Positions 1 to 64,000 of a stretch of DNA of 64,000 nucleotides are shown piece by piece (within the stretch, counting starts at the first letter, position 1; every line of letters starts with the position of its first letter). Position numbers and translations under genes: made by a program. The notes beneath the pieces are model-generated. The model did not search any database, was not told the origin of the DNA, and was given only the letters and a program-made list of their open reading frames with translations. Origin of the DNA: an uncultured Gammaproteobacteria bacterium. GTDB taxonomy: Bacteria; Cyanobacteriota; Vampirovibrionia; 2-02-FULL-35-15. The DNA is taken from contig CAZRTB010000002.1 in the NCBI GenBank assembly GCA_964602915.1, positions 86,301-150,300 of the forward strand. Reading direction: 5' to 3'.

Positions 1-320
1 GAAACTACGTCGATAATGTCATATCCTTGATATAAATGTTTGCGACCGGAAAAAACTAACACATCTTTTTTATTAATTCTAAAAAGTTTTAATTTGCTTT
101 CATGACCAGAGATTGTGGATTGTGGATTGTTATTAAAAGACAGTTTCTTTGACTTATTATAAATATGTAACTCACTATATTTAATTTCAAATAAAGGTTT
201 GTGATTATTAAAAACTTTTACTCCAGAGCCAGTTATAATTGCAAAACGGGGTGAAAAATTAAATTTGTCAAATATTTTTAAAAGAGTATGTTTGGTTCGT
301 TTTAAATTTAAGCTAGTCAT
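1..320 (-). CDS. Purine nucleoside phosphorylase, PNP family (N-terminal part only; C-terminus lies beyond the left edge of the window)
   Basis: Minus-strand frame from ATG at complement 318-320 reads MTSLNLKRTKHTLLKIFDIKFNFSPRFAIITGSG...STISGHESKLKLF...VLVFSGRKHLYQGY. This matches the PNP N-terminal phosphate-binding region (human PNP AIICGSGL...STVPGHAGRLVF...MMQGRFHMYEGY). The ORF continues with no stop to position 1. It is not in the supplied ORF track, presumably because it is edge-truncated. Confidence 0.45.
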   Translation of the reverse strand, partial: MTSLNLKRTKHTLLKIFDKFNFSPRFAIITGSGVKVFNNHKPLFEIKYSELHIYNKSKKLSFNNNPQSTISGHESKLKLFRINKKDVLVFSGRKHLYQGYDIIDVV

Positions 321-2652
321 TTTATTTCTTCTTTTATCAATATTTAATTCTACTCCTTCTTTTGCAAACAAGTCAGAAAAAATCGGAGTGCTTTATAGTT
401 ACAAAAATGTTGAGACTTATACTGCTAATGACATTGTTAATTTTCAGCAAGAGTGGAAGTTCTTTTTAGAAACATTTGAACAAACATATCTTGATTATCA
501 ATTTCTCTGTAATTTTTCAGAAGATACAAAAGTAAGTGATATTGGAGTAAATGTAATTTATTTTCCTTTGGCTGTTGATATTGATGATAATGAAAAAATA
601 TTTTTAAAAAAGTTTTTAGATTCTGGTGGAAAATTAATCATTTCAAGTGGGGTAGGTCCTATATCACCGGCTCTAAAACTATTTTTAAGTGAAAACAACA
701 TTCAATTTAAAACAAATGTTATTGCAAAAAATACTTTAAACTTGATTCATAAAATCCAAGAAGTTTCATTTAGCCTAAATCAAGGAAATTTTTATTCTGA
801 CTTTGATCTTTCTGGACTTGATAAAAAAGTTATTGCTCGTTGGAAAGAGAATGATAGAACAGCGATAGGTGGTACAGCTAATGTTATATATATAGGCTAT
901 AGTTGGGGGCAATCAGTAGATAAAGGCAAGGATATAAAAGTTTTTCAGAGGACTTTATTACACTTCTCTTCAGATTTACCTCCAAGACTTACAAAAGAAA
1001 TTTCTAAAAATGAGTATAAAAAAATAGTTAAAGATATTAGTGCACTTAAAGATCAGGCAGAATCAGTTATGCAGGTCTCTGAACAGCTTGAATTACCGGT
1101 CCCGAAGTCGTTGTTAAAAAAGCATTTTGCTGATGGAATAGATTTTCTCCATAATTATCATTCGAACTATTTGTTTGGAAATTTCTACTCTGCAAGAGAG
1201 TCTGCGAGTGATGCAAAAGAAGAATTTGCTTTAGTTTATTCGCTGGGGATTCCGGTTAGAAAGGTAGAAGTTCGTGCTATATGGCTTGATCGTGGAAGTA
1301 TTGTTGCATGTAGAAATGAGAGTGATATTAAAAAGCTTATTAGAAATCTTGCAAAAACAGGTTTTAATGTAATATTTCTTGAAACATTGAATGCTGGATT
1401 TCCTATTTATCCATCTATGTTACTTCCTCAGAATCCACTTATCAATGGTTGGGATCCATTAAAAGCGGCTATTGAAGAAGCGCATGAGAATGGTATTGAA
1501 CTCCATGCATGGGTTTGGGTATTTGCTGTCGGGAATACAAGGCATAATTTATTAATAGGAAAACCACTTCAGTATCCAGGTCCTATTATTGAAGCTAAAG
1601 GTAGGATTCTTTCTCTTACTGATATAGATTCAAAATTAAGAATAGAATCTCAGCCAGAAAATTGGATTAGTCCGGCAAATAAAAAAGCTACTCAGTTTTT
1701 ATTGGATGTTTATAGTGAAATAGTTAGAAATTATGATGTTGATGGAATTCAGTATGATTATATTAGATTTCCATTTCAAAAAAGAGAAACTCAGGTAGGC
1801 TTTGATTTCGCTACCAAAAATGAATTTCTTAAGGATACTGGAAAACTCCCTACGATAGATGGTCCTGTAAATAAAATGTGGAAAGAATGGAAAGCAAAGA
1901 AAGTTAGTGAATTTGTAAAAGATACTAGCTCTAAATTGAAACAAATAAAACCAAATCTAAAGATTTCTGTTGCAGTATTTGGTATTGATAGAAATCTGCG
2001 CTTAAGTCAAATACAGCAAGACTGGGAAACATGGTTAGTAAATAAGTGGGTAGACGTAGCTTATCCTTTTTATTATTCCTATACCAAAGATGAGATTGAG
2101 ATAAAACTAAAAAATGTTAGACAGAGTTTAAATGACAGAGCAATTATTATTCCTGGTTTTAATTTGAGAACTTTAAGTCTTGGAGAATTAACAGAAAGAA
2201 TAGCGGCGGCAAGAAATGGTGGAGCTTTGGGAATCTGCCTTTTTGCTAATGAGCATCTTGAGGCTACAAAGAGAAGTCTTTTGAAGAAAGGTCCTTTTAG
2301 AGAACAAACAGTTTTTATTCCTTATAACAAACCATATATTGCTTGTGAAAAACTTTTAGATGATTTTACTGGTTTAATTGAGAAATTTATTTTATCAGAA
2401 CCTCATACAATTCTTTCTGATAGTCAGATACAAAAGGAAGTTTATTATTTAACTCAGGATCTCAAGAATGAGTTTAAAAACTATACTCCAGAAAAAGCTG
2501 GTGATATTGAAAAGAAATTAATTTTACTTCAGTTAAAAGTCAAGGATTGGCTTAGTCTTGAAAAGTATGTTAAAAGATCTGAAAGATCAAAATACATTAG
2601 TACTTACCTTGATCAAGTGAAAACCTTATTAAACTACATGCGAGCAGACTAA
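265..2652 (+). CDS. Glycoside hydrolase-like family 10 (GHL10/DUF187, YngK-like) secreted protein or lipoprotein
   Basis: 795-aa ORF with an N-terminal signal-like segment (KRVCLVRFKFKLVILFLLLSIFNSTPSFA). The central TIM-barrel-like region carries GFNVIFLETLNAGFPIYPS, GIELHAWVWVF and DGIQYDYIRFP, which is typical of the GHL10 family. The annotated start is TTG at 265, and there is no in-frame ATG near the 5' end. Confidence 0.5.
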   Translation: MSNIFKRVCLVRFKFKLVILFLLLSIFNSTPSFANKSEKIGVLYSYKNVETYTANDIVNFQQEWKFFLETFEQTYLDYQFLCNFSEDTKVSDIGVNVIYFPLAVDIDDNEKIFLKKFLDSGGKLIISSGVGPISPALKLFLSENNIQFKTNVIAKNTLNLIHKIQEVSFSLNQGNFYSDFDLSGLDKKVIARWKENDRTAIGGTANVIYIGYSWGQSVDKGKDIKVFQRTLLHFSSDLPPRLTKEISKNEYKKIVKDISALKDQAESVMQVSEQLELPVPKSLLKKHFADGIDFLHNYHSNYLFGNFYSARESASDAKEEFALVYSLGIPVRKVEVRAIWLDRGSIVACRNESDIKKLIRNLAKTGFNVIFLETLNAGFPIYPSMLLPQNPLINGWDPLKAAIEEAHENGIELHAWVWVFAVGNTRHNLLIGKPLQYPGPIIEAKGRILSLTDIDSKLRIESQPENWISPANKKATQFLLDVYSEIVRNYDVDGIQYDYIRFPFQKRETQVGFDFATKNEFLKDTGKLPTIDGPVNKMWKEWKAKKVSEFVKDTSSKLKQIKPNLKISVAVFGIDRNLRLSQIQQDWETWLVNKWVDVAYPFYYSYTKDEIEIKLKNVRQSLNDRAIIIPGFNLRTLSLGELTERIAAARNGGALGICLFANEHLEATKRSLLKKGPFREQTVFIPYNKPYIACEKLLDDFTGLIEKFILSEPHTILSDSQIQKEVYYLTQDLKNEFKNYTPEKAGDIEKKLILLQLKVKDWLSLEKYVKRSERSKYISTYLDQVKTLLNYMRAD

Positions 2653-2957
2653 TTTTTCCATAAGAATTCTTTTAAATCAATTTTCCCAAGCTTGTCAAAT
2701 CTCACACCTTCAGTTTCAAGTAATCTTTTTTGTAAGTCTAATGGAATATTGTGAAGTTTATTTGTACTGATTGTACCTTTAGAATTTATTACACGTTGCC
2801 AAGGAATTTTTTCTGAAGATACTTTTGTTAATCTGTTTAATGCCCAGCCAACAACTCTGGGGTTTAGTCCGAGTATTTGTCCGATCTGACCATAAGTAGA
2901 TACTTTTCCTTTAGGGATCTTTTTTACTATTTTATAAACTCTGTCGTAAGTTTTCAT
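2649..2957 (-). CDS. Alkyltransferase-like protein (ATL); MGMT/Ogt DNA-binding domain with Trp in place of the active-site Cys
   Basis: MKTYDRVYKIVKKIPKGKVSTYGQIGQILGLNPRVVGWALNRL...IPWQRVINSKG. The helix-turn-helix and the PWQRV motif correspond to PCHRV of O6-alkylguanine-DNA alkyltransferases, but Cys is replaced by Trp as in Atl1 and YbaZ. The start is set at the internal ATG (complement 2955-2957) rather than the 3008 ORF start, which would overlap pyrE. Confidence 0.6.
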   Translation of the reverse strand: MKTYDRVYKIVKKIPKGKVSTYGQIGQILGLNPRVVGWALNRLTKVSSEKIPWQRVINSKGTISTNKLHNIPLDLQKRLLETEGVRFDKLGKIDLKEFLWKN

Positions 2958-3002
2958 TTTCTTTCTCAGAAATATAATACTCTTATAGATTATAATAAAA
3001 AT

Positions 3003-3608
3003 ATGCAACCAACAAACCTACTTATAAACACATTGATCAATACAAATGAAGATTTTTTATTAAACAGACTATTAACTATTCTTGCTAAACAAAGTTATAT
3101 AGAAGGAAAAATTACTTTAGCAAGTGGAAAAGAAAGCAATTACTATGTTGATTGTAAACAGACTACACTTCATCATGAAGGGAATACATTGATTTCATAT
3201 ATATTTTCTAAAATGTTAAAACCAAGCACTCAAGCTGTAGGCGGGTTAACTATGGGTGCAGATCCTTTAGCTACTGGTGTTTCACAAATGGCATATTTAC
3301 TTCAAGGAAAAAACATCGATGCTTTTTATGTTAGAAAAGAACCCAAAAAACATGGAAGAAGTTTGTGGATTGAAGGACCGATTGTCCCTGGTAGTAAAGT
3401 AACTATTTTAGAAGATGTAGTTACTACAGGTGGATCATCTATAAAAGCAATAGAAAAAGTGGAAGAGTTTGGTTGTAAAGTAGAACAAGTCTTATCAATA
3501 GTAGATAGAAATGAAGGTGGCAGAGAGCTTTATAAAGATAAAGGGTTTGACTATGACTATATCTTTGATATTGAAGAGATTATAGAGAAAGCAAAGAGTT
3601 TAAGTTAA
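3003..3608 (+). CDS. pyrE: Orotate phosphoribosyltransferase
   Basis: It shows the PRPP-binding motif VTILEDVVTTGGS, the KEPKKHG loop and the SGKESNYYVDCK N-terminal region of OPRTases. The start is chosen at MQPTNLL (3003) so that it does not overlap the divergent ATL gene, and the length of about 201 aa is typical. Confidence 0.85.
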   Translation: MQPTNLLINTLINTNEDFLLNRLLTILAKQSYIEGKITLASGKESNYYVDCKQTTLHHEGNTLISYIFSKMLKPSTQAVGGLTMGADPLATGVSQMAYLLQGKNIDAFYVRKEPKKHGRSLWIEGPIVPGSKVTILEDVVTTGGSSIKAIEKVEEFGCKVEQVLSIVDRNEGGRELYKDKGFDYDYIFDIEEIIEKAKSLS

Positions 3609-3620
3609 TACTGTTTAGTC

Positions 3621-3700
3621 TTTGTCATTCCCGTGAAAACGGGAATCCAGTTCTTGTAACAAAATTACTGGATTCCCAATCAAGTTGGGAATGACATTTG
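3621..3700. other. Compound palindromic element (three ATTCCC/GGGAAT hairpins nested in a 10-bp outer inverted repeat) in the pyrE-thrS intergenic region
   Basis: The outer inverted repeat is tgtcattccc (3623-3632) with gggaatgaca (3687-3696). Hairpin A is attcccg-tgaaaa-cgggaat (3627-3646). An inverted repeat ggaatccag (3642-3650) pairs with ctggattcc (3668-3676). Hairpin B is attcccaa-tcaag-ttgggaat (3672-3692). I read all of these directly from the sequence. Confidence 0.5.
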
Positions 3701-3731
3701 CCATATATTTATTGCTATAATTTCTCCTATC

Positions 3732-5678
3732 ATGCAAACACAAACAACTATACAAATAACTTTAAAAGATGGCTCAAAAAAAGAAATTGCTTCTGGGTCT
3801 ACTGGTATTGATTTAGCAAAAGCGATAAGCAACAGTTTGGCGAAAAAAAGCATAGGTCTTTTATTAAATAATGAATTGAGTGATATTACTACTGAGCTAA
3901 AAAATGGTGATAATGTTGAAATTGTTACTGTTGATGATCCAAGAAGTCTTGAATTCCTAAGGCATAGTTCAGCACATATTTTGGCATGTGCAGTTCAGAA
4001 CATTTTTAAAAATGCAAAGATTGCAAATGGTCCTGCTATAGAAAGTGGTTTTTACTATGACTTTGAAATCCCTGATCATCAGCTGACTCCTGAAGATCTT
4101 TCTAAAATTGAAAAAGAAATGCAGAAAATTATAGATGAAGACTTAAAATTTTTAAAAGTAAATGTAGAAAATCCAGATAAACAAATTAGTGAGTTTAAAT
4201 CAGCAGGTGAAAAGTTTAAAGCTGAAAATTTAGAAGAACATAAATCTCATAACCCTACTTTATATACGCTACAGAAAGAAGGAAAAACAGTTTGGAACGA
4301 TTTCTGTAAAGGTCCTCATATTACTAGCTCTAAACAGATAAAAGCTTTTAAACTTACTTCTATTTCAGGTGCTTACTGGCATGGAGATGAAAACAGAGAA
4401 AAGCTTCAAAGAATTTATGGAACTTCTTGGTGGAGTAAAGAAGATTTAGAAGCATATTTAAAAAGACTTGAAGAAGCTGAAAAGAGAGATCATAGAAAGT
4501 TAGGACGCCAGCTTGATTTATTTTCTATTCAGGAAGAAACTGGTCCTGGACTTATTTTGTGGCATCCGAAGCTTGCTTATCTTAGAACACAGATAGAAAA
4601 TTTCTGGAGAGAAGTTCATGAAAAGGCAGGATATGAGTTAGTTTTCACTCCTCATATAGCGAGAAATGAGCTTTGGGATATTTCAGGACATAATGAGTTC
4701 TATAAAGAAAATATGTTCAGTATGGAAATTGATGAGCAAAAGTATGTTTTAAAACCCATGAATTGCCCATTTCACGTGAAGATATATGATTCTTGTAGAC
4801 ATAGTTACAGAGAGCTTCCTATAAGAATGGGTGAGCTCGGTACTGTTTATAGATATGAAAGATCTGGAGTTATGCATGGTTTAGCCAGGGTAAGAGGATT
4901 TACTCAGGATGATGCTCATATCTTTTGTAGAAAAGATCAGTTTGTAGATGAAATAAAGGGTGTTATTAAACTAATTGATGAAATTTATTCTAAGTTTGGA
5001 CTTTCATATTCAGCAGAGCTTTCTACAAAGCCAGCAGATGCTATAGGTACTCCAGAAATATGGGATTTCGCTGAAGCAGGTTTAAAAAAAGCTCTTGAAG
5101 AGTATGGACTTGCTTATCAGTTAAATCCTGGTGATGGTGCATTCTATGGACCGAAAATAGATTTTAAATTAAAAGATGCTATCGGCAGAGTATGGCAAGG
5201 TGCTACTGTTCAGCTTGATTTTAATTTACCAAAAAGATTTGATATTAAATACACTGATAAAGATGGTACACAGCAGCAGCCGGTAATGGTACATAGAGCA
5301 ATTTTTGGAAGTCTTGAAAGAATTGGTGCTGTTCTTATTGAGCATTTTGCTGGAGCATTTCCACTATGGCTTTCATATAAGCAGGCTATTGTTTTGCCTA
5401 TAGCAGACAGACATTTAGAGTATGCACAGAAAGTAAATGAAGTACTTAAGTTAAAAGGAATTAGATCAGAGGTAGACGACAGAGCAGAATCAGTTAACTC
5501 TAAGATTCGTGATGCACAGATAGAAAAGATTCCTTATATGTTAATTGTTGGTGATAAAGAAATCTCTGAAAATAAAGTTTCTGTTCGCCATAGAAAAAAA
5601 GCTGATCTTGGAAGTATGGATTTAGAAATAATTGGAAATAAAATTTCAGAAGAAATTAAAACTAAAGCTATTGAATAA
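3732..5678 (+). CDS. thrS: Threonine--tRNA ligase
   Basis: 648 aa with an N-terminal TGS domain, an editing domain and class II aaRS motifs (HRKLGRQLDLF, FTPHIA, GTVYRYERSG, HRAIFGSLERIGAVLIEHFAG) plus a C-terminal anticodon-binding domain. Confidence 0.95.
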   Translation: MQTQTTIQITLKDGSKKEIASGSTGIDLAKAISNSLAKKSIGLLLNNELSDITTELKNGDNVEIVTVDDPRSLEFLRHSSAHILACAVQNIFKNAKIANGPAIESGFYYDFEIPDHQLTPEDLSKIEKEMQKIIDEDLKFLKVNVENPDKQISEFKSAGEKFKAENLEEHKSHNPTLYTLQKEGKTVWNDFCKGPHITSSKQIKAFKLTSISGAYWHGDENREKLQRIYGTSWWSKEDLEAYLKRLEEAEKRDHRKLGRQLDLFSIQEETGPGLILWHPKLAYLRTQIENFWREVHEKAGYELVFTPHIARNELWDISGHNEFYKENMFSMEIDEQKYVLKPMNCPFHVKIYDSCRHSYRELPIRMGELGTVYRYERSGVMHGLARVRGFTQDDAHIFCRKDQFVDEIKGVIKLIDEIYSKFGLSYSAELSTKPADAIGTPEIWDFAEAGLKKALEEYGLAYQLNPGDGAFYGPKIDFKLKDAIGRVWQGATVQLDFNLPKRFDIKYTDKDGTQQQPVMVHRAIFGSLERIGAVLIEHFAGAFPLWLSYKQAIVLPIADRHLEYAQKVNEVLKLKGIRSEVDDRAESVNSKIRDAQIEKIPYMLIVGDKEISENKVSVRHRKKADLGSMDLEIIGNKISEEIKTKAIE

Positions 5679-5884
5679 AATAATCGTGTAAATCATACGT
5701 AAATTTTTTGTAAAAATCTCTTATTCTAGGTTAAAAAAAGAGAACTATAAATTAGGAGTATTCTTCTTTTATTGAGGATTTTGTATAAATTTTCATGTCA
5801 AAAATAAAATAATCTTTAATAAAACAAATCTTTTTTATAAAGGTAGTGTAAAAATAACAAGGTTCAGAAATAAGGGAGATTAAT

Positions 5885-6376
5885 ATGAATAAGACTCAAA
5901 AACTAATTGATAAGCTTCATTTATGTCTTATTATTGCATTTTTATTTTGTTCAGTTAATATCTTAAATATTTTAGCCAGGGTTACTGATGAAGATTTAGA
6001 GATGGTAGAAAAAATAGAAGATTCTAATAAACCATTGCTTCGTGGTGAGATCTGGTATGGAACTGCATCCTGGTATGGAAAACATTTTAATGGTAGAAGA
6101 ACAGCTAGTGGAGAAAAGTTAAATCCTAGAAAATTAACTGCCGCACATAGGTCCCTTCCTTTTAATACAAAGCTTAGAATTACAAACTTAAAAAACAATA
6201 AATCAGTAGTAGTAAGAATTACCGATAGAGGTCCTTTCCATGGAAATAGGATAGTTGATCTTTCTGAAAAAGCCGCTGAAAAATTAGACAGTAAAAGCGA
6301 AGGAATCGCTTATGTTAAGATTCAAGTTCTTAATCCTTTAATAGATTTTGGTAAAAATGAAGCAGAAACTAATTAG
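5885..6376 (+). CDS. rlpA: RlpA-like (rare lipoprotein A / septal ring lytic transglycosylase family) double-psi beta-barrel protein
   Basis: N-terminal hydrophobic signal followed by WYGTASWYGKHFNGRRTASGEKLNPRKLTAAHRSLPFNTKLRITNLKNNKSVVVRITDRGPF, which is the canonical RlpA DPBB signature. An SD (aagggag) precedes the ATG. Confidence 0.7.
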   Translation: MNKTQKLIDKLHLCLIIAFLFCSVNILNILARVTDEDLEMVEKIEDSNKPLLRGEIWYGTASWYGKHFNGRRTASGEKLNPRKLTAAHRSLPFNTKLRITNLKNNKSVVVRITDRGPFHGNRIVDLSEKAAEKLDSKSEGIAYVKIQVLNPLIDFGKNEAETN

Positions 6377-6723
6377 TGTTATCCCTAACTATTAACTTGA
6401 TTAATATTCAACAATTAGCTCTCAATTTTAGGAAATTTAACCTATTTAAAATGTTAATCTTTATTTAAGAATACTGACTTGAAATCCACGTCAGTATTAA
6501 TGTAATATTAAGTTAGGAGCTTAACCTATTCTTAATCAAAGCTGAATAAGCAAACCTCAAAAAAGTTTAAAGAATACGATTGGGCCTTTTAGAATAGATC
6601 AACAAACAAAGAGAGACTTATTAAGTTTTCTTTTTGCATGCGAAGTTTTTAAAATTGCAATGGGGCAATTCTTTTTATTTTATTGGTTTGGATTAGAAAG
6701 ATAGAGATAGGAGTTAATAAAGT

Positions 6724-7722
6724 ATGGATGTAAGTCAAGGTTCAATTGCTAACCTCATGGTTGATGCTGGTCTCCCAGAAGCAGAAGAACTAGATCAAAT
6801 AGAATCAGAATTTAGTGATGTCTTAGATGACATAGATGTAGAAGAAGCAGAAGATGATTTGTTTGATCCTAAATTTGAGTTAGGAACCGATGATTCAATT
6901 AGGCTATATCTTAGAGAAATTGGTAGGATTCATCTCTTAAGTGCTGATGAAGAAATTGATTTAGCAAGAAGGATTGCTAGTGGTGGATACGATGGTATTG
7001 TTGCAAAAAGACAATTAGTCCAAGCAAACTTAAGACTTGTAGTATCTATTGCTAAAAAATATTTAAACAGAGGGCTTCCTTTCCTTGATTTAATTCAAGA
7101 AGGAAATCTTGGTCTTATTCGTGCGGCAGAAAAGTTTGATCCTGAGCGTGGTTATAAATTCTCTACTTATGCTACCTGGTGGATTAGACAAGGTATAACA
7201 AGAGCTCTTGCTGATAAGTCCAGAACCATTCGTGTTCCAGTACACATGGTTGAAACTATTAATAAGTTTAAAAAAGTTACCAGAGAACTTTCACAAGCTT
7301 TAAATAGAAGACCTACTGAACATGAGCTTGCGGCGGCTATGGATATTTCTGTTCAAAAAGTAAAAGAGATTGTTGCGGCAAATAGAACACCAGTTTCACT
7401 TGAAACCCCATTAGGGAAAGAAGAAGATAGCAGACTTGGTGATTTTATTGCTGACGCAGAATCAGCTCAGCCTGATAGTTCAGCAACTGATGAGTTGTTG
7501 AGAAATGATATTGAGCAAGTTTTAAACTCGCTTCTTCCAAGAGAAAGAGAAGTAGTTCGCTTACGTTATGGTTTAGATGATGGACGTGAGAGAACTCTTG
7601 AAGAAGTAGGTCAACTTTTTGGTATAACTAGAGAAAGAGTACGCCAAATCGAATTTAAAGCGATGAGGAAGCTTAGACAGCCTGATAGATGTACAAAACT
7701 TGAGGGTTATTTAGCTCATTAA
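6724..7722 (+). CDS. sigA: RNA polymerase sigma factor, sigma-70 family group 1 or 2 (cyanobacterial SigA-like)
   Basis: Region 1.2 [16 protein letters not shown], region 2 [40 protein letters not shown] and region 4 [20 protein letters not shown]. It aligns closely with cyanobacterial principal sigma factors. An SD (taggag) sits upstream. Confidence 0.9.
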
Positions 7723-7756
7723 TTCGTATTAGTTCAAAATCTAGAGATAGGTTAAG

Positions 7757-7785
7757 AAGCAAGGTTAGTAGCCTTGCTTTTTGAT
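7757..7785 (+). terminator. Rho-independent terminator downstream of the sigma factor gene
   Basis: Stem aagcaagg (7757-7764), loop ttagtag, stem ccttgctt (7772-7779), followed by tttttgattt. Confidence 0.55.
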
Positions 7786-7893
7786 TTATATAAGGAAATA
7801 AACTGGAACATGTATTGCATTAATCAAATCTTTACGGTAGTATTGTTTCATTATAAATAGATAGGGAATTGAGACTACAAGGGGGTATTTATC

Positions 7894-8094
7894 ATGAACT
7901 ATTCAATGCAAAAATTATATGATGATTTTATGAAGAAAATCGGTGATTCAGATTTAAGAACATTAGATACTATGCCAACTGATGTTGCTGTTAATTATGT
8001 ATTTTTCCTTTATAACAAATTTTATGAAGCTTATCCAACTGGTGAAATGTTTGAAGTTTTAAGTGACCGTTTTGGATGTAGGATGGCCGCATAG
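7894..8094 (+). CDS. Small hypothetical protein (66 aa)
   Basis: Strong SD (aagggggt) 8 nt upstream of the ATG. There is no recognisable motif, and it sits in an otherwise empty intergenic space. Confidence 0.3.
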   Translation: MNYSMQKLYDDFMKKIGDSDLRTLDTMPTDVAVNYVFFLYNKFYEAYPTGEMFEVLSDRFGCRMAA

Positions 8095-8180
8095 AAAATC
8101 TCGAGTAAATTAATTATCTTTAGAGAATTGTTAATTAATTCTATATTTTCACAAAGATTCTAGTTTTAGAGTTACCATAT

Positions 8181-9389
8181 TTGACTAATATGGTTAACTT
8201 ACAAAATGAAAATTATTCAATCTCTCAAAAAGCTGTAATAGGTGGAAGAAAGATTGCGAGACAGACATATGGTTTTGATGAAGTATCAATTGTGCCTGGA
8301 AGAATTACTTTAGATTTAGATCTTTGCGATACTAGCTTTATGATTGGAAAACACAAATTTGATTTTCCAATTATTGCTTCTGCCATGGATAGTTGTGTAA
8401 GTCCAAAGACTGCAGTTCTAATAAGTAAGCTGGGTGGTTTAGGAGTTTTAAATCTTCAAGGAATTTATACAAGGTATGAAAACTATGAGGATATTTTAAA
8501 ACAAATTACTGAGGCAGATAGAGATAGTTTTGTGCCACTCATGCAGAAGCTTTATCAGGAACCAATAAAAGAAAATTTAATTGAACAGAGAATTAAAGAA
8601 ATAAAATCAGCTGGTGGAATCTGTGCAGTTTCATGTACACCAAATGTTGCAAATAATTATGGTCCAATAATAGAAAAAGCAGGAGCAGATATTTTAGTGG
8701 TTCAAGGAACAGTTGTTTCTGTCGAACATAAATCTAACGATAAAAATTCATGCTTTAATCTCTCAGACTTTATAACAAAAATGAAAATTCCAGTTGTTGT
8801 AGGAAATTGTGTAACTTATGAAGTTGCTCTTGAGCACATGAAATCAGGAGCAAGTGCTATTTTAGTAGGAGTCGGTCCTGGAGCGGCTTGTACTAGTCGT
8901 GGCGTTCTTGGAATTGGTGTACCAATGCCTACTTCTATTGCTGATTGTTCAGCGGCAAGAGATGATTATTTTAGTAAAACGGGCAGATATGTACATGTAA
9001 TTGCTGATGGTGGAATGGCAACTGGTGGAGATATTTGTAAGGCTATAGCATGTGGTGCTGATGCAGTAATGATAGGCTCACCATTTTCTAAAGCAAAAGA
9101 AGCACCAGGACGTGGTTTTCACTGGGGAATGGCTACACCAAGTCCAGTTCTTCCTCGTGGTACCAGAATTAATGTAGGCTCTATAGGAACACTTGAACAA
9201 ATACTTTTAGGTCCAGCGACTTTTGATGACGGTACGCATAATTTTGTAGGCGCTATAAAAACCTCTATGTCTACAGTAGGTGCCTCTAACATAAAGGAAA
9301 TGCAGAGTGTAGAAGTAGTAATTGCACCATCTATTCTCACTGAAGGAAAAGTCTTCCAAAAAGCTCAGAAGCTTGGCATGGGTAAGTAG
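8181..9389 (+). CDS. IMP dehydrogenase family protein lacking CBS domains (GuaB3-like)
   Basis: A TIM-barrel IMPDH-like sequence with the catalytic-loop-like GVGPGAACTSRGVLGIGVPM and VIADGGMATGGDICKAIACGADAVMIGS (IMPDH phosphate-binding region). Its 402-aa length with no CBS insert is typical of the GuaB3-like clade. Confidence 0.7.
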   Translation: MTNMVNLQNENYSISQKAVIGGRKIARQTYGFDEVSIVPGRITLDLDLCDTSFMIGKHKFDFPIIASAMDSCVSPKTAVLISKLGGLGVLNLQGIYTRYENYEDILKQITEADRDSFVPLMQKLYQEPIKENLIEQRIKEIKSAGGICAVSCTPNVANNYGPIIEKAGADILVVQGTVVSVEHKSNDKNSCFNLSDFITKMKIPVVVGNCVTYEVALEHMKSGASAILVGVGPGAACTSRGVLGIGVPMPTSIADCSAARDDYFSKTGRYVHVIADGGMATGGDICKAIACGADAVMIGSPFSKAKEAPGRGFHWGMATPSPVLPRGTRINVGSIGTLEQILLGPATFDDGTHNFVGAIKTSMSTVGASNIKEMQSVEVVIAPSILTEGKVFQKAQKLGMGK

Positions 9390-9401
9390 AAGTAGATTGA
9401 T

Positions 9402-9440
9402 TGGGGACGGTTCTAGTTGCGTCCCCAACTTGTATTATTA
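9402..9440 (+). terminator. Putative intrinsic terminator after the IMPDH-family gene
   Basis: Stem tggggacg (9402-9409), 10-nt loop, stem cgtcccca (9420-9427), followed by a T-rich but imperfect tract (acttgtattatt). Confidence 0.45.
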
Positions 9441-9506
9441 GAAGAATTTAATTTTACTGATTTGACACTGTGATAGCATATTTTTTAATTAGGATATTTA
9501 TAAAAT

Positions 9507-10553
9507 ATGAGAGTAGTTTCAGTAGGACAAGTTTTATCTCCATCGAAAGATAAGTACGGTTCTGCAGTTTCAGACATTGATGGGGACGGTGTAGCTACTC
9601 GTGAAGATTGTGGTGATAGTAGTTTCGCTAGATATGACTTAGAATCAAGGATAGTTACTTGTGGTGTATTTGATGGTGTTGGTAGTTGTAATAATGATGT
9701 TTTATCCAGTCAAACTGTATGTGGATCAGTAAGTGGATATTTAAAACGACCTTTAAGTCCTGAATCTATAGTTAGTGATTTATATAATGCTTCATTTAGT
9801 GCTTTCCAGGCTTTAAGAAATTATCCCTTAGAAGATAAAGCTAATGGTTTATCTTCTACTGCTACATATGTAGTTGTTCTTCCAGGTGGAGAGGCTTTTA
9901 TCGTAAATTGTGGAGACTCACGATGTTATAGGTTTCGTGATGGCGAACTACAGATGTTAACTATTGATGACAGAAGCTTTCACAGTATAAGTGATCTAGA
10001 AGAACCATATAAATCATTATATGAAAAGCTTTCTGTTAATGATGGTATTGAAGGAATTAAAGCAATGCAGGGATTGAAAACTGCAGATGAAGCATTGGAA
10101 TTTTATAGTAAAAGAGTAATTCTTAGAGAAGAATCTGAGTTGAGGTTATTGTTAGCATTTCAGGAATATTTTTCTAATATACAATTCAAAGATATTGATG
10201 ATGCTACTTCTACAGAAAAAACATTTGGTGTTATTCCTGCCGGAATTGTAAATAGGGGAAATATAATTGTCAGATCCATAGATTCTGCTTCAGTTCCATA
10301 TCTTTCAATTACTAAAACTCATTTAGAAGAAGGTGATATTTTATTCCTTTGTACTGATGGATTGAGTGATGTTTTGCCTACAGATGATATAAAAAAACAG
10401 ATTGATTTATGGAAAACAGCAAAACCACATGTTATAGCTAGAATGCTTATAGATTATACAAGAGAGCTAGTTAGGGAAAACAGATGTTTTTATACTAGAA
10501 ATAAAGAAGATGACATTGGTGTGGCTGTGGTTAAGTGGGGAGAGAAGAAGTAG
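9507..10553 (+). CDS. PP2C-family (PPM) protein serine/threonine phosphatase
   Basis: PPM motifs GVFDGVGS (metal-binding motif 1), NCGDSRCY (the GDSR motif) and LCTDGLSDVL (C-terminal Asp motif). Confidence 0.65.
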   Translation: MRVVSVGQVLSPSKDKYGSAVSDIDGDGVATREDCGDSSFARYDLESRIVTCGVFDGVGSCNNDVLSSQTVCGSVSGYLKRPLSPESIVSDLYNASFSAFQALRNYPLEDKANGLSSTATYVVVLPGGEAFIVNCGDSRCYRFRDGELQMLTIDDRSFHSISDLEEPYKSLYEKLSVNDGIEGIKAMQGLKTADEALEFYSKRVILREESELRLLLAFQEYFSNIQFKDIDDATSTEKTFGVIPAGIVNRGNIIVRSIDSASVPYLSITKTHLEEGDILFLCTDGLSDVLPTDDIKKQIDLWKTAKPHVIARMLIDYTRELVRENRCFYTRNKEDDIGVAVVKWGEKK

Positions 10554-10595
10554 TGCTAGAATTGGTTTTAATAAAAAGAATATTTGAGGTAAATT

Positions 10596-10955
10596 ATGAG
10601 TTCTAGAATTATGACTATTTGTACGCTTAATACTTATGTGAAGAGATATGCTACTTCTATGCCAGCTCAAACGGCTGTAGCTACCTGGGAAGGACCATTT
10701 ACAAGACCAGAAGAAAGGTTTATTGAAGTAGATATTATGGATTACTTTAGGCAAAATATAAAACAACTAACTAACAATGAGGTTTTTGATTATACAAATA
10801 GCTTTATCAGACAAAACCCTAAAGATGAGACTTTCTTAGATGATTTAACTGCACTGTTAAAGGAAATAAAACCTGATTACTTACCTTATGTTTTAAAAGA
10901 AATAGGAAGATATAATCCTAAGCTAAGCGAACAATGTTTAAAATTAGTTGCTTAA
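10596..10955 (+). CDS. Hypothetical protein (119 aa)
   Basis: ORF with an SD (gaggt) upstream and no recognisable motif. Confidence 0.35.
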   Translation: MSSRIMTICTLNTYVKRYATSMPAQTAVATWEGPFTRPEERFIEVDIMDYFRQNIKQLTNNEVFDYTNSFIRQNPKDETFLDDLTALLKEIKPDYLPYVLKEIGRYNPKLSEQCLKLVA

Positions 10956-11059
10956 AGACTTTTAGCATAACCTATAGCTAAAGTGTCGTTTAATAATATT
11001 AAATTAAATTAATTTTTAAAGGTTGACTTAATTTAAATGTTCTTTATATAGTTTTATTA

Positions 11060-11776
11060 ATGAGAATAGATTCGTATATTACTACTGGATTAATTAAAGC
11101 ATTGCAGTTGCAATCACAAGAACTAAAAAGAAATCTTATTATTCCTGAAATCTCAGGAGTATTTACCAATGTTCAGTATAGATCTGTGGATGAAGAGAAA
11201 ACCATTTCCATTCCTCAAGGATTCTATTCATTTGGCTCACCAAATGTTAAGGGAGCTGTAATCTTGGCTACAGGTGGACTTGGACCATGTGTTGCTGTTG
11301 TTGCTTATAATAGTCAAACAAAAATTGGAATGATTGCACATATAGACGAAGCTAATAAAACTAAAAATGTAATGGATATAATTTATAAAGGATTAGGAAG
11401 TGATGTAAAAATAGCTATTATTGGTGGAATTGTAAATGGACAATCAAGTAGCTTTGCTACTAGTGAACTAGGTAGTTATATTACTGAAGACGTAGTCAAT
11501 TCATCAAAAGATATTATTTCTGAAATTATAAAACATGGAACAAATTGTAATATTGTTGGTAAAAGCATTTTGCAGAGCAGAATTCAATCAGTAGCATTAG
11601 ATACTTCAATTGGAGAAATTTTCATCCCACAAAATTTACCATCAGCACATGGGAGGCAATCGAGAGGCTTTATTCAGTGTAGTCACGTTAATGAAAAAGG
11701 AGTAGTATTTCACTACACTATTTGTGATAAGAATGGGTTGGATAGAAATGCTAATGTTAACAGGGTTCAATTATAA
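11060..11776 (+). CDS. Hypothetical protein with a CheD-like (deamidase-fold) signature
   Basis: The segment ATGGLGPCVAVVAYNSQTKIGMIAHI resembles the CheD catalytic-Cys/His region (TLGLGSCVAV...KVGGMAHVMLP). It is about 238 aa, which is roughly 70 aa longer than canonical CheD. No chemotaxis genes are visible nearby. Confidence 0.35.
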   Translation: MRIDSYITTGLIKALQLQSQELKRNLIIPEISGVFTNVQYRSVDEEKTISIPQGFYSFGSPNVKGAVILATGGLGPCVAVVAYNSQTKIGMIAHIDEANKTKNVMDIIYKGLGSDVKIAIIGGIVNGQSSSFATSELGSYITEDVVNSSKDIISEIIKHGTNCNIVGKSILQSRIQSVALDTSIGEIFIPQNLPSAHGRQSRGFIQCSHVNEKGVVFHYTICDKNGLDRNANVNRVQL

Positions 11777-11800
11777 TGATTATTGCTTATAAATTTAAAA

Positions 11801-11828
11801 GGACCCGTCCGATTTATTCGGCGGGTCC
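11801..11828 (-). terminator. GC-rich hairpin terminator downstream of tRNA-Val (minus strand)
   Basis: ggacccgtccga-tttat-tcggcgggtcc is an 11-bp stem with one bulge. On the minus strand it is followed by ttttaaattt. It also lies just after the plus-strand gene that ends at 11776. Confidence 0.6.
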
Positions 11829-11889
11829 GGTAGAGCGCTATTTAGGTTAGAGGGAAGGTTCAGCTTGTCTGAACCTTCATAAAAGAAAA

Positions 11890-11961
11890 TGGGCAGTAAA
11901 GGATTTGAACCTTTGACCCCCTCGGTGTAAACGAGGTGCGCTACCGCTGCGCCAACTGCCC
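11890..11961 (-). tRNA. tRNA-Val (anticodon UAC)
   Basis: The reverse complement gives GGGCAGTTGGCGCAGCGGTAGCGCACCTCGTTTACACCGAGGGGGTCAAAGGTTCAAATCCTTTACTGCCCA. There is a 7-bp acceptor stem, a D-arm with GG, an anticodon stem CCTCG/CGAGG with loop TTTACAC (anticodon TAC), a T-arm GGTTCAAATCC and discriminator A. No CCA is encoded. Confidence 0.85.
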
Positions 11962-12041
11962 ATAGGACAGAAATATTATAACGTACCACGTAAAATTATT
12001 GTGAAATTCGATGTAGGTATGTTGTATGCAATACAGACGTA

Positions 12042-12725
12042 TTAACGTAGTCTCTGAATTTTCTTTTCATTAAAAAATAATATGTCTTCTAATTTTTGAT
12101 TAGACCAGTCGCTAAATCTAAACGTATTTGGATTAAATTGTTTAGGGTTTTCAAGCTTTATAAAATATTGAGAAAGTGGTCTTTTTTGTACCTGAGGGTA
12201 TAGTTTTTCTCTGTCCCATTTTAAGTTTTCAGACCTTTCTATAGATCCTATTACATGTCCTGTATCATCTATTAAAAAATCATTTTCTATTTGAGCAATT
12301 ACACTTTCATCATAATTTCTTACCAGCTCATTTGTTTCTAGTTTTATCCACCCAAGTAAATCTTTACCATAGTAATCATATAGTTTTAAATCATTATCTA
12401 TAAAAGCCACTGGTCTCCCTTCTTTATTTAAGACAAATGCATCTTTAAACTTTAATTGTTTTTTATTTTGCTCAGTAATTACTTGTAAATCCTGAACTAC
12501 TTTTGAAGTTTGAGTAAAATCTTTTATAAGAGTGTTTTGATTCTCTATTAAATCTGTTACTTGTTCAAGAAGTTTAGCTGTTGTAGACTTTTGTTCTTCT
12601 AGATCCACCTGTAACTTACTTACTTGATCTTTTAACTGAAGATTCTCTTTTGTTGTTTGTGCTAACGAAACCTGATTAAAGAATGAAATCAGTAATATAA
12701 ACAATAAAAAACATTTTTTACCCAT
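12042..12725 (-). CDS. Secreted coiled-coil protein, function unknown
   Basis: Signal peptide MGKKCFLLFILLISFFNQVSLAQT, then a Q/L/K/E-rich heptad-like region (QLKDQVSKLQVDLEEQKSTTAKLLEQVTDLIENQNTLIKDF) and a C-terminal globular region. Confidence 0.45.
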   Translation of the reverse strand: MGKKCFLLFILLISFFNQVSLAQTTKENLQLKDQVSKLQVDLEEQKSTTAKLLEQVTDLIENQNTLIKDFTQTSKVVQDLQVITEQNKKQLKFKDAFVLNKEGRPVAFIDNDLKLYDYYGKDLLGWIKLETNELVRNYDESVIAQIENDFLIDDTGHVIGSIERSENLKWDREKLYPQVQKRPLSQYFIKLENPKQFNPNTFRFSDWSNQKLEDILFFNEKKIQRLR

Positions 12726-12838
12726 AAGATAAATTATATAACTAACTTGTTTTGTTAAGGATTTACCTGGCTTTGCCAGTAAATTCGGTCTTTGTAAATG
12801 TGCTAAAGATGGAAGTCGCCAGCTTGTCTGGTGACATT

Positions 12839-13846
12839 CTAATTAAACAATTCACTTACAGAATCATCTAAGTGAATTCTTTTAATAGCTTCTGCTAAAA
12901 GTCCAGCAACACTTAAGACTGTTAGATTCTTAGGTGCTTTTTCTGGAGCGATAGGGACTGAGTTTGTTGCTATTAATTTAGTAATCGGGGAATTGTCAAT
13001 TCTCTCTTTTGCTTTGCCAGATAAAACAGCATGGGTACAGCAGGCAAGAACTTCTTTTGCCCCTTCTTTTTTTAGAAGGCTTGCTCCTAGAGTGATAGTC
13101 CCTGCTGTATCAATCATGTCATCGACAAGAACACAGGTTTTCCCTTTTATTTCACCAATGATATTTATAACTTCTACAGTATTGTGTTTATCAACAGGTC
13201 TTCTTTTGTCGAGAATAGCAATCGGCGCATCGTTAAGTCTTTTTGCAAATGCACGAGCTCTTGTCACACCACCTACATCAGGGCTTACTACTACAATGTC
13301 TTTTAGATTTAAGCTATTTATATGATCAACAATTACTGGTGTAGCAAATAAGTGATCTACAATTACATCAAAAAATCCCATCATTTGAGTAGCATGTAAG
13401 TCTAAAGCTAGAACTCTTGAAGTACCTGCTTTTGAAAGTAGATCAGCAATTAGTTTTGCTGTGATTGGTTCACGACCAGCGGCTTTTCTGTCTTGTCTTC
13501 CGTAGCCATAGTAAGGCATTACTACTGTAATCTTTTCTGCACTTGCACGTTTTAAAGCATCTAAAACTATTAATAATTCCATTACGTTTTCATTTACAGG
13601 TGGACAAGTGGGTTGAATAATAAATACATCACAACCTCTAACACTTTCTTCTACCTGTACATAGAGTTCACCATCAGAAAATGGTTGAATATTGATTTTC
13701 CCAAGTGGAAGACCAAGACTATTGCAGATATCTTGAGCAAGTGGTTTATTTGCTCGGCCTGAAAATATTTTTACTGCTCTTTTTCCGTTCACTTGTGATA
13801 ATAATGGGTTTTCTTCGGTTTGATTCTTTATGAGAGTCTCTAACAT
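12839..13846 (-). CDS. prs: Ribose-phosphate pyrophosphokinase (PRPP synthetase)
   Basis: It carries the PRPP-synthetase fingerprints KIFSGRANKPLAQDIC, DLHATQMMGFFDV, the divalent-cation site and the PRPP-binding loop VLVDDMIDTAGT. Confidence 0.95.
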   Translation of the reverse strand: MLETLIKNQTEENPLLSQVNGKRAVKIFSGRANKPLAQDICNSLGLPLGKINIQPFSDGELYVQVEESVRGCDVFIIQPTCPPVNENVMELLIVLDALKRASAEKITVVMPYYGYGRQDRKAAGREPITAKLIADLLSKAGTSRVLALDLHATQMMGFFDVIVDHLFATPVIVDHINSLNLKDIVVVSPDVGGVTRARAFAKRLNDAPIAILDKRRPVDKHNTVEVINIIGEIKGKTCVLVDDMIDTAGTITLGASLLKKEGAKEVLACCTHAVLSGKAKERIDNSPITKLIATNSVPIAPEKAPKNLTVLSVAGLLAEAIKRIHLDDSVSELFN

Positions 13847-13941
13847 TAAATATACCTTTCTAATAGAAAATTAAATAGCTTCATCTTCATTCTCCTAAAT
13901 TTAAATTAAAAGTACAAGAGACTTATACAAAGTAAATAAAG

Positions 13942-14619
13942 TTAAATAGTATATTCTGGAAGGATTCTTGGTCTTTTTCTTATTAGATCTCTTTGATTTA
14001 TTGATAAACTCAGATCACCTTCACTAATTTCAAAGGCTTTCATAATAGGTAGTGCAGACTCTTCATTTATAAGATATAAGACTCTAATAAAATCAGTTAA
14101 ATGATCATCTGGTCTTAAATTGTCATTTATAGGCATAAAGTAAGGTTCTCCAAGCATATTTTCAACAATTTCAAGAGTGATTTTTTGAAGATCAGGTAAA
14201 AGTTCGTATAGATCACCATTCTGTAATATATATTCTGCAATAGTTTCAGCTGATCTTTGTTTTAATCTGGCAAGGGTTCTTAAAAATTCAGTTCTTGTAA
14301 ATTCTAACGGGTCATGAAATCTTGACCTATCTAAACCCTCAGGTATGAGATTTTCACTAATTTCATCTGGCTCAATTAATACCGGGAAGTTCTCATTGTC
14401 AGCTAAAAAGTTCATAAGACTAAAAACATCTTGCCTTGAAATCCCTTGATGGATAATTGATTCAAGAGCAACTGCTCTCTCATTTAAATTAGTTACTTGC
14501 CAAGTAGGATTAAATGCAATTTGACTTAAAACTTGCTTAGGTTTATCTCGAAATTCACCTACCCAATTAGCAAGTTGTCTTACTTTAAGAGATGAATGTG
14601 GTGGGAGTCTATGAATCAT
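13942..14619 (-). CDS. Acidic hypothetical protein (225 aa)
   Basis: Clean ORF between prs and gyrB with no recognisable motif. Confidence 0.4.
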   Translation of the reverse strand: MIHRLPPHSSLKVRQLANWVGEFRDKPKQVLSQIAFNPTWQVTNLNERAVALESIIHQGISRQDVFSLMNFLADNENFPVLIEPDEISENLIPEGLDRSRFHDPLEFTRTEFLRTLARLKQRSAETIAEYILQNGDLYELLPDLQKITLEIVENMLGEPYFMPINDNLRPDDHLTDFIRVLYLINEESALPIMKAFEISEGDLSLSINQRDLIRKRPRILPEYTI

Positions 14620-14801
14620 TTATGGTAGTTACTACTTTGTATTACCTGTGAAATTAAGAAAAGTATAACCAGAGCAATTTTTAAAGTCAGCTTTTTATCT
14701 TGCTTGTAAAGAAAAATTTGCAGGTTAAGAATATTAGATATATATATCAAATAATTTTAAGCAGATTTCTACTAGAGAAATTATCTTAATTTGGGAATTG
14801 G

Positions 14802-16808
<2,007 letters not shown>

Positions 16809-16866
16809 TCAAAATTTGTAAAAAATACTATGATATTTTAACATTTTTGATACTTAAAAGCTAGAT

Positions 16867-17187
16867 TTAATACTTAAAGCGTATATCTTTAAAATTGATA
16901 TCCGTATTTCTAATGGCAGATTTTAGCCGAGATAAAATTGACGTTTTTTGCATAGACAATTCGGTCGCTAAAGTACTGCTTTTAACGCTAATTACAAGAT
17001 TGTTTTCCTTGTCAAAATAGGCAATTTTACTGTTGCTGGCTATATCAAAACTAGTAACAAGAGGCCATAACTCGTTCAGAGCAGATATCTTCAAATTATT
17101 TTCAATTCCAAGGTTTTCTTTTACTTGAGGAATTAATTGTTCAAGTTTTACGAGCTCACCTTTAGGACGAATATCTTTTCTATTCAT
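16867..17187 (-). CDS. dciA: DUF721 family protein (DciA-like putative replicative-helicase loader)
   Basis: 106-aa protein between recF and gyrB. It has the NELWPLVTS motif (the DUF721 ...W..VVG pattern), which is conserved in the recF-(DUF721)-gyrB arrangement of many bacteria. Confidence 0.5.
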   Translation of the reverse strand: MNRKDIRPKGELVKLEQLIPQVKENLGIENNLKISALNELWPLVTSFDIASNSKIAYFDKENNLVISVKSSTLATELSMQKTSILSRLKSAIRNTDINFKDIRFKY

Positions 17188-17305
17188 ACAAAAATTATAT
17201 CAATTTGGGAACCTGTCATTAAAGTTATTAATCTATTTCTCTAGCTATATTTCAAAATAAGCAGATCCCAATTGATGTATAATGTTTTATTAAAGAGGTG
17301 AGTAA

Positions 17306-17419
17306 ATGAGTCCAGCTGTAGGTGTAGGTATCGTAATCACATTTTTTATTACGATTTTAAGTCTTGGAATGACAATCCTTATTAGAACGATTAAAGAAGG
17401 GAAAAAGCATTCTCATTAA
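17306..17419 (+). CDS. Candidate 37-aa single-TM small protein (not in the ORF track)
   Basis: ATG at 17306 preceded by a strong SD (aaagaggtg, 6 nt spacing). It translates to MSPAVGVGIVITFFITILSLGMTILIRTIKEGKKHSH, one hydrophobic helix plus a basic tail. It lies in the recF-dciA intergenic region on the opposite strand. Confidence 0.25.
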   Translation: MSPAVGVGIVITFFITILSLGMTILIRTIKEGKKHSH

Positions 17420-17424
17420 ATTAT

Positions 17425-18561
17425 TTAGATGCTTACAACTTTCCCATTTTCAATTTTTAAAACTTTTGCATTTTCTAAAAGCTCTTTTTGTATGTCGCTT
17501 ATATGAGTTGTAGTAATAAAGGTTTGAATATCTTTTGGAAGATTGTGTAAAAGGAAATCTTGCCTGCTCTCATCTAGTTCAGCAAAAACATCATCAAGTA
17601 ATAAAATAGGAATTTCATTTTTTCGAATTTCAATTACTTTTAACTCTGAAAGTTTTAAAGCTAAAACTATTGATCTTTGTTGTCCTTGACTGGCAAAAGA
17701 TTTTGCTTCTCTTTCATTAATTAAAAAATTTAAGTCGTCTCTATGTGGACCTACTAAGCACTGTCCGCGAGCAGTTTCTGCAGAAAATGAAGATTCGATT
17801 TTTGATTTGAAAAGACTCTGAATCTTTTCAATGGATATAGCACTAACCTGCCCTAAGTCAATTGTACTTTCGTAAAGCAGATCAAGATTTTCATTGTTCT
17901 TAGAAATACTTCTTTGAAAATCCTTTGCAATTAATTTAATTTCTTCTATAAATTTAATTCTTTTTAAGAGAATATCCGAACCAAAATTTATTATTTGTTC
18001 ATTCCAGATATCTAGCTGATCTTTAAGAGGCTTCCCTGATATCCCGCTTTCAAAAGCACTTTTTAGTAGAGCATTTTTTTGAGTGATTGACTTTTGATAG
18101 TCTTGAAGTGATTTATGATATTTTGAATCTAGTTGAAAAAGTATTGAGTCTAGCCAATTTCTGCGAGTTGATGGAGACCCTTTGATCAGATAAAGATCTT
18201 CACATGAGAACATGACTGAAAAAAAGTTCCCAAGTAAATCTGCTTGTGGAGCTTTTTTGGCTACACCATTTATTTTTAATTTTCTTCTTCCACTATTATT
18301 TATCTGAAGTGCTATATCTAATCGGTCATTTTTAGTCTCAATATCTGCAAAAATAAGGGCATATTCAGAGTCCCATTTAACTAAGTTGCTGTCCCTTTCT
18401 GCTCTGTCTGATTTACTTGTTGCGAGAATGTTTATAGCCTCTAAAACATTGGTTTTTCCCTGTGCATTTGGGCCTATGATAATAGTCTTTAATTCTTTAA
18501 ATTCCTGCTCAAAATCTGTATAATTGCGGAAATTAGCTAATTTTAACTTTTTTAAAAACAT
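17425..18561 (-). CDS. recF: DNA replication and repair protein RecF
   Basis: N-terminal Walker A (IIGPNAQGKTNVLEAI), the ABC-like signature and Walker B/D-loop (ILLLDDVFAELDESRQ). Length is 378 aa. Confidence 0.9.
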   Translation of the reverse strand: MFLKKLKLANFRNYTDFEQEFKELKTIIIGPNAQGKTNVLEAINILATSKSDRAERDSNLVKWDSEYALIFADIETKNDRLDIALQINNSGRRKLKINGVAKKAPQADLLGNFFSVMFSCEDLYLIKGSPSTRRNWLDSILFQLDSKYHKSLQDYQKSITQKNALLKSAFESGISGKPLKDQLDIWNEQIINFGSDILLKRIKFIEEIKLIAKDFQRSISKNNENLDLLYESTIDLGQVSAISIEKIQSLFKSKIESSFSAETARGQCLVGPHRDDLNFLINEREAKSFASQGQQRSIVLALKLSELKVIEIRKNEIPILLLDDVFAELDESRQDFLLHNLPKDIQTFITTTHISDIQKELLENAKVLKIENGKVVSI

Positions 18562-18670
18562 ATCAGTATATAAGCTTACATGAATATTCTGGATTTATTT
18601 GACTCTGCTATACGTCAATTCTTAAAGCTGAATAAATAAATATTCTTATCAGCTATAATCTTAGAAACTA

Positions 18671-20464
18671 ATGTATAGAAAAATTAAAATTGTTTTATTG
18701 CTTTTCATTCTGATTTTCTCATCTTCATTTAATCTTTCTTCCTATGCATTTAAGAATACAAAAAAGAAAAATCAAAAAGCACAAAAAAGAACTGAAGAAG
18801 TTTCTTCTGATCAATTAAAAGCTAGTGCTGCTTATCTAGAACTTGAAGGTGATTCGGTTGAGTATGATCACCAAAATAATGTTTATATTACTTCAGGTAT
18901 GTCTATAGCACATATCATCGATCAGAATGCCACACTAGAAGCTGATGAAATTATATATTATGGAGCCAATGAAGAGGTTGAGGCTAAAGGAAATATAAAA
19001 ATTACCAGAGATGGAATAGTTACTACTGGAGAGTCTTTTAAATTTGATGTCACTTCTAATAAATATCTTTTAACTAATCCAAATACAACTGTTATGGGAG
19101 CTGTTATTAAGGCTCGTCTTGCAAACTCTGATAGCGAAAATAACATTGAGTATAAAAGAGGTACTTTGAAGTTAGATGAACCTATTAGAATTGCTCAGGG
19201 ATTCGGCGCAAGACGTAATCCACCTTCTTTTTATAGCAGAAGAAAAGCAAGAGCTTCGAAATCAAAGCCAAGCTGGGAAGATGTTTCAAAGAGTGATAGG
19301 TATAGAGTCTCAGCTGAAAAGATTCTTTTTGATAACACAAAAAAAATAAACAATTTAACTATTCTTGGAGCAAAATTACACTTTAAAAACTTCTCACTTC
19401 CAGCCTACCCAAAATTTACTACTACAGCTAGTTCTGATCCTAATGTAAGAAGTGCACCGCTTATTGCTCCTGTTCTTGGTACTCAGGGCGTTTTGGGTGG
19501 GTTTGCAATAGGACCTAATTTCAATTTAAATGTAACTGATTATCATATTATATCTGTTGCTCCTTTTGCTCAAATAGGTTCTCGTGGTGATAACTATGGC
19601 TTTGGTGGAAAGCTGGGATTTCATGGTCCAAACAGCTCTATTGAAGGAGCTTATGGCTCATTGAAAAATCGATATATATTGAGAGCAGTTCAAACAGTAG
19701 GAAGAAATACTCAGATTAGACTAGCTCATAACCAATATTTAGATGATGGCTTTATCGGCAGTACCCTTACAAAATATTTAGCTGAAGTTGTAGATAGAAG
19801 AAGAGTAAGACTTCCATTTACTGAGTCAGGTATTAATTTTAGAAGTTCAATAGGGTGGATTGAAACTGACCCTAATCTCGCCCCTACTAAGTATAAAAAT
19901 TTCTTGAAAGATGCTACAAACAATGAAACTGACTTTAAAAAATCAGCTTTTAAATTTCAAGAGCAAATAAACATTATTTCAAAACCAATAATTATGCTTG
20001 GAAATGATACTTTTAATACTGCTCTAAGAGTTAGAACTAGGGATGCTTTCAGAGCTTATTCTACTGGAAATCTTCAGGGAGTTTTTACTGGCGGTCCTTT
20101 GCTGGATAACACTGTTGGTCCATTAAGTTTTGAAGTGGGATATATCCAAGGTTTTGTAAAAGGTAAATCTCCTCTTCTCTATGACCAGTATATTCAGGGG
20201 ATGCAAAGTGTAGCTCTTGATGGTGATTTGAAAATTTTCGAAGGATTAAGTTTAGGTGGATATAGCACTTATAATATAAAAGCTGGTGAAGTCGTAGAAA
20301 AACAAATTAGAGCAAAGATAGGACCAAAAGATTTTAAGATGCTTGTTAATTGGGATGCACTCCGTCAGCAAACACAGTTTGGGTTAAACTTTTTATTTGG
20401 TCAGCCTGTTGATTTTGAGAGATTTGTAATCTTAAATTCTAAAGCTAAAAGTGGCGGAATGTAA
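18671..20464 (+). CDS. LptD/OstA-like outer-membrane protein (OstA-like N-terminal beta-jellyroll plus a putative C-terminal barrel)
   Basis: Signal peptide, then the OstA_N-like pattern LEADEIIYYGANEEVEAKGNIKITRDGIVTTGESFKFDVTSNKYLL. The C-terminal roughly 400 aa are rich in Gly/aromatic alternation. There is no canonical terminal aromatic residue. Confidence 0.4.
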   Translation: MYRKIKIVLLLFILIFSSSFNLSSYAFKNTKKKNQKAQKRTEEVSSDQLKASAAYLELEGDSVEYDHQNNVYITSGMSIAHIIDQNATLEADEIIYYGANEEVEAKGNIKITRDGIVTTGESFKFDVTSNKYLLTNPNTTVMGAVIKARLANSDSENNIEYKRGTLKLDEPIRIAQGFGARRNPPSFYSRRKARASKSKPSWEDVSKSDRYRVSAEKILFDNTKKINNLTILGAKLHFKNFSLPAYPKFTTTASSDPNVRSAPLIAPVLGTQGVLGGFAIGPNFNLNVTDYHIISVAPFAQIGSRGDNYGFGGKLGFHGPNSSIEGAYGSLKNRYILRAVQTVGRNTQIRLAHNQYLDDGFIGSTLTKYLAEVVDRRRVRLPFTESGINFRSSIGWIETDPNLAPTKYKNFLKDATNNETDFKKSAFKFQEQINIISKPIIMLGNDTFNTALRVRTRDAFRAYSTGNLQGVFTGGPLLDNTVGPLSFEVGYIQGFVKGKSPLLYDQYIQGMQSVALDGDLKIFEGLSLGGYSTYNIKAGEVVEKQIRAKIGPKDFKMLVNWDALRQQTQFGLNFLFGQPVDFERFVILNSKAKSGGM

Positions 20465-20633
20465 CTGAGGGTTACATGAAAGTCTAAAAACTTTATTAAG
20501 TAAAGGCAGATAAGTATGTTTATTAGTGATGAAAATATTTTCCTTTTTATAATGTGTTTTGCAGGCTTTGTCGCTCCACTTGCAGTTTATTTGGTTTTTG
20601 TGGTCCTAGCAGATTCAAAAAAACAGAAAAGCA

Positions 20634-22574
20634 TTAGCCAACTAAAGCTTGTTGAGTAGTGAATGTAGATGACTCTAAACCGATTGATGGCTTGTTCTTC
20701 TCATACCACAACTGAAATACTAAAAGATTCCATAATAGTTTTTTATTATCCCATTTTTCATCTAAGTGATTTTGAACAATTTTATCTATAAAGTTATGCT
20801 GAAATAACCCTTGTTTTTTAATGTAATCTTTGCTGGTGTAATGTAATAAAGTGTCTTTTAACTCATGCTTAAGCCATTTAGTTGTAGGAATAGCAAACCC
20901 TTGTTTTTTCTTATAGATAATCCATTTGGGGATATGTTTTTCTGCCATTTTTTTAAGAATATATTTTGATGTAAGTCTATTTAGTTTTAAATCATAAGGA
21001 AGTTTTGCCCCGAATTCCTGAATTGTATAATCTAGAAATGGTGCTCTAACTTCAAGACTGGTAGCCATGCTTGCTCTGTCGACTTTAAATAAAATATCAT
21101 CACTTAAATAAAGTTTTGAAATAAGATAAAGCATCCTGTCTTCATCGTTTGAAATAAATTTACCCCTTAGGTAATTGTTTATTTCAGTAAAAGTATTTTC
21201 TTTTATCTGAGAGCTAATATCAGGATTTAAGAGCATTTCTTTTTCGCTATCAATATATGCCCCCATCCACACGAACATTCTGATTTCGTTAGACAATCCT
21301 ACTCCTCTTAAAAACTGTTTTAATGCGAAAGGAAAGCTTAAGTATGTTTCACGTGCAGGTAGGTTGTTTGCACCAGAGAGAATTATATTTTTAATCTCAC
21401 GTGGGAGAACATTATATAAACCAATTAATCTATGAACAGGAAATATCTGATAACCTGCGAAAAGCTCATCACCACCATCACCGCCCAGGCAGACTTTTAA
21501 TTGTTTGGATGCAAAATTTGAAAGGAAATATGTAGGAAGTATAGAAGCATCTGACATTGGCTCATCTACTAAATCTGCCATATTAGGAATTAGCTTTAAA
21601 CACTCTTTACTGTCGAATAAGAATTGATTATGATCACTTCCTAGTTCTTTAGCAAACCTTGTAGCTATTTTTGATTCGTCAAAAGATTTTTCTTCAAACC
21701 CTATAGAAAAAGTTTTGATAGGATCAGAAGAATGATAAGTCATAAATTTTGCCACAAGACTAGAGTCAATTCCACCGCTTAAAAATACTCCCAGAGGAAC
21801 ATCGCTCATTAAGCGTCTTTTAACTGCTTCTCCAAAAAGTCTTTCTAGCTCTTCTGTAGCTTCCTCTTCTGTGATTTTTAATTTTGGAGCATCGAGAGGT
21901 ATATCCCAATACTGATGTATCTTTACTTCTCCGTTTTCAAGAATGAGAGCCTTGCCTGGCTCAAGCTTGTAAATATTCTTAATAATAGAATGTGGGGAAG
22001 GAATGTTTTCAAAAGAAAGATATTTATTTAGACCTTCAAGATTTAGTTCTTTTTTAATTTCGGGGATAGCTAAAACGCCTTTTAATTCAGAAGAGAAATA
22101 AATTGAACCGTTCTGAAGTGCATAATAGAGAGGCTTTACACCCATTCTATCTCTAGCTAAGAACAATCTGTTTTTATTTTGATCCCATATAGCAAAAGCA
22201 AACATTCCATTCATATGGTTTGGACAATCCAGCCCATATGTTTCATAAAGGTGGATTATAGCTTCATTGTCAGATTTTGTTTTAAATTTATGCCCTTTTG
22301 ATTCAAGGTCTTTTAAAAGGTCAGGGAAGTTATAGATCTCTCCGTTTCCTACCAATGCTATGGAATTGTCTTCATTAAATAAAGGTTGTTTCCCTGTTGT
22401 TAAATCTACGATACTTAATCTTCTATGTCCAAAACCAATGCCATTTCTGTCATCAAAATAAAAACCATCCTGATCTGGACCTCTGTGACTAATAGCAGAA
22501 GTAGCAGTTTCTAGTACCTTTCTATTTACAGGTTCTTTAGAAGTAAAATTATAAATCCCGATAATTCCGCACAT
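20634..22574 (-). CDS. asnB: Asparagine synthetase (glutamine-hydrolysing) family amidotransferase, AsnB/WbpS-like
   Basis: N-terminal MCGIIGIY (Ntn Cys2) with GHRRLSIVD, and a synthetase domain with the PP-loop FLSGGIDSS. Its position in a glycan cluster suggests sugar or uronate amidation rather than housekeeping Asn synthesis. Confidence 0.85.
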   Translation of the reverse strand: MCGIIGIYNFTSKEPVNRKVLETATSAISHRGPDQDGFYFDDRNGIGFGHRRLSIVDLTTGKQPLFNEDNSIALVGNGEIYNFPDLLKDLESKGHKFKTKSDNEAIIHLYETYGLDCPNHMNGMFAFAIWDQNKNRLFLARDRMGVKPLYYALQNGSIYFSSELKGVLAIPEIKKELNLEGLNKYLSFENIPSPHSIIKNIYKLEPGKALILENGEVKIHQYWDIPLDAPKLKITEEEATEELERLFGEAVKRRLMSDVPLGVFLSGGIDSSLVAKFMTYHSSDPIKTFSIGFEEKSFDESKIATRFAKELGSDHNQFLFDSKECLKLIPNMADLVDEPMSDASILPTYFLSNFASKQLKVCLGGDGGDELFAGYQIFPVHRLIGLYNVLPREIKNIILSGANNLPARETYLSFPFALKQFLRGVGLSNEIRMFVWMGAYIDSEKEMLLNPDISSQIKENTFTEINNYLRGKFISNDEDRMLYLISKLYLSDDILFKVDRASMATSLEVRAPFLDYTIQEFGAKLPYDLKLNRLTSKYILKKMAEKHIPKWIIYKKKQGFAIPTTKWLKHELKDTLLHYTSKDYIKKQGLFQHNFIDKIVQNHLDEKWDNKKLLWNLLVFQLWYEKNKPSIGLESSTFTTQQALVG

Positions 22575-22597
22575 GGGTTAGATTATAGCGTATCTTA

Positions 22598-24046
22598 CTA
22601 TACCTTTTGTATTTCTTTTTCCTCTTCTTGGACTTTAATATTAATTTCTTCAGCTGAAGAATGTAAGTTTGCTTTAGGCTTTTTATTATTAGTTTTTAGA
22701 ATATTAAGGATGATTCCCATACCCTCTTCAAATAAAACATTAATATCATGAATTGTTCTTATTTCAAGGATTCGACTAAGAATATAGTTTGGTCTGAAAT
22801 AGAAAGCTTTTATAGCTTTATTTCTAATTCTGTAGAGTTCTTCTTCTGGAAGAAAATGAATTTTTTCTGGACTATGACTCCACTCTGTCCCAGGTCTGAT
22901 TCCTGCTACGTTAAATGATGCAAAACTACAATCAATTTCTTTAGCAAAACTAACTGTTCTCATAATATCTTCTTCAGTTTCACCAGGGAGCCCTATTATA
23001 AAAGTAGCCGCTCTTCTTATACCTTTTTTCTTGCAGAGTTCAAACGCATTTTTAACTTTTTCTACTGTTATTCTTTTTTGGACATCTAAAAGTGTTTTGT
23101 CATTTATACTTTCAATCCCAAAAATTATCGTGTGACATCCTGAAGACTTCATGGCAGAAACCAACTCTTCATTTATAACATCTACTCTGGAAAAACAATA
23201 CCAGGAGAATTTTAAATCTTCTTTTACCATTCTTTCGCAGAGTTCTATAGCACGTTTTTTATTTGCTCCGAAGGTTTGGTCTCTAAAATAAAGTTCTTTT
23301 ACGCCCAATGATTTTAAGTACTTTAGTTCTTCAATGATTTCATCAACAGGTCTTACTTTAAATCCAAGATTATCATTTCTTATAGGACAAAATGAGCAGT
23401 TAAATGCACACCCAAAATCAGTCATTAAGTGAGCTGTAGGAAATTCTCTTGAAAAAGCATATTTGTATTCTTCTAAAGGAAATAATTCATGTTTTGGTGT
23501 AGGTAATGAAAACTCTCCTTTTGGTCTTGAAATACTACCACTAATTATTTTCCCATTCTCACTTTTAAAAATACAGTTTTCAATAGGTTTTGAATCTGAG
23601 TTATTTATTAGTTTAATAATTGAATCATCTGAAAAATCTAAAATACAACCATCAAAAAAGTCATTTTCTTTTATAAAATCTTCACCGTTATCTAAAAACA
23701 CATCTCCAGTTCCAATTATTTTCAGGTCTGGAATTAAGGATTTAATTCCCTGAAGGAATAATTTATCTTCTTTCCATGATATTGTCCCAACTAAAACTAC
23801 TAAATAATCAGGATTAAGTTTTAAGATTCTGTTTTTAGTTTCTAATGGAGAGTAATTTTTTACTAAAGCGTCAATTAAAGCTACATCAAAATTCTCTGAA
23901 TCAAGCCTTCCTGATAAATAAAGCAAATCCATAGGGTAGTGGATGTAACTGCTTTTTGAGACATTATTACAGTAGTAATCTCTAAGGAAAACCTCACTGC
24001 CAGGAGGATTAAGAAGTAGTACTTTAAGTTTATTTTTTGTTTGCAT
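22598..24046 (-). CDS. B12-binding domain radical SAM protein (class B)
   Basis: N-terminal Rossmann-like cobalamin-binding region, then the radical SAM CxxxCxxC motif (GCAFNCSFC) and a TIM-barrel-like remainder. Confidence 0.75.
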   Translation of the reverse strand: MQTKNKLKVLLLNPPGSEVFLRDYYCNNVSKSSYIHYPMDLLYLSGRLDSENFDVALIDALVKNYSPLETKNRILKLNPDYLVVLVGTISWKEDKLFLQGIKSLIPDLKIIGTGDVFLDNGEDFIKENDFFDGCILDFSDDSIIKLINNSDSKPIENCIFKSENGKIISGSISRPKGEFSLPTPKHELFPLEEYKYAFSREFPTAHLMTDFGCAFNCSFCPIRNDNLGFKVRPVDEIIEELKYLKSLGVKELYFRDQTFGANKKRAIELCERMVKEDLKFSWYCFSRVDVINEELVSAMKSSGCHTIIFGIESINDKTLLDVQKRITVEKVKNAFELCKKKGIRRAATFIIGLPGETEEDIMRTVSFAKEIDCSFASFNVAGIRPGTEWSHSPEKIHFLPEEELYRIRNKAIKAFYFRPNYILSRILEIRTIHDINVLFEEGMGIILNILKTNNKKPKANLHSSAEEINIKVQEEEKEIQKV

Positions 24047-24132
24047 TTTAAGTATATTTATTATACTGCTTAATTTTTTATTGATATTTAAACTTTATTA
24101 GTGCAAAAAGGCATACATATTACTTGTTTAAG

Positions 24133-25629
24133 CTACACTCCTGTAAGAGCTCTAAGTGCTTTTGTATATTTTGCTATGTCTTTTAGTCCTCTTATCCTTG
24201 CAAAATTTCTATAGATTACTTTAGGTTGTTTATAGTATTCATCAAATGCTTTTTTAAGAAGCTCTTGCATTTTCTCTTTTCCAATTTTTGGATTTACATA
24301 AACAGGATTTGAATAGTCAACACAACTATAATCTTTCCATGTAACATCGCTTCTTAGTCCACCATCATCTTTAGCTTGTTGTAAAAGATGTGATCCAGGA
24401 TATGGTACTGGTAAGAAAAATAATGCTGTTTCAGTTCCGAGCTTTTTAGCAAAGGAAATTGTAGTTTCAACATCGTCTACTGTTTCACCAGGAAGTCCTA
24501 AGATATAACTCGCCATTACTTGAATACCAAGCTTTTGACAGTTTCTTATTTCTTGCTCATATTTATTTAATAGATAAGGATTTCCGTTCGGATCATTTGG
24601 ATCGGGCTTAAAAGCAGATGAGTAAGATGCTTTTTTAATTAATTCAAGTGATTTAATATTCCCAGATTCAATACCAATCTGAATCATCCAGCATCCAGCT
24701 TTTTTTAATTCTGTTAGAAGTTCATAATCTAGCTGATCTGCTCTGGCATTACAAGCAAAAGAGATTTTAAAATCCTGTTTCTGGATCTCTTTAAGTAGAC
24801 TCATTATGAAATCTCTTCTTACAGTAAAAACACTGTCAAGAAAATAAATTCCTTTTGCCCCATAATTTTTTACAAGAAATTGAATGTTTTCAATTGCTCT
24901 TTCAACAGTAAGAGATCTTATTTTTCTACCTAGTACTGCTCCATGATCACAATAAGTGCATTGATAAGGACACCCTCTTTGTAAAACCATAGGATAATTA
25001 GGAAGATCAATATACTGAGTTACATGTGGAACATACTTTTCCATTTTTACCTTGTGATATGCAGGGAATGGAAGAGAATCTAAATCTGGAATCGGTGTTC
25101 TTGGAGGAGAGTATTTTACTTTATTTTCTTCTTTACTCCAGTAGGCCAATCCATCAACTTTATGAAAATCTTTTCCTTCGCTTAAACAATTAGCTATATC
25201 AACAAAAGTTTGTTCACCTTCTCCAGTTATTATTAAGTCTGCAGATTTGCATTCGATAACTGTTTGTTCAGGTAATGCAGTAGGGTGAACACCACCTAAA
25301 ACAATTATGGCTTCAGGAGAAACTTCTCTAATTGCTTTGACTGATTCGAAAGCATCTAGAGCTGAATTAGTCATGCATGTGATACCGATTAAATCATATT
25401 TATTATTTTTAATAAATTCTTTTAAGTCATTTATTTTATATCTTTCAACTAAGCAATCTAAAACGTCACAATGAAATCCTTTTGATTCCATATAGCCAGC
25501 AATGTACATAATTCCAAGTGGTGGCACATTGCCACTGCCTTTTTTAAATCTTCCCCACATAATTTCATCAGAAATTGGTGGCTGTAAAACTAGTGTTCTT
25601 ACTTCTTTTTTCATATAGTTTCTATGCAA
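24133..25629 (-). CDS. B12-binding domain radical SAM protein (class B), a second distinct copy
   Basis: It has the CxxxCxxC motif RGCPYQCTYC and an N-terminal B12-binding-like domain (GITCMTNSALDAFESV). It is a paralog in function but diverged in sequence from 22598..24046. Confidence 0.75.
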   Translation of the reverse strand: MHRNYMKKEVRTLVLQPPISDEIMWGRFKKGSGNVPPLGIMYIAGYMESKGFHCDVLDCLVERYKINDLKEFIKNNKYDLIGITCMTNSALDAFESVKAIREVSPEAIIVLGGVHPTALPEQTVIECKSADLIITGEGEQTFVDIANCLSEGKDFHKVDGLAYWSKEENKVKYSPPRTPIPDLDSLPFPAYHKVKMEKYVPHVTQYIDLPNYPMVLQRGCPYQCTYCDHGAVLGRKIRSLTVERAIENIQFLVKNYGAKGIYFLDSVFTVRRDFIMSLLKEIQKQDFKISFACNARADQLDYELLTELKKAGCWMIQIGIESGNIKSLELIKKASYSSAFKPDPNDPNGNPYLLNKYEQEIRNCQKLGIQVMASYILGLPGETVDDVETTISFAKKLGTETALFFLPVPYPGSHLLQQAKDDGGLRSDVTWKDYSCVDYSNPVYVNPKIGKEKMQELLKKAFDEYYKQPKVIYRNFARIRGLKDIAKYTKALRALTGV

Positions 25630-25718
25630 AGTCTAGCATAGTTTTTTTGTAGTTTAAATAGATAATATCCTAAATGTAAATATACAAAAAAAGTGACATA
25701 TTTAATACCTTATAATAA

Positions 25719-26612
25719 GTGTTAAATATGAGTAATGAAGAAAAAATTAGTGTGGTTCTTCCTTGTTTTAATGAAAACAGTGCTATTGAGAAAACAATAG
25801 ATGACATAAAATTTTTGCTTGAACCAATTTTATCTGAGATTGTTGTAGTTGATGATGGTTCTACTGATGGAACTTATCAAGTTTTAAAAAAAAGAAATGA
25901 TATTAAACTTTTGAGGAATTCATATAATAAAGGCTATGGTTTCTCTTTAAAAAAAGGAATTCTTTCTGCACAAAGCGATATTATTGCGATTACAGATGCA
26001 GATGGGACATATCCTATAGAAGAAATCCTATTAATGGTGAAAAAACTTGAAGAAGGATTTGATTTAATTATAGGTAAGAGAGATAATTTACAAAGTTTTG
26101 ATCCGTTCTTAAAAAAGATTTCAAGATTTCTATTTAAACTGATTGCAGAATTCGTTGCTGGTGAAAAAATATTGGATGTTAATTCCGGGTTGAGGGTTTT
26201 TCGCAAAAGTGTAATTTCTAAGTATTTTGTGAATACTTCTAGTGGATTTTCTTTCTCCCTTTCGACAACATTAATTTATATTTTAGAAGGTTTAGCTGTT
26301 TATTATCACCCGATTAAATACAGAGAGAGAATAGGTGAGTCTAAAGTTAAATATCTGAGAGATATTTTAAGATCAGCTCAGATCCTAGTAGAAACAATTG
26401 CTCTATATAACCCTATAAAAATCTTTATGTTGTTTGCCTTGAAAATAAGTGGTTTTGGATTTCTCTTATTACTTATTTCGTTTTTATTTGGAGTTGTAAA
26501 TAGTTCTTTGGCAATAACAGGTTTCTTTATACTTCAAGGACTTGCAGTTTTTACTTTTTCATTGGGGTTAATTTGTTTATTGTTAAAGAAAAGAATTTTT
26601 GCTGATAGATAA
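25719..26612 (+). CDS. GT2 polyprenyl-phosphate glycosyltransferase (GtrB/ArnC/DPM1-like) with a C-terminal TM pair
   Basis: ISVVLPCFNE, VVVDDGSTDGT and TDADGTYP (the DxD region), plus two C-terminal hydrophobic helices typical of GtrB/ArnC-type Und-P-sugar synthases. Confidence 0.75.
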   Translation: MLNMSNEEKISVVLPCFNENSAIEKTIDDIKFLLEPILSEIVVVDDGSTDGTYQVLKKRNDIKLLRNSYNKGYGFSLKKGILSAQSDIIAITDADGTYPIEEILLMVKKLEEGFDLIIGKRDNLQSFDPFLKKISRFLFKLIAEFVAGEKILDVNSGLRVFRKSVISKYFVNTSSGFSFSLSTTLIYILEGLAVYYHPIKYRERIGESKVKYLRDILRSAQILVETIALYNPIKIFMLFALKISGFGFLLLLISFLFGVVNSSLAITGFFILQGLAVFTFSLGLICLLLKKRIFADR

Positions 26613-28265
26613 ATGGCTGATTTAAAAAATTCAAAGTTCTTTTATCCCATATTAATCTTTTTAATTTGGCTTTTCATGTATATTATTTGTAACTCTTTGT
26701 GGGAACATCAAATATGGTGGGATGAAACTTCTTATCTAAGTACAGCTAGAGGAATTGTTAGGGACTTTGATTTCAGCAGTAGAACTACAACAGTTCAAGG
26801 GACTTTAAAATATAATTTTCCCCAGCATACCCATCATTACCCTTTACATTCTGTGTATATGGCAATTTTCCTTAAACTGTTTGGAGACAATTTAAATTCT
26901 GGGTATCTCTCTGTGTGGATAAGTGGTTTAATAACAGTTTTATTTATTTATCTAACTTGCAATTTATTCTTTCCAGAGAAAAAATTCCTTTCATTTATTG
27001 TTGGGATCTCATTTATGTTTTTCCCTAGGATACTTCATTATTTTGATTCGGGGATGATGGAAATCCCATGCTGTGCACTGCTTTCAATGACTTCCTGTTT
27101 CGTTTTTAAGAATCTTAAGTTAGGAAAAATAAATCCTTTTTTGATTGCTTTGTTTTCAATATGGCTTTATTGTTATAAAAGTCTTTTTGTTGGAACTGTT
27201 TTTGGCTTTTTAGTTTTAATAATACTTTCATCTGCTTTTAAAGATTTAAATATTAAGTCTAAATTTAATGGATTTCAAAATGTTTGTGTCTATCTTGGGC
27301 TTTTTGTTTTCTTATATATAGTTCTCTCCAAATTTATATTTTTATCACTAGCGCCCATGATGAATTTTCTATCTAGATTAGAAACTCCTGAGGGTGCTTA
27401 TGCGGATTTTGCAGGAGGATTTTTAAGTGATCCTTTTGGCTATATTAAAATAAGCCTTGCTATCTTGTACCAAAATTTTATAGTTAATTACTCTATTTAT
27501 AATGTTGTTCGAGAAAATGGACTAGATGCTTTTTATGTTTCTATTCCAAATGTCTATGAATATAATATTTATTTAATTACTATATTTTTTATAAGTGTAT
27601 TTCTAATAACTTTATGGAAGAGAATTAATTCGCTTGGAAGACTGTATATTTTATTTACAATATCATCAATATTCTTTATGAATTTCTTTTTTGCATTAAT
27701 TGCTGGAGGCTCTCCGGGAATACTTTGCAGGTACAATATTCATTTTGTCCCTAATTTATTAATTTCATTTGTAATTATTTTAAATGAGTTAAAAAATGAC
27801 TTTATGAAATTTTACTTACCAAATAAAGTAGCTATTAATATTATTTCTTGCACACTTTTTCTGATTGTTTATATTCCATATTATAGATCTGCAAATGCTG
27901 TTATGGATTGGGAGAAAAAAACTTATTCTGGTATAGCTAATGGGAATTCAAAACTAATAGAGAAATTTACAGGAAACACAAATCTAAGATTTATCTATTT
28001 TACTGTGGGAAATCATTCTACTTGGAATAATTACCCTTTAAGGGTTATAGCTATGGAGGCTACTGGTGAACAGATTAAGAAGCTGAATTATAAGCTTGGA
28101 GTACCTATAGAATATCTTTTTATTTTTCCTCATAATTATCTTTTTAAAGAAAATCAGGATAAAATCTTAAAAGCCCTTCCTATAATTGATAATTGGTATA
28201 CTTTTTATGGATTTGATAAAGATAGTAAAGTGTTTGTTTATAGGTTTAATCCGGTAAATAAATGA
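26613..28265 (+). CDS. GT-C fold glycosyltransferase, ArnT/PMT-like (PMT_2, GT39/GT83-like)
   Basis: Polytopic membrane protein. After TM1, the first loop carries WWDETSYLSTARGI (compare ArnT PDETRYAEI and the PMT DE motif). It starts immediately after the GT2 stop (26612/26613). Confidence 0.5.
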   Translation: MADLKNSKFFYPILIFLIWLFMYIICNSLWEHQIWWDETSYLSTARGIVRDFDFSSRTTTVQGTLKYNFPQHTHHYPLHSVYMAIFLKLFGDNLNSGYLSVWISGLITVLFIYLTCNLFFPEKKFLSFIVGISFMFFPRILHYFDSGMMEIPCCALLSMTSCFVFKNLKLGKINPFLIALFSIWLYCYKSLFVGTVFGFLVLIILSSAFKDLNIKSKFNGFQNVCVYLGLFVFLYIVLSKFIFLSLAPMMNFLSRLETPEGAYADFAGGFLSDPFGYIKISLAILYQNFIVNYSIYNVVRENGLDAFYVSIPNVYEYNIYLITIFFISVFLITLWKRINSLGRLYILFTISSIFFMNFFFALIAGGSPGILCRYNIHFVPNLLISFVIILNELKNDFMKFYLPNKVAINIISCTLFLIVYIPYYRSANAVMDWEKKTYSGIANGNSKLIEKFTGNTNLRFIYFTVGNHSTWNNYPLRVIAMEATGEQIKKLNYKLGVPIEYLFIFPHNYLFKENQDKILKALPIIDNWYTFYGFDKDSKVFVYRFNPVNK

Positions 28266-29905
28266 ATATAAAAAATGACAATCTTAAAAACCTTCTTTTT
28301 ATAACCATAGTTTGGTTTTTTGTCTACTGCTTTTGTCAGGTAATTTTAGAACAAAAACTTGGGTGGGATGAAATAAATTATTTGTCTGTTGCTAGAGGGA
28401 TAGCTGAAAACTTTGATTATAGTGCTAGATCTTATACTGTTATGGGACTTTTAAAACATGGGTTTCCTACGCATTCTATTAATTACCCAGTATCTTCGTT
28501 TTACATAGCACTTTTTTTTAAACTTTTTGGAGCATCTTTGAAAGTTGCTTATTTCTCTACATGGTTGGCAGGGCTAGGCGTATGTATTTTAATTTACTTT
28601 ATTTTTAACTTATTCTCAGAGAATAAAAAGTTATCAGTTTTAGTTTCACTATCATACTTGTTATATCCAGGGTTTATAAGAAACTTTGATAGTGCAATGA
28701 TGGAACAGTTAGGGAATTGTTTATTGTGTTTATTTACATACTTAATTTTTAAAGACTATATCAAAGGATTGTTTGATTGGAGGACTCTATTAAAGATAGT
28801 TTTTATGTGCTTAATTTTATGGATCTATAAAACCTTATTTGTAGGAATATTTTATGGGATTTTATCTTTCATTTTCTTATCTTCTAAAGATCTTGTTGGG
28901 GAAAAGGTAACTTTTAAAATCCATCCCATATTATTTACACTTCTAAATTTCGCTATATTTGCAGGACTACTTTTCATATGTATGAAATGGATATTCTTGC
29001 CAGTTGCTCCAATGATGAACTTCACTATTGATAAAGAATATAGTCAGGTCTACTCAGACTTTTTAGCAGGCTACTTTAATGACTTTCCTAACAGCTTTTT
29101 GACTAATGTTGTTAACTCTTTCTATATACTAAAGACCTTTTTTATTTATCCGAGTCATTATGTAGAGCCGCAAAGTCATTTCTTTATTTTTATACCGTAT
29201 ATCGTTTTAATTTCCTTTTATTTTTTGGTATTAATATTTAGTATCTTGTTTTTGTTTTTAGTTTGGCATTTGTTAAAGCCAGAAGAAAAAACTTTTATAG
29301 TTTTTACTATTACCTCTATCTTGGGATTTAATGTAACTTTTTTTACTATATTTATTACTACCTATGAAAATATGTGGAGATATAATCTTTACTATCTACC
29401 ACTTTATTTAATTACTATAGGAATAGTTTTAAAGTCTTTAAATACTTATTTTGATAATTTCTATCAAAGAAATAAAATATTCTCATATCTGTTTGTTCTG
29501 GTTTTTATCGTTTTTATTTATACTCCTCTTACATTTTCTGCTATGAAAATGCAAAAAATATCTTATGATTACTATCATAACCAGGCAAAAATGAATGGAA
29601 TGCTAGTTAGCAAAGTCCTTGAAAAATATCCATCAAGGTTTATTTATTTAAACGATGGATCACATACGGCTTTTACATCATTTCCAACTATTCAGATTAT
29701 GAAAGATGCTACAAATGAACAGCTACTTCAGATTAACAAAATTCTTCCAGAGCCCATAGGATTTTTATTCTTAAAACAGTCAGACTGGTTGGCTGTAAAT
29801 AATAAAGAACAGATCTTAAAATCAGAACCAATTTTAAATAATAGTTATGTTTATTACTCATATGAGCCTACTACTAATACTGTGATTTATCGTTATAGAG
29901 GATGA
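28262..29905 (+). CDS. GT-C fold glycosyltransferase, ArnT/PMT-like; tandem paralog of 26613..28265
   Basis: GWDEINYLSVARGIAENFDYSARSYTVMGLLKHGFP aligns with QIWWDETSYLSTARGIVRDFDFSSRTTTVQGTLKYNFP of the upstream gene. The ATGA start/stop overlap (28262-28265) indicates translational coupling. Confidence 0.5.
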   Translation: MNIKNDNLKNLLFITIVWFFVYCFCQVILEQKLGWDEINYLSVARGIAENFDYSARSYTVMGLLKHGFPTHSINYPVSSFYIALFFKLFGASLKVAYFSTWLAGLGVCILIYFIFNLFSENKKLSVLVSLSYLLYPGFIRNFDSAMMEQLGNCLLCLFTYLIFKDYIKGLFDWRTLLKIVFMCLILWIYKTLFVGIFYGILSFIFLSSKDLVGEKVTFKIHPILFTLLNFAIFAGLLFICMKWIFLPVAPMMNFTIDKEYSQVYSDFLAGYFNDFPNSFLTNVVNSFYILKTFFIYPSHYVEPQSHFFIFIPYIVLISFYFLVLIFSILFLFLVWHLLKPEEKTFIVFTITSILGFNVTFFTIFITTYENMWRYNLYYLPLYLITIGIVLKSLNTYFDNFYQRNKIFSYLFVLVFIVFIYTPLTFSAMKMQKISYDYYHNQAKMNGMLVSKVLEKYPSRFIYLNDGSHTAFTSFPTIQIMKDATNEQLLQINKILPEPIGFLFLKQSDWLAVNNKEQILKSEPILNNSYVYYSYEPTTNTVIYRYRG

Positions 29906-29908
29906 AGA

Positions 29909-30802
29909 TTGATAGAACTTATTTCAAAAGATAAAGATATTTTAAAGAAGCTGTCAACTGCTTTACATGAATCAACTGGAGACTTGTTGGATTTAGATTC
30001 AAAAGTAATCGCAGAAGAGTTTCTGTCTTATAAAAGAGCTAAAGAACAAATTGATTTATTTATTAAAACAGTTAATGAGTATGAAAAATATGATTTTAAA
30101 AATAAGAAATTCTTAGAGGTTGGATGTGGAGTAGGATCTTCACTTATAGTAGCTAAGAAAGATTATTCTATAGATGCTTTTGGAGTAGAACCATCATCTA
30201 AAGAGTTCTCTTCATTTAAAGAAATATCTTTACTCTTATTTAAAGAGCATAATTTATCAGATGAAATAATAATTAATTCTACTGCTGAAAGTCTTCCTTT
30301 TGAAAGTGAAACCTTTGATTTGGTTTATTCTACAAATGTTCTTGAACATGTAAATGATCCTGTTAAAGTTTTAAATGAATCGTACCGAGTCCTGAAAAGA
30401 GGTGGATTTTTGCAGTTTGTTATCCCAAACTATTTCTCTTTTTGGGAGGGACATTACGGGGTGTTTTGGCCTTGTATTACAAACAAAACATTAGGAAAGA
30501 TATATGCAACAATTATAGGTAAAAACCCTAAATATGTTGATTCTCTTCAGCTTATAAATCCTGGTTATTTAAAAAACATATTGAAAGATTTAGAGAATAA
30601 AATTGAAGTAATTGGTTGGGGAAAAGAAGTATTTAAAAACAGATTGGAAAATGGAAATTATTCTGACTGGGCATCTCTACAAAAAATTAGACCGCTAGTT
30701 GAAATTGTACAAAAAATTAAACTATCTTCCCTTATTTCAAGTACCTTAAATCTATTTGAAATGTATACTCCTATAGTTTTAACTTTTAAGAAGTTAAAAT
30801 AG
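29909..30802 (+). CDS. Class I SAM-dependent methyltransferase (Methyltransf_11-like)
   Basis: Motif I LEVGCGVGSSL, motif post-I DAFGVEPS and motif II/III DLVYSTNVLEHV...RVLKRGGFLQF. The apparent start is TTG. Confidence 0.65.
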   Translation: MIELISKDKDILKKLSTALHESTGDLLDLDSKVIAEEFLSYKRAKEQIDLFIKTVNEYEKYDFKNKKFLEVGCGVGSSLIVAKKDYSIDAFGVEPSSKEFSSFKEISLLLFKEHNLSDEIIINSTAESLPFESETFDLVYSTNVLEHVNDPVKVLNESYRVLKRGGFLQFVIPNYFSFWEGHYGVFWPCITNKTLGKIYATIIGKNPKYVDSLQLINPGYLKNILKDLENKIEVIGWGKEVFKNRLENGNYSDWASLQKIRPLVEIVQKIKLSSLISSTLNLFEMYTPIVLTFKKLK

Positions 30803-31979
30803 GTTCTTTAGCTGGCTTTTTACCATAAGCTACTTCTTCATATATTTTAAAATAGTTCTCAGCAATTTTTTTCCAGGAGAAAGATTCTGATTTCTTTAAA
30901 CTGTTTTGTGCCATTTTTTGCCTTAAGTTAGAATCCGTAGCTAATTTTGCAATTGCATGTGCAATAGCCTTATGGTCTCCATACTCTATACAAAAACCAT
31001 TTATTCCATCTTCTAATACTTCAGAAAACCCTTCTACTTTAGAACCAATAACTGGTAACCCACAAGCCATTGCTTGAAGTACTACACTAGGCATACCTTC
31101 CATCACTGATGGTAGTAGGAAGACATCTGCACTTCTGTAAATATCAGGAAGTTCTTCTAATTTCTTCCATCCTAAAAATTCTACCTTGCTACTTATGTCG
31201 TATTCATTTACTAATGAGAACATTTTCTCTTTTAAAGGACCATCACCAACTACAGTAAGTTTAAAATTCTCTACTCCAAGCTTTTTTAACTCTCCACACG
31301 ATTTAATTAGAGGTTCAACGCCTTTTTGAGCACAGAGTCTGCTTATGAATAATAAATTTATACAATCATTATTTTGTTTTTGATTTGATGGGAAAAATAC
31401 TTCTGTATCAACACCATTTGTTATCATCTCAATTCTTTGCTTTGGTGAAAACCGCACGCATAATTCTTTTAGCGAACTACTATTTGCAATTATGTTTGAA
31501 GAATTATTCCATATGGACCTTGAAAGTAAGTGAGTAATTGAATGATATGTATTTAATTTCCAGTCCCCGATATTAAATCCTGGTACATCAGCGCCAAGGG
31601 TAGATGAAATATATGGTATGTTAAAGGTCTTTTTGCAGTAGAGTCCAAAACATCCTGCAGGAATAGTGAAAAAACAGTGGATTAAATCTGGAGATGTTTT
31701 TCTAACAATCTTTTTTGCGTTAAACAATGATTCTAAGATAAATCTTGTCATTTCAGGGATATGAGATGTTTCAAAATTATTTTTTTGTGGTCCTATATAG
31801 TAAATATTAAAGCCATCTGGGTGCTCTACAAAGCTTTTATCATAAGGTTTTGAAGTTATAACATTCACTTCAACACCCATTTTAGAAAGATATTTTGCTA
31901 AAAATCTTGTTGTTGTTCCGCCACCTCCGCCTATCGGTGGCAGTTCATGATTTGCCATTAATACTTTTATTTTTTTCAT
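30786..31979 (-). CDS. GT4 family (GT-B) glycosyltransferase
   Basis: C-terminal Glycos_transf_1 signature EGMPSVVLQAMACGLPVIGSKVEGFSEVLEDG (the E-X7-E-like motif) and an N-terminal GT4 fold start MKKIKVLMAN. Confidence 0.8.
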   Translation of the reverse strand: MKKIKVLMANHELPPIGGGGGTTTRFLAKYLSKMGVEVNVITSKPYDKSFVEHPDGFNIYYIGPQKNNFETSHIPEMTRFILESLFNAKKIVRKTSPDLIHCFFTIPAGCFGLYCKKTFNIPYISSTLGADVPGFNIGDWKLNTYHSITHLLSRSIWNNSSNIIANSSSLKELCVRFSPKQRIEMITNGVDTEVFFPSNQKQNNDCINLLFISRLCAQKGVEPLIKSCGELKKLGVENFKLTVVGDGPLKEKMFSLVNEYDISSKVEFLGWKKLEELPDIYRSADVFLLPSVMEGMPSVVLQAMACGLPVIGSKVEGFSEVLEDGINGFCIEYGDHKAIAHAIAKLATDSNLRQKMAQNSLKKSESFSWKKIAENYFKIYEEVAYGKKPAKEPILTS

Positions 31980-33769
31980 GCTTTATTTGAAACCAGATTA
32001 TTCTCAGTAATATTTTTTGAACTTGATTTATTCTCTAAAATATAATTTCCTATTATGAGCATATCTAAATGCCCTCTTTGAAAGCAATCTATAGCTTGTT
32101 TTGGTGATTCTACTATTGGTTCTTCATGCATATTAAAGCTGGTATTAATAACAGCAGGTACTCCAGTGATTTCTTCATGTAGTTTTAGCATTTTATAAAC
32201 AATTGGATTTTGTTCTTCAGTAATTGACTGGAATCTGGCTGTATTATCAATATGAACTGCGGCTGGAATATCTTTTTTCGCTTTATCTTTGACCTTTGTA
32301 GTTATTGTCATAAATTGAGTACATTTACTTTTGTTTTTTATATCTTCAAAATATAAATCCTCTTTATCTTTTAAAATAATTGGGGCAAAAGGCATAAACT
32401 CTGATCTTTCTAATTTCTCATTTAAGGATTGATTTATATAAGGATCTTTTGCACTTACAAATATACTTCTATTTCCTAAGGCTCTTGGTCCGTACTCCAT
32501 TCCACCGTTGTAGTGAGCTACTACTTTTCCTTCACTTATTGCTTTAGCCATTATTTGACTTATGTCATCAGGCTTGGAGTAGGTACAATTTTGAGCCTCT
32601 AATTCTTTTAAGATTTCTTCATCAGAATAACTTGGACCTAGATAAGCATTTTTAAGAAAATACGGCTTAGGGATTTTACCTTCTTGTACCATTAATGAAA
32701 ATGAAGCACCAACAGCAAGTCCACCATCACCCATATGTGGATAAACATATAACTCTTCTACACCATTGATTTCACTTATCTTTTGATTTAATTTAACATT
32801 AGCAAATACTCCGCCACATAGAGCAATTTTAGTTTTTTCTGATTTGCTAAATCTTTTAATTAAATCTTTTATGTATGAAATGATCATTTCTTCAGTATAT
32901 GTTTGAATACCAGCTGAAATATCTTCTTTGGAAAACTTACTGAGAGCTTTTTTTAGATAATTAATTTCACTATTGAAATAATGTCCTTTATTTATAAATG
33001 TCATTGAACCGCTATCATAGTAAATTCTTTCAGAGAAAATCTTTTTAGTTTCCTCTGCATTCCCATAGGCGGCTAAACCTGTTAATTTACCTTCCCGACC
33101 ATACTTAAAACCGCAGATGTTTGTAGCATATGAATAGTAGTATCCAGGTGAGCCGTAGAAAGGTATCTTATGCACATTTTTAAGCTTATTATTTTCTGGA
33201 ATAAAAACTTTTGAACAGTATCCATCTCCAGCACCATCTAGTGTGATTACTAAGCAATCATCCCATCCTGAAGTGTAATATGCGGATGATGCATGGCATG
33301 TATGATGATCTATAAAAATAACCTTTTGTTTAAATCCTAGATCTCTTAATTTGTTTATGACTTCTTTTCTGTATAAGCTTTGAATAAGACCATAAGAATT
33401 TTTTACGAACTCAGTAAAACCTACTGTTTTAAGTGCTTTTTGGATAAAACTTATTTTTGAAAGTTTTTCTCCTAATATTTGATGAAAGGCAAGATTAGAA
33501 TAATCTAGTGATGGAATATGATTTAAAGTTGATACTGAAATATAATCAAAATCTTCTGGTTTTAAATGGACTTTTTTACAAATCTCTTTTATTGAATATT
33601 CTGGAAACCCTATATAGAGTTTTTCTCTGTTAAATCTTTCTTCATTGACTGCAGTAACTATTTCCCCATCAACGTTTATAACTGCTCCTGCATCCTGCTC
33701 TGTAGAAATTGATAGAATCTTCATTTTCAATAGTATACATTGAGATAGCATTGAATTGTTAATAAACAT
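31976..33769 (-). CDS. Carbamoyltransferase, NodU/CmcH family
   Basis: N-terminal MKILSISTEQDAGAVINVDGEIVTAVNEERFNREK and HHTCHASSAYY are characteristic of NodU/CmcH O-carbamoyltransferases. Length is about 580 aa. The likely true start is the internal ATG at complement 33724. The 3' end overlaps the GT4 start by 4 nt. Confidence 0.7.
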   Translation of the reverse strand: MFINNSMLSQCILLKMKILSISTEQDAGAVINVDGEIVTAVNEERFNREKLYIGFPEYSIKEICKKVHLKPEDFDYISVSTLNHIPSLDYSNLAFHQILGEKLSKISFIQKALKTVGFTEFVKNSYGLIQSLYRKEVINKLRDLGFKQKVIFIDHHTCHASSAYYTSGWDDCLVITLDGAGDGYCSKVFIPENNKLKNVHKIPFYGSPGYYYSYATNICGFKYGREGKLTGLAAYGNAEETKKIFSERIYYDSGSMTFINKGHYFNSEINYLKKALSKFSKEDISAGIQTYTEEMIISYIKDLIKRFSKSEKTKIALCGGVFANVKLNQKISEINGVEELYVYPHMGDGGLAVGASFSLMVQEGKIPKPYFLKNAYLGPSYSDEEILKELEAQNCTYSKPDDISQIMAKAISEGKVVAHYNGGMEYGPRALGNRSIFVSAKDPYINQSLNEKLERSEFMPFAPIILKDKEDLYFEDIKNKSKCTQFMTITTKVKDKAKKDIPAAVHIDNTARFQSITEEQNPIVYKMLKLHEEITGVPAVINTSFNMHEEPIVESPKQAIDCFQRGHLDMLIIGNYILENKSSSKNITENNLVSNKA

Positions 33770-33896
33770 TCGTGATATTAGGGCATTAGGTATTACTAGA
33801 CTATTGTTAATAAAAAGATTATATCTATATACACTAATTTCAATTAATAATCTTTAGAATAATATCAAGAATACATTCGTAAAAGTAAATTTAATT

Positions 33897-36743
33897 ATGG
33901 GCAAAAGAGCTAAAAACAAATCTCATTTAGAAGTTCAAAGTAAGAACCCATTAAATGAAAAGTTAATAGTACTTTCTTTTATATTTTTTGTAACTATAAC
34001 ATTCTTTTTTCCAGCACTTCAGGGAAAGATTGAGTGTCCAATTGATATTAGAGACTTTCATTTTTATCCTTGGAAATATCATTCAACGGATATTCATGTT
34101 GTTAAAAGCGATTTAGTTAAATTAAGTATTGCTCAGGATTTAACAAAAGAATCCAACCAATACTACTCCCCTAAAGTATTTAAAGTTCCTCTGAAACCCG
34201 GAGAACAAAAAGAATTAGAATTTAAGATTAATATAAATGACATTGAAAATAAGACTGTAAGTGATCAGTTTAATTATTATATTTATTATGAGTTTCTTCC
34301 TATTCTTGAAAAAAATGACAATCTTAATTTTGCAGTATATGTAAAAAACTCCAAAAACAAATTTGCAAAACTACCTTTTTCTGCTTTTCCATTAGAAGGA
34401 AAGGAAAATTATACTAATTCAAATTCTAAGTGGTTATTTGCCAAAGTAAATCTAAATTTTGTTCTGGATGAGCTTAAGTCTTTTAATGGTCTGAGAGAAT
34501 GTAAATTAGTCCTGGTCGTTTTAAATAACAATAAGAATATCTCTACACTATTTATAAGCAATCCAAAAATAACTACTGAAGATTTCTCTGCAATAAATAA
34601 AAAAGCAATACATAGTTTTTATACAGAAGACTTAATTATTTGGTTCACATCTGCTAGAGAATTTTTTTCAAATTCTATAAAAAGTGGTAAGATCCCATTT
34701 TGGAATAACTATATCTTGACTGGGGCTGAGTTTATTTCTGAACCTCAGGTTGGGTATTTTAACCCCATATATTTCCTTTCTTATTTGATGTTTGATCATT
34801 TTACGGCTCATCTGGTTGTTCTGATTTTATTTTTCTTAATCAGTGGGGTTGGATCTTATTTGCTAGCAAGATCTTGGGGATTGAATATCCCTTCTGGACT
34901 GCTTACATCATTAGTTTATCTTTTTAATCCTTATCTAGTGCCTTGGTTTGGATATGAGCATACTTTAATGTGCAATGCTGTAATTCCATATTTGATTTTG
35001 TTTTACGATAAAACTTTAAATAATAAAAAACTTTTGAATAACGATTTAATATTTTCAACCATAATATATGGAATCTTAGTTTTATCTGGACATTTGCAAG
35101 TTATATACTATTCAATTTTCTTTTTTATTTTATATGCAATATTTAGATTGTTAATAGATCCTCAAAATATGAAATTAAAGATTTTGAAACATATTTTTAA
35201 TATATGCTTTATAAATTTATTGGGACTTTCTATTGGTGGGATAGTTTTATTTCAGTTTTTCCCTTTGTTATCGGATTCCCATAGACTTCCTATGACAGTA
35301 CAGCAGTTAAGAGATAACTGCACGGATTTATCTGCTCTGAAAAGTTTTCTTTATCCTTATTACAGAGGAGTTATTTCATTTCTAATTACAGACAGGTATA
35401 GTTTAGATCCAGTTTTTATGGATTATAAAGTTAAATTCTTTAAAAACTATCTTTATTTTGGAGCTTTACCTTTTCTCTTTTCAATATTCAGTTTAAAAAA
35501 TCTTCTAAAAGATAGACTTGTACTTTTTTTAGTTATAGCTATTTTATTTGCATTTTTAAATAGCTCATCAGCAGATTTCTACCTAACTATTAGAAATATA
35601 ATTCCCGGCTTTAATCTTTTGCAAAACTCAAGATTTATTGAAATTTACTCATACTGTATACCATTTTTGGCAGGTATTGGATTTAATAATTTTTCAAAAC
35701 ACTTTACTGAGATGGATTATAAAAAAAAGTTTTGTATAACTGCTTTAATTTTATTAATAACTACAATAGATTTGGTTCATTATTCATCATTTTTTATTAC
35801 CTGGTCGGATAGAAAAGATTATAAGCCTATTCATAAAGGAGGAGTATTAGAATATCTTATTAATGAGAAAGTGAAATCCTCTGAACCGTTTAGAGTCTTA
35901 TGCGTGGAGAATCCATATAATATTGCGTTTGGATTAAAACCAACATCTGCAAAGTCAAATAATTTGTTACCTTATGGTATTGAAGAAGTTCATGGCTATA
36001 GCTCTTTTATCCCAAAAGATTTATATTGGCTTCTAATGTATCCGATAATTAAGGATCAAAAATTACTTTATGGTAAGCATAACCCTGAAATAGGAAATAA
36101 TAGAAATCTTATTTTCCCATCCCCAGAATATAAAAGTAGGATCTATGACATATTAAATGCAAAATACTTTTTAACTTCACCAGATTTTTCTTTAGATCCA
36201 GATAGAGCTATTAAAGTTTTTGATGGAGATTCTAGACTATGGCTAAATAAAAACTATTTGCCAAGAGCCTTTCTTGTTCCTTCTTATAAAATTATTTCTA
36301 CTAAGCCTGAAATAATAGTGACTTTAGATAATGAAGACTTTGACCCTCTGAAAGAAGTATTGATTCAATCAATAGATAATAAGACTAAAGTTATTTTGGA
36401 TAATTTAAAGAGCAAAGAGTTAAGCCTTGAATCTCAAATAAAGTTTGCAAAATATGAAAATGAAAACATAATCTTAAATGTTAAAACGAACTCTGGTGGA
36501 ATATTAGTTCTTGGAAATAACTTAAATAATGAGTGGATGGTAAAGGTAAATAATACTCCTGCTGATTTCTTTAAGGTTAATCTTGTTCAAACAGGGATTC
36601 TTCTACCTTCTGAGGGTGAATATGAAGTTGAGTATTATTTCTATCCTAAGAAGTTTTATATAGGATTATTTATTACAGGTTTAACATTGATAGTGTTGAT
36701 TTTAATGTTAGTAATGTTGAAGGTGAAGGCTAGGAAGGAGTAG
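33897..36743 (+). CDS. Large polytopic membrane protein, YfhO-like or GT-C-like putative glycosyltransferase
   Basis: 948 aa with TM1 near residue 25, a soluble domain of about 250 aa, about 12 TM helices (285-630), a C-terminal extracytoplasmic domain and a final TM helix (LFITGLTLIVLILMLVML). This architecture is like that of YfhO-family glycosylation proteins. Confidence 0.35.
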   Translation: MGKRAKNKSHLEVQSKNPLNEKLIVLSFIFFVTITFFFPALQGKIECPIDIRDFHFYPWKYHSTDIHVVKSDLVKLSIAQDLTKESNQYYSPKVFKVPLKPGEQKELEFKININDIENKTVSDQFNYYIYYEFLPILEKNDNLNFAVYVKNSKNKFAKLPFSAFPLEGKENYTNSNSKWLFAKVNLNFVLDELKSFNGLRECKLVLVVLNNNKNISTLFISNPKITTEDFSAINKKAIHSFYTEDLIIWFTSAREFFSNSIKSGKIPFWNNYILTGAEFISEPQVGYFNPIYFLSYLMFDHFTAHLVVLILFFLISGVGSYLLARSWGLNIPSGLLTSLVYLFNPYLVPWFGYEHTLMCNAVIPYLILFYDKTLNNKKLLNNDLIFSTIIYGILVLSGHLQVIYYSIFFFILYAIFRLLIDPQNMKLKILKHIFNICFINLLGLSIGGIVLFQFFPLLSDSHRLPMTVQQLRDNCTDLSALKSFLYPYYRGVISFLITDRYSLDPVFMDYKVKFFKNYLYFGALPFLFSIFSLKNLLKDRLVLFLVIAILFAFLNSSSADFYLTIRNIIPGFNLLQNSRFIEIYSYCIPFLAGIGFNNFSKHFTEMDYKKKFCITALILLITTIDLVHYSSFFITWSDRKDYKPIHKGGVLEYLINEKVKSSEPFRVLCVENPYNIAFGLKPTSAKSNNLLPYGIEEVHGYSSFIPKDLYWLLMYPIIKDQKLLYGKHNPEIGNNRNLIFPSPEYKSRIYDILNAKYFLTSPDFSLDPDRAIKVFDGDSRLWLNKNYLPRAFLVPSYKIISTKPEIIVTLDNEDFDPLKEVLIQSIDNKTKVILDNLKSKELSLESQIKFAKYENENIILNVKTNSGGILVLGNNLNNEWMVKVNNTPADFFKVNLVQTGILLPSEGEYEVEYYFYPKKFYIGLFITGLTLIVLILMLVMLKVKARKE

Positions 36744-37701
36744 CAGTACTTTTAATCCAAGCCTTATTGTTTTTATACCACTCAATAGTGTTAATTAATG
36801 CATTGTCAAAACTATACTTTCTCTTCCACCCCAGTTCAGACTTAATTTTTGAGCAGTCCATTGCATATCTTTTGTCATGTCCAAGTCTATCAGTTACAAA
36901 TGAAATTAGTGACTCATCTTTCCCCATAATTTTCAACACTTTTTTAGTTAGATCTATGTTTGTGAGTTCGTATTCTCCGCCTACGTTATAGACCTCACCA
37001 ACAATACCTTTTTCTAAAATGAGAGAAATTGCTGAGCAGAAGTCAAGTACATAAATCCAGTCGCGTACATTTAAGCCATCACCATAAACAGGAAGCTTTT
37101 TGTTTTCCATAGCAAGTGAAATAAAATATGGAATTACTTTTTCTGGATATTGATATGGACCAAAATTATTTGAACATCTAACGATTATGCTGTTTAAACC
37201 ATAGGTTTTAAAATAGGCTCTTACCAGATGATCTGCTCCTGCTTTACTTGCAGAATAAGGGCTATTAGGTTTAATTTGACTTGTTTCAGTAAATTTATCA
37301 GGTGGTTCAATAGAGCCATAAACTTCATCAGTGCTAATTTGAATATATTTTTTTAAATTATTTTTTTTACTTACTTCTAGTAAAGTCTGTGTCCCGACAA
37401 TATTTGTTTCAATAAAAGGATCAACTTGTTTTATGCTTCTATCTACATGTGTTTCTGCAGCAAAATTTATAATAGCGTCAGGCTTATACTTTTTTATTAA
37501 ACCATCAATAAATTCATAATCCTGAATCTTCCCTTTAAAATACTGATAGTTCTTTTTTGATGAAATATCTTTTAAGTTTTCTGGATTGCCAGCATATGTT
37601 TCTGCATCAATGTTTGTTACGAATACATCAGTATTATTTAGTATCTCTCTAATAAAATTAGATCCTATAAAACCTAATCCACCAGTTACGAAGATATGCA
37701 T
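36730..37701 (-). CDS. rfbB: dTDP-glucose 4,6-dehydratase
   Basis: NAD-binding loop MHIFVTGGLGFIGSNF, the catalytic YSASKAGADHLVRAY (YxxxK) and the TDEVYG motif. Length is 323 aa. Confidence 0.9.
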   Translation of the reverse strand: MHIFVTGGLGFIGSNFIREILNNTDVFVTNIDAETYAGNPENLKDISSKKNYQYFKGKIQDYEFIDGLIKKYKPDAIINFAAETHVDRSIKQVDPFIETNIVGTQTLLEVSKKNNLKKYIQISTDEVYGSIEPPDKFTETSQIKPNSPYSASKAGADHLVRAYFKTYGLNSIIVRCSNNFGPYQYPEKVIPYFISLAMENKKLPVYGDGLNVRDWIYVLDFCSAISLILEKGIVGEVYNVGGEYELTNIDLTKKVLKIMGKDESLISFVTDRLGHDKRYAMDCSKIKSELGWKRKYSFDNALINTIEWYKNNKAWIKSTATPS

Positions 37702-38756
37702 TTTGTATAATCTCCTAGTATGAATTTACTCTTACCATTACCTTTTATGTCAATAATTGTATTTTCACCAATCAGACTGTCATAAATAATTTCTTTTAAA
37801 CACTTTATTTTTGAATTATTTCTAATAATTGATCTTTCAATTGTTGATGATTCTATCTGGTTATTCTTTCCAATACTTACGTGTGGTCCAATTTTTGAAT
37901 TTTTTATAATTGATCCATGTGAAATTATTACAGGTCCTGTAATTTCAGAATTCTCTATAATTACATCTTTATCAATCCATACCTTACCATTTATTTTTGA
38001 GGCTTTATCTATATTTGATTCTATTTTTTCATCTATAGAATTTAGTAGAAAATCGTTTGCAAGAAGCATGTTTTCAGGAGTACCAACATCATACCAATCA
38101 CTTAAAATCTTATGATACCCAACTATTTTCTTCTGACTAATTTGAAAGTCAACAGCGTCAGTAATTTCTAATTCGCCTCTGTAACTAGGTTTAATATTGG
38201 CAATTGCATAAAAAATTGAAGGTTTAAATAAGTAGATTCCTGATAAGCATAAATTTGATTTTGGGTCTTGTGGTTTTTCGATAAGCTTTAAAACGTTATC
38301 CCCATTAATTTCTGCTACTCCATATGGTCTTGGATCTTCAACTTCATTTAAAAAGACAAGAGTTTCGTAATTATTTTTTGTAAATTTATCAAGAGCATTT
38401 TTAACTTCATTCTTACCAATTAAAATATCACCTAAAAACATGATGAAAGGCTCATCACCTACTTGCATATTAGTTAACTGTACTGCATGTGCAAGTCCAA
38501 GCGGTTTATCTTGAAAAACAAAATCCATATCAAAATAATTCTTATATGTAGAATTTATTAAAGTCTCTTTAACTTGATGACCAAAGTCTTGACTTACAAC
38601 TACTATTACAGACTTGATACTTGTTTCTTCTTTAATTCTGTCTAAAATATGAAATAAAGTAGGTTTATTTGCTATTGGCAAAAGTTGTTTGGTTATTGTA
38701 CTTGTTAAAGGGAGCAGTCTTTGACCTGAGCCACCACTAAGTATTACAGCTTTCAT
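37686..38756 (-). CDS. rfbA: Glucose-1-phosphate thymidylyl/nucleotidyltransferase, long form with a C-terminal left-handed beta-helix
   Basis: MKAVILSGGSGQRLLPLTSTITKQLLPIANKPTLFHILD (sugar nucleotidyltransferase G-loop) plus C-terminal hexapeptide repeats. It overlaps the rfbB start by 16 nt, so the two are coupled. Confidence 0.8.
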   Translation of the reverse strand: MKAVILSGGSGQRLLPLTSTITKQLLPIANKPTLFHILDRIKEETSIKSVIVVVSQDFGHQVKETLINSTYKNYFDMDFVFQDKPLGLAHAVQLTNMQVGDEPFIMFLGDILIGKNEVKNALDKFTKNNYETLVFLNEVEDPRPYGVAEINGDNVLKLIEKPQDPKSNLCLSGIYLFKPSIFYAIANIKPSYRGELEITDAVDFQISQKKIVGYHKILSDWYDVGTPENMLLANDFLLNSIDEKIESNIDKASKINGKVWIDKDVIIENSEITGPVIISHGSIIKNSKIGPHVSIGKNNQIESSTIERSIIRNNSKIKCLKEIIYDSLIGENTIIDIKGNGKSKFILGDYTKCISS

Positions 38757-38780
38757 GAATAATAATATAGCATTTAATTG

Positions 38781-39611
38781 CTATGACTTTTTCTTTGCTA
38801 TGACAAAATAACCTATTGTATCTCTAGGACTGCCTATTACTGAATCTAAAACTAAGAAGATAATATTAATAATAGGGATTAATAGTGATGAAATAATGAT
38901 TAAGGGTGACTTATAAATAGCGTATAGAAGTGATCCATATAACTCTTTCTTGGAAACTGTTTTATCGCCTTTTATAGCACCGAATATATTTTTTACATGG
39001 TTAAGGTCAAATAATAAAATTAAGGCATTGCAAAAAGCTTGACCAACTACAGCAAAAGATTTTCCAAGTTCTTTCATATAAAGGATTTCAAAGTCTGTAT
39101 CAGTAATTTCTTTATTTAAAATATGTTTTGTGAATCTGATGTAATCATGTGGCTCTTCATGCAAATGCCAATATTGAGGTACTGAAATAATAAAAACACC
39201 ATCTTTCTTTAAAATCCTTTTAAATTCTTTTAAAGTTTCAAATGGTTCTGATACATGTTCTAAAACTGAAAACGAAATTATTGTGTTGACAGAGCTATCT
39301 TCAGCACTGATTTTAGGAAGCTCTGATAAAAAATCATATGTGATATTAGGTTTAATAGCAGATGGGTGTTCATGTTTTAAATACTTCTCTATATTTTTAA
39401 TAAAGTAATTATAAAAAGGTGAAGATCCACATCCTACATCTAATAGAACACCCTTAGCAAAGTGAGAATTTTTTTTAATCTCATTGATAAGGTAAAAATA
39501 TACTAAAAAGCAGTAATTAAAAATTGATAGACTAACCCTATTGTCCTGCCTGATAGCATTTTGCCTGAGGTTAATTGACTCTGATTTCTTATTTTCTTCT
39601 AAAACTACCAT
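38781..39611 (-). CDS. Class I SAM-dependent methyltransferase with a hydrophobic C-terminal tail
   Basis: Motif I LLDVGCGSSPFYNYF, motif II/III ISFSVLEHVSEPFETLKEFKRILKKDGVFIISVP, and a C-terminal roughly 40-aa hydrophobic segment. Confidence 0.6.
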   Translation of the reverse strand: MVVLEENKKSESINLRQNAIRQDNRVSLSIFNYCFLVYFYLINEIKKNSHFAKGVLLDVGCGSSPFYNYFIKNIEKYLKHEHPSAIKPNITYDFLSELPKISAEDSSVNTIISFSVLEHVSEPFETLKEFKRILKKDGVFIISVPQYWHLHEEPHDYIRFTKHILNKEITDTDFEILYMKELGKSFAVVGQAFCNALILLFDLNHVKNIFGAIKGDKTVSKKELYGSLLYAIYKSPLIIISSLLIPIINIIFLVLDSVIGSPRDTIGYFVIAKKKS

Positions 39612-40603
39612 TATGAAATAATCTTAACACTTTCTTTCTTCTCAACATTAAACCAGTTGTAAAATTCAATGATCCCGCCAATTAGACTAGTAAATATACC
39701 AATTATAAAAATTAATAATGAGTAACTTAGTGCTGATGAGCTTTCTATCCCAATTTTACCCATCAGTACAATAAGCGTTCCTTCACGAACTCCTAATCCA
39801 CAAAAACTTATTGGTAATAAACTAGCTAAAGAAATAACAGAGAATAACCATGCAGATTCAATTAAATTTATCTTAATATTTAAACTTAAGGCTAAATAGA
39901 ATAAAGAAAATACATGTGGTGCTTTAGTCATAAAGCTCCAAAATAATGTTTCAAAAAGAATCAATTTATGATTTTTGTATTCTTGAAAATATGTAAGCGA
40001 GAAGTTCTTAATGATTTCAGAATTAATTTTCAACATATCAAAAATCTTTATTAGAAGAGTTTTAACAAAGTTTAATAGCGTATCTATCTTTTCTGTAAAT
40101 AATAAAACAGTGAAAAATAAAGTTATGAGATTAATTGCAGAAATAGAAAAGATCAATTTCTTGTTTTCTCTAAAGTTATCATCAAGAACTAAACCAATTC
40201 CACCTATTATAAAAATAATAAGTAAATTAGTTGCTTTATCTAATATTATTGGAGCCCAAATCTTTTCAACTGAACCTTTCTCTTTTTTTTGTAACTTTAT
40301 CCCTTTAATTAACTCGCCTGAAGTTTGCCCAGGTACAAAAATGCTGTAAAACATTGATATGTAGTTTAGTTTTAAAAGTTCTACGAAGTTACTTTTAATT
40401 CCTAGAGGTTTAGCAAGCCTATACCATTTAAATGCAAGAAAAAAGTGAGATAAAGTACTGAAAATAATCCCAATGAATAAATATCCAGGACTAGCTTTAG
40501 TTAGCAATTTAAATGCTTCTTTAAAATCAACAATTTTTGTAAGCCAAATGATTAAGATTATAAGTAGAGAAAGCTTTAGAATTAAGAAAAAATTCTTTTT
40601 CAT
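39611..40603 (-). CDS. Flippase-like integral membrane protein (UPF0104 / LPG-synthase-TM-like family)
   Basis: 330 aa with about 8 TM helices and no soluble domain. This type of protein typically sits beside GT2 genes in glycolipid clusters. The assignment rests on architecture only. Confidence 0.35.
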   Translation of the reverse strand: MKKNFFLILKLSLLIILIIWLTKIVDFKEAFKLLTKASPGYLFIGIIFSTLSHFFLAFKWYRLAKPLGIKSNFVELLKLNYISMFYSIFVPGQTSGELIKGIKLQKKEKGSVEKIWAPIILDKATNLLIIFIIGGIGLVLDDNFRENKKLIFSISAINLITLFFTVLLFTEKIDTLLNFVKTLLIKIFDMLKINSEIIKNFSLTYFQEYKNHKLILFETLFWSFMTKAPHVFSLFYLALSLNIKINLIESAWLFSVISLASLLPISFCGLGVREGTLIVLMGKIGIESSSALSYSLLIFIIGIFTSLIGGIIEFYNWFNVEKKESVKIIS

Positions 40604-40604
40604 T

Positions 40605-41693
40605 TTAACCCGATCTATAGTTTTGACAGCCAGTACATGCTAATGGCATTTTTTTGTAAAAGCCACCTCTAAAATCTACGAATTCTTCTGAATTCCAAAT
40701 CTGTTCAAATGGAGTTTCAAAGACATTTCCCATGTTTAAGATACTTGGATTGCTTATAGTACAGCAAGGAGTTACAAATCCTTCTGCTGTAATATTTGGG
40801 CTGAACCACGGCAATTTACATTGACCTAAGTTATTTGAGGATTTTCCAAAACTTTCAGTAATAATTTCAGTTTTAATTTCTTTTTTCCATACTTCAAGCT
40901 TTTCTGAAAAACTTTCTATTTCTTCTGGTTTTAATGAGGATTCACATAAAGATTTATCAGCGACTGAGCTCATAAATAGTTGAATATACAAAACATCAAT
41001 TCCGATTTCATTGGATTTACGAACTAGCTCTTCCATATAAGGTTCAGTTTCTTTCATTAGAATTGCTCTAAAAGATACTATAGGCTTACTTATTCCCAAC
41101 TCTTTTTTTATTTCAATAAATCTTTTAATATTTTCTGAAATTTTAGCTATAGATGCGCCGCTTCTGGTTTTAGCAAAGACTTCTTCATTGAAGCTATTTA
41201 CAGAAATTGATAAATTGCTTAAACCTGAAGAAATTAATTCTCTTGATTTTGTCTCTGTTAAAATAGTGCCATTTGTGTTTATATAGGTAGAAATTCCTTT
41301 TTCAGTACAGTATTCAATCATTTTCATTATGTCTTTGTTCAAAAGAGGTTCACCTACTCCTTGGAGAGTTACATATACTAGAGAAGGAATCTGATCAATC
41401 GTTTTTTTAAACTGTTCAAAATCTATATCATTTTTACTATATCCGTTATATGCCATATCTGTTCCTAGAGGACAGGTTGGGCATGTTAAATTACAGCGAT
41501 TTGTTACTTCAACAAATAAACATGGTGGTAAATAATTTACTCGACCGGGATGTTTTTCTTTTATTGCAGACACTGAAACATTTACTAGGTTAACTAAGCC
41601 TTTGTATCCCTGAAACTGGATAACTCTATTTAAGAGGTCAGATCCTACTTGTCTATCAACTTTTTCTTTTAAGTTTTTTAAATATGTAATCAT
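40605..41693 (-). CDS. Radical SAM protein with a C-terminal SPASM/twitch-like Cys cluster
   Basis: CxxxCxxC in VEVTNRCNLTCPTCP. C-terminal cysteines CKLPWFSPNITAEGFVTPCC and CTGCQNY suggest an auxiliary Fe-S domain. Confidence 0.65.
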   Translation of the reverse strand: MITYLKNLKEKVDRQVGSDLLNRVIQFQGYKGLVNLVNVSVSAIKEKHPGRVNYLPPCLFVEVTNRCNLTCPTCPLGTDMAYNGYSKNDIDFEQFKKTIDQIPSLVYVTLQGVGEPLLNKDIMKMIEYCTEKGISTYINTNGTILTETKSRELISSGLSNLSISVNSFNEEVFAKTRSGASIAKISENIKRFIEIKKELGISKPIVSFRAILMKETEPYMEELVRKSNEIGIDVLYIQLFMSSVADKSLCESSLKPEEIESFSEKLEVWKKEIKTEIITESFGKSSNNLGQCKLPWFSPNITAEGFVTPCCTISNPSILNMGNVFETPFEQIWNSEEFVDFRGGFYKKMPLACTGCQNYRSG

Positions 41694-41742
41694 AATAATT
41701 ATATTAAGGATATCATTTGCTAGTGGGTTATAATTTTAACTT

Positions 41743-42297
41743 ATGTTAGATGAATTTAATAAGGATTTTAAAAATGTATTTAATGGTAATCCGCTAACGG
41801 TATTACAGAGATACATTTTTTTAACTATATATGGAATATTTAAATATCTTCCAACACCAATCGGTGATATTTTGAGAGCTGTTTTTTTAAAGCTATTTTT
41901 GAAAAAAATAAATACAATTTGGATAAGAGAAGGTGTAACATTTCACTTTCCTGAAAATATTTCTATGGGAAAAAGTATGGTTGCTGAATTTGTTTATTTT
42001 AATGGATATGGTGGAATTGAAATTGGAGATAAAGTTTTAATAGGTGCAAATAGCATGTTCTTTTCTCATGATCATAATTTTAGTGATATTACAAAACCCA
42101 TATGGCATCAGGGGCTAACAAAAAAACCTATAGTTATAAAAGATAATGTTTATATAGGGTGTGGGGTAACTGTTTTAGGAAATGTAACTGTAAATAGTGG
42201 ATCAGTAATTGGTGCTGGTAGTGTAGTAATTGAAGATGTTCCTGAAAATTCTATAGTAGCTGGAATTCCTGCTAAAGTGATAGGAGAGAGATCTTAA
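41743..42297 (+). CDS. Hexapeptide-repeat (LbH) acetyltransferase, WbbJ/LacA/maltose O-acetyltransferase-like
   Basis: Hexapeptide repeats IGDKVLIGANSMFF and IGCGVTVLGNVTVNSGSVIGAGSVV, with the conserved SHDHNF region. Confidence 0.7.
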   Translation: MLDEFNKDFKNVFNGNPLTVLQRYIFLTIYGIFKYLPTPIGDILRAVFLKLFLKKINTIWIREGVTFHFPENISMGKSMVAEFVYFNGYGGIEIGDKVLIGANSMFFSHDHNFSDITKPIWHQGLTKKPIVIKDNVYIGCGVTVLGNVTVNSGSVIGAGSVVIEDVPENSIVAGIPAKVIGERS

Positions 42298-44618
42298 AAA
42301 TCTTTTTCTATGCTAATGTTTGAATTTATTAAACCATTTACGGACTGGATTTTACTTTCAAACTCGCTAATAATAATAGTTTGAGCTGTTATTAAATCTC
42401 TCTTTAGTTGTGGATATTTTTTCTGCAATTCTTTTAAATATATTAAGGCATCTTTCATGGAAGATTTTAAAACTATTTTTCTTGTTTTTAAATTGGCTAT
42501 TTCTACTGGTTCACCACTGTTATTAATAAGTACCCATGCAGTTTTTCTTTTGTAGTGGTTAAGAGTATTTTTAATGTTAGTAGTATGGTAAATCTTTACC
42601 CATGTATCCCCTAAACCTTTAGAATAAACAAGTCTAAAAATCTCCTTATTTTCAAGTAGGGACGAAATGTTAATTGGAATAAGGTTATTTGGAGATTCTT
42701 CAACAGCAACCCACTTTAAATTTAACTCATTTAGAAGGTGAGGATCAAAAGTTGAGAAGATTGTGAAAAATACACTATCATATTGTGAATATATCTGATC
42801 CTGATAAATAAATTTACCTGGAACAGATAGTGAATAAACTCCGGCATATAGAGGCAATGCAGGAATTGAACTAACAGAAAAGTCTCCAGGATTACTGTTT
42901 TCTTTTAAGTATTTAATAGTGTCAGCATATTTAATGGTAGGATTGTATTTAATCTGGTACAAGAAATCATTTAAAGACTTAGAGAAAAGCTTCATATCCT
43001 CTACACTTTTAATAATTCTAATATTCTTGAAAACGAATTTTGAAAAAACTTTATCACTGAAAAAATAAGGAGTGAAAAAGATATTGATAAATAGTTGTAA
43101 AATTGGTGAAGTACAGAATCCTATTAGTATTAGTGCAATAAAAATCTTTTTCTTAAATAAATTTCTATATTGCTCCCATAGTCCGATGATAATTAATATT
43201 ACTAGTATAGTATTTCCAAAGCCAAACATTCTATTGAAGTCAGTTGGATTAGTTTTAAAATTTATTATTAAAGGAGCTGGCATTGTGCAGATCGCACAAA
43301 GAAATAATAAAATACCAAATAGATTCTTTGATTTTATGATATATCTTATGGCAAAAGGTAAAAGTAATAAACTCAATCCAAACTCACATACAAAATCCCA
43401 GGATAGAATATTAATTTTTGAATATAGATTTAACTGATCATTAAATCTTCCCCACGTAGGTAAGAACAAATCTTTTTTCAATTCGATGTTAAATATATTT
43501 GCTCTACCTAAAGAATATAAGCCATCTTGTAAAAAAAATGGATTCCCAAAAGTTTTATTTAAAACTGAGCAAGTTAGGATAATTGCAAAGGTGTATTTAA
43601 GATTTTTCCAGTCTTTATTTTTGATAAATACAAATGAAAAAGGAATTACTCCTACCATGAAAGTTAAGTAAAGCCATTCAGCTGTTAAATATAATGAAAA
43701 AAGAGAAATTATAAGAGCTAAAATATAATATTTTTTATTTACTTCATTGCAATTAATCATTATCCAGAAAAGGATGAGTGAAAAAATTAAAAATGCAATC
43801 CCAGGTGCCCATGTGGAAACAAAAGTAAGAATGGATGGTGGGTTAATTACTGATCCATGTGCGCCAAAGTTGAAAAGAACTTCTATAAATCCTGAATTAA
43901 TAAAATCTTTTGGAAGTGCTTTAGTGAAAAATCTAAAAAAAGTATCTAACCACAACAATCCACCACTAAAATAAGTACAGAAAGCTGATAAGAGTGAAAT
44001 CTTATAACTCTTGCTTAAGGTCCAAGAGAGTAAGAAATATCCTAGAAAAATTGTGCCACTAAATAAAGCACAAATCAATTCATAACATCTGACAATTTCA
44101 ACTTTGCTAATCATATAAAATGCACCAGCTAGAATATCCCCTCCGTAGTGATATAGGACTGAATATGCAGGTCTGAAAAAATCTCTCGGAGGATATATAT
44201 CATTATGGAAAATGGTAAGAACAAGTGGCGTATGAAAATTCTTATCAATTACTCCGTATTTTTGAAGACATATAAGTGAGAGTAAATCTACACATAGAAA
44301 AATAAGAAGTAATACCACAAGCTTATTTTTTGAATATTCTATTTCCAATTCAAATTTTTCATTTTTTGTTTTAAAAATAACAAATATTACTGATACCAAT
44401 AAAACTAAAAATGAGATGTATGTGGACTTGATTGGTCCAAAAATAAAGGCTATAAGCTGAAATATAAATAAATAAGTACTTGTTCCTAAGGAAAATGAAA
44501 GAGCCAATAAATAAATTAATGATTTAATTTTAAAGAATTTATTTAATGTGATAAATCCAAAAGAGTATACTAATAATATTAATATTCCAAATATGATGTA
44601 AGGATTTAAAAAATTCAT
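42294..44618 (-). CDS. Large polytopic membrane protein of unknown family (putative glycan polymerase or transferase); paralog of 44695..47004
   Basis: 774 aa with about 12-14 TM helices over the N-terminal 480 aa and a soluble C-terminal domain. It shares a YHYGGDILAGAF motif and a C-terminal LNLKWVAVEE motif with the divergent neighbour. Confidence 0.4.
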   Translation of the reverse strand: MNFLNPYIIFGILILLVYSFGFITLNKFFKIKSLIYLLALSFSLGTSTYLFIFQLIAFIFGPIKSTYISFLVLLVSVIFVIFKTKNEKFELEIEYSKNKLVVLLLIFLCVDLLSLICLQKYGVIDKNFHTPLVLTIFHNDIYPPRDFFRPAYSVLYHYGGDILAGAFYMISKVEIVRCYELICALFSGTIFLGYFLLSWTLSKSYKISLLSAFCTYFSGGLLWLDTFFRFFTKALPKDFINSGFIEVLFNFGAHGSVINPPSILTFVSTWAPGIAFLIFSLILFWIMINCNEVNKKYYILALIISLFSLYLTAEWLYLTFMVGVIPFSFVFIKNKDWKNLKYTFAIILTCSVLNKTFGNPFFLQDGLYSLGRANIFNIELKKDLFLPTWGRFNDQLNLYSKINILSWDFVCEFGLSLLLLPFAIRYIIKSKNLFGILLFLCAICTMPAPLIINFKTNPTDFNRMFGFGNTILVILIIIGLWEQYRNLFKKKIFIALILIGFCTSPILQLFINIFFTPYFFSDKVFSKFVFKNIRIIKSVEDMKLFSKSLNDFLYQIKYNPTIKYADTIKYLKENSNPGDFSVSSIPALPLYAGVYSLSVPGKFIYQDQIYSQYDSVFFTIFSTFDPHLLNELNLKWVAVEESPNNLIPINISSLLENKEIFRLVYSKGLGDTWVKIYHTTNIKNTLNHYKRKTAWVLINNSGEPVEIANLKTRKIVLKSSMKDALIYLKELQKKYPQLKRDLITAQTIIISEFESKIQSVNGLINSNISIEKDF

Positions 44619-44694
44619 TAACTTTAAGTTTCTTTTTGAGAAGGATCTTTTTATTACGTAAGTTAAATCCTAATATATAAGTTACATTATTAAT

Positions 44695-47004
44695 ATGCTT
44701 ATTCTGAAATTATTTATATTTATTTCCATAATTTTTTCTTTAGGATTTGTTTTTCTTAAAAGAATACTTTTAATTAATTCTTTAGTTTATCTGGTGCCAT
44801 TTTCTTTTGTTATAGGAATGGCTTTTTTCCTGGATATAATATCGATATTTGCTTATTTCTTTGGTATTAGTAATGCAGTTATTCTTGCATTAATACTAAT
44901 GCTAATTTTTTCTCTATTAATTGTATATTTCAAGAAAACAACTTTATCTAAAGTTGATATTAACTTTACAAAAAATGAACTATCAATTTTAGGACTTTTC
45001 TTATTAATACTTTCTATTGTTACCATTTTTATCACAGATACGTGGCCAATCTCAGATTATGATTTTCACCTATCTAGCGTTAATCACTTTTTAAAGACAA
45101 ATAAATTTCCGAATGATTTCTCTAATTGGCCTCACTTATTTACGCCATACCATTATGGCTTTGATATTATTTGTGCAGGATTAGCTAGCTTCTTTAGAAT
45201 TGATGCTACAACAATATTTAAGTTCATAGTGAGTATTTCTTCGGTGACTACGTTCCTTTCAGCATTTGCTCTTTCTAAATTTATAATTGAGCGCTTCCCT
45301 AATCTTAAAAATAATTCCAATGATTTCTTTACAACTTTTAGTGGAGCTATATTCTTTTATTTTACTGGCAACTTCTTACTTACAGATTCAATCTTCAGGT
45401 ATTTATTTAAATTGTATCCTGTTCAAGAAGGATGGAGCTTTTTGAAAACGGTATTAAATCTAGGCTTTCATGGCGGAGTGTTTAATGATATCGCTAGTGG
45501 TGGGATTTTATTTCCTTCTTTTATATTTGGTATCCAGTTTTTTTTGGTATTTTTAGTGTTTTTATATAAGTTTATAAACAGTGATAAATTTAACTATTTT
45601 AAGTTTATTTTACTTTTTGTACTAGGAATAGCATTGATTCATACTGCAGAATCAATACTTTTTACTTTGCTTTGTTCACTTTTCTTAATGCCAATAGTAA
45701 CTGTTCTTATTTCAAGAAAAGAAAATCCTAAAAAAGTGGTTTTACGCTGTCTTATGTCTGCAGGTTTAATTTTACTAATAATATTTTTAAATTCCATTTC
45801 TTATAATTTTCTAAAATCAAACTATTATTATCTGCCAACTTTTCTAGAGCTGACATTAAACCCAAACTTTCCAATGATAGAGATCTTTGGAAGATTTGGA
45901 GATGTTAATAATCATATGAACATTTCAGTCTTTTCCTGGGACTATATTTCAGAATTGGGCATTCAATTTCTTCTATCAATTATTATTCTTTGGTGGGTTG
46001 TAAAGAACAACTCAAAGTTTTCAAGCCTTGCGATATCTATTTTTCTTATTGGTACTATCTCTTCAATGCTCCTATATATAAAAAGCTCTCCGCCAGATTC
46101 TTTAAGGCTACTTCATCCAGGAATTGAACTTCTAAACATGCTATTTTGTCTCTTTGCTTTATCTAATTTAAAGAATATATTTAAACCAATTTTTTTCTTC
46201 TTTTTTACATTTCAACCACTCTTAAAATTCCTACTTGCAGGAATCTTTACTTTAAGCATTTTTGTAAATTCCCAATACCCCGAAGTACTTAACTCTGTTA
46301 TTAGAGAGTCAGTAGCTAAAAATAACGTTGTATTATTTACTGAACAGCTTAAGAATCTAAAAAATATGGTGAGGAATTCATATGCATGTTCTGATGTCCA
46401 TAAAAATTTATCTAACTATTTGCTCAAGAATTATACTGGTATTGAATGTGGAATATCAATTAATCCAAAACCTTTTGATTTGGCAGGAATTCCCTGCTAT
46501 ATTTCTAGAACAGCTTCACTCCCAAAAAGACTTTCATTTTTTACTTTATTAAAGACCTTAGATCCGTTTATTTTAAAAGAATTGAATATAAAGTGGATTT
46601 ATATAGATAGTCAATCTCAGCAATATATAGATGAAAAAATTATTAATGAAATGATTAAATTTGGTTATTTAAAGTTAATAAAAACAGAGCATGATGAATT
46701 GTCAGATCAATATTCTTCTCTCTATGAGTTTGTAAATCTAGATGATTATATAAGTAAGTATGAAAGAAGGGTTTATTGGACCTATGTAAAATATATGAAT
46801 GATACGCTAATTGTCATTCCAGAAGGAAATGAAATACAGAGCGTTTATTTATTTAAAACTGAAAAAGAAGCTAATAACTTCTTGAAAGAAATTATCAAAA
46901 AGAATAAAAATCTTGATCTTTATAAACCATTTGTTAATGCTGTTGAAAAGGACTTAATTCTCGGGAAAGCACAGCAAAATGGATTTTTAGTTAAATATCT
47001 TTAA
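44695..47004 (+). CDS. Large polytopic membrane protein of unknown family; paralog of 42294..44618
   Basis: 769 aa with the same architecture. The motifs YHYGFDIICAGLASFF and LNIKWIYIDSQ match the neighbour. The two are divergently transcribed from a 76-bp intergenic region. Confidence 0.4.
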   Translation: MLILKLFIFISIIFSLGFVFLKRILLINSLVYLVPFSFVIGMAFFLDIISIFAYFFGISNAVILALILMLIFSLLIVYFKKTTLSKVDINFTKNELSILGLFLLILSIVTIFITDTWPISDYDFHLSSVNHFLKTNKFPNDFSNWPHLFTPYHYGFDIICAGLASFFRIDATTIFKFIVSISSVTTFLSAFALSKFIIERFPNLKNNSNDFFTTFSGAIFFYFTGNFLLTDSIFRYLFKLYPVQEGWSFLKTVLNLGFHGGVFNDIASGGILFPSFIFGIQFFLVFLVFLYKFINSDKFNYFKFILLFVLGIALIHTAESILFTLLCSLFLMPIVTVLISRKENPKKVVLRCLMSAGLILLIIFLNSISYNFLKSNYYYLPTFLELTLNPNFPMIEIFGRFGDVNNHMNISVFSWDYISELGIQFLLSIIILWWVVKNNSKFSSLAISIFLIGTISSMLLYIKSSPPDSLRLLHPGIELLNMLFCLFALSNLKNIFKPIFFFFFTFQPLLKFLLAGIFTLSIFVNSQYPEVLNSVIRESVAKNNVVLFTEQLKNLKNMVRNSYACSDVHKNLSNYLLKNYTGIECGISINPKPFDLAGIPCYISRTASLPKRLSFFTLLKTLDPFILKELNIKWIYIDSQSQQYIDEKIINEMIKFGYLKLIKTEHDELSDQYSSLYEFVNLDDYISKYERRVYWTYVKYMNDTLIVIPEGNEIQSVYLFKTEKEANNFLKEIIKKNKNLDLYKPFVNAVEKDLILGKAQQNGFLVKYL

Positions 47005-49181
47005 TTCTTTTTAATGGTTAAAAGCTTCTCTAATGCAGAGTCTATTTTTAACTTAAGATTTTCATTTGCATTACTTCCATTAGCTTTATCTTTTGCAAGG
47101 GTTAAATATTTTATTGCATTATCAAAATCATTATTTCTAATAAAAAAGCTTGATACTAAATATAGAGATAATGGATTTTCGCTATCTGTTCCAGTAATTT
47201 TTTTTACTACCAGTTCAGCACTTTTTAAATCATTTATAGTTAAGAATGCTACTAAAGCTTCTCTGTAAAAAAGACTATTATGTGTTCTCAAACCATTTAA
47301 ATATGAATATTTTGCATATTCTGAAAGATTACCTTCTGTTTGTGATGTTTTTAAGGCTTCAAGCAATATTTCTTTAGAGTAGGGGAAAAGTTTTAATCCT
47401 TCTAATAAATATTTTTTTGAGGTTGGCAGGTCTTTCTCTATATCTCTTTTTAACCTTATTAAAGATAGTATTGTAATTGGTAGCTTTGGATAATCATCAT
47501 ACATCTTGTGAAATATATCTCTAGCTTGGTTTAATTTATTATTTTTAATTAATAGATTTGCATAAAGTTCTAAAGCTAATGGATCCAGCTTTTTAATATG
47601 TTTAATGCTCGATTCATAGTTAGATAGATTGCTCTTTAAAAGATTTTGATCTGTTGATTCTAAATCAATTAATGATAAGTAATAAATTCCTTTAGAGATA
47701 AAAGAATCTTTATCTAGTCCATAAGAATAGATGATTCCAGGAGTGGGTTTATTATTCTCATCTTTTAATTTTGACAAGGCTTTATTGACATATGTTTTTG
47801 CAGTGTTTTTGTAGTTTTCATATTCTTCTTTTGAATTTGAACAGTTGACTGCTAAATCGTTGTATCTAAAGGCTTTAAGAAGAAGGTTATTTGAAGTTTT
47901 TATGCTCGATGTTATTAATGCGTAGTTGTTTGTCCAGTCAAGAGTTCTAATCATTGTTCTTGTGGAAAAACATATTAATAATATTAAAAGAGCAATTTTC
48001 TCTACTTTTTTATTTTTAACAGTTGAAGAAAATATAGAATATCCAAATACTAAGAAGAAAATAGGTGTATATAAATATCTTTCTGCAAAAAGACAATATG
48101 TCTGAGATAAAACTTGTGAAAAAGGAAGAATGCTGATTATAAAAAGAGACGATGTCGTGACAAGCCAGAATCTTGATTTGTTTTTTAGATATAAATAACA
48201 TGGAACTGTTATCCATGCAGTTATTGCTAAAATGCAAAAAATACTATACGTATCAAATAAGCTTTCTCCTAGTTTTACTAATGATGATTGATCTAGAGAT
48301 AAAGCTTTTGGAAAAAATGACAATTTTATAGCATGAAAAATTATTTGTGGCGATAACCATAAAATTCTTTCAACTATTAGTTTTATAGAGCTCTCACCAG
48401 TTTTTATAAACTCATATTTGGAGAGAGTAAAATAGGCTACAAACAATAAAAATCCAACTAAATAAGGACTGGTTTTTTTAATTGATTGAAGTAATGAGTC
48501 TCTAAGATTACTTTTTTTAAGCTCATTTAATATTGAAAAAGCAAATACTGTCAAAGGTAGCATGATGATATGTTCATTAAACATTAGGAATAAAATAAAA
48601 ATTGTTAGTATAGAAATACTTCTTTTTAATGAAAGATCATTACTTATATTTAGAATAAAGTCATAAAATAGATAAAAGAATGCTGTATAGCTTAGTGTTG
48701 CACTCATATTTGTGCTTAAAAGAATAGACTCCGCATGTACAGGATGACATGACCAGAGTAGCGTAAGTATTATTAATATCAAATTATCTTTTGTAAAAGA
48801 TTTTAATATTAAAAATACAAAGATTGTGTTGATCATATGCAAGATTAAATTAAATAAATGATATAAAAAAGCACTTTTACCAAAAAACAGTCCAGTTATT
48901 AAAAGAAATGGTGTTGAAAAAATGCTATTTCTTTTAATTGATACGACTGAAGAATATAAGTAATTTGATGAAGTTAAGTTATTCTCTATCCCAAAAGTTT
49001 TAACTATTTCAAAAACTTCTTCTAAGGAATGTGGAATCGGAATTAAGTCCTCATTATAAATTAATCTTTCATCATAGAAAATCCAGGGTCTGTTTAAGGT
49101 ATGAAGATAAATAAATAAGACTACAATTATGCATATTGTTATGCTTGCTAATGTTTTATTTTTAAAGATTAATTCTTTCAT
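47001..49181 (-). CDS. TPR-repeat-containing GT-C (PMT_2/TMTC-like) membrane glycosyltransferase, paralog 5 of 5
   Basis: N-terminal multi-TM domain with WIFYDERLIYNE (DE motif after TM1) and YHLFNLILHMINTIFVFLIL (the H..N...H hallmark), plus ERYLY and RTLDW motifs. The C-terminal half is TPR-like. Confidence 0.5.
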   Translation of the reverse strand: MKELIFKNKTLASITICIIVVLFIYLHTLNRPWIFYDERLIYNEDLIPIPHSLEEVFEIVKTFGIENNLTSSNYLYSSVVSIKRNSIFSTPFLLITGLFFGKSAFLYHLFNLILHMINTIFVFLILKSFTKDNLILIILTLLWSCHPVHAESILLSTNMSATLSYTAFFYLFYDFILNISNDLSLKRSISILTIFILFLMFNEHIIMLPLTVFAFSILNELKKSNLRDSLLQSIKKTSPYLVGFLLFVAYFTLSKYEFIKTGESSIKLIVERILWLSPQIIFHAIKLSFFPKALSLDQSSLVKLGESLFDTYSIFCILAITAWITVPCYLYLKNKSRFWLVTTSSLFIISILPFSQVLSQTYCLFAERYLYTPIFFLVFGYSIFSSTVKNKKVEKIALLILLICFSTRTMIRTLDWTNNYALITSSIKTSNNLLLKAFRYNDLAVNCSNSKEEYENYKNTAKTYVNKALSKLKDENNKPTPGIIYSYGLDKDSFISKGIYYLSLIDLESTDQNLLKSNLSNYESSIKHIKKLDPLALELYANLLIKNNKLNQARDIFHKMYDDYPKLPITILSLIRLKRDIEKDLPTSKKYLLEGLKLFPYSKEILLEALKTSQTEGNLSEYAKYSYLNGLRTHNSLFYREALVAFLTINDLKSAELVVKKITGTDSENPLSLYLVSSFFIRNNDFDNAIKYLTLAKDKANGSNANENLKLKIDSALEKLLTIKKN

Positions 49182-51505
49182 TAGTTTTCTAGCATTTTAT
49201 ATAAAGTATCAAGTAATGGAGAATATTTGGGATAACTGTTCGTAAGCTGAGCTAAGTCTTCAGTTAAAGAAGCGGCAATACGTTTGTCCCCACTAATAAT
49301 ATTTAGCTTAGCAAGATTAAATATAATCTCTACATATAAGTCTGGATTTATATTTATACTTTTGCTTATTTCGTAAGCTTTAGTTAGGACTTTTAAGCTT
49401 TTATTAGGATCGTTCTTTATATAAAAATATTTACTAAGTAAATAAAGTGTTTCTGGATCATTATTTCCATATTTTTCGAGCTTACTAGCTATGGAAACCA
49501 TTAAAGGAGAATTAAAATCTTTTAGTAGCATAAATATGGAAAATGCTTGGGTGTAATACTTTAAGGACTGAGTCCTTAATCCCAGTAGATAACTATATTT
49601 GCTAGCACTACTTAAATCATTATTTCTATAATAAAACTCCACACCCTTTTTTAGAATAGAAGGATCATATGGAAATTTTTCAAATTCTTTTTTCAGATAG
49701 TACTCTGCTTTTGTTAAATCTCTTAAATGTTCTGAATGAATTTCTATTAGTTTGTTTAATATTAAAGGATCATTGGGATATTGATCTAGCGATTTTTCAA
49801 GGATGCTTCTTGCTTCACCATATCTTTTTTCTTTAATTAAAAAATAAGAGTAAAGCTCTACAATACTTGGGCTGGCTTTTTCAATTTTATCTTTGAATGG
49901 AGATAAAATTTCTAGCCCTACCGTTACGGGCTCATTTAATTCTATACATTTTGACGATGCTAATAAGAAAGCAATTTTAAGTAAAAAAGAATCAGGGTCA
50001 ATGCCATAAGACGTTAATATTTTAATTTCTTTTGATGAAGCTTTTTTATTTTCAAAATCTTTTTTTGCGCTTTCTAGGAAATCGATAGCTTCGATAAAAT
50101 ATTTTTTTGATTCTTGAGTCTTTAATGGTTCAAATACTGGAATCATTTTTCCTAACATCCCGAGCTTTACAGCTTTGAAGAAATTATTATTTGTGTTTTT
50201 ATACGTCGAATTAATGAAAGAATAATTATCACTCCATTCACTTGTTCTAAGCTTTGATCTTGTAAAACAAATACTTAGAGCTAAAATCAATAAAATAAAA
50301 ACAAAGGATTTTATTTTATTCTTTGTTTTGTTTTTGATTAGTAGTGCTATGCCAAGCAATATAAATAGTAATGGAATATAAAGATACCTCTCTGCTGATA
50401 ATGTATAAGAGGGAAATAGAATATGTAAAAATGGAAAAAGAGAAATAAAAAATCCCCATGATAAAAATAGAGCCCACTCTTCTTTTTGCTTTAAAAAGTA
50501 GATCAATGGTATTGTCAGAAAACATAATAAAAACATTAAGCAAAAAATTGAATAAGGATCTAGTCTGGAGTCTCCGAGCTTAACAAATATAGTTTGATCG
50601 ATAGAAAGTGTGTACGGGTAAAAAACAAGTTTTAATAAATGGAAAAATATTTGTGGTGAAAGCCAAAATACTCTTTCAAGGATAATCTCTATATCTGGGT
50701 TTAATGTTTGTGAGGATTTAAATCCAGCTATGAAAAAAAAGTAAAATGAATAAATTAAAAAACCAATTATATATGGAACAGTCTCCTTTGTTGCATTTTT
50801 CATGCTTGAAGAAAATCCAGATTCTTTATAGCTTTGACTAAATGAAATCATGAAAAGTAAAAATGGTAGTGAGATTATATACTCATTTGTAAGCATGGGA
50901 ATTAAAAAAAGTATTGGTATTAAAATAATTCTTACTAAAGATAAATTTTGAGATCTATTTTTTAGAAAATCTAAAATAAATCCCAATAAAAACATGTAGC
51001 TGAATGTTGCACCTATATTTGTTGATAGGAGTATCGGCTCTATCATTACTGGATGAATAGCCCAGATTAAAGAAAATAATAAAGGCAAAAATTTTAATTT
51101 CTTATCGCGTAGAAAAAATTTAAAAATATAAAAAACAAAACAGGTGTTTATTACATGTAATAAGAAATTAAATAAATGATAGTAGAATGGATTGCCTTTA
51201 AAAAAACAGTTTATTGTCATCCATAAAATCTGACCAAATGGAGAAGTCCTAATTACTTGATTAGAGCTATACATAAGATTAGAAGAGACAATATTAAAAT
51301 TAAAACCTAAGTTCTTTATAATTTCAGGTATTTCAGATAATGAAAGCGGTACAGGAAAATATTTGTTCTCATAAATAATGTTTTCATCATAATAGAGCCA
51401 TGATCTTGATAGTGTTGGAATAAAAATTATAGAGAGCACTGTTAGACAAAATAATAATTCGTTATTTAATTTGTTTTTTATTACTGATTTTTTACTGCTA
51501 ATCAT
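49181..51505 (-). CDS. TPR-repeat-containing GT-C (PMT_2/TMTC-like) membrane glycosyltransferase, paralog 4 of 5
   Basis: WLYYDENIIYEN and YHLFNFLLHVINTCFVFYIF, with ERYLYIP and a C-terminal TPR-like region. Its stop overlaps the start of the downstream paralog (49181). Confidence 0.5.
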   Translation of the reverse strand: MISSKKSVIKNKLNNELLFCLTVLSIIFIPTLSRSWLYYDENIIYENKYFPVPLSLSEIPEIIKNLGFNFNIVSSNLMYSSNQVIRTSPFGQILWMTINCFFKGNPFYYHLFNFLLHVINTCFVFYIFKFFLRDKKLKFLPLLFSLIWAIHPVMIEPILLSTNIGATFSYMFLLGFILDFLKNRSQNLSLVRIILIPILFLIPMLTNEYIISLPFLLFMISFSQSYKESGFSSSMKNATKETVPYIIGFLIYSFYFFFIAGFKSSQTLNPDIEIILERVFWLSPQIFFHLLKLVFYPYTLSIDQTIFVKLGDSRLDPYSIFCLMFLLCFLTIPLIYFLKQKEEWALFLSWGFFISLFPFLHILFPSYTLSAERYLYIPLLFILLGIALLIKNKTKNKIKSFVFILLILALSICFTRSKLRTSEWSDNYSFINSTYKNTNNNFFKAVKLGMLGKMIPVFEPLKTQESKKYFIEAIDFLESAKKDFENKKASSKEIKILTSYGIDPDSFLLKIAFLLASSKCIELNEPVTVGLEILSPFKDKIEKASPSIVELYSYFLIKEKRYGEARSILEKSLDQYPNDPLILNKLIEIHSEHLRDLTKAEYYLKKEFEKFPYDPSILKKGVEFYYRNNDLSSASKYSYLLGLRTQSLKYYTQAFSIFMLLKDFNSPLMVSIASKLEKYGNNDPETLYLLSKYFYIKNDPNKSLKVLTKAYEISKSININPDLYVEIIFNLAKLNIISGDKRIAASLTEDLAQLTNSYPKYSPLLDTLYKMLEN

Positions 51506-51538
51506 TTTTTATTAAGTATAGTTGATCAAGTTTAACTT

Positions 51539-53458
51539 TTAAAGACCATTTGATCTTAGTTTGTATAACTCAACGAAGTGTTCATATTTTTTCATGTCAC
51601 CTTTTAAAAAATAAAAATCTCGCAAGTGGGTTATGACATCAATATTGTAAGGAAAATAATCAAAGGCTAGAGTTAAATATTTTTCTGCATGAGCAAAATC
51701 ATTTTTTAAAATGTATAATTCTGAGAGTGGAATTAAAATAAGAGGACTTATATTCTTTTCTCGTGCTTTTTCAAGAAAGGTTATAGCCTTATCGTTCATA
51801 TTTCCTATTTTTAATAGTTTGGTGTAAAAAGAGACAACAGTAGGATCATAAATAGGATTTCTGTCTAAATGTTCTGAAATTATTCTATATGCAAACCGGA
51901 CATCATTTTCCAATCCCATTCTAGAAAATGCAATTAGATATCCAGCTTTTGTTTGTTTAGTTGTAGGATCAAGCCCATAAAGCTTTAAAATCTCTGGAAT
52001 TGGTTTGCTTTTTTCTCCTTCTAAGCTTGAATAATAACTACTTAAAAGCTGAATTGAAGAATTTATTAGATTTAGTCCTCTTATTTGATTATTAATATTA
52101 GATCTGTCATCTAAAAGCAGGCTCCCGGTAAATTGCAATCTTAAAGCTTTTAATAAAACATCTGAGTTTGATATGTAGGCAGAATAAAAGAGTTTTTGAC
52201 TATTACTCCAGTCTAATGTTCTGAAATAGGTTCTTGTTGATAAAACTAATAGTAGGGTAAGCATAACAGAGAAAACAATTTTATCTTTTTTTAAATTTAA
52301 TATTAAATGTAAAATTCCCAGTATGAAAAATAAGCTGGGAAGATAAAGATATCTTTCGCTACACAAACAATACGTGGGTGAGATTGTTTGTAAAAATGGA
52401 GCTAAAGAAATTATAAAGGTAGATAATGGCAGTGAGATATTTAAAAATAAATCTTTTCGATTAAAAATACTAAAGACTATAAATCCAATTAAGCACATTG
52501 AAAATAAAATACAAAAAATTGCATAAATGTGAAAATAACTATCTGCAAAAAATACATTACCAGATTGGTCTATCGTTAATTTTAAGGGGAAAAATAATAG
52601 TTTTATGTAATGTATAAAAATTTGAGGTGAAATCCAAAAGACTCTTTCAATTACTAATCTGTAGTTTTGAAAATTGTTTGAAAAATTGTGTTTAGTTGGC
52701 GACAGTATGAAATAAATACAAAATAATATAATTGAAATAAACAATGGAGATACTTTTAAGAGCGCTTGTTTAATAGAGGTATTAAGATTGGTTTTATTCT
52801 TTAAATCCTCATATAGAACATATGAAAATAAAATAAAAGGTAATGTGACTGCATATTCACAGATGAATAACGTTATTGAAAACATTATAAACAGTACAAG
52901 AGGATTTCTGTTTTTTAAAAACAAATAAAAAACAACCATATATAAAAAATAGGTTAGAAGCGCCGCCCAATTTGTAGCAAAAACCACTGACTCTACATTT
53001 ACAGGATGTAAAGCCCACATCAGAGTTAAAGATGATGATATGAAAAGACCCTTTTTCTTATCAATTTCATATTTTTCAATAAAGCTATTTAAAAGTAAAA
53101 ATAAAATATAAGTATTTCCTGCGTGAAGTATAAGTGATAATAAATGGTAATTAAAAGGATCCTTTTTAAATAAATATTGAACAAATAAGGTTATTAAATT
53201 ATTTACAGGATCACATCTTAAGTTTGAAATGCTTGTGTAGAATGTGTTGCTAGCCTCGAAATAATTATTTATTCCAAATGTTTTAATGAAAGTAAAAATC
53301 CTGCTGAAATTATTCAGGATAGGTATAACAGCCTCATTGTAAATAAGTTGCTCATCAAAATTTCTCCATGGATATACCAATGTATGAAAGTAAAAAATAA
53401 AAACAATTAATGGTACTGCTATATAAAAGCTTTTTTCGTTTTTTAGAATATTTCTCAA
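51539..53458 (-). CDS. TPR-repeat-containing GT-C (PMT_2/TMTC-like) membrane glycosyltransferase, paralog 3 of 5
   Basis: WRNFDEQLIYNE, FEASNTFYTSISNLRCDP, YHLLSLILHAGNTYILFLLL, ERYLYLP and RTLDWSN, plus C-terminal TPR-like repeats. Confidence 0.5.
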   Translation of the reverse strand: MRNILKNEKSFYIAVPLIVFIFYFHTLVYPWRNFDEQLIYNEAVIPILNNFSRIFTFIKTFGINNYFEASNTFYTSISNLRCDPVNNLITLFVQYLFKKDPFNYHLLSLILHAGNTYILFLLLNSFIEKYEIDKKKGLFISSSLTLMWALHPVNVESVVFATNWAALLTYFLYMVVFYLFLKNRNPLVLFIMFSITLFICEYAVTLPFILFSYVLYEDLKNKTNLNTSIKQALLKVSPLFISIILFCIYFILSPTKHNFSNNFQNYRLVIERVFWISPQIFIHYIKLLFFPLKLTIDQSGNVFFADSYFHIYAIFCILFSMCLIGFIVFSIFNRKDLFLNISLPLSTFIISLAPFLQTISPTYCLCSERYLYLPSLFFILGILHLILNLKKDKIVFSVMLTLLLVLSTRTYFRTLDWSNSQKLFYSAYISNSDVLLKALRLQFTGSLLLDDRSNINNQIRGLNLINSSIQLLSSYYSSLEGEKSKPIPEILKLYGLDPTTKQTKAGYLIAFSRMGLENDVRFAYRIISEHLDRNPIYDPTVVSFYTKLLKIGNMNDKAITFLEKAREKNISPLILIPLSELYILKNDFAHAEKYLTLAFDYFPYNIDVITHLRDFYFLKGDMKKYEHFVELYKLRSNGL

Positions 53459-53460
53459 AT

Positions 53461-55503
53461 TTAACTACCACCAAATATCTTTTTATAAGCTAATTCTATT
53501 TCTTTTGTACTATCATCACTGGGATATTCGTATAAAAGTTTATGTAAAATTAAATCTGCTTTTGATTTATTTCTCATAATTATATAAACAATTCCTGCCT
53601 CTTGTAGGCTTTGAATATCATGGGTTCTAAGTCCATGAAGATATGAGAAATAAGCAAAACGCTCAGGCTGATTTTTAATTTTATATATTCTTACTAGTCC
53701 ATAGAGTGTTACAGAATCAAATGGAAACATTGAGAATGATTGTCGAAGATATTCCTCTGCTTTATTTAAATCTTTGTATTTGTATTCAGTAACATCTGCT
53801 AAAGAAAGGAATAATATTGGATTTAATTTTTTTTGATTTAAAGACTTGATTAAAACCTCTTCTGCTAAATCTATTCTCTTGGTTAAAAATAAAATAGGGT
53901 AATAAAAATTCAATATTAAGCTGTCAGTAACTCTTAGATTTCTTATCTGAGGAGTTAAAAACTCTTCAATTTTATAATTATCTTTATTTAAGCTACTTTC
54001 ACACAATGAAATCAAAAAAGCAGTTTTTGACTTTAAAGTTTTATTGTCTAATCCGTAATATTTAATTACAAGTGGGGCTGAATCGTTCTCATTTATTGAG
54101 CTAAAATAATTTTTAGTTTGCAGTAAAACTTTCTTAATTATTTCCTTTGCTTCTTCAGGGCTATCTTTTTTAATAGAGTCTGCAATCATTTTATGTCGCA
54201 AACTTCTTACAATAGGAGATCTGGTTGTTTCTATGCTTGATGAAAAAAGTGATTGAGTATCTTTCCAGTCTAGAGTTCTTATGTATGTTCTTGTTGAAAG
54301 AATAAGAGTTGTAATTATCAATAAAATTGAGGCAATCTTTAAATTGTTTCCTGAAATTATTCTGGATAAACTGAAAATAAGAAAAAATGTCGGTAGATAT
54401 AAATATCTTTCACTTCCTAAATTATAAATAGGAGAAATAATATGTGTGAATGGTAATAGTGCTATGAAAAATGGGATTATTAAATTTCCAATTGAGTTTA
54501 TTGTTTTATTCTTCGTGAAAAAAGAACATGCAGATATTACAAATAAAAGTATTGTTGAAAGTGTACAAAAAATACTGTATGGGGAAAATAGTGTCTTTGA
54601 AATGTGGATAACACTTGTTTGGTCAATGGATAAATTAATTGGGAAAAAGATTAAAGAAATATAATTAAATATTACTTGTGGAGAAAGCCAGAAAATCCTT
54701 TCAAATGTTAAAGGTAAGAAAGGGAAATCCTTATCATTAAAAGTTAGACTAATATTTGAAGATGTCTTTGATAAGAAGAAAACAATTAAAAATATTAACA
54801 GTGTAATGAAAAGAGGAATTGTTTTTTTGTATGAATTACTTGATTTAGTATATGTATAAAAAAGAACCATAAAGGGTAGTGTTACTGAGTACTCCACTGT
54901 AAAGCATGATATTAAAAGCAGTAAGCCTACGATGATTTGATCCATGAAACCTTCATTTTTATTAGTTAGTGATAAATAAAAGGTGAAAATATACATAGAG
55001 CAAGTGAGAACTCCTCCCCAGTTTGTAGAAAGTAGTATTGTTTCTGAATTAACAGGGTGTAATGCCCATAGAATTGGTAATATTACTGAAATAACCTCTT
55101 TGTATATATTGGAATTGTCATTAATATAAAATTTTCTTATTAGTAAAAAAAGAATTATAGAGTTGAATATATGTAGTGATAGTGAAAATAAATGATAGTA
55201 AAAAAAGTTCTTTTGAAATAAAAATTGAATACAAAGAGCTAATCCATTACATACAGGGTCACATCTTAAGTTTGAGATGCTTGAGTAAAATGGGTTACTT
55301 GCCTCAAAATAATTTCTAAATCCAAAATTACTTATAATTTCTAACAGTTCATTAAAATTCCTGGCTATAGGGAGTAATGTTTCATTGAAAATAAGTTCTT
55401 CGTCATAGAATTTCCATCCGTAATTAAGAGTATGAAAATAAAATATAAAAATAATTACAGAAATAACTATTGAGAGAGCTATACTTTTTTTATTTACCAT
55501 CAT
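53461..55503 (-). CDS. TPR-repeat-containing GT-C (PMT_2/TMTC-like) membrane glycosyltransferase, paralog 2 of 5
   Basis: WKFYDEELIFNE, FEASNPFYSSISNLRCDP, YHLFSLSLHIFNSIILFLLI, ERYLYLP and RTLDWKD. It is 2 nt from the upstream paralog. Confidence 0.5.
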   Translation of the reverse strand: MMVNKKSIALSIVISVIIFIFYFHTLNYGWKFYDEELIFNETLLPIARNFNELLEIISNFGFRNYFEASNPFYSSISNLRCDPVCNGLALCIQFLFQKNFFYYHLFSLSLHIFNSIILFLLIRKFYINDNSNIYKEVISVILPILWALHPVNSETILLSTNWGGVLTCSMYIFTFYLSLTNKNEGFMDQIIVGLLLLISCFTVEYSVTLPFMVLFYTYTKSSNSYKKTIPLFITLLIFLIVFFLSKTSSNISLTFNDKDFPFLPLTFERIFWLSPQVIFNYISLIFFPINLSIDQTSVIHISKTLFSPYSIFCTLSTILLFVISACSFFTKNKTINSIGNLIIPFFIALLPFTHIISPIYNLGSERYLYLPTFFLIFSLSRIISGNNLKIASILLIITTLILSTRTYIRTLDWKDTQSLFSSSIETTRSPIVRSLRHKMIADSIKKDSPEEAKEIIKKVLLQTKNYFSSINENDSAPLVIKYYGLDNKTLKSKTAFLISLCESSLNKDNYKIEEFLTPQIRNLRVTDSLILNFYYPILFLTKRIDLAEEVLIKSLNQKKLNPILFLSLADVTEYKYKDLNKAEEYLRQSFSMFPFDSVTLYGLVRIYKIKNQPERFAYFSYLHGLRTHDIQSLQEAGIVYIIMRNKSKADLILHKLLYEYPSDDSTKEIELAYKKIFGGS

Positions 55504-57581
55504 CTTTTTAATTTTGATTTTAAAAATTCAATTCTTTTTAATGTTCTACTAGCGCTTGCATCGTCATTTAGCTTTATGTATGCTGAATATGCATTCTCTA
55601 AGTCTTCTATAGAATGATGTCTTAGCCCATACACGTATGAAAATTTAGCAAAGTTTTTTAAGTCACCTTTTAACCCATAAATTTTTGTCAGAACTAAAAG
55701 AGTAAAAACATCATATGGAAAATATTTATATGCAAACAATGCATGTTCTTCTATTTGATTTAAATCTTTATATTTGATTTGAATGAGATCACAATACGGA
55801 TAAATTAACCTTGTTGAATAAGGGTATAGTTCAAGTGCTTTTTTAAAAACCACTTCAGCAGAATCAATTTGATTGTCGAAATAAAGTGTTGATGCATAGA
55901 ATGCTAACCCTGCTGAGTCTAGCTTTGATAGATTATTTACAAAAGGTTTAATGTTTTTCAGCGCTAATTTATGATTTTCATTTGAAAGGGAAAAAATAGC
56001 TTGAGAAAGCAGATATCCGGATTTACAAAGGAAGCTTTCAGGATCAATTCCATAGCTCTTTAATATGTGAGGAGTCTTATCTTGATATTTTTCTTTCTCA
56101 GATTGGTAAAACTGAACTGCTAGATTAAGTTCATCAATTGCTTTCAATTGGTATTCAATTGGGACTTCTCGTTCTGGATACTGTGAAAAAATCTTATCTT
56201 GTGGTGTTAATCCTTTATATCTTATTGCTTTAAAAAGATGATTGTTTGTGGATTTAATTACTGACTCATATAAGGATTGGCTGTTTTTCCAGTCTTGTAG
56301 CCTGAAATATGACCTTCCTCCAAATATTAAAACCATTGTTATGAGAATGAAAGTTATTACCTTTGATTTTCTTGAATAATAGTTTAAGTAATGAGATAAG
56401 CCAAATATGAATATAAAAGAAGGGAAGTATAAGTATCTTTCACTAGCAAAGTTGTAAATAGGGGCAATTATCTGAGAATAAGGAACTAAAGCAATAAAAA
56501 ATAAAGATATTGTCAGGAAGAAAAAAATTAACTTTGACTTATTTCTAACGATTGCATATAAAGAAGTCAGGAATATAGCTGTCATAAAAACAATACAAAA
56601 GATTGCATAAGGATCATAAATTGCTTTCCCGAATCGTACTAGATTAGTTTGGTCTATAGAAAGTTTTAATGGGAATAACAGAAGCTTCAAAAAGTGGAAA
56701 AGGACTTGAGGAGAAAGCCAGAGTATTCTTTCGAAAATTAATAACATAGAAGTTTGTGATGTGAAATTTACTTTTGTATTAGAAAAAATAAACAATATAA
56801 TATAAATAAAAGAAGCACTTATAAAAGGAATAATTGAAAAGATAGACTTTTTAACTGTTTCTAATAAACCACATTTATTTTTTGAAAGATAAAGTATTGA
56901 AGTGTAAGAAATAAGTACTAAAGGTATAAAAAAGTGAAATTCAGCTGTTAATAGAGCAAAGGAATAGGTGAAAAAGATAAGAAGATTCTTTAACAAGGAG
57001 ATTTTTTCAAATTCATAGCTTTTTAAGAATGAATCTAAATATAAATAAATTGCTATAAGGCTAAATGTATAGCTTAAAACTATATTTGCATTTGTTAGAA
57101 GTAAAACAGATTCTATATTACTAGGATGAATTGCCCATAATAGTACTAATAATGAACATATAACTAATTTTTCAATATGAACATTTGACTTTAGATTTAG
57201 TACCTTAGAAGTTAATATATAAAGAATAGAAGCATTAATTAAATGAAGTATAAGACTGTATAGGTGATAATTTACTGGATTCTTTTTAAAAAGGACTTGA
57301 ATTAATAGCTGTAAGAAATTTCCAAAAGGATTACACCTCAAGGAGACTATATTTGAATAAGTGGTATTTCCTGCTTCAAAATGTTGTTTTAATCCAAGCC
57401 ATGAAATCAATTCAAACATCTCTGAAAAACTAAAACATACTGGAAGGTATGTTTCTTTAAAAGGCATAAGTTCATCATAAGATCTAACCTTAAAAAAAAC
57501 TGATGGTAGAAAAAATAAAAATATAACTAGAATTGTTAAAAACAAAGTCAAATATATTTTTGGTGTTTTGCTCATAAACAA
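55500..57581 (-). CDS. TPR-repeat-containing GT-C (PMT_2/TMTC-like) membrane glycosyltransferase, paralog 1 of 5 (first gene of the operon)
   Basis: VRSYDELMPFKE, FEAGNTTYSNIVSLRCNP, YHLYSLILHLINASILYIL, ERYLYFP and LQDWKNS. The ATGA overlap with the next gene (55500-55503) indicates translational coupling. Confidence 0.5.
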   Translation of the reverse strand: MFMSKTPKIYLTLFLTILVIFLFFLPSVFFKVRSYDELMPFKETYLPVCFSFSEMFELISWLGLKQHFEAGNTTYSNIVSLRCNPFGNFLQLLIQVLFKKNPVNYHLYSLILHLINASILYILTSKVLNLKSNVHIEKLVICSLLVLLWAIHPSNIESVLLLTNANIVLSYTFSLIAIYLYLDSFLKSYEFEKISLLKNLLIFFTYSFALLTAEFHFFIPLVLISYTSILYLSKNKCGLLETVKKSIFSIIPFISASFIYIILFIFSNTKVNFTSQTSMLLIFERILWLSPQVLFHFLKLLLFPLKLSIDQTNLVRFGKAIYDPYAIFCIVFMTAIFLTSLYAIVRNKSKLIFFFLTISLFFIALVPYSQIIAPIYNFASERYLYFPSFIFIFGLSHYLNYYSRKSKVITFILITMVLIFGGRSYFRLQDWKNSQSLYESVIKSTNNHLFKAIRYKGLTPQDKIFSQYPEREVPIEYQLKAIDELNLAVQFYQSEKEKYQDKTPHILKSYGIDPESFLCKSGYLLSQAIFSLSNENHKLALKNIKPFVNNLSKLDSAGLAFYASTLYFDNQIDSAEVVFKKALELYPYSTRLIYPYCDLIQIKYKDLNQIEEHALFAYKYFPYDVFTLLVLTKIYGLKGDLKNFAKFSYVYGLRHHSIEDLENAYSAYIKLNDDASASRTLKRIEFLKSKLKR

Positions 57582-57999
57582 CTTAAGCTTATATTTATTT
57601 TTTGTATTACTTTATTTTTTATTTATATTTTTTTTATAATATGGGGGATTATTTTTAGTAAATATCTTTTTTACCTATTAGGAAGTCTCCTAAACTTTTT
57701 AAAACTATGGATAGGTAATGAACTAGGAGAGAAAAAGAAACCCTATATATAATGAACAATAAAGCAGTCAAAACGTGTATTACGATATGTGAGTATTTCG
57801 AGTTAAATAAAATTGTTGTTAACAGGAACTTTATGATTGTGTTGAAGTTCATTCAAACTCGTGTATTCTTTAACTTGGCGTGTTAAGTACAAATCTTTTT
57901 AGTTTTATTTTATGGAATTAAAAAGAATTCGGCCTTAACACAAAAAAGTTATATAAAGGTTAAGTAACATTAACTAAAAATTTAAAGGAGTAGAAATTA

Positions 58000-60900
58000 A
58001 TGAAATTGATTTCATCGAAAAAGACTAAACGCCAGATAGCGTTATTGTTTGTTTTCGCATTCATGCTTTCAAATCTTCTGTCATTATTTGGCCCAAGTGC
58101 CAATGCGGCAGTAACGATTACAGCCCCATCAGCTGGAACCTGTTTTCAACACACAGGAACCACTGCAAGCGGTGCACTAGTAACGGTTTATAATATAGGT
58201 ACAGTTCAAGTTTCCTTAACAGCATCAGAAGTCACACCTGGTGATGATGCTGCAGCTACAGATGGTATTACAGCTGGCGTAGCAAGAGCAACACTTGCTG
58301 GTAGTATTTCAGCAGCTTCAGATGTAATCGGAAACGTATTTAGTATTGTTCCTCCAACAGGTACAAACTTTGTTATCGTTCCTGGTTTTGCAGATACAGC
58401 GGCTACTAACCATTTAGCAGCTGCTAATGCTTCAATCTCAAACACTTCATCAAGTGATACTTCAGCATCAGTTGATAGTACATTAGGTGTAAGCGTAGGT
58501 GTTGTAACAACAGGTACATCTGGTATCGGTAGAGCTATCGTTGCAATTGCAAGAGATGCAGGTGACGAAGTTTATCCTAAATCAGGTACATCAACAAATA
58601 CAGTTACAGTTTCATTCAATGGATTAGGTATTGCTATACCACCATCCGGAGATGGTTCATTAAGTGGTACATTACAAGCAACATTTGATTCAACACCTCC
58701 ATCAGGAATCGGTGTATCAGGTGGTGCTTCAGCAGCAGCAGTTGCTTCAGGTATTCCTGGCTTAAGTGGAACACTTAATCTTTGTACAGTTACAACAACC
58801 GCTAACCAATTAGAAGCAGTTTCAGATGCAGATGATGATACTACAGATCTTTATGATAAAACAGCATCATCCTCAAACTTAATTGCTCTTAGCCAAATTG
58901 GTTCATTTACATCATTAACAGCTCAAGATTTAGCTACAAATACAGCTACACCAAGAGTTGACCTTGAGCCAATCCTTATTAGAGGTACTACAGGTACAGG
59001 TACAGCTACAAGAGACCAAGTTTTCGCAACTGGTGAACTCTTAAGCGATATCGATACAAATGCAGAATCTCCATCTACATCAGCTCTTGATTTAGCGACA
59101 GCATTTGGTAATAACGTTATTACACCAATTACTATTGCATTCTCTGATGACAATGCTACAGCAACAACAACACTTAATGCAGTAGACATTATTATTGAAA
59201 ATTCAACTGCTCCTACAACAGCAGCTGGTTTCAGTGCAACACAATCATCAAGATTTGGTTTCTTGGGAGCTCTTAGAGCCGCTCAAATCGCTGGTGGTAA
59301 TACAGCTTCAGTAACAGCATTCGTAGCTGGTTCGCACTGGGGTATTACATCAAACAGAGGTGATACAGCAGTAGTTCAAGAAGCTAACCGTGCTAACGCT
59401 AACAACACCGTATTAAATGGTAGTTTTGGTGGCTTAAATGCAAACAATACAGAACCATTTAATGACACTTTTGTTGACTTAAGAATTAACTGTGATGGAT
59501 CAGCTCCAGTTGCAGGTTGGTTTGCTATCGGTAACGGATCAAATGCAGGCGCACAAGCTGCATTCGGTACTACAGCAAATACAAATCAATTGCTTGCTAG
59601 ATCACAAGCAGGTTCAAAACTACTTGTTAGTAGCTTAAGCAATTTCTACACACAAAATCTTACAAACATTGCAGGTACAACACCAGGAACTACAGTAGCT
59701 GGAGACTTCAATCCAACTCCATTCTTAGGTGGTGCTAATGCAATTGTTGTTGACTCAACACTTAGAAATAATGCTCTCTTATATGCATCATGTGCTAATA
59801 ACACATTAACCTTATTCCCAATTCAGGATGCTTTCGATGCTACAAGAGATATTCTTGCTATTACTCCTAAGTTGACAGTCTCAAATATCAGCAATACATT
59901 GTCATCTGATACAAATATCGTTGCTCAAATTTCTGGTAATAACTTAAGTGGTACAACAACACTTAACTTAACCAAGTTACTTGGAGCAATTGGTACATCA
60001 GGTGGTCAAACCAGCACACTTGCAGCAGCTACCGGAGTCGGACTTTCAGAAGCCGCTCAGTTAGCAATTAACTGTTCAAGTGGTAGCTCATCAACAGTAA
60101 CTCTTAGCAGTGTAACCGCTACATCACTGGATGCTACAGTAGCAGCAGCATGTACAAGTGGTTCTATTGCAACCCCTCCAGCACTCTTTAAGGGTGGTGC
60201 GCCAAATACAGTTTCTGGAACTACAGTAATTGATGGTTCACCAGTTGTTCAGAGTGAAGGCAGAGGTGTTTTACTCAAAGAGTTAAGCGCAACTGGTTTC
60301 AGCGAATTAGTTAACAAAGTCGGTGGTGGTTCAACCGGAACTGTTATCGAAGTACAACTCCCAAGTGGATGTGATGTAATCGATGATAGAGACGATAACA
60401 ATACAGCAGCAGCATCAGGTGGTGGTGGTAACGATGTAACTATGTTTACACTTACTTCAACTGCAGGTGTTTCAGTCGCTGCAACAGGTATTGGTACTAC
60501 TCCAGCTGATTTAACCGTAGTAAATGCAGTCATTCCTTCAACAGGAGCTGACCCAGCATTATTACACTTCGGTTTCACCTCAGCTTCAGGTGTTGGTACT
60601 GATGCAACTACAACAGACGCAGTTCTTTTAAGACTTGATGCTCAAGACATCTTCTGCCCTTCAACAGTTGCAGATGGTGCTTTAACAGGTCTTGTAAGAG
60701 CACAAAACAAAACAGTAAGCCCAACAATAACTGAAAACTTAGGATCAGTAAGTTTCGGTACAGCAACAAGTGCGGCAACATTCTCAATTGCAGATGATGT
60801 AGTAACCTCAACAAAAGGTGAAACTTCAACTAATACAATGATTGGTACAACACCAAGATTGTCAGGTGGAAGTGTAACTACAGCAAATCCATTTAAGATT

Positions 60901-62013
60901 GTTGAAAACAATGCAAGATCTTTCCCAATTGGTGGAAGAGTTTCAGCACGTAACTTGGATCCAGAAAACACAGTTCTTTCCGCAGTAATTACTAAGGGTC
61001 AACTCTGGGTAGTACCAGCAGCTTCAACAGCATTTTCAACTGCTCCAGCAGCTGCAGACGTATCCTTCTCAGATAACTCAATCGTAATTGATGGAAATCC
61101 TTACATCGTTACATCAGCAACAGTAGATCCAAACCCACCTTTAGGAACATTAGTAATTCCTATTAAGAAAGGTTCTGGAGATCCTACTGTTAACACAACT
61201 ACAGTTACAGTAAGAAATCTTAAACTAGGCGCGGCTACATCAAGTACAACTGATTTAGTTGCATCAGTTCAGTTCTTCTTACAAGATGCAGGTGTAGTAG
61301 TTAACACACCAGGTATTGCATCTGGTAACAGTGCTACAACTCCTACACTCTTTACACCATATGTTAGAGGTGGAACCAAAGCAGGTACTCAGCTAAATAC
61401 AGCTGGTGTCCAACTTGGAACTGGTTCATTAGCAAATTCATTGCTAACTTCCAGATTAACTACTGAAGGTGCTCCTCAACTTAGCCCATTTGCAACCGTA
61501 GTATCATCAGCTAAAAATGCAGATGCTTCAAAGATTACTGTTTCAGCAACAGCTGTAGCAGGATCAAGCGGTTCAACTTCAACAGATAATACAGTAACCG
61601 TAACAGGTGCTGCAGGATCAGTTGACGGTGGTGCTCAAGTTGTTGTCACTACAGGTAGTGGAACCACTACATATGATTCTGTAACAGTAGTTTCATCTAC
61701 TGATGGATCATTCACAGCTAAGCTCAGAGGTGATTGTGCAAGTCCAGCTACAAGTGTTTCAGTTACAGTTGCAGAATCAGTTAGTGGAACAGCCACTACA
61801 TCTGTAAGTAAGACAGCACTGTGTAATGGAAGTACAGGTGATACAGCAGACTCAGTATTTACTGAAATTGCTGGAGCAGACGGTACTGCAACAATTACTG
61901 AAGTGCTTAACTACATCACTTCAAAAGGCGGTTTATCAGCAGTTATTTCAGCAGGTGGAGCAACACTTGATGGAGTAATCAAGGCTGTTAAATCAGTTCT
62001 TGGACTTAGCTAA
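58000..62013 (+). CDS. Giant secreted Thr/Ser/Ala/Gly-rich low-complexity surface protein (putative S-layer or mucin-like glycoprotein), 1337 aa
   Basis: SD aaaggag 8 nt upstream and a signal peptide MKLISSKKTKRQIALLFVFAFMLSNLLSLFGPSANA. The rest is dominated by T/S/A/G/V with very few charged or aromatic residues. There is no RTX GGxGxD motif or LPxTG motif. A strong terminator follows. Confidence 0.65.
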   Translation: MKLISSKKTKRQIALLFVFAFMLSNLLSLFGPSANAAVTITAPSAGTCFQHTGTTASGALVTVYNIGTVQVSLTASEVTPGDDAAATDGITAGVARATLAGSISAASDVIGNVFSIVPPTGTNFVIVPGFADTAATNHLAAANASISNTSSSDTSASVDSTLGVSVGVVTTGTSGIGRAIVAIARDAGDEVYPKSGTSTNTVTVSFNGLGIAIPPSGDGSLSGTLQATFDSTPPSGIGVSGGASAAAVASGIPGLSGTLNLCTVTTTANQLEAVSDADDDTTDLYDKTASSSNLIALSQIGSFTSLTAQDLATNTATPRVDLEPILIRGTTGTGTATRDQVFATGELLSDIDTNAESPSTSALDLATAFGNNVITPITIAFSDDNATATTTLNAVDIIIENSTAPTTAAGFSATQSSRFGFLGALRAAQIAGGNTASVTAFVAGSHWGITSNRGDTAVVQEANRANANNTVLNGSFGGLNANNTEPFNDTFVDLRINCDGSAPVAGWFAIGNGSNAGAQAAFGTTANTNQLLARSQAGSKLLVSSLSNFYTQNLTNIAGTTPGTTVAGDFNPTPFLGGANAIVVDSTLRNNALLYASCANNTLTLFPIQDAFDATRDILAITPKLTVSNISNTLSSDTNIVAQISGNNLSGTTTLNLTKLLGAIGTSGGQTSTLAAATGVGLSEAAQLAINCSSGSSSTVTLSSVTATSLDATVAAACTSGSIATPPALFKGGAPNTVSGTTVIDGSPVVQSEGRGVLLKELSATGFSELVNKVGGGSTGTVIEVQLPSGCDVIDDRDDNNTAAASGGGGNDVTMFTLTSTAGVSVAATGIGTTPADLTVVNAVIPSTGADPALLHFGFTSASGVGTDATTTDAVLLRLDAQDIFCPSTVADGALTGLVRAQNKTVSPTITENLGSVSFGTATSAATFSIADDVVTSTKGETSTNTMIGTTPRLSGGSVTTANPFKIVENNARSFPIGGRVSARNLDPENTVLSAVITKGQLWVVPAASTAFSTAPAAADVSFSDNSIVIDGNPYIVTSATVDPNPPLGTLVIPIKKGSGDPTVNTTTVTVRNLKLGAATSSTTDLVASVQFFLQDAGVVVNTPGIASGNSATTPTLFTPYVRGGTKAGTQLNTAGVQLGTGSLANSLLTSRLTTEGAPQLSPFATVVSSAKNADASKITVSATAVAGSSGSTSTDNTVTVTGAAGSVDGGAQVVVTTGSGTTTYDSVTVVSSTDGSFTAKLRGDCASPATSVSVTVAESVSGTATTSVSKTALCNGSTGDTADSVFTEIAGADGTATITEVLNYITSKGGLSAVISAGGATLDGVIKAVKSVLGLS

Positions 62014-62030
62014 TAGCTAAGAGAAATTTA

Positions 62031-62060
62031 GAGGCCCTGTTCTCAGGGCCTCTCTTTTTT
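62031..62060 (+). terminator. Rho-independent terminator after the 1337-aa surface protein gene
   Basis: Perfect 9-bp stem gaggccctg (62031-62039) / cagggcctc (62044-62052) with loop ttct, followed by tctttttt. Confidence 0.8.
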
Positions 62061-62165
62061 CAAAAAAATTATTATATTTAGACTATTAGTCGAAAAAAAT
62101 TAGATAAAAAAGTAAAAAGTTTCCAATAATTAGTTTTATCGAAGGAAAAGGTGGAGGAAAATAAA

Positions 62166-63575
62166 ATGGTCAAAAGAGCAACTTCATTAGTGTTAGCATT
62201 GTTGCTTTTAACTGGTATCTATTCAAATATTCCAGCTAAAGCACAAGTAACAGCAACACCAACACAAGCTGTAATCACAGTTAGTGGTGTGCCAGCTAAT
62301 ACAACAAATCTAGCTGTTGAAGTAACAGTAGATTCTTCAGTTGTTACATTAGGAGGTGCATCAACAAGTGCTTCAGGTGCAATTGCTGCATCAGGAAGTA
62401 ATGGTGTTGGTGTCGTATCAACAACAGGCAGTTTGCCAGATAGTTTTACAATTACAGTAGGTCTTACTGGAGTAGCAGTAGGAACATCTGCAGTTACTCT
62501 TGGTAATGTAAAAGATACCTTAGGATCGTCAGGTGTTGTAATTAGTGGTGTAACAGCGATGGCTGATACAAGTTCAGTAACAGTTGCATCATCATCAACT
62601 ACTACATCATCAACGACATCATCATCAAGTTCAACTGGTGGTGGAACACTTAGTACAGATACATTTACAATAATGGTTACAGGTGAAGCAGTTAAACAAA
62701 CTACAGCACTTAATGTAACATTAGCATTTGCAGATTCATCAATTGCTCAGTTAGATACAACTGGTGTAACAGTTACAGGAAGTGGCATTACACAGTTATT
62801 AACTAATTCAGATTCAGCAACAAGTGTAGTATCAGCAGTATGGAGTGGAACTTCAACTGATGGTACCGTTACAATTACTGGAAAATTAAAACCAGGAACT
62901 ATGGGTGGAACTACAACAGTAGGAATAGCTAAAGTTGAAGCTGCAGGTGGAACAGACATTACTTCAAATGTCGTAGCATCAGTTGACCCAACTAGCATTA
63001 CTAATGGTTCTGGTTCATCATCAAGCGGAGTCGGTTCATTTACATTAATCGGACCATCTTCAGCTACTGGACCAGGAAAAGTAGCAGTTTCATTCTCAGC
63101 AACTGGAGCTTCTAGTGATATTATGGCAACCTTAAATGGTTCTACAGTATCATTCTTTAATGGAAACAGTGTAGGGGTAGCAATTATTGATATCTCAACA
63201 GCTGGTTCAATTCCACTTTCATTAGTAGCAACTAGTGGTGGTTCAAGTGCAACAGTTAATCTTGGTAATATTACAGTTACTCAAGGAACTGGTAAAGCAC
63301 CTAAAGTTAAAACAGCTTCTGTAAGCAACAAGTCTACAGGAACTAAATTAACTGTAACTGGTAAAGCATTTGCTAAGGATTCAACTACCGTAACAATTGC
63401 TCCAACAGATCACTCAGCTACAACAACAAAAGTTAAAGGCACATCAATCATGGCATCTTACTCATCTTCAGAGTGTATACCAAATGGTAGCTTCGTAAAT
63501 GTAAGCACACCAGGTGGTACATCATCTAAGAAGATTACCGTAAGAGGTACCTGTGCTAATAGCTTAGCTCCTTAA
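62166..63575 (+). CDS. Secreted Thr/Ser/Gly-rich low-complexity surface protein (about 470 aa); likely partner or paralog of the 1337-aa protein
   Basis: ATG at 62166 preceded by the SD ggtggagg. The ORF-track start at 62151 is a GTG inside that SD. Signal peptide MVKRATSLVLALLLLTGIYSNIPAKAQ. The body is T/S/G/V/A-rich and includes a poly-Ser/Thr tract SSSTTTSSTTSSSSSTGGG. Confidence 0.6.
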   Translation: MVKRATSLVLALLLLTGIYSNIPAKAQVTATPTQAVITVSGVPANTTNLAVEVTVDSSVVTLGGASTSASGAIAASGSNGVGVVSTTGSLPDSFTITVGLTGVAVGTSAVTLGNVKDTLGSSGVVISGVTAMADTSSVTVASSSTTTSSTTSSSSSTGGGTLSTDTFTIMVTGEAVKQTTALNVTLAFADSSIAQLDTTGVTVTGSGITQLLTNSDSATSVVSAVWSGTSTDGTVTITGKLKPGTMGGTTTVGIAKVEAAGGTDITSNVVASVDPTSITNGSGSSSSGVGSFTLIGPSSATGPGKVAVSFSATGASSDIMATLNGSTVSFFNGNSVGVAIIDISTAGSIPLSLVATSGGSSATVNLGNITVTQGTGKAPKVKTASVSNKSTGTKLTVTGKAFAKDSTTVTIAPTDHSATTTKVKGTSIMASYSSSECIPNGSFVNVSTPGGTSSKKITVRGTCANSLAP

Positions 63576-63600
63576 TAAAGAGCATAGTGTTCTATAAAGA

Positions 63601-63630
63601 GGGGGGCCTTAAAGCTCCCCTTTTTTATTT
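63601..63630 (+). terminator. Rho-independent terminator after the second surface protein gene
   Basis: Stem ggggggc / gctcccc (one G-U wobble), loop cttaaa, followed by ttttttattt. Confidence 0.7.
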
Positions 63631-63732
63631 AATAAGACTATTTATACTCCTGAAATTTTTCTTGGAGAAATATCAGTAAATAATTTTTCACATTTGATAA
63701 AATTTAGTTGTTAAATAAAAGAGGTGTTAATA

Positions 63733-64000
63733 ATGAAAAAAAATCTAGCTTATATTTTGCTTTTGTCTTTAATTTTTAACTTTAATGCATTTAATGCACA
63801 TGCTATTAAAAATACATCAAAGGCATCTGCTAAAAAGCAAGTTGTAGATAATATTACTGAAAAAACTGAAGAGCCAAAAGTAGAACAAAAAACAGAAGTA
63901 AAAGAAGAAGCACAACAACAATATCAACTAGAGGTAACCGTAAAAGATATTCCTAAATCTCAACAAACACTTTTTATACCTATAAAAATAGACACTATGG
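63733..64000 (+). CDS. Secreted protein, N-terminal fragment (continues beyond the right edge of the window)
   Basis: ATG at 63733 with the SD agaggtg. Signal peptide MKKNLAYILLLSLIFNFNAFNAHA, followed by a K/E/Q-rich region. It is truncated by the window end. Confidence 0.4.
   Translation, partial: MKKNLAYILLLSLIFNFNAFNAHAIKNTSKASAKKQVVDNITEKTEEPKVEQKTEVKEEAQQQYQLEVTVKDIPKSQQTLFIPIKIDTM

Follow-up and report, generated by a model that had tools for sequence, protein, structure and literature searches.

The window, by which we mean the whole 64,000-nucleotide stretch of DNA analyzed here, comes from an uncultured groundwater Melainabacterium, a relative of cyanobacteria, and carries an island of about 47 kb that runs about 4 kb beyond the window's right end. 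An earlier sequence-only reading had put the island at about 43 kb, and the additional part, with a third secreted protein, DegT, and a PglF/WbpM-like dehydratase, continues past the window. Its account of the gene content was accurate: every gene that it listed is present in its place, and each of the soluble enzymes has Pfam/NCBIfam HMM matches. The 20 kb to the left of the island contain housekeeping genes, and a probable LptD-like gene adjoins the island's left edge. Past the window, the third secreted protein comes before a DegT aminotransferase, which in turn comes before a PglF/WbpM-like UDP-GlcNAc 4,6-dehydratase (NCBIfam), an order that is kept in related loci (L025-L034). In the 6.5 kb right flank, the PglF-like dehydratase precedes rpmG and the genes for a histidine phosphatase and an amidase. 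Within the window, we found the following genes for sugar synthesis and tailoring:

20634..22574, minus strand: AsnB-family glutamine amidotransferase of the EPS-locus type (Asn_synthase E 2e-89, plus GATase_7)
22598..24046, minus strand: radical SAM enzyme of the B12-binding class (Radical_SAM E 4e-26)
24133..25629, minus strand: B12-binding radical SAM enzyme (B12-binding E 5e-23, Radical_SAM E 2e-23)
29909..30802, plus strand: SAM methyltransferase (Methyltransf_11 E 9e-19)
30786..31979, minus strand: GT4 glycosyltransferase, cytoplasmic, using nucleotide sugars (Glycos_transf_1 E 3e-42)
31976..33769, minus strand: NodU/CmcH-type carbamoyltransferase (Carbam_trans_C E 7e-59, Carbam_trans_N E 3e-39)
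36730..37701, minus strand: dTDP-glucose 4,6-dehydratase, RfbB/RmlB (TIGR01181, 463 bits against a cut-off of 365)
37686..38756, minus strand: long-form glucose-1-phosphate thymidylyltransferase, RmlA (TIGR01208, 337 bits against a cut-off of 320)
38781..39611, minus strand: SAM methyltransferase with two C-terminal membrane helices (Methyltransf_23, Methyltransf_11)
40605..41693, minus strand: radical SAM/SPASM enzyme (Radical_SAM and SPASM)
41743..42297, plus strand: hexapeptide acetyltransferase, WcaF/WbbJ-like (Hexapep; NCBIfam matches under cut-off)

The amidotransferase scores over the cut-off for TIGR01536 and reaches 601 bits, under the cut-off, for TIGR03108 (XrtA-system amidotransferase); its assignment to the AsnB family stands, and the additional label 'WbpS-like' was wrong or overstated. 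The first radical SAM enzyme resembles HpnJ and PhpK at the superfamily level only, its top NCBIfam matches being B12-binding radical SAM families that all fall under their cut-offs. The radical SAM/SPASM gene is the best conserved of the island, with 74-84% identity across related loci, and the methyltransferase at 38781..39611 is 58-76% identical to its counterparts there.

Alongside these genes, the island encodes a synthase-type GT2, a flippase-like protein, and the first five of ten large polytopic membrane proteins:

25719..26612, plus strand: GT2 of the polyprenyl-phosphate sugar synthase type, GtrB/ArnC/PgfS-like (Glycos_transf_2 E 1e-28)
26613..28265, plus strand: 550-aa polytopic GT-C-type protein with a WDE motif behind helix 1 (PMT_2 and GtrII, both sub-threshold)
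28262..29905, plus strand: 547-aa paralogue of the 550-aa protein (32% identity, E 7e-81)
33897..36743, plus strand: 948-aa polytopic protein, remote YfhO-family relative (GT-C)
39611..40603, minus strand: LPG_synthase_TM 'flippase-like' membrane protein (PF03706 E 3e-36; TIGR00374 over cut-off)
42294..44618, minus strand: 774-aa polytopic DUF2298 protein (PF10060, 35 bits against a gathering score of 27.8)
44695..47004, plus strand: 769-aa paralogue of the DUF2298 protein (23% identity, E 9e-46)

The GT2 has two C-terminal membrane helices within residues 235-277, and its top NCBIfam matches (Dol-P-hexose transferase, AglJ, ArnC, PpgS, and PgfS) are all under cut-off. Its stop codon abuts the start of the 550-aa gene, and the 550- and 547-aa genes follow in a GtrB-GtrC-like arrangement. 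The ten polytopic proteins that had been proposed are real and fall into four paralogue families (550/547 aa, 774/769 aa, five TPR proteins, and the single 948-aa protein), although several of their names needed revision. The pair called ArnT-like bears a remote resemblance only: the profile of the 550-aa family matches E. coli ArnT with 62% probability (hhalign), its N-terminal W-D-E motif aligning with the catalytic D-E region of ArnT, and PMT_2 and GtrII stay below threshold. The same profile matches the YfhO-like family at 93.8% (E 2e-7, hhalign), and on this profile comparison the two families are homologous. The 550-aa family is also rare, with 33 representatives among 1.84 billion proteins. 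For the 948-aa protein, a direct Pfam search returned no match, YfhO included, and the name YfhO-like is carried by its remote relatives (E 1e-25 to 1e-7), which bear PF09586 (YfhO) or PF10131. The 774- and 769-aa proteins, previously described as novel paralogues, are DUF2298 proteins, and orthologues of the former are present in every related locus.

The remaining five polytopic proteins form a tandem array of TPR/membrane paralogues:

47001..49181, minus strand: paralogue 1, 726 aa (family alignment; own orthologue clade)
49181..51505, minus strand: paralogue 2, 774 aa, the one modelled (AlphaFold2 pLDDT 94)
51539..53458, minus strand: paralogue 3, 639 aa (family alignment, clade analysis)
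53461..55503, minus strand: paralogue 4, 680 aa (family alignment, clade analysis)
55500..57581, minus strand: paralogue 5, 693 aa, closest to the surface-protein gene (family alignment, clade analysis)

These paralogues share 33-36% identity, and orthologues of paralogue 5 in related loci show 46-58% identity; paralogue 2 has about 97 relatives, all from Melainabacteria. The model of paralogue 2 shows 11 membrane helices with a TPR solenoid behind them, and by the positive-inside rule the family has a cytoplasmic N-terminus and an external TPR domain. The TPR domain matches protein-binding solenoids of the OGT/SPY type, and TPR matches fill the fold-search lists. The membrane domain is a different matter: it has no Pfam match in any of 49 members and no PDB profile match, and the five proteins lack the PMT_2 domain that had been ascribed to them. 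In hhalign comparisons with ArnT and the other island families, the values were 0.1-37%, with no link to glycosyltransferases by sequence. All invariant polar residues of the family lie in the outward loops (D40-E41, E156, E208, E277-R278, D303-Q304, and E372-R373-Y374-x-Y376), with the D-E pair directly behind helix 1 and the ERYxY motif ahead of helix 10.

The array faces a divergent operon of secreted proteins:

57582..57999, no strand: intergenic region separating the array from the divergent surface-protein operon (direct sequence reading)
58000..62013, plus strand: 1,337-aa secreted, acidic, Thr/Ala/Ser/Gly-rich, all-beta multi-domain protein
62166..63575, plus strand: 469-aa secreted protein, 34% Ser+Thr (composition)
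63733..64000, plus strand: start of the third secreted protein (320 aa), cut by the window end

The intergenic region has no Rfam match, and an AAAGGAG sequence lies 8 nt ahead of the ATG at 58000. The 1,337-aa protein has about 40 orthologues at 50-70% identity with 10 invariant cysteines, and its model (pLDDT 72) shows strings of Ig-like/adhesin-like folds. The description of the neighbouring proteins as secreted and Thr/Ser-rich applies to it, but it is a conserved, folded, Cys-containing protein of multiple beta domains with only four Ser/Thr runs of at least four residues, and not mucin-like. The second protein, listed as a 474-aa open reading frame, starts at the ATG at 62166, hence its 469 aa; it contains a 16-residue poly-Ser/Thr tract, and in every related locus its orthologue lies on the downstream side of the 1,337-aa gene. 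Across related loci, the TPR array divergently adjoins the 1,337-aa orthologue in 10 out of 10 cases with a visible junction (tested in both directions). The array varies from 5 to at least 11 copies, its members fall into orthologue clades in conserved order, and it is linked with the GT2, 550-aa-type, YfhO-like, rmlAB, flippase-like, and SPASM genes. Of the co-localization that the sequence-only reading had proposed to look for, the adjacency of array and Thr/Ser-rich protein genes occurs in all informative loci, and linkage with the GT2 is seen as well. Both of its computational checks, this one and the one for exporters in the flanks, came out in its favor.

HMM matches bear out the claim that the island lacks Wzx, Wzy, Wzz, Wza, and an ABC exporter, and neither the 20 kb on the left of the island nor the 6.5 kb beyond the window's right end contains such an exporter or polymerase set. 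The search, which covered about 74 kb around and including the island, also found no initiating phosphoglycosyl transferase, WaaL/PglL (Wzy_C), or STT3/PglB. The island shares rmlAB, DegT, a PglF-like dehydratase, an acetyltransferase, and a GT4 with Wzx/Wzy or ABC loci and with the en bloc PglB/PglL systems, but has none of their transporters, polymerases, initiating enzymes, or oligosaccharyl transferases and ligases. Other counterparts are the three-component glycan-decoration systems gtrABC and CsbB-YfhO-GtcA, which act on O-antigen and teichoic acids, and ArnC-ArnT. In these too, a GT2 makes the polyprenyl-phosphate sugar, a flippase takes part, and a GT-C transferase works in the periplasm. 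Here, an LPG_synthase_TM protein stands in place of a GtrA or ArnE/F-type flippase, no polysaccharide backbone genes lie nearby, and there is tight linkage between the array and a surface-protein operon. In the streptococcal GtrB/PgtC2 and PgfS/PgfM1/PgfM2 systems, the GT2 makes an Und-P-sugar that a YfhO-family GT-C enzyme transfers outside the membrane, thereby glycosylating Ser/Thr-rich regions of surface proteins, and the Pgf cluster encodes its own acceptor adhesins (PMC12041528). What the island shares with Pgf is its PgfS-like GT2, its remote YfhO relative, and its poly-Ser/Thr protein; unlike Pgf, it is far larger, belongs to a diderm host, tailors its sugars extensively, and is dominated by a separate TPR-bearing family.

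For this family, the nearest parallels are in layout. The eukaryotic cadherin O-mannosyltransferases TMTC1-4 (GT-C/PMT clan) also comprise several paralogues with 11 helices followed by non-cytoplasmic TPRs, which in TMTC are lumenal, and carry DD in loop 1, KE in loop 3, DW past the juxtamembrane helix of loop 4, and ERxxY in loop 5 (PMC7801869). The island proteins have DE, an acidic residue, D-x, and ERxxY in the same loops. TMTC substrates are folded beta-sandwich domains, as is predicted for the neighbouring 1,337-aa protein. The likeness is one of layout and motifs; the island proteins are bacterial, lack a DUF1736/PMT_2 Pfam match, and are unlikely to use Dol-P-mannose. TfpW of Pseudomonas aeruginosa, a pilin D-arabinofuranosyl transferase with a polyprenyl-phosphate sugar donor, has 11 helices, a periplasmic TPR domain, and DDX in loop 1, and its gene adjoins that of its pilin substrate (bioRxiv 10.1101/2020.04.19.049825). 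The array similarly lies beside a secreted-protein gene, its putative substrate, and here too the likeness is one of architecture. TfpW is a single gene that adds D-Araf to pilin, whereas the array comprises 5 to at least 11 paralogues in tandem, its presumed acceptor is a multi-domain beta protein of 1,337 aa, and its sugars would derive from dTDP-glucose or UDP-GlcNAc. From these parallels and the model, we infer that the TPR proteins are probably glycosyltransferases of TMTC/TfpW-like layout.

We propose that the island carries out lipid-phosphate-sugar, GT-C-mediated O-glycosylation of a surface protein rather than a Wzx/Wzy or ABC polysaccharide pathway, a reading to which we give somewhat better than even chances. 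Activated sugars would be made in the cytoplasm by RmlA and RmlB, together with the PglF-like dehydratase and DegT aminotransferase just outside the window, and tailored there, most likely into unusual decorated sugars, by the amidotransferase, the carbamoyltransferase, two or three methyltransferases, the acetyltransferase, and three radical SAM enzymes. The GtrB/ArnC-like GT2 would load single sugars onto polyprenyl phosphate, and the LPG_synthase_TM protein, a candidate flippase, would move the lipid-linked sugar across the membrane. Ten periplasm-facing polytopic transferases (two ArnT/YfhO-related, one YfhO-like, two DUF2298, and five TMTC/TfpW-like TPR proteins) would then transfer sugars to acceptors outside, although only one polyprenyl-phosphate GT2 is visible for these ten putative enzymes. 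The periplasmic solenoid of the TPR enzymes may hold the protein substrate. Most likely, the main acceptor is the 1,337-aa protein, with the 469-aa protein as a second candidate, both being O-glycosylated following Sec export.

Belonging to these families does not by itself identify the acceptor, since GtrB/GT-C systems act on O-antigen, teichoic acids, and lipid A as well. TPR domains are found in polysaccharide secretion proteins too, and the probable LptD-like gene at the island's left edge makes LPS available as an alternative. It is possible, although distinctly less probable, that the same machinery builds or decorates a non-protein acceptor. This could be LPS core, lipid A, a glycolipid, or a glycan that is O-antigen-like or assembled in the periplasm, in the way that mycobacterial Emb/Aft GT-C enzymes build arabinan; the 1,337-aa protein would then be an unglycosylated S-layer or sheath protein that binds this glycan or has it as its anchor. 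S-layer proteins are commonly encoded next to the genes for the glycan that anchors them, and stepwise polymer assembly would suit ten transferases. The best alignment of the 550-aa family is to ArnT, a lipid A transferase, the amidotransferase and GT4 resemble families of EPS loci (XrtA/PEP-CTERM system), and GtrB/GT-C and CsbB/YfhO are best known for acting on O-antigen and teichoic acids (PMC12041528). Against a non-protein acceptor stand the roughly 74 kb free of polymerase, ligase, exporter, and initiating enzyme, the adjacency of array and protein gene in every informative locus, and the fact that both counterparts with TPRs and 11 helices, TMTC and TfpW, act on proteins, the latter next to its substrate gene.

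We consider it improbable that the five TPR proteins are instead membrane-anchored factors that assemble, chaperone, or export the large surface protein, leaving sugar transfer to the YfhO/ArnT-like and DUF2298 proteins. Their membrane domain has no detectable glycosyltransferase homology, and scaffold roles are frequent among TPR proteins. Yet their invariant charged residues are confined to periplasmic loops, the D-E pair and the ERYxY motif among them standing where TMTC has its catalytic and phosphate-binding motifs, and 5 to at least 11 anciently diverged paralogues kept in a fixed order fit enzymes of differing specificity better than scaffolds. Modification of a membrane lipid such as a hopanoid-type polyol is very improbable. 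HpnJ is the top or near-top NCBIfam match of both B12 radical SAM enzymes, as is HpnL for the flippase-like protein, there are weak matches to HpnA (epimerase) and HpnB, and some resemblance exists to the HpnB/HpnI-type GT2; however, all Hpn matches fall far under their cut-offs (HpnJ, 204 bits against 578), the region has no squalene-hopene cyclase or other hpn genes, and ten large transferases and a conserved surface-protein operon would be left unexplained. Overall, our findings favor protein O-glycosylation from lipid-linked sugars, encoded by what is most likely a conserved, clade-specific island of groundwater Melainabacteria.

Every gene listed by the sequence-only reading is present in the window, and its soluble enzymes are backed by HMM searches: an AsnB-type amidotransferase, two B12-binding-class radical SAM proteins, a GT4, a NodU/CmcH-type carbamoyltransferase, two SAM methyltransferases (one membrane-anchored), a radical SAM/SPASM enzyme and a hexapeptide acetyltransferase, together with RmlB and a long-form RmlA that both score above curated cut-offs. 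The HMMs also identify an LPG_synthase_TM 'flippase-like' protein. The GT2 carries two membrane helices at its C-terminus, and it scores best against polyprenyl-phosphate sugar synthases (Dol-P-hexose transferase, AglJ, ArnC, PpgS, and PgfS). The ten large polytopic proteins form four groups: a 550/547-aa pair (32% identity), a 774/769-aa pair (23% identity, E 9e-46), a 948-aa protein, and five tandem TPR proteins of 639-774 aa (33-36% mutual identity).

Although these genes are real, several of the labels given to them were too confident. The five TPR proteins had been called PMT_2, but neither they nor their 49 relatives have a Pfam match in the membrane domain (0 of 49 family members, with DUF1736, PMT_2, and PMT among the families covered). 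The 774-aa member of the 774/769-aa pair, described as novel, matches DUF2298 above the gathering score, a family that we take to belong to the Pfam GT-C clan; a literature search on DUF2298 was uninformative, and the family has no profile link to the other island families or to the PDB. The YfhO label of the 948-aa protein stood in part: there is no Pfam match even at E<=10, yet with phmmer the protein reaches carriers of PF09586 (E 1e-25 to 1e-7, covering as much as 73% of the query), and it appears from these matches to be a remote YfhO relative that falls outside the family as the curated cut-off defines it. Among 1.84 billion proteins, the 550-aa family has just 33 representatives and is thus rare. 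By hhalign, it is a homologue of the YfhO-like family (93.8%, E 2e-7, 390 columns); the 550-aa protein itself reaches 19.7 bits for PMT_2 against a cut-off of 26.1. The sole PDB profile match of this family is ArnT 5ezm (E 0.27, DE aligned), and hhalign against E. coli ArnT (62%) aligns its W-D-E to the catalytic P-D-E region; D37 never varies in the family, and conservation at W36 and E38 is 90% or higher. The stop of the GT2 gene at 26612 directly abuts the start of the 550-aa gene at 26613, pairing a GtrB-like GT2 with a putative GT-C gene. Searches of the PDB with phmmer returned nothing for the 948-, 550-, 774- (DUF2298), and 1,337-aa proteins.

Two of the tailoring genes deserve separate mention. 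One, for a SAM methyltransferase whose C-terminus bears two membrane helices (38781-39611 (-)), always adjoins the flippase-like gene, and its product may methylate a lipid-linked sugar at the membrane. The radical SAM/SPASM enzyme (40605-41693 (-)) is by far the most conserved island gene, with 74-84% identity across genomes versus 40-50% for its neighbours. Because SPASM enzymes usually modify peptides or proteins, its substrate may be the surface protein instead of a sugar.

The left 20 kb of the window, whose overall G+C is ~30%, is housekeeping in character (thrS, an rpoD-type sigma factor, prs, gyrB, DciA, recF, and tRNA-Val), and the tRNA was all that the Rfam scan found. The DciA-family protein (16867-17187 (-); PF05258, E 1e-11) sits between gyrB and recF. 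Other features of this flank are:

265-2652, + strand: secreted GHL10-family glycoside-hydrolase-like protein
11060-11776, + strand: protein N-terminal asparagine amidohydrolase-like protein (weak)
12042-12725, - strand: beta-flower (Bflower) domain protein

On the other side, a 12-kb metagenome contig (L001) encoding proteins identical to those of the window reaches 6.5 kb beyond its right end. To the right of the 469-aa gene it carries genes for a secreted 320-aa protein, a DegT aminotransferase, and a membrane-anchored PglF/WbpM-type UDP-GlcNAc 4,6-dehydratase, followed by rpmG, a small ORF, a histidine phosphatase, and an amidase. Since this contig continues the gene set past the window end, the island is about 47 kb long; in window coordinates it starts at 20634 and ends near 67.8 kb. 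Among the 25 island proteins and the flank proteins, we found no match to Wzx, Wzy, Wzz, Wza, or an ABC transporter, and none to an initiating phosphoglycosyl transferase; oligosaccharyltransferases (STT3/PglB; Wzy_C, O-antigen ligase/PglL, PilO) likewise had no match in the island or flanks. The defining components of Wzx/Wzy- or ABC-type loci and of PglB and PglL/PilO systems are therefore missing here. The sequence-only reading, which favoured surface-glycoprotein glycosylation over an O-antigen or capsule locus, had named an exporter set just outside the window as the observation that would speak against it, and there is none on either side. A GtrA-family small flippase also has no match in the island, which leaves no space for such a small ORF and has the LPG_synthase_TM protein instead; compared with a three-component Gtr-type system, the island thus has a GtrB-like GT2 beside a putative GT-C gene, without GtrA. 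Directly left of the island lies a gene for a 597-aa signal-peptide protein without a Pfam match (18671-20464 (+)), the N-terminal part of which has a weak LptC/OstA-like match (TIGR04409, E 5e-6, below cut-off). From this match, it may be a divergent LptD-like LPS-assembly protein, and if so, the organism would be a diderm with LPS.

The TPR proteins are the dominant putative transferases of the island. The AlphaFold2 model of one of them, a 774-aa paralogue (49181-51505), used 68 homologues and is very confident (pLDDT 94, pTM 0.91). In it, helix 1 leads into a loop of 70 residues that contains two short helices and a beta hairpin; ten more membrane helices come next, with an amphipathic helix (272-295) in the helix 7/8 loop. 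The predicted layout is thus one of some 11 membrane helices and, after them, an extracytoplasmic TPR domain: judged by Lys/Arg counts, the chain starts in the cytoplasm, where its first short loop also lies, and the long loops and the TPR domain hence face the periplasm. All invariant or near-invariant polar residues of the family lie in the outward loops. These include an acidic loop-1 motif seven residues past helix 1 (D40 invariant, E41 at least 90% conserved; 49-68 sequences), H151-P152...E156...N163, E277-R278...W281, and, all (near-)invariant, the acidic positions of loops 3 and 4 (E208 and D303-Q304) and an ERxxY-type motif ahead of the penultimate helix (E372-R373-Y374-x-Y376). The human TMTC O-mannosyltransferases have 11 helices and lumenal TPRs, with DD in loop 1, KE in loop 3, DW ending the juxtamembrane helix of loop 4, and ERxxY in loop 5 (PMC7801869). 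When compared with that motif table by position, not by alignment, the TPR proteins show the same arrangement loop for loop. They share with Pseudomonas TfpW (646 aa, 11 helices, DDX in loop 1) the helix number, the loop-1 acidic motif, and the periplasmic TPR domain, and, just as the TfpW gene adjoins pilA, whose pilin TfpW O-glycosylates, a candidate substrate gene adjoins the array (bioRxiv 10.1101/2020.04.19.049825). PDB sequence and profile searches with the whole family or its membrane domain alone gave just TPR matches or nothing, and hhalign linked the membrane profile significantly to none of ArnT (0.1%), the 550-aa family (9%), DUF2298 (1%), and the YfhO-like family (37%). In the structure search with the model, matches were dominated by the TPR domain, which masked the membrane domain. 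Because sequence methods link no known family and the fold search is masked in this way, we describe the proteins only as TMTC/TfpW-like in their predicted architecture and assign them to no known family. That they are GT-C transferases we consider probable.

Homologues of the lineage-specific island proteins occur only in metagenome-assembled genomes of Candidatus Melainabacteria or Candidatus Caenarcanales, mostly from groundwater. It follows that the window belongs to an uncultured, non-photosynthetic lineage that is sister to the cyanobacteria. When species-representative genomes were scanned for the TPR family, 12 loci emerged, all in Melainabacteria; further loci came from look-ups and from scanning metagenomes reciprocally for the 1,337-aa family, and their ORFs were annotated against the window proteins. 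Gene order is conserved. One arm holds the PglF-like, DegT, 320-aa, 469-aa, and 1,337-aa genes, and divergent from it runs the TPR array, followed by DUF2298 genes (1-3 copies), acetyltransferase, SPASM enzyme, flippase-like protein, methyltransferase, rmlA, and rmlB, and then by YfhO-like protein, carbamoyltransferase, GT4, methyltransferase, 550-aa type, and GT2. The expected placement of the TPR array beside genes for Thr/Ser-rich proteins was borne out wherever the junction is visible: the array and the 1,337-aa gene are adjacent and divergent in 10 out of 10 loci (the window, L008, L017, L024, L027, L028, L030, L031, L034, and L041). Array size ranges from 5 copies in the window to at least 11 in another genome (L019). 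In a neighbour-joining tree of the membrane domains, orthologue clades keep the same order across genomes, with some recent duplications, which indicates that the duplications are old and retained, as expected of enzymes that differ in specificity.

Several loci depart from the window in their details. The largest array (L019:1-22070; GCA_947085685.1, CAMTXM010000007.1) runs head to tail on one strand and exceeds both ends of its 22-kb locus. On one metagenome contig, a TPR/membrane family gene lies between the DegT and PglF-like genes, beyond the surface-protein operon (L026:8471-10564). Another locus carries small SxtJ (PF19588) and DUF5989 proteins and GDSL-like acylhydrolases at the position of the window's carbamoyltransferase region (L022:2444-4347), so the tailoring set varies between genomes. 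In several genomes, a separate, deep-branching TPR/membrane clade, absent from the window, sits between the flippase-like and membrane-anchored methyltransferase genes:

L007:18850-21117, member of the deep-branching clade
L012:7622-9862, member of the deep-branching clade
L013:10395-12653, member of the deep-branching clade
L016:5918-8137, member of the deep-branching clade

The proposed main acceptor, the 1,337-aa protein (58000-62013 (+)), has a signal peptide, and its gene a strong Shine-Dalgarno sequence. It is acidic (93 D+E versus 54 K+R) with 26% Ser+Thr, and Thr, Ser, Ala, and Gly make up half of its residues. Its ~40 orthologues (50-70% identity) are of near-constant length (1,310-1,388 aa) and share 10 invariant Cys and many invariant Gly, Pro, Asp, and Asn, which argues for a folded, structural protein and not a mucin. 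The model, of moderate confidence (pLDDT 72), is nearly all beta and multi-domain, and resembles, at low whole-chain TM-scores, the strings of Ig-like domains in adhesins, pilins, integrin legs, and a Chlamydomonas mastigoneme glycoprotein. Given these traits, it may be a surface glycoprotein of the S-layer kind. G+C rises to 40-42% exactly over this gene, compared with 27-30% in the adjoining genes. We rejected foreign DNA as the source of this 58-62 kb segment: the rise is limited to a single gene rich in Ala, Gly, and Thr codons that is syntenic across the clade, and thus reflects amino-acid composition, not recent transfer. The second candidate, the 469-aa protein, has 34% Ser+Thr and a 16-residue poly-Ser/Thr tract; the ATG at 62166 gives an exact database match, and the GTG-start ORF gives none. 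The 320-aa gene (window 63733-64000 and L001:5736-6698) is kept 3' of the 469-aa gene in all related loci and encodes a third secreted protein, Lys-rich and without a Pfam match, with an internal duplication (TLFIPIKIDTMVVDFDKV / TIFIPVIYDKSVVDIDET). Other metagenome contigs encode homologues about half as long (~695 aa) that correspond to the C-terminal part, one half, of the 1,337-aa protein (33-38% identity; L036-L040 and L042, e.g. L038:7824-9923). Their genes are flanked by 2-oxoacid:ferredoxin oxidoreductase subunit genes on one side and glmS on the other, heme genes are close by, and the TPR array is absent; because these neighbours are housekeeping genes, they give no functional clue.

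The best-supported mechanism is that of the sequence-only reading, made more precise and partly supported: its computational predictions all held, and the protein acceptor, the catalysis by the TPR family, and the sugar structures are what we infer. The GT2 would load tailored sugars onto polyprenyl phosphate, a flippase, probably the LPG_synthase_TM protein, would carry them to the other face of the membrane, and GT-C-type enzymes would transfer them there, with the TPR enzymes acting on the adjoining surface proteins. The TPR enzymes would thus move sugar from polyprenyl phosphate to Ser/Thr of a protein, as the conserved adjacency to candidate acceptor genes suggests. Direct precedent comes from streptococcal GtrB/PgtC2 and PgfS/PgfM, in which a GT2 and YfhO-type GT-C enzymes glycosylate Ser/Thr-rich regions of adhesins encoded within the same cluster (PMC12041528). 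In the main rival explanation, the sugars go to LPS, to a glycolipid, or to a glycan assembled in the periplasm, and the surface protein does no more than associate with that acceptor. Enzymes of these classes act on such acceptors in other bacteria, and next to the island lies the 597-aa protein with its weak LptC/OstA-like match, which may be LptD; weighed against the conserved pairing of array and surface-protein genes, we consider this account possible but rather unlikely. Less likely still, and improbable in our view, is that the TPR proteins are scaffolds. A hopanoid-type lipid pathway has next to no credibility and was rejected because all matches fell far below cut-offs.

Taking transfer to surface proteins as the preferred mechanism, we speculate further, as an idea with a small chance of being right, that the array of 5 to at least 11 old paralogues is a bacterial counterpart, and possibly an evolutionary relative, of TMTC1-4. 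Each TPR solenoid would be specific for its own folded beta-sandwich domain, or its own site, on a single giant surface protein, or each enzyme would add a different tailored sugar, jointly producing a domain-specific O-glycan pattern, and the membrane domain would represent a new, unclassified GT-C family.

The logic of such a system, a lipid-phosphate sugar and GT-C enzymes, is already known. What is new is that the putative dominant transferase family goes unrecognised by Pfam, NCBIfam, and PDB sequence searches. Also new are its expansion into ordered tandem arrays and its tight coupling to a giant surface protein that likewise lacks annotation, in a lineage without cultured members. With the array and its candidate substrate gene paired by nature, the system could help to study how enzymes of the TPR-GT-C type, the human TMTCs among them, select the folded domains on which they act. 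If our interpretation is correct, non-photosynthetic relatives of cyanobacteria would own a large, dedicated machinery for glycosylating a surface protein outside the membrane, centred on a TPR-bearing transferase family that no current database recognises. It would also predict unusual surface sugars (C- or O-methylated, carbamoylated, amidated, and acetylated 6-deoxy or amino sugars) on an abundant, never-cultured groundwater lineage, with a bearing on phage recognition and cell-cell interactions.

Follow-up and report, generated by a model that had tools for sequence, protein, structure and literature searches.

The window, the 64,000-nucleotide stretch of DNA analysed here, was found to contain a region that is likely to be a 'three-component' module of the Gtr/Arn type, for glycosylation outside the cytoplasm that depends on a lipid carrier. 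The source genome belongs to the Melainabacteria, non-photosynthetic relatives of the cyanobacteria. A membrane-anchored GT2 enzyme would load polyprenyl (undecaprenyl) phosphate with one sugar, taken from a nucleotide sugar, at the cytoplasmic face, and the lipid-linked sugar would then be flipped by a protein encoded outside the operon. M2, the ancestral and always present transferase, would act at the outer face of the inner membrane and glycosylate one or more envelope acceptors with the lipid-linked sugar as donor. M1, an old accessory paralog with zero to two copies among relatives, would perform the same reaction.

Three genes on the plus strand were described in an earlier note on this DNA, at 25719..26612 (GT2), 26613..28265 (M1, 550 aa) and 28262..29905 (M2, 547 aa, same architecture as M1), and all three were found to be real open reading frames at these positions. 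GT2 is 297 aa long when read from the GTG at 25719. Public gene calls give 294 aa, and the true start is therefore probably the ATG at 25728. M1 starts directly at the GT2 stop (TAA at 26610-26612, ATG at 26613, with a spacer of 0 nt and no overlap) and overlaps M2 by ATGA at 28262-28265, both as noted earlier. A gene for a class I SAM-dependent methyltransferase (29909..30802, plus strand, 297 aa; Pfam Methyltransf_11 at 9e-19) starts 3 nt past the M2 stop, and no terminator-like site was found inside the packed GT2-M1-M2-methyltransferase stretch. Judged solely by gene packing, GT2, M1 and M2 would be co-translated. A GT4 glycosyltransferase gene (30786..31979, minus strand, 397 aa; Pfam Glycos_transf_1 at 3e-42, and Glyco_transf_4) is convergent with the methyltransferase gene. 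The locus is chromosomal and syntenic, lies beside the housekeeping genes gyrB and recF, and is not phage-borne.

Translation of GT2 confirmed the signatures PCFNE (residues 15-19), DDGSTDGT (45-52) and DADG (93-96, with the DAD motif at 25995-26003), as well as a C-terminal two-TM hairpin formed by hydrophobic helices at residues 235-253 and 271-289 (26421-26585). The protein matched Pfam Glycos_transf_2 at 1e-28. Its best NCBIfam matches were Dol-P hexose transferase, AglJ, ArnC, PpgS and PgfS, none of which reached its own cutoff; no NCBIfam equivalog cutoff was passed by GT2, and the scores were far below. Matches to PDB entries were ArnC 9bhc at 2e-18 (residues 7-280), DPMS 5mlz at 3e-15 and GtrB 5ekp at 5e-10, and the proposed relationship to these synthases was found to extend across the GT-A domain, the juxtamembrane region and the TM hairpin. 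By BLASTP, D93/D95, R121, K132 and R204 aligned with D100/D102, R128, R137 and R205 of E. coli ArnC, residues for which roles in catalysis and in UndP/donor phosphate binding have been assigned. GT2 reads DADGT where ArnC, GtrB and DPMS read DADLQ, a metal- or donor-contacting Gln thus being replaced by Thr, and it ends straight after TM2, lacking the C-terminal beta-hairpin motif found in GtrB and ArnC. As judged from sequence, the assignment of GT2 to the polyprenyl-phosphate glycosyltransferase class is supported.

M1 and M2 are 32% identical over their full length (BLASTP, E 7e-81), a paralogy far beyond chance, and orthologues of both are conserved in other genomes. M1 has about 11 TM helices and a C-terminal alpha/beta domain of about 100 aa. 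AF2 models were obtained with a pLDDT of 86.2 and a pTM of 0.86 for M1, and 89.6 and 0.89 for M2. All Foldseek PDB matches of M1 were GT-C enzymes (STT3 at 2.9e-6, ArnT 5f15 at 2.2e-5), and for M2 the top match was ArnT 5f15 at 1.5e-4, followed by AglB, DPY19, STT3 and PglB. TM-scores were only about 0.4-0.5. The GT-C fold claimed for both proteins was borne out, with ArnT and oligosaccharyltransferase subunits as the sole significant structural matches.

The HMM comparison suggested in the earlier note gave weak direct assignments for M1 and M2. The PMT_2 match of M1 was sub-threshold (19.7 bits against a cutoff of 26.1) and M2 had no Pfam match; PMT_2 was matched by 13 of 24 family members. 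M1 also had a sub-threshold GtrII match (E 2e-3), and assignment to a transporter family was obtained for neither protein. Profile searches of the family straight against PDB sequences found nothing, and an hhalign comparison with one ArnT sequence alone gave a non-significant E of 0.12. With PMT_2 relatives the family profile aligned at a probability of 99.95% (hhalign, E 3e-38, full-length over 484 columns, C-terminal domain included), and the profile of these relatives, used as a bridge, matched ArnT 5ezm at 6e-24 and STT3 at only 1e-10. The classification of M1 and M2 as ArnT-like GT-C(A) transferases is supported. NCBI names the orthologues P0013 and P0017 'glycosyltransferase family 39 protein', and this name, the weak PMT_2 matches and the occurrence of Pmt4 and Pmt1/2 among the lower Foldseek matches of M2 would fit bacterial protein O-mannosyltransferases (CAZy GT39) acting from polyprenyl-P-mannose on secreted proteins. 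That function is very unlikely, since the label reflects the PMT_2 model name, and ArnT-like enzymes also fall under this model. In addition, no match to the PMT (PF02366), MIR or PMT_4TMC models was obtained, and the PDB matches of the bridging profile were ArnT, STT3 and a GPI mannosyltransferase, with no Pmt chain among those at E<=1.

The loop after TM1 reads WWDETSYLSTARGI in M1 and GWDEINYLSVARGI in M2. The DE loop reported earlier is present in both, but the literal pattern W[WD]DE fails for M2, which reads G-W-D-E; the correct pattern is [WG]WDE[TI][SN]YLS.ARGI. Two significant profile alignments identified the WDE loop (26718-26726 in M1, 28364-28372 in M2) as the counterpart of ArnT D55/E56, in agreement with the alignment originally proposed. 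By this two-step bridge D37/E38, E150 (27060-27062) and K189 (27177-27179) of M1 correspond to ArnT D55/E56, D158 and K203, the roles of which have been described (PMC7801869). M2 carries MMEQ at residues 146-149, and 56 orthologues all retain its D36, E37, E148 and K190. Overall, conservation of the ArnT-mapped residues is 90% or higher, up to invariance, in each clade. Catalysis would involve the Asp-Glu pair of EL1 (D37/E38 in M1, D36/E37 in M2), the Glu of EL2 (E150/E148) and the Lys of EL3 (K189/K190). The ArnT K85 column holds His in M1 and Asn in M2, so that phosphate binding may differ. The K/R counts of the M1 and M2 families were 11.9 and 12.1 in short loops predicted inside, compared to 1.0 and 1.4 in short loops predicted outside. 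By the positive-inside rule (about 12 against 1 K/R) the DE loop lies on the non-cytoplasmic side and not in the cytoplasm, in line with the outer-face placement assumed earlier.

The M1 clade is faster-evolving, with longer branches and lower conservation, and M1 is dispensable in some genomes, as might be seen if one of the two proteins were a catalytically dead accessory or regulatory subunit. It is highly improbable that either is, because the DE pair, the EL2 Glu, the EL3 Lys and an RYN motif are kept at no less than 90% in both clades, with 65 such shared positions. The full catalytic set in both paralogs suggests that both are probably active. Clade-diagnostic substitutions flank the catalytic residues (M1/M2: H75/N74, R139/G137, I151/Q149, G261/Q262, C372/W372). 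Given the position of these residues beside the active site, M1 and M2 probably act at different acceptor sites or form different linkages. It is plausible, as suggested earlier, that the duplication serves multiple acceptor specificities.

A result new to this analysis is that M1 and M2 represent two old clades of orthologues, with hardly any members outside Melainabacteria. The duplication is old and not local, and M2 is a core gene, with M1 as an accessory of variable copy number. An M2-type gene was found in 9/9 related loci, with GT2 directly upstream of the GT-C gene(s) in each, and the gene order was always GT2-[M1 x 0/1/2]-M2. The synthase is much better conserved among these loci (70-83%) than the transferases (43-56%). 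Outgroup relatives, cyanobacterial and other, likewise adjoin canonical DADLQ GtrB-type GT2 genes. M1 and M2 could also form an obligate heterodimer, as yeast Pmt1-Pmt2 and mycobacterial EmbA-EmbB do, one machine and not separate specificities; the ATGA translational coupling, the M2-type neighbour found wherever an M1-type gene lies on a long contig and the retention of catalytic residues in both proteins, as in both Pmt subunits, agree with this. However, M2 alone follows GT2 in four related genomes (L011, L012, L013 and L014), including the closest relative found (L012; 80% identity for GT2 and 56% for M2), two genomes carry two M1 copies and M2, and 56 M2-type clusters were found against about 32 of the M1 type. 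These M2-only genomes and unequal numbers indicate that M2 functions without M1, and an obligate heterodimer is unlikely. The two proteins may still associate in a facultative complex.

The conserved adjacency also bears on the role of GT2. The DADGT motif, the equivalog scores far under cutoff and STT3 as the top Foldseek match of M1 would be consistent with an ordinary membrane-anchored GT2 acting on a lipid-linked or soluble glycan, the GT-C enzymes then taking their donor from elsewhere or using Und-PP-oligosaccharides like an OST, ligase or polymerase. Such an arrangement is quite unlikely. The ArnC alignment includes the juxtamembrane and TM regions, R121, K132 and R204 are conserved, GT2 and GT-C genes are adjacent throughout, also in outgroups with a canonical GtrB-type GT2, and the bridging profile favours ArnT over STT3. 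In addition, the C-terminal domain of only about 100 aa argues against an OST, as does the sole WWD being in EL1, which leaves the protein without an OST-type WWDYG motif; searches gave no match to Wzy_C or to an O-antigen ligase. GT2 as a donor synthase for M1 and M2 remains the preferred reading.

The methyltransferase and GT4 are conserved partners of this module. Methyltransferase orthologues (60-66% identity) lie downstream of the GT-C genes in 8/8 Melainabacteria loci, GT4 orthologues (55-62% identity) occur in the same eight loci, and methyltransferases also flank related GT-C genes in the outgroup loci L018 and L020. This co-conservation suggests methylation of either the sugar or the acceptor, as well as a glycolipid or glycan acceptor begun in the cytoplasm, which GT4 may build on the cytoplasmic side. 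No GtrA, ArnE/F, MATE or Wzx-like flippase was found in or beside the operon. A candidate polyprenyl-P-sugar flippase is the LPG_synthase_TM (MprF flippase-like) membrane protein encoded outside the operon (39611..40603, minus strand; Pfam PF03706 at 3e-36). A homologous domain adjoins a GT2 and a related GT-C in L020 and lies near one in L021; in the Melainabacteria loci no conserved counterpart lies within 8 kb of the module.

Among known systems Arn, the lipid A aminoarabinosylation system of ArnC (GT2) and ArnT (GT83, GT-C(A)), likewise combines a membrane-anchored Pren-P GT2 with a GT-C of about 550 aa. Among solved structures GT2 matches ArnC best, and ArnT is the best or near-best structural match of M1 and M2 and, via the bridge, their best sequence-profile match. 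The equivalents of the ArnT DE pair, D158 and K203 are conserved, and the topology is shared, with the N-terminus inside and EL1 and a small C-terminal domain in the periplasm. In contrast to Arn, the operon lacks arnA/B/D genes and the ArnE/F flippase, and there are two or three transferases per synthase. GT2 is only 26% identical to ArnC, with its DADGT and without the C-terminal hairpin motif; ArnT has 13 TM helices, compared with about 11 predicted here, and ArnT D158 is replaced by Glu and K85 by His or Asn. The comparison gave no pointers to Ara4N or lipid A as sugar or acceptor.

Gtr O-antigen glucosylation, with the GtrA flippase, GtrB and a serotype-specific GtrC, and related three-component systems (PMC11127046) were also compared. 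One conserved donor synthase is likewise followed by variable GT-C transferases that differ in number and type between genomes, but GtrA is missing here, the GtrII match of M1 is only sub-threshold and, as stated, the locus is not phage-borne. The nearest sequence relatives outside the family, those behind the hhalign match at E 3e-38, are cyanobacterial PMT_2/'ArnT family' proteins (for example Coleofasciculus, L019; Cyanobacteria bacterium SID2, L018), which have an adjacent GT2 and sometimes a tandem pair, sometimes a methyltransferase. They differ in being only about 25-30% identical in pairwise alignments, which cover parts of the protein, and in that their GT2 has a canonical DADLQD and a GtrB-type C-terminus. 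Dolichyl-phosphate hexose synthases of archaea and eukaryotes (AglJ, Haloferax Dol-P hexose transferase, PfDPMS) gave the best NCBIfam matches of GT2 (2.6e-28 and 1.4e-24) besides the DPMS match at 3e-15, although GT2 scored 98 bits against an equivalog cutoff of 375. Unlike in these dolichyl phosphate synthases, the lipid in a bacterial host is presumably undecaprenyl phosphate.

Three co-directional open reading frames on the forward strand were confirmed in the window. The first encodes GT2, a proposed polyprenyl-phosphate sugar synthase (25719-26612, + strand, 297 aa, GTG start), and is followed by the genes of two ArnT-like GT-C paralogs, M1 (26613-28265, + strand, 550 aa) and M2 (28262-29905, + strand, 547 aa). 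In public gene calls, GT2 begins with the ATG at 25728 and is 294 aa long. As described in the earlier note, the TAA stop codon of GT2 is directly followed by the ATG of M1, and the M1 and M2 genes overlap by ATGA. A fourth co-directional gene, encoding a SAM methyltransferase (29909-30802, + strand), starts 3 nt past the M2 stop. A promoter and terminator scan was uninformative in this AT-rich DNA, with 27 promoter-like sites against 32 expected. M1 and M2 aligned over their full length with 32% identity (E 7e-81), in agreement with their description as a tandem pair of paralogs. The loop motif reported for both proteins was found as WWDETSYLSTARGI in M1 and GWDEINYLSVARGI in M2; the pattern W[WD]DE, by which it had been written, fails literally on M2, a minor slip.

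The GT2 motifs PCFNE, DDGSTDGT and DADG were all found in the translation, and Pfam Glycos_transf_2 (PF00535) matched the protein at 1e-28. The top NCBIfam matches were exclusively polyprenyl or dolichyl phosphate sugar synthases, namely the Haloferax Dol-P hexose transferase, AglJ, ArnC, PpgS and PgfS. None of the NCBIfam equivalog cutoffs was reached (for example 98.5 vs 375 bits and 71 vs 529 bits). The best solved structure was ArnC (2e-18, residues 7-280), and the P. furiosus DPMS structure and Synechocystis GtrB were matched at 3e-15 and 5e-10, respectively. Towards E. coli ArnC a BLASTP identity of 26% was observed (E 4e-22). The DXD motif D93-A-D95 lies opposite ArnC D100-A-D102, and R121, K132 and R204 lie opposite R128, R137 and R205 in the BLASTP alignment with E. 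coli ArnC. In ArnC, D100/D102, R128, R137 and R205 serve catalysis and the binding of acceptor and donor phosphate (PMC12690121). The second basic position is occupied by Lys in GtrB too, as it is by K132 in GT2. The proposed C-terminal transmembrane hairpin is seen as hydrophobic helices at 235-253 and 271-289, with the ArnC alignment running unbroken to residue 280. GT2 stops just past the second of these helices and does not have the C-terminal tail of GtrB and ArnC. The extended signature DADLQ[NDH], in which Gln contacts the metal or the donor (PMC12690121), is absent from GT2, which reads DADGTY with Thr97 in place of Gln. Judged by its sequence, GT2 belongs to the Pren-P GT class but, given the DADGT motif, the missing tail and the scores below all equivalog cutoffs, is no orthologue of a characterised enzyme.

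Profile HMMs, suggested earlier as a check on all three proteins, agreed with the assignment for GT2 and gave little for the other two. M1 scored 19.7 bits towards PMT_2 in Pfam, under the gathering score of 26.1, and M2 had no Pfam match even at E<=1. Of 24 family members, 13 matched PMT_2 at E<=0.1, with 1.3e-7 as the lowest E value. GtrII (Glucos_trans_II, PF14264) gave 17.8 bits for M1 at a cutoff of 30, no match for M2 and a match for one of the 24 members. Pfam and NCBIfam were thus nearly uninformative on M1 and M2, and nothing relevant was found among PDB sequences, either by phmmer with M1 or by hmmsearch with the family profile.

The predicted fold was more informative. AlphaFold2 on the family alignments resulted in models with a pLDDT of 86.2 and a pTM of 0.86 for M1, and 89.6 and 0.89 for M2. 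The two models are alike: the first membrane helix is separated from ten more by a loop of 64 residues that contains two short helices, residues 243-311 make up a long loop that is flexible in part, and the C-terminus folds into an alpha/beta domain of some 100 residues. The first extracytoplasmic loop (EL1) spans 30-93 in the model, with helices at 36-51 and 78-90. In Foldseek searches against the PDB, all matches at E<1e-3 were GT-C enzymes, for M1 (STT3 2.9e-6, ArnT 5f15 2.2e-5, ALG12, ALG9) as well as for M2 (ArnT 5f15 1.5e-4, then AglB, DPY19, STT3 and PglB). Assignment to an unrelated transporter family, which would have spoken against a transferase, was rejected: transporters and GPCRs were matched at E>1 throughout, with TM-scores of about 0.1. 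An oligosaccharyltransferase identity of the STT3/PglB/AglB type (GT66), although these enzymes are found among the structural matches, was also rejected, as the C-terminal domain is about 100 aa and no WWD occurs beyond EL1 (no WWDYG). An O-antigen ligase or polymerase identity was likewise rejected.

The relation to ArnT became evident through a bridging alignment. Aligned by hhalign with the single E. coli ArnT, the family profile gave an E value of 0.12, which is not significant, and W-DETSYLSTARGI was placed on PDETRYAEISREM (PDETRYAE). When 1.84 billion representative proteins were searched by profile, only 79 matched at E<=1e-3, 35 of them at E<=1e-10. The distant matches are proteins of about 500 aa above the PMT_2 threshold, mostly from Cyanobacteria, and are named 'glycosyltransferase family 39' or 'ArnT family' in their sources. 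An alignment of 35 of these PMT_2 relatives (A3) was used in place of the single ArnT. Towards A3 the family profile aligned over 484 columns, including the C-terminal domain, with a probability of 99.95% and an E value of 3e-38. The A3 profile in turn matched C. metallidurans ArnT in the PDB (5ezm) at 6e-24 and STT3A at 1e-10. The sequence-level link to ArnT draws its significance entirely from this bridging profile. With regard to the name 'family 39' carried by some of the relatives, a classification of M1 and M2 as GT39 protein mannosyltransferases is not appropriate, since no PMT (PF02366), MIR or PMT_4TMC match was found in M1, M2 or the 24 members and no Pmt was reached via the bridging profile.

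Reading both alignments together, and with native ArnT numbering taken as chain numbering minus 3, M1 D37/E38 corresponds to ArnT D55/E56, E150 (in MME) to D158, and K189 to K203. The equivalents in M2 are D36/E37, E148 and K190. The proposed alignment of the W-D-E loop with the ArnT catalytic loop was accordingly recovered by the two-step profile bridge, with D37/E38 on D55/E56. In ArnT, D55/E56 is the active-site pair of EL1, and D158 and K203 are salt-bridged and contact the substrate (PMC7801869). E150 in M1 and E148 in M2 represent a conservative Asp to Glu change relative to D158. At the four mapped positions no variation was seen among the aligned M1-type proteins or among the 56 aligned M2-type proteins, and 65 positions in total are at least 90% conserved in both clades. 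The basic residue of ArnT EL1 corresponding to K85 is missing at its column, which holds His75 in M1 and Asn74 in M2. K85 was reported by Petrou et al. (2016) to bind the phosphate of UndP.

Membrane topology was first hard to read, as a 19-residue hydropathy window at a threshold of 1.6 gave just seven TM helices and an ambiguous charge count. It was redone with the AlphaFold2 helix boundaries applied across the family alignments, and Lys and Arg residues were counted in the short loops. On average, short loops predicted to be cytoplasmic carry 11.9 (M1 family) and 12.1 (M2 family) K/R, compared to 1.0 and 1.4 for the short loops of the opposite side, where the one residue is the conserved catalytic Lys. 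From this charge bias and from homology, M1 and M2 are predicted to have an inside N-terminus and 11 TM helices, with the W-D-E loop, the Glu of the second extracytoplasmic loop, the 243-311 loop and the C-terminal domain outside. A cytoplasmic location of the D-E loop, which would have contradicted the earlier reading, is not what the charge counts and homology indicate, and the topology agrees with that of ArnT. M1 and M2 should nevertheless not be filed as ArnT proper (GT83), because there is no Arn context (none of arnA/B/D is found in the window), the K85 column is not kept, 11 and not 13 helices are predicted, and the model cutoffs are missed. The most fitting description of M1 and M2 is that of an ArnT-like GT-C(A) subfamily restricted in lineage.

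Melainabacteria (Vampirovibrionia) are a non-photosynthetic sister lineage of Cyanobacteria. Among 185,579 species, each represented by one genome, a relative was encoded in eight loci only: seven in Melainabacteria MAGs (one Caenarcanales) and one, at 26% identity, in a Saccharibacteria MAG. By this distribution, the window almost certainly derives from a Melainabacteria genome (GC 27-33%). M1-type and M2-type proteins formed two clean clades in a neighbour-joining tree, with Saccharibacteria and two other lineages as sister groups and the cyanobacterial PMT_2 proteins as outgroup. The gene order, by BLAST-based annotation of nine loci, was fixed as GT2, a variable number of M1 genes and then M2. 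M1 was absent from L011, L012, L013, L014 and the Saccharibacteria locus L015, present once in the window, L006/L016 and L010, and present twice in L004 and L009. This fixed order with zero to two M1 copies identifies M2 as the core transferase and M1 as an old accessory paralog of variable copy number. An obligate M1-M2 heterodimer was rejected as unlikely on the same grounds, M2 always being present and M1 occurring in zero to two copies. The variable M1 number fits a single donor feeding a variable set of transferases.

The synthase is 70-80% identical among the loci, compared to 43-56% for the transferases. GT2 orthologues comprise about 80 clusters at 67-83% identity, the next relatives being at most 48% identical. 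The two transferase clades are told apart by positions that flank catalytic residues: H75/N74, R139/G137, I151/Q149, G261/Q262 and C372/W372 (M1/M2). As a pattern in the alignments, they are consistent with a different substrate or linkage specificity of M1 and M2.

Past the GT-C genes, each of the eight Melainabacteria loci has genes for a methyltransferase of 297 aa (60-66% identity) and a GT4 (55-62%). Frequent neighbours are two types of carbamoyltransferase, SxtJ/DUF5989 small membrane proteins, an AsnB-like amidotransferase and two radical-SAM enzymes, and the whole block is syntenic beside gyrB-dciA-recF. The left 17 kb of the window holds housekeeping genes (thrS, sigma-70, an IMPDH-like gene, prs and gyrB), and a single tRNA gene at 11890-11961 (- strand, 71 bits) is the only Rfam match of the window at gathering score. 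The AsnB-like and radical-SAM genes occupy 20634-25629 (- strand). The AsnB-like protein has the XrtA/PEP-CTERM type as top NCBIfam match (601 bits vs a cutoff of 817), and one of the radical-SAM enzymes is HpnJ-like with a B12-binding domain. These genes are conserved upstream of GT2 in L009, and in L013 without one radical-SAM gene; their annotation suggests unusual sugar or lipid tailoring. A NodU/CmcH-like carbamoyltransferase at 31976-33769 (- strand) is 67-76% identical to the copies of L011 and L012. The second carbamoyltransferase type, about 30% identical to that of the window, stands directly after M2 in L006, L011, L013 and L014. In L006 (11382-15175) the next genes encode SxtJ, a 455-aa protein and DUF5989; in the other three loci, this second type is followed by a similar ORF of 442-446 aa.

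Two further proteins were noted. The product of 18671-20464 (+ strand, 597 aa) has a signal-like N-terminus, matches LptD_N, LptC and DUF3769 faintly (E 0.016-0.2) and is found at the same position in L006, L009 and L013 at 61-63% identity; from these features it may be an LptD/OstA-like outer-membrane protein. The product of 33897-36743 (+ strand, 948 aa) has an N-terminal TM segment and no Pfam match even at E<=1, and homologues of 38-52% identity occur at the same cluster edge in L010, L012 and L013.

The more distant GT-C genes of the outgroup loci also adjoin GT2 genes, whose products have the canonical DADLQ and a GtrB-type tail. The arrangement of the window recurs in a true cyanobacterium: in L019 (Coleofasciculus sp. 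G3-WIS-01, 4038-8187) a GtrB-type GT2 is followed by a tandem PMT_2 pair overlapping by 11 nt. A PMT_2 gene, a methyltransferase and a GT2 follow one another in L018, and L020 holds GT2, methyltransferase, GT-C, GT2, LPG_synthase_TM and methyltransferase genes together. Since the outgroup relatives adjoin GT2 genes as well, GT2/GT-C coupling is a general property of this GT-C branch, which supports a donor-transferase reading of the module.

A GtrA, ArnE/F (SMR), MATE or Wzx-like flippase was found neither in the operon nor among those ORFs of the window that were scanned. A gene for an LPG_synthase_TM protein (MprF flippase-like) is located 10 kb away at 39611-40603 (- strand), between a methyltransferase and a radical-SAM/SPASM gene. 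This protein is the sole flippase candidate and could possibly export a lipid-linked sugar as a flippase of a non-classical type. Elsewhere, the LPG_synthase_TM domain lies beside a GT2 and a related GT-C (L020) or forms a fusion with an epimerase (L021).

Additional large membrane proteins are encoded further downstream. Two divergently transcribed genes at 42294-44618 (- strand) and 44695-47004 (+ strand) encode proteins of about 770 aa with 24% identity (E 2.5e-44), one of which matches DUF2298 at 9e-9; a related 733-aa protein adjoins the GT4 in L012. Five consecutive paralogs of 726, 774, 639, 680 and 693 aa, with 30-36% mutual identity, are encoded at 47001-57581 (- strand). Each has an [FY]DE motif shortly past TM helix 1; near the C-terminus, TPR is weakly matched in several of them. 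By these motifs they look like further TMTC/PMT-like GT-C enzymes and could share the lipid-sugar donor. The hhalign comparison of the large downstream ORFs, including these paralogs, with the PMT_2 bridge profile was not significant. A 1337-aa ORF without a Pfam match at 58000-62013 (+ strand) is a compositional outlier, with a GC content of 0.40-0.42 vs 0.26-0.34 in the approximately 50 kb before it.

We consider it reasonably probable that GT2 and M1/M2 as a whole form a pathway of the three-component type (PMC11127046). GT2 would charge polyprenyl phosphate with a sugar in the cytoplasm, the lipid-linked sugar would be exported by a flippase encoded outside the operon, and M2, together with M1 where present, would use it to glycosylate envelope acceptors at the outer face by means of an ArnT-like residue set. 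Fold, residues, topology bias and synteny were observed; the coupling of donor and transferases, the export of the lipid-linked sugar, the nature of sugar and acceptor and a difference in specificity between M1 and M2 are what we infer. A wider scheme is in our opinion improbable. GT2, a single DPMS/AglJ-like enzyme, might feed a battery of periplasmic GT-C enzymes within 32 kb (M1/M2, the five paralogs of 639-774 aa and the two DUF2298-like proteins), which together with the methyltransferase, GT4 and carbamoyltransferase would build a methylated or carbamoylated, heavily decorated and Melainabacteria-specific envelope glycan or glycoprotein layer; the M1/M2 lineage would be a new CAZy GT-C family, and the flippase would be of a non-classical, LPG_synthase_TM-like type.

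To our knowledge, almost no Melainabacteria have been cultured, and we know of no experimental work on their envelope glycans. The literature searched yielded no publication on the Melainabacteria module or on its relatives in Cyanobacteria. The ArnT-like GT-C family delimited here is restricted in lineage and almost escapes standard HMM libraries, and the catalytic residues and topology model for M1 and M2 are directly testable predictions. Worth noting are how narrowly the family is distributed, how its copy number varies, the departure of the synthase motif from the canonical one and the lack of a flippase in the operon. Systems of this kind are well known, and the architecture will not surprise a specialist; no new kind of mechanism is opened, the logic of such systems being well established, and it is the members that are new and uncharacterised. 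The closest known system to GT2 and M1/M2 is ArnC/ArnT. In logic, GtrB with its variable GtrC enzymes is the closest, and one well-conserved donor synthase for one to three transferases resembles the serotype-type surface diversification of Gtr systems.

Follow-up and report, generated by a model that had tools for sequence, protein, structure and literature searches.

Class A glycosyltransferases of the GT-C superfamily (GT-C_A) possess a conserved N-terminal module of seven transmembrane helices, whereas the C-terminal module varies (PMC13503287, citing Alexander & Locher 2023). The first luminal loop contains two α-helices, the first of which carries the catalytic base, and the isoprenoid phosphate of the donor is coordinated by basic residues (PMC13503287, PMC11127046). 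In Citrobacter youngae the GT136 system was recognised as a GT-C family from an AlphaFold model together with its genomic context and was then verified (PMC11127046).

Here we examined a window of 64,000 nucleotides, i.e. the whole stretch of DNA that was analysed, with a divergent pair of genes for polytopic membrane proteins, termed A and B (Table 1). We consider it likely, with a probability of roughly 70%, that A and B are glycosyltransferases of GT-C fold, paralogs of ancient divergence, which use a polyprenyl-linked sugar and act on a periplasmic acceptor.

Table 1. Genes and features in and around the A/B pair (positions in the window).
Feature	Position	Strand	Remarks
Paralog A	42294..44618	minus	774 aa, ATG start (ORF listing)
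Paralog B	44695..47004	plus	769 aa, ATG start (ORF listing)
A/B divergent intergenic spacer	44619..44694		76 bp, AT-rich; presumed promoters of A and B
Soluble C-terminal α/β domain of A	42297..43076	minus	codons 515-774 (DSSP of model, invariant columns, topology)
Periplasmic two-helix loop of A	44097..44255	minus	codons 122-174; putative catalytic loop, LL1/EL1 equivalent of GT-C_A
Equivalent periplasmic loop of B	45043..45204	plus	codons 117-170; D121, H125, Y152-H153-Y154-G155-x-D157
GT2, then G1 and G2 (PMT_2-like GT-C paralogs)	25719..29905	plus	GT2 resembles polyprenyl-phosphate hexose synthases
RmlB (dTDP-glucose 4,6-dehydratase) and long-form RmlA (glucose-1-phosphate thymidylyltransferase)	36730..38756	minus	6-deoxyhexose precursor supply
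TIGR00374/LPG_synthase_TM flippase-like membrane protein	39611..40603	minus	Pfam 125.9 bits; TIGR00374 84 bits (cut-off 43.2)
Radical SAM/SPASM protein	40605..41693	minus	invariantly adjoins A-type genes; 74-84% identity across genomes
WcaF-like hexapeptide O-acetyltransferase	41743..42297	plus	converges on A and overlaps it by 4 bp; some related loci have it
T1-T5, five PMT-like paralogs of the GT-C type that end in TPR repeats	47001..57581	minus	31-36% identity, invariant D37-E38
Secreted proteins of 1337 and 474 aa, both rich in Ser, Thr, Ala and Gly	58000..63575	plus	divergently adjoin the T-array

The gene pair and its family

The first-pass annotation had described A and B as divergently transcribed paralogs with 12-14 transmembrane helices and a soluble domain of about 280 aa each. 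This was confirmed. In the ORF listing the genes point apart across a short spacer, and BLASTP aligned the proteins end to end over about 765 positions with 23% identity (E=9e-46). Such a match is far beyond chance; A and B are full-length paralogs. DSSP of the AlphaFold models counted 14 membrane-length helices per protein up to about residue 515, and a C-terminal domain of mixed α/β structure, which spans 260 aa (A) or 252 aa (B). Two shared motifs had also been reported. LN[LI]KW was found in both proteins (residue 632 in A, 630 in B). In A it reads LNLKW with the invariant W636, and G593 and W695 are further invariant alignment columns of the C-terminal domain. For this domain the sequence searches of the PDB yielded no significant match. 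The other motif, YHYG.DI.AG, stood in its first part: YHYG.DI is located at residue 156 in A and 152 in B. The trailing.AG is exact in A only, because B reads YHYGFDIICAG and is one residue longer.

The notion of an unrecognised family applied to B, which matched no Pfam or NCBIfam model, but not to A. A had no NCBIfam match in the library scan, yet against Pfam PF10060 (DUF2298) it scored 35.2 bits (E=9.1e-9), thus passing the gathering threshold of 27.8 bits, with an alignment restricted to profile positions 6-198 of 488 instead of the whole domain. Among the relatives, 26 of 46 matched DUF2298 at E≤0.01. An exhaustive profile search uncovered a halo of 664 cluster representatives at 50% identity from Melainabacteria, Patescibacteria and Chloroflexi, and a profile-profile comparison linked it to A/B with a probability of 100% (E=1.8e-79, 704 columns). 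DUF2298 failed to detect 8 of 10 sampled halo members. One halo member aligned to positions 6-449 of 488 with a score below threshold, and a distant homologue bears the NCBI name 'DUF2298 domain-containing protein'. The clade of about 770 aa itself was found exclusively in MAGs of Melainabacteria from groundwater, and its locus was the same in every case. Because the DUF2298 alignment of A is partial, A and B are to be regarded as peripheral relatives rather than core members. Judged by these profile searches they form a mostly unannotated branch around DUF2298, itself an uncharacterised family. As DUF2298 has no assigned function, membership explains little. DUF2298 corresponds to the TIGR03662 'Chlor_Arch_YYY' membrane proteins, which carry a YYYxG motif, and is placed in the Pfam GT-C clan (perhaps CL0111); the family-wide YHYG resembles this YYYxG signature. 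In the literature searched for DUF2298 no activity is reported for any member of DUF2298 or the A/B family. DUF2298 is named there twice, each time in passing; one of these papers lists a gene for it close to PMT2 genes of a Chloroflexi bacterium.

A and B had been set apart from the neighbouring PMT_2 genes since they lack the DE signature after TM1. Indeed, this signature is missing from A and B, as opposed to the invariant D37-E38 in T1-T5 and in G1/G2. Its absence does not imply that a catalytic acid is lacking: an invariant Asp after TM4 (D125 in A, D121 in B) is a plausible candidate from the alignment. The possibility that A and B are diverged PMT_2 genes was ruled out by hhalign, which returned probabilities of 0.5% against the T family and 0.07% against the G family, and the Pfam scan gave no PMT or PMT_2 match. 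A and B share with the PMT_2/PMT/TMTC-like proteins T1-T5 and G1/G2 the superfamily fold, the locus and probably the pathway, but not the DE motif or the TPR repeats, and profile-profile probabilities stay below 1%. Sequence searches of the PDB with two profiles returned noise only (YdhR, E 0.11; a designed protein, E 0.16).

The head-to-head arrangement had been attributed to an inverted duplication. A recent event of this kind was ruled out. A-type and B-type proteins constitute two deep clades with 22-24% identity between and 37-50% within them, and in no fewer than five further genomes B-type orthologues occupy this divergent position as well. By these sequence comparisons the split of A and B is ancient. 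A repeat search from 42000 to 47300 for duplication scars retrieved nothing but short stretches, rich in AT and 70-90% identical, none of them mirror-symmetric across the spacer. At a protein identity of 23% scars were not to be expected. Copy number ranges from one to three, and relatives contain a third paralog lineage besides A-type and B-type. In the spacer a promoter scan identified four sites compared to 4.2 expected from shuffled controls, i.e. not above background. Relatives carry TTGACA-N16/17-xATAAT facing B; TTGACA is absent from the spacer of this window.

Predicted fold and conserved periplasmic residues

The AlphaFold (AF2) models had a pLDDT of 90.6 and a pTM of 0.91 for A, and 89.1 and 0.90 for B. 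Foldseek, which the first-pass annotation had proposed for both proteins, retrieved GT-C glycosyltransferases exclusively at E≤1e-3 (7/7 matches for A, 11/11 for B). The best matches of A were DPY19, STT3A, ArnT and PglB with E-values from 6e-6 to 3e-4. The best 14 of B were all GT-C enzymes, among them PglB, STT3A/B, DPY19, AftA and ArnT. AftD was also present among the fold-level matches of the A/B models. TM-scores were modest (0.31-0.52) with large rmsd. PDB searches gave no sequence- or profile-level link to a solved or characterised GT-C. Hence, according to the models A and B have a GT-C fold, and the likeness to characterised GT-C enzymes exists at the fold level only. From the options considered earlier, i.e. 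polymerase, ligase or GT-C-like enzyme, the last one was supported by Foldseek, whereas polymerases and ligases were not among the significant matches. In the first-pass annotation, clear homology to characterised transporters or sensors outside glycan metabolism was to count against the idea. None emerged; transporters appeared at Foldseek probabilities of at most 0.1, and a transporter or sensor was rejected on this ground.

We compared the models with solved GT-C_A structures, namely ArnT (5F15/5EZM), PglB (3RCE/5OGL), STT3A (8PN9), CeDPY19 (7ZLI) and AftA (8IF8). They share the fold (Foldseek probability 1.00, E 6e-6 to 1e-2). A and B are likewise polytopic, with conserved basic residues at the outer face, a C-terminal domain predicted to be periplasmic, and a periplasmic two-helix loop with an invariant Asp that may correspond to theirs. 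The differences are also distinct. Sequence similarity to A and B is not detectable, and the C-terminal domain has no significant match among solved structures. The putative catalytic loop follows TM4 instead of TM1, which implies three extra N-terminal helices in A and B. The signatures are D-x3-H and YHYG as against DE, DxD or WWDYG. By counting, not by superposition, 14 helices are compatible with three extra, seven conserved and four variable ones, and by the same count long outer loops after TM4 and TM10 are located where LL1 and LL4 would fall.

The loop of A carries a cluster of invariant or near-invariant residues: D125, H129, P143, P150 and Y156-H157-Y158-G159-x-D161. In the model it forms helices 126-139 and 159-171, with D125 just ahead of the first and H129 inside it. 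This matches the description of the GT-C_A loop, and the loop of A may be the equivalent of LL1. Over 125 sequences conservation was 91% for D125, 99% for P143, 97% for Y156, 100% for H157, 90% for E314 and 94% for R463, and D125, H129, Y156, H157 and R463 are kept in 23/23 A/B-type proteins. The counterparts in B are retained as well (D121, H125, Y152, H153, E318, R471). As B keeps every conserved residue we ruled out that it is a pseudo-enzyme. In loops predicted as cytoplasmic the density of Lys plus Arg was 0.25 for A and 0.21 for B, and in periplasmic ones 0.084 and 0.045. By the positive-inside rule this asymmetry puts the C-terminal domain, as well as the conserved residues, on the outer side. 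Accordingly oriented, the models have D125, H129, Y156-H157, E314 and R463 all on the predicted periplasmic face.

A conserved glycan locus

The surmise that the pair belongs to a glycan locus proved correct, and the context is conserved across related loci. The order T-array, (B), A, radical SAM/SPASM, flippase-like gene, methyltransferase, RmlA, RmlB is kept in more than ten Melainabacteria loci. In all related loci the T-array adjoins A/B, and the flippase-like gene, two genes from A, is located next to the radical SAM/SPASM gene and A. RmlB and RmlA, conserved in related loci, exceed their NCBIfam cut-offs (463.4 vs 365.1 and 336.7 vs 320.25, respectively). The secreted pair has signal peptides and a Ser plus Thr content of 26% (1337 aa) and 34% (474 aa). 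For the Ser/Thr-rich protein 44 homologues with 50-70% identity were found, the named ones from Melainabacteria MAGs, and in the loci L025 and L026 it likewise resides next to the T-array. Composition and signal peptides suggest that these proteins are candidate surface glycoprotein acceptors, similar to S-layer proteins. B-type genes are absent in about half of the related loci, in which A-type stands alone (L009, L010, L012, L013, L014); therefore, B is dispensable for the core pathway.

Three-component systems of extracytoplasmic glycosylation such as GtrA/GtrB/GtrC, ArnC/ArnEF/ArnT and the GT136 system of C. youngae provide a comparable layout. The locus has a GT2 similar to polyprenyl-P-sugar synthases, a flippase-like protein and GT-C proteins, which may correspond to the three components. 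Yet the candidate flippase is a TIGR00374/LPG_synthase_TM protein instead of GtrA, an SMR or a MATE protein, the GT2 is about 16 kb away from A/B next to other GT-C genes, and instead of one GT-C gene there are nine from three families. The GT2 has its best NCBIfam matches with Dol-P-hexose transferase, AglJ, ArnC and PpgS, none of which reaches the curated cut-off, and it is the candidate in this locus for supplying sugar donors linked to a lipid monophosphate. By family annotation, the TIGR00374 protein is a candidate flippase for a lipid-linked donor. All close homologues and 4 of 6 sampled distant ones reside in glycan clusters. Two distant homologues (L021, L022) are encoded directly downstream of GtrA and next to GT2 genes, the classical three-component layout, and two others (L017, L023) lie within clusters of radical SAM, methyltransferase, GT4 and Wzx genes.

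Proposed function and competing explanations

We propose that a cytoplasmic GT2 loads a sugar onto polyprenyl phosphate and that a flippase, here possibly the TIGR00374/LPG_synthase_TM protein and in distant relatives GtrA, would carry it to the outer face of the cytoplasmic membrane. A and B would then each pass this sugar to a periplasmic acceptor. The invariant Asp at the start of the two-helix loop (D125 in A, D121 in B) may act as the catalytic base, His157/Tyr156 and Arg463 may hold the donor phosphate, and the unique periplasmic C-terminal domain of about 255 aa may bind the acceptor. Paralogy, fold, synteny and the conserved residues with their sidedness are results of the analysis; the donor type, the part played by each residue, the flippase and the acceptor are inferred from them. 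Being located directly ahead of G1/G2 and about 16 kb from A/B, the GT2 may serve the former rather than A and B. A, B and the third lineage most likely differ in sugar, linkage or acceptor position. Jointly with T1-T5 and G1/G2 they could build a complex surface glycan containing 6-deoxyhexose, which probably is methylated, acetylated or carbamoylated and may be attached to the neighbouring secreted proteins rich in Ser/Thr.

The donor could instead be a diphosphate. A, B or both might be oligosaccharyltransferases of the PglB/STT3/AglB type (CAZy GT66) which transfer a glycan en bloc from polyprenyl diphosphate onto Ser/Thr-rich surface proteins. PglB/STT3 supplied the three best Foldseek matches of B and ranked among the best for A, the conserved Ser/Thr-rich protein adjoins the cluster, and in relatives PglE-like and PglF-like genes then follow. 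Further, the conserved acidic and basic residues of A and B occur in the order D...D...E...R, which resembles D56/D154/E319/R375 of PglB. However, ArnT, DPY19 and AftA, which use monophosphate donors, scored equally well. No sequence similarity to any oligosaccharyltransferase in the PDB was found. WWDYG, WWD and WxDYG occur in 0/23 A/B-type proteins, which have only an SW[DE] tripeptide in the loop before TM11. In addition, GtrA and GT2 genes accompany distant homologues, and this pairing is the hallmark of three-component systems with monophosphate sugars. On balance an oligosaccharyltransferase is improbable.

Heteromeric GT-C pairs such as Pmt1-Pmt2 and EmbA-EmbB are known, so that A and B might constitute an obligate heterodimer with one joint function. 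Expression of both from a single 76-bp spacer would suit this, the Pmt1-Pmt2 complex is among the Foldseek matches of A, and each protein has the full set of conserved residues. An obligate partnership is quite improbable, however, given the loci in which A-type has no B-type beside it and copy numbers that vary between one and three.

A Wzy-, WaaL- or SEDS-type polymerase or ligase, with repeat units on undecaprenyl diphosphate as its substrate, would equally be a large polytopic membrane protein within a polysaccharide locus; Wzx-type flippases are present beside distant homologues, and no obvious Wzy or WaaL gene is among the annotated ORFs of the window. This is very improbable: Wzy, WaaL, RodA and FtsW were absent from the significant fold matches (FtsW with B: E=2.7, probability 0.09), Pfam reported DUF2298 and not Wzy_C or O-antigen ligase, and a two-helix loop with an invariant Asp preceding a large periplasmic C-terminal domain is GT-C-like. 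That A and B are non-enzymes of GT-C fold, or transporters or sensors outside glycan metabolism, would agree with the lack of biochemical reports on the family in the literature and with the modest TM-scores, but is highly unlikely in view of the strict conservation of polar periplasmic residues across the 664 cluster representatives, which argues for catalysis, of the low scores of transporter folds and of the glycan clusters around the homologues.

We return to A and B as probable periplasmic glycosyltransferases dependent on polyprenyl-phosphate sugars, new members of a known superfamily. No concept is overturned, since three-component systems that employ GT-C enzymes are already well known. 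If the prediction is true, an uncharacterised membrane family, DUF2298 together with a larger halo missed by sequence libraries, gains a testable function. The locus would represent a very GT-C-rich surface glycosylation system in the non-photosynthetic sister lineage of cyanobacteria, with a candidate acceptor protein alongside.

A wider proposal is tentative and rather doubtful as a whole: A/B and the halo of about 660 clusters might represent a GT-C family of new function, on which a CAZy family of its own could be based. It would be marked by an N-terminal extension of three helices, a catalytic loop with D-x3-H...YHYG and a C-terminal domain of novel kind that binds the acceptor. The family might join in Melainabacteria with two PMT-like families, i.e. 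nine or more GT-C enzymes, in a periplasmic assembly line as complex as that for mycobacterial arabinan or the ER-luminal ALG pathway, which would decorate the conserved S-layer-like protein of 1337 aa, rich in Ser/Thr, with glycans of 6-deoxyhexose that are methylated and modified by radical SAM enzymes. For mutation, the analysis singles out D125, H157 and R463 as well as the lineage-specific positions 225, 254 and 314, and it identified a compact gene set for co-expression and reconstitution.

Predicted fold and family of the paired proteins

AlphaFold models of the divergently encoded proteins A and B, built from family alignments, had pLDDT values of 90.6 and 89.1 and pTM values of 0.91 and 0.90, respectively. 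In both, 14 helices long enough to span a membrane precede a domain of 252-260 aa with mixed alpha/beta structure. In Foldseek searches of the PDB all significant matches were GT-C glycosyltransferases: CeDPY19 (E=5.8e-6), STT3A, ArnT and PglB for A, with AftD and Pmt1/2 just below; PglB (E=6.3e-5), STT3A/B, DPY19, AftA and ArnT, filling the whole top 14, for B. TM-scores to these structures were modest (0.31-0.52). The first-pass annotation had guessed correctly that the pair is GT-C-like. Its other options, a glycan polymerase or ligase, were not borne out, as the models do not match Wzy/WaaL-type folds. A transporter fold was rejected (Foldseek probabilities <=0.1). Sequence profiles against the PDB found no solved relatives, and hhalign found no relation to the PMT_2-like families of the same window. 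Therefore, the link to characterised GT-Cs exists at the fold level only. A small sub-domain of the C-terminal domain of B (about 46.7-47.0 kb) resembles Tic22 (4E6Z) and Tic22-like chains in Ycf2/Orf2971-FtsHi complexes (~85 columns, rmsd 3-4 Å, Foldseek probability 1.00, but E 0.3-0.5); judged from the model, its fold may be that of a chaperone or serve to bind a substrate.

In Pfam, A matches DUF2298 (PF10060, 'uncharacterized membrane protein') with 35.2 bits (gathering score 27.8), covering only profile positions 6-198 of 488. B has no Pfam match, and neither protein matches NCBIfam. A word-indexed search retrieved 45 relatives for A and only 7 for B, those named coming from Candidatus Melainabacteria MAGs; DUF2298 was matched by 26 of 46 relatives. 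Ten loci were present in 185,579 species-representative genomes, all of them in groundwater MAGs of Melainabacteria or Caenarcanales. When a joint A/B profile was searched exhaustively with HMMER, it returned 664 cluster representatives at E<=1e-3 (64 at E<=1e-30). About 12 are full-length clusters of the ~770-aa type; the remainder form a halo of more distant homologues (640-820 aa), including Anaerolineae proteins and one Patescibacteria protein named 'DUF2298 domain-containing' by NCBI. The A/B profile aligned with 113 halo proteins at 100% probability (profile-profile, E=1.8e-79, 704 columns, C-terminal domain included), and in a halo sample 2 of 10 proteins matched DUF2298, both below threshold. 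Because Pfam matches occur in A and its relatives and are few in the profile-linked halo, A and B are, by sequence, one branch of a sizeable family that borders on DUF2298 and lies mostly beyond it. In the literature that was accessible, DUF2298 is mentioned twice, in passing, and is given no function. The earlier description of an unrecognised family was half right: DUF2298 touches A, yet it lacks an assigned function and current models miss B. On the predicted structures, A and B appear to be new GT-C superfamily members and to be peripherally related to DUF2298. In concept they are ordinary.

The glycan locus, its probable donor and a candidate acceptor

Window positions 20-58 kb constitute one large glycan locus. 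Its flank consists of housekeeping genes; therefore the locus belongs to the chromosome rather than to any obvious mobile element. Of greater interest than the pair is the locus as a whole: in a lineage for which only MAGs exist, nine GT-C genes of three families adjoin the gene of a conserved, probable surface protein rich in Ser and Thr.

Features in order along the window, followed by those of related loci (L numbers); curated NCBIfam cut-offs were used where stated
Feature	Position	Strand	Details
Housekeeping flank	1-20500		GHL10-like glycoside hydrolase, ThrRS, sigma-70 factor, IMPDH-like protein, PP2C phosphatase, tRNA-Val, PRPP synthetase, GyrB, RecF
Flank ORF	13942-14619		no Pfam match
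Flank ORF	18671-20464		no Pfam match
AsnB, two radical-SAM enzymes			one radical-SAM enzyme B12-dependent
GT2			best NCBIfam: Dol-P-hexose transferase, AglJ, ArnC, PpgS, all below cut-offs
G1, G2			two PMT_2-like GT-Cs
Methyltransferase, GT4, NodU-like carbamoyltransferase			
948-aa protein	33897-36743	+	no Pfam or NCBIfam match
RmlB, RmlA			both exceed curated NCBIfam cut-offs
Second methyltransferase			
'Flippase-like' protein			TIGR00374, exceeds cut-off
Radical SAM/SPASM protein, WcaF-like acetyltransferase			
A	42294-44618	-	774 aa
ORF antisense within A	43072-43437	+	121 aa, GTG start
B	44695-47004	+	769 aa
T1-T5	47001-57581	-	five tandem PMT-like + TPR paralogs, 639-774 aa, 31-36% identity
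Secreted 1337-aa protein	58000-62013	+	signal peptide; S+T 26%, A+G 24%; no Pfam domain
Secreted 474-aa protein	62151-63575	+	signal peptide; S+T 34%; no Pfam domain
Tandem A-type copy, L001	7599-9932		
Tandem A-type copy, L004	7630-9939		
Tandem A-type copy, L008	7674-		
Tandem A-type copy, L015	7699-		
A/B spacer with B-facing promoter motif, L001	9933-10000		
A/B spacer with B-facing promoter motif, L004	9940-10000		
A/B spacer with B-facing promoter motif, L008	7621-7673		

The proteins of the T-array (T1-T5) are polytopic and end in TPR repeats, and D37-E38, which follows TM1, is invariant among them; their membrane part is barely detected by Pfam. The array is present in all related loci in variable copy number. 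Proteins with 40-56% identity to the 948-aa protein were seen in the same locus of L007, L010, L012 and L013. The gene order T-array, (B), A (1-2 copies), (acetyltransferase), rSAM/SPASM, flippase-like, T-like, MTase, RmlA, RmlB was found again in all related loci whose flanks were long enough. Many genomes carry A alone, so an obligate A-B heterodimer is unlikely.

Four of six sampled distant homologues lie within glycan clusters. In L022 and L021 a GtrA-family gene immediately precedes the homologue and GT2 genes are close by, the same layout as in classical three-component systems of polyprenyl-P-sugar synthase, flippase and GT-C (PMC11127046). On a Patescibacteria contig (L017) it is found amid rSAM/SPASM, B12-rSAM, methyltransferase, GT4 and Wzx genes, an echo of the Melainabacteria locus. 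Across these three loci the homologues are accompanied, besides GtrA, GT2 and Wzx, by radical SAM/SPASM, B12-radical SAM and several methyltransferases. It seems that Melainabacteria are not alone in pairing this GT-C family with radical-SAM enzymes that modify sugars. Locus content, conserved order and the GtrA/GT2 context together support a periplasmic glycosyltransferase using a lipid-monophosphate sugar donor. An OST-like en-bloc transferase, suggested by PglB and STT3 among the top Foldseek matches, is improbable: A/B-type proteins lack the WWDYG motif and the GtrA/GT2 context points to monophosphate donors.

The genes of both Ser/Thr/Ala/Gly-rich secreted proteins come next after the T-array and are transcribed divergently from it. 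The composition of these proteins accounts for a GC jump from ~0.27 to 0.40-0.42. The 1337-aa protein has 44 homologues of 50-70% identity; those that carry a name stem from Melainabacteria MAGs. Two relatives were examined, and in both its homologue occupies the same place by the T-array, with DegT (PglE-like) and Polysacc_synt_2 (PglF-like) genes after it. The 1337-aa protein resembles a major protein of the cell surface or of an S-layer, and the locus could plausibly glycosylate it.

Conserved residues and topology

Model helices were taken as TM segments and K+R was counted in alternate loops. In A and B its density in loops assigned cytoplasmic was 3 to 4.6 times that of opposite-side loops. 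This predicts an N-out, 14-TM topology, which would place the C-terminal domain and every conserved polar residue on the periplasmic side. Among 125 sequences, halo included, conservation was 91% for D125 (A numbering), 74% for H129, 99% for P143, 97% for Y156, 100% for H157, 88% for Y158, 90% for E314 and 94% for R463. D125, H129, Y156, H157 and R463 are kept in all 23 A/B-type proteins, B included. A non-enzymatic role would conflict with this strictly conserved polar periplasmic set and is most improbable. In the model of A two helices, 126-139 and 159-171, lie in the loop after TM4 (residues 122-174), and D125 directly precedes the first. GT-C_A enzymes combine a conserved 7-TM module with a variable C-terminal module; their first luminal loop has two alpha-helices with the catalytic base on the first, and basic residues hold the donor phosphate (PMC13503287; see also PMC11127046). 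The two-helix outer loop of A, with a conserved Asp ahead of helix 1, may correspond to this luminal loop, but comes after TM4.

History of the gene pair

The ORF listing placed the head-to-head pair exactly where it had been annotated, with 76 bp between the genes. BLASTP aligned A and B end to end (23% identity, E=9e-46); therefore they are true paralogs, as had been proposed. Of the motifs ascribed to both, YHYG.DI and LN[LI]KW indeed occur in each; '.AG' is exact in A only and one residue off in B. The 3' ends of A and B overlap convergently by 4 bp with a hexapeptide acetyltransferase gene and the first TPR/GT-C gene, respectively. Therefore, in this genome both are single-gene units starting from the shared spacer. 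The antisense ORF within A lies in AT-rich DNA and is almost certainly spurious.

A-type proteins (n=17) share a mean identity of 46% and B-type proteins (n=6) 37-50%, compared with 22-24% between the types. B-type genes are likewise placed divergently from A in L001, L004, L007, L008, L015 and L016 and are missing from about half of the loci. No repeat or duplication scar was detectable in the A/B DNA. Because the clades are deep, B-type genes are equally placed elsewhere and scars are absent, the pair is an old inherited arrangement and not a recent inverted duplication.

Four relatives have a third paralog between A and B, an A-type gene in tandem with A that is missing from the window. It consistently carries D225N, H254Y/Q and E314G, three periplasmic positions, and keeps D125, H157 and R463. 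From this substitution pattern, positions 225, 254 and 314 may determine donor or acceptor specificity. A promoter scan of the window's 76-bp spacer gave no signal above chance, and TTGACA is absent there. A B-facing, sigma-70-type TTGACA-N16/17-(c/g)ATAAT promoter is conserved in the A/B spacers of three relatives.
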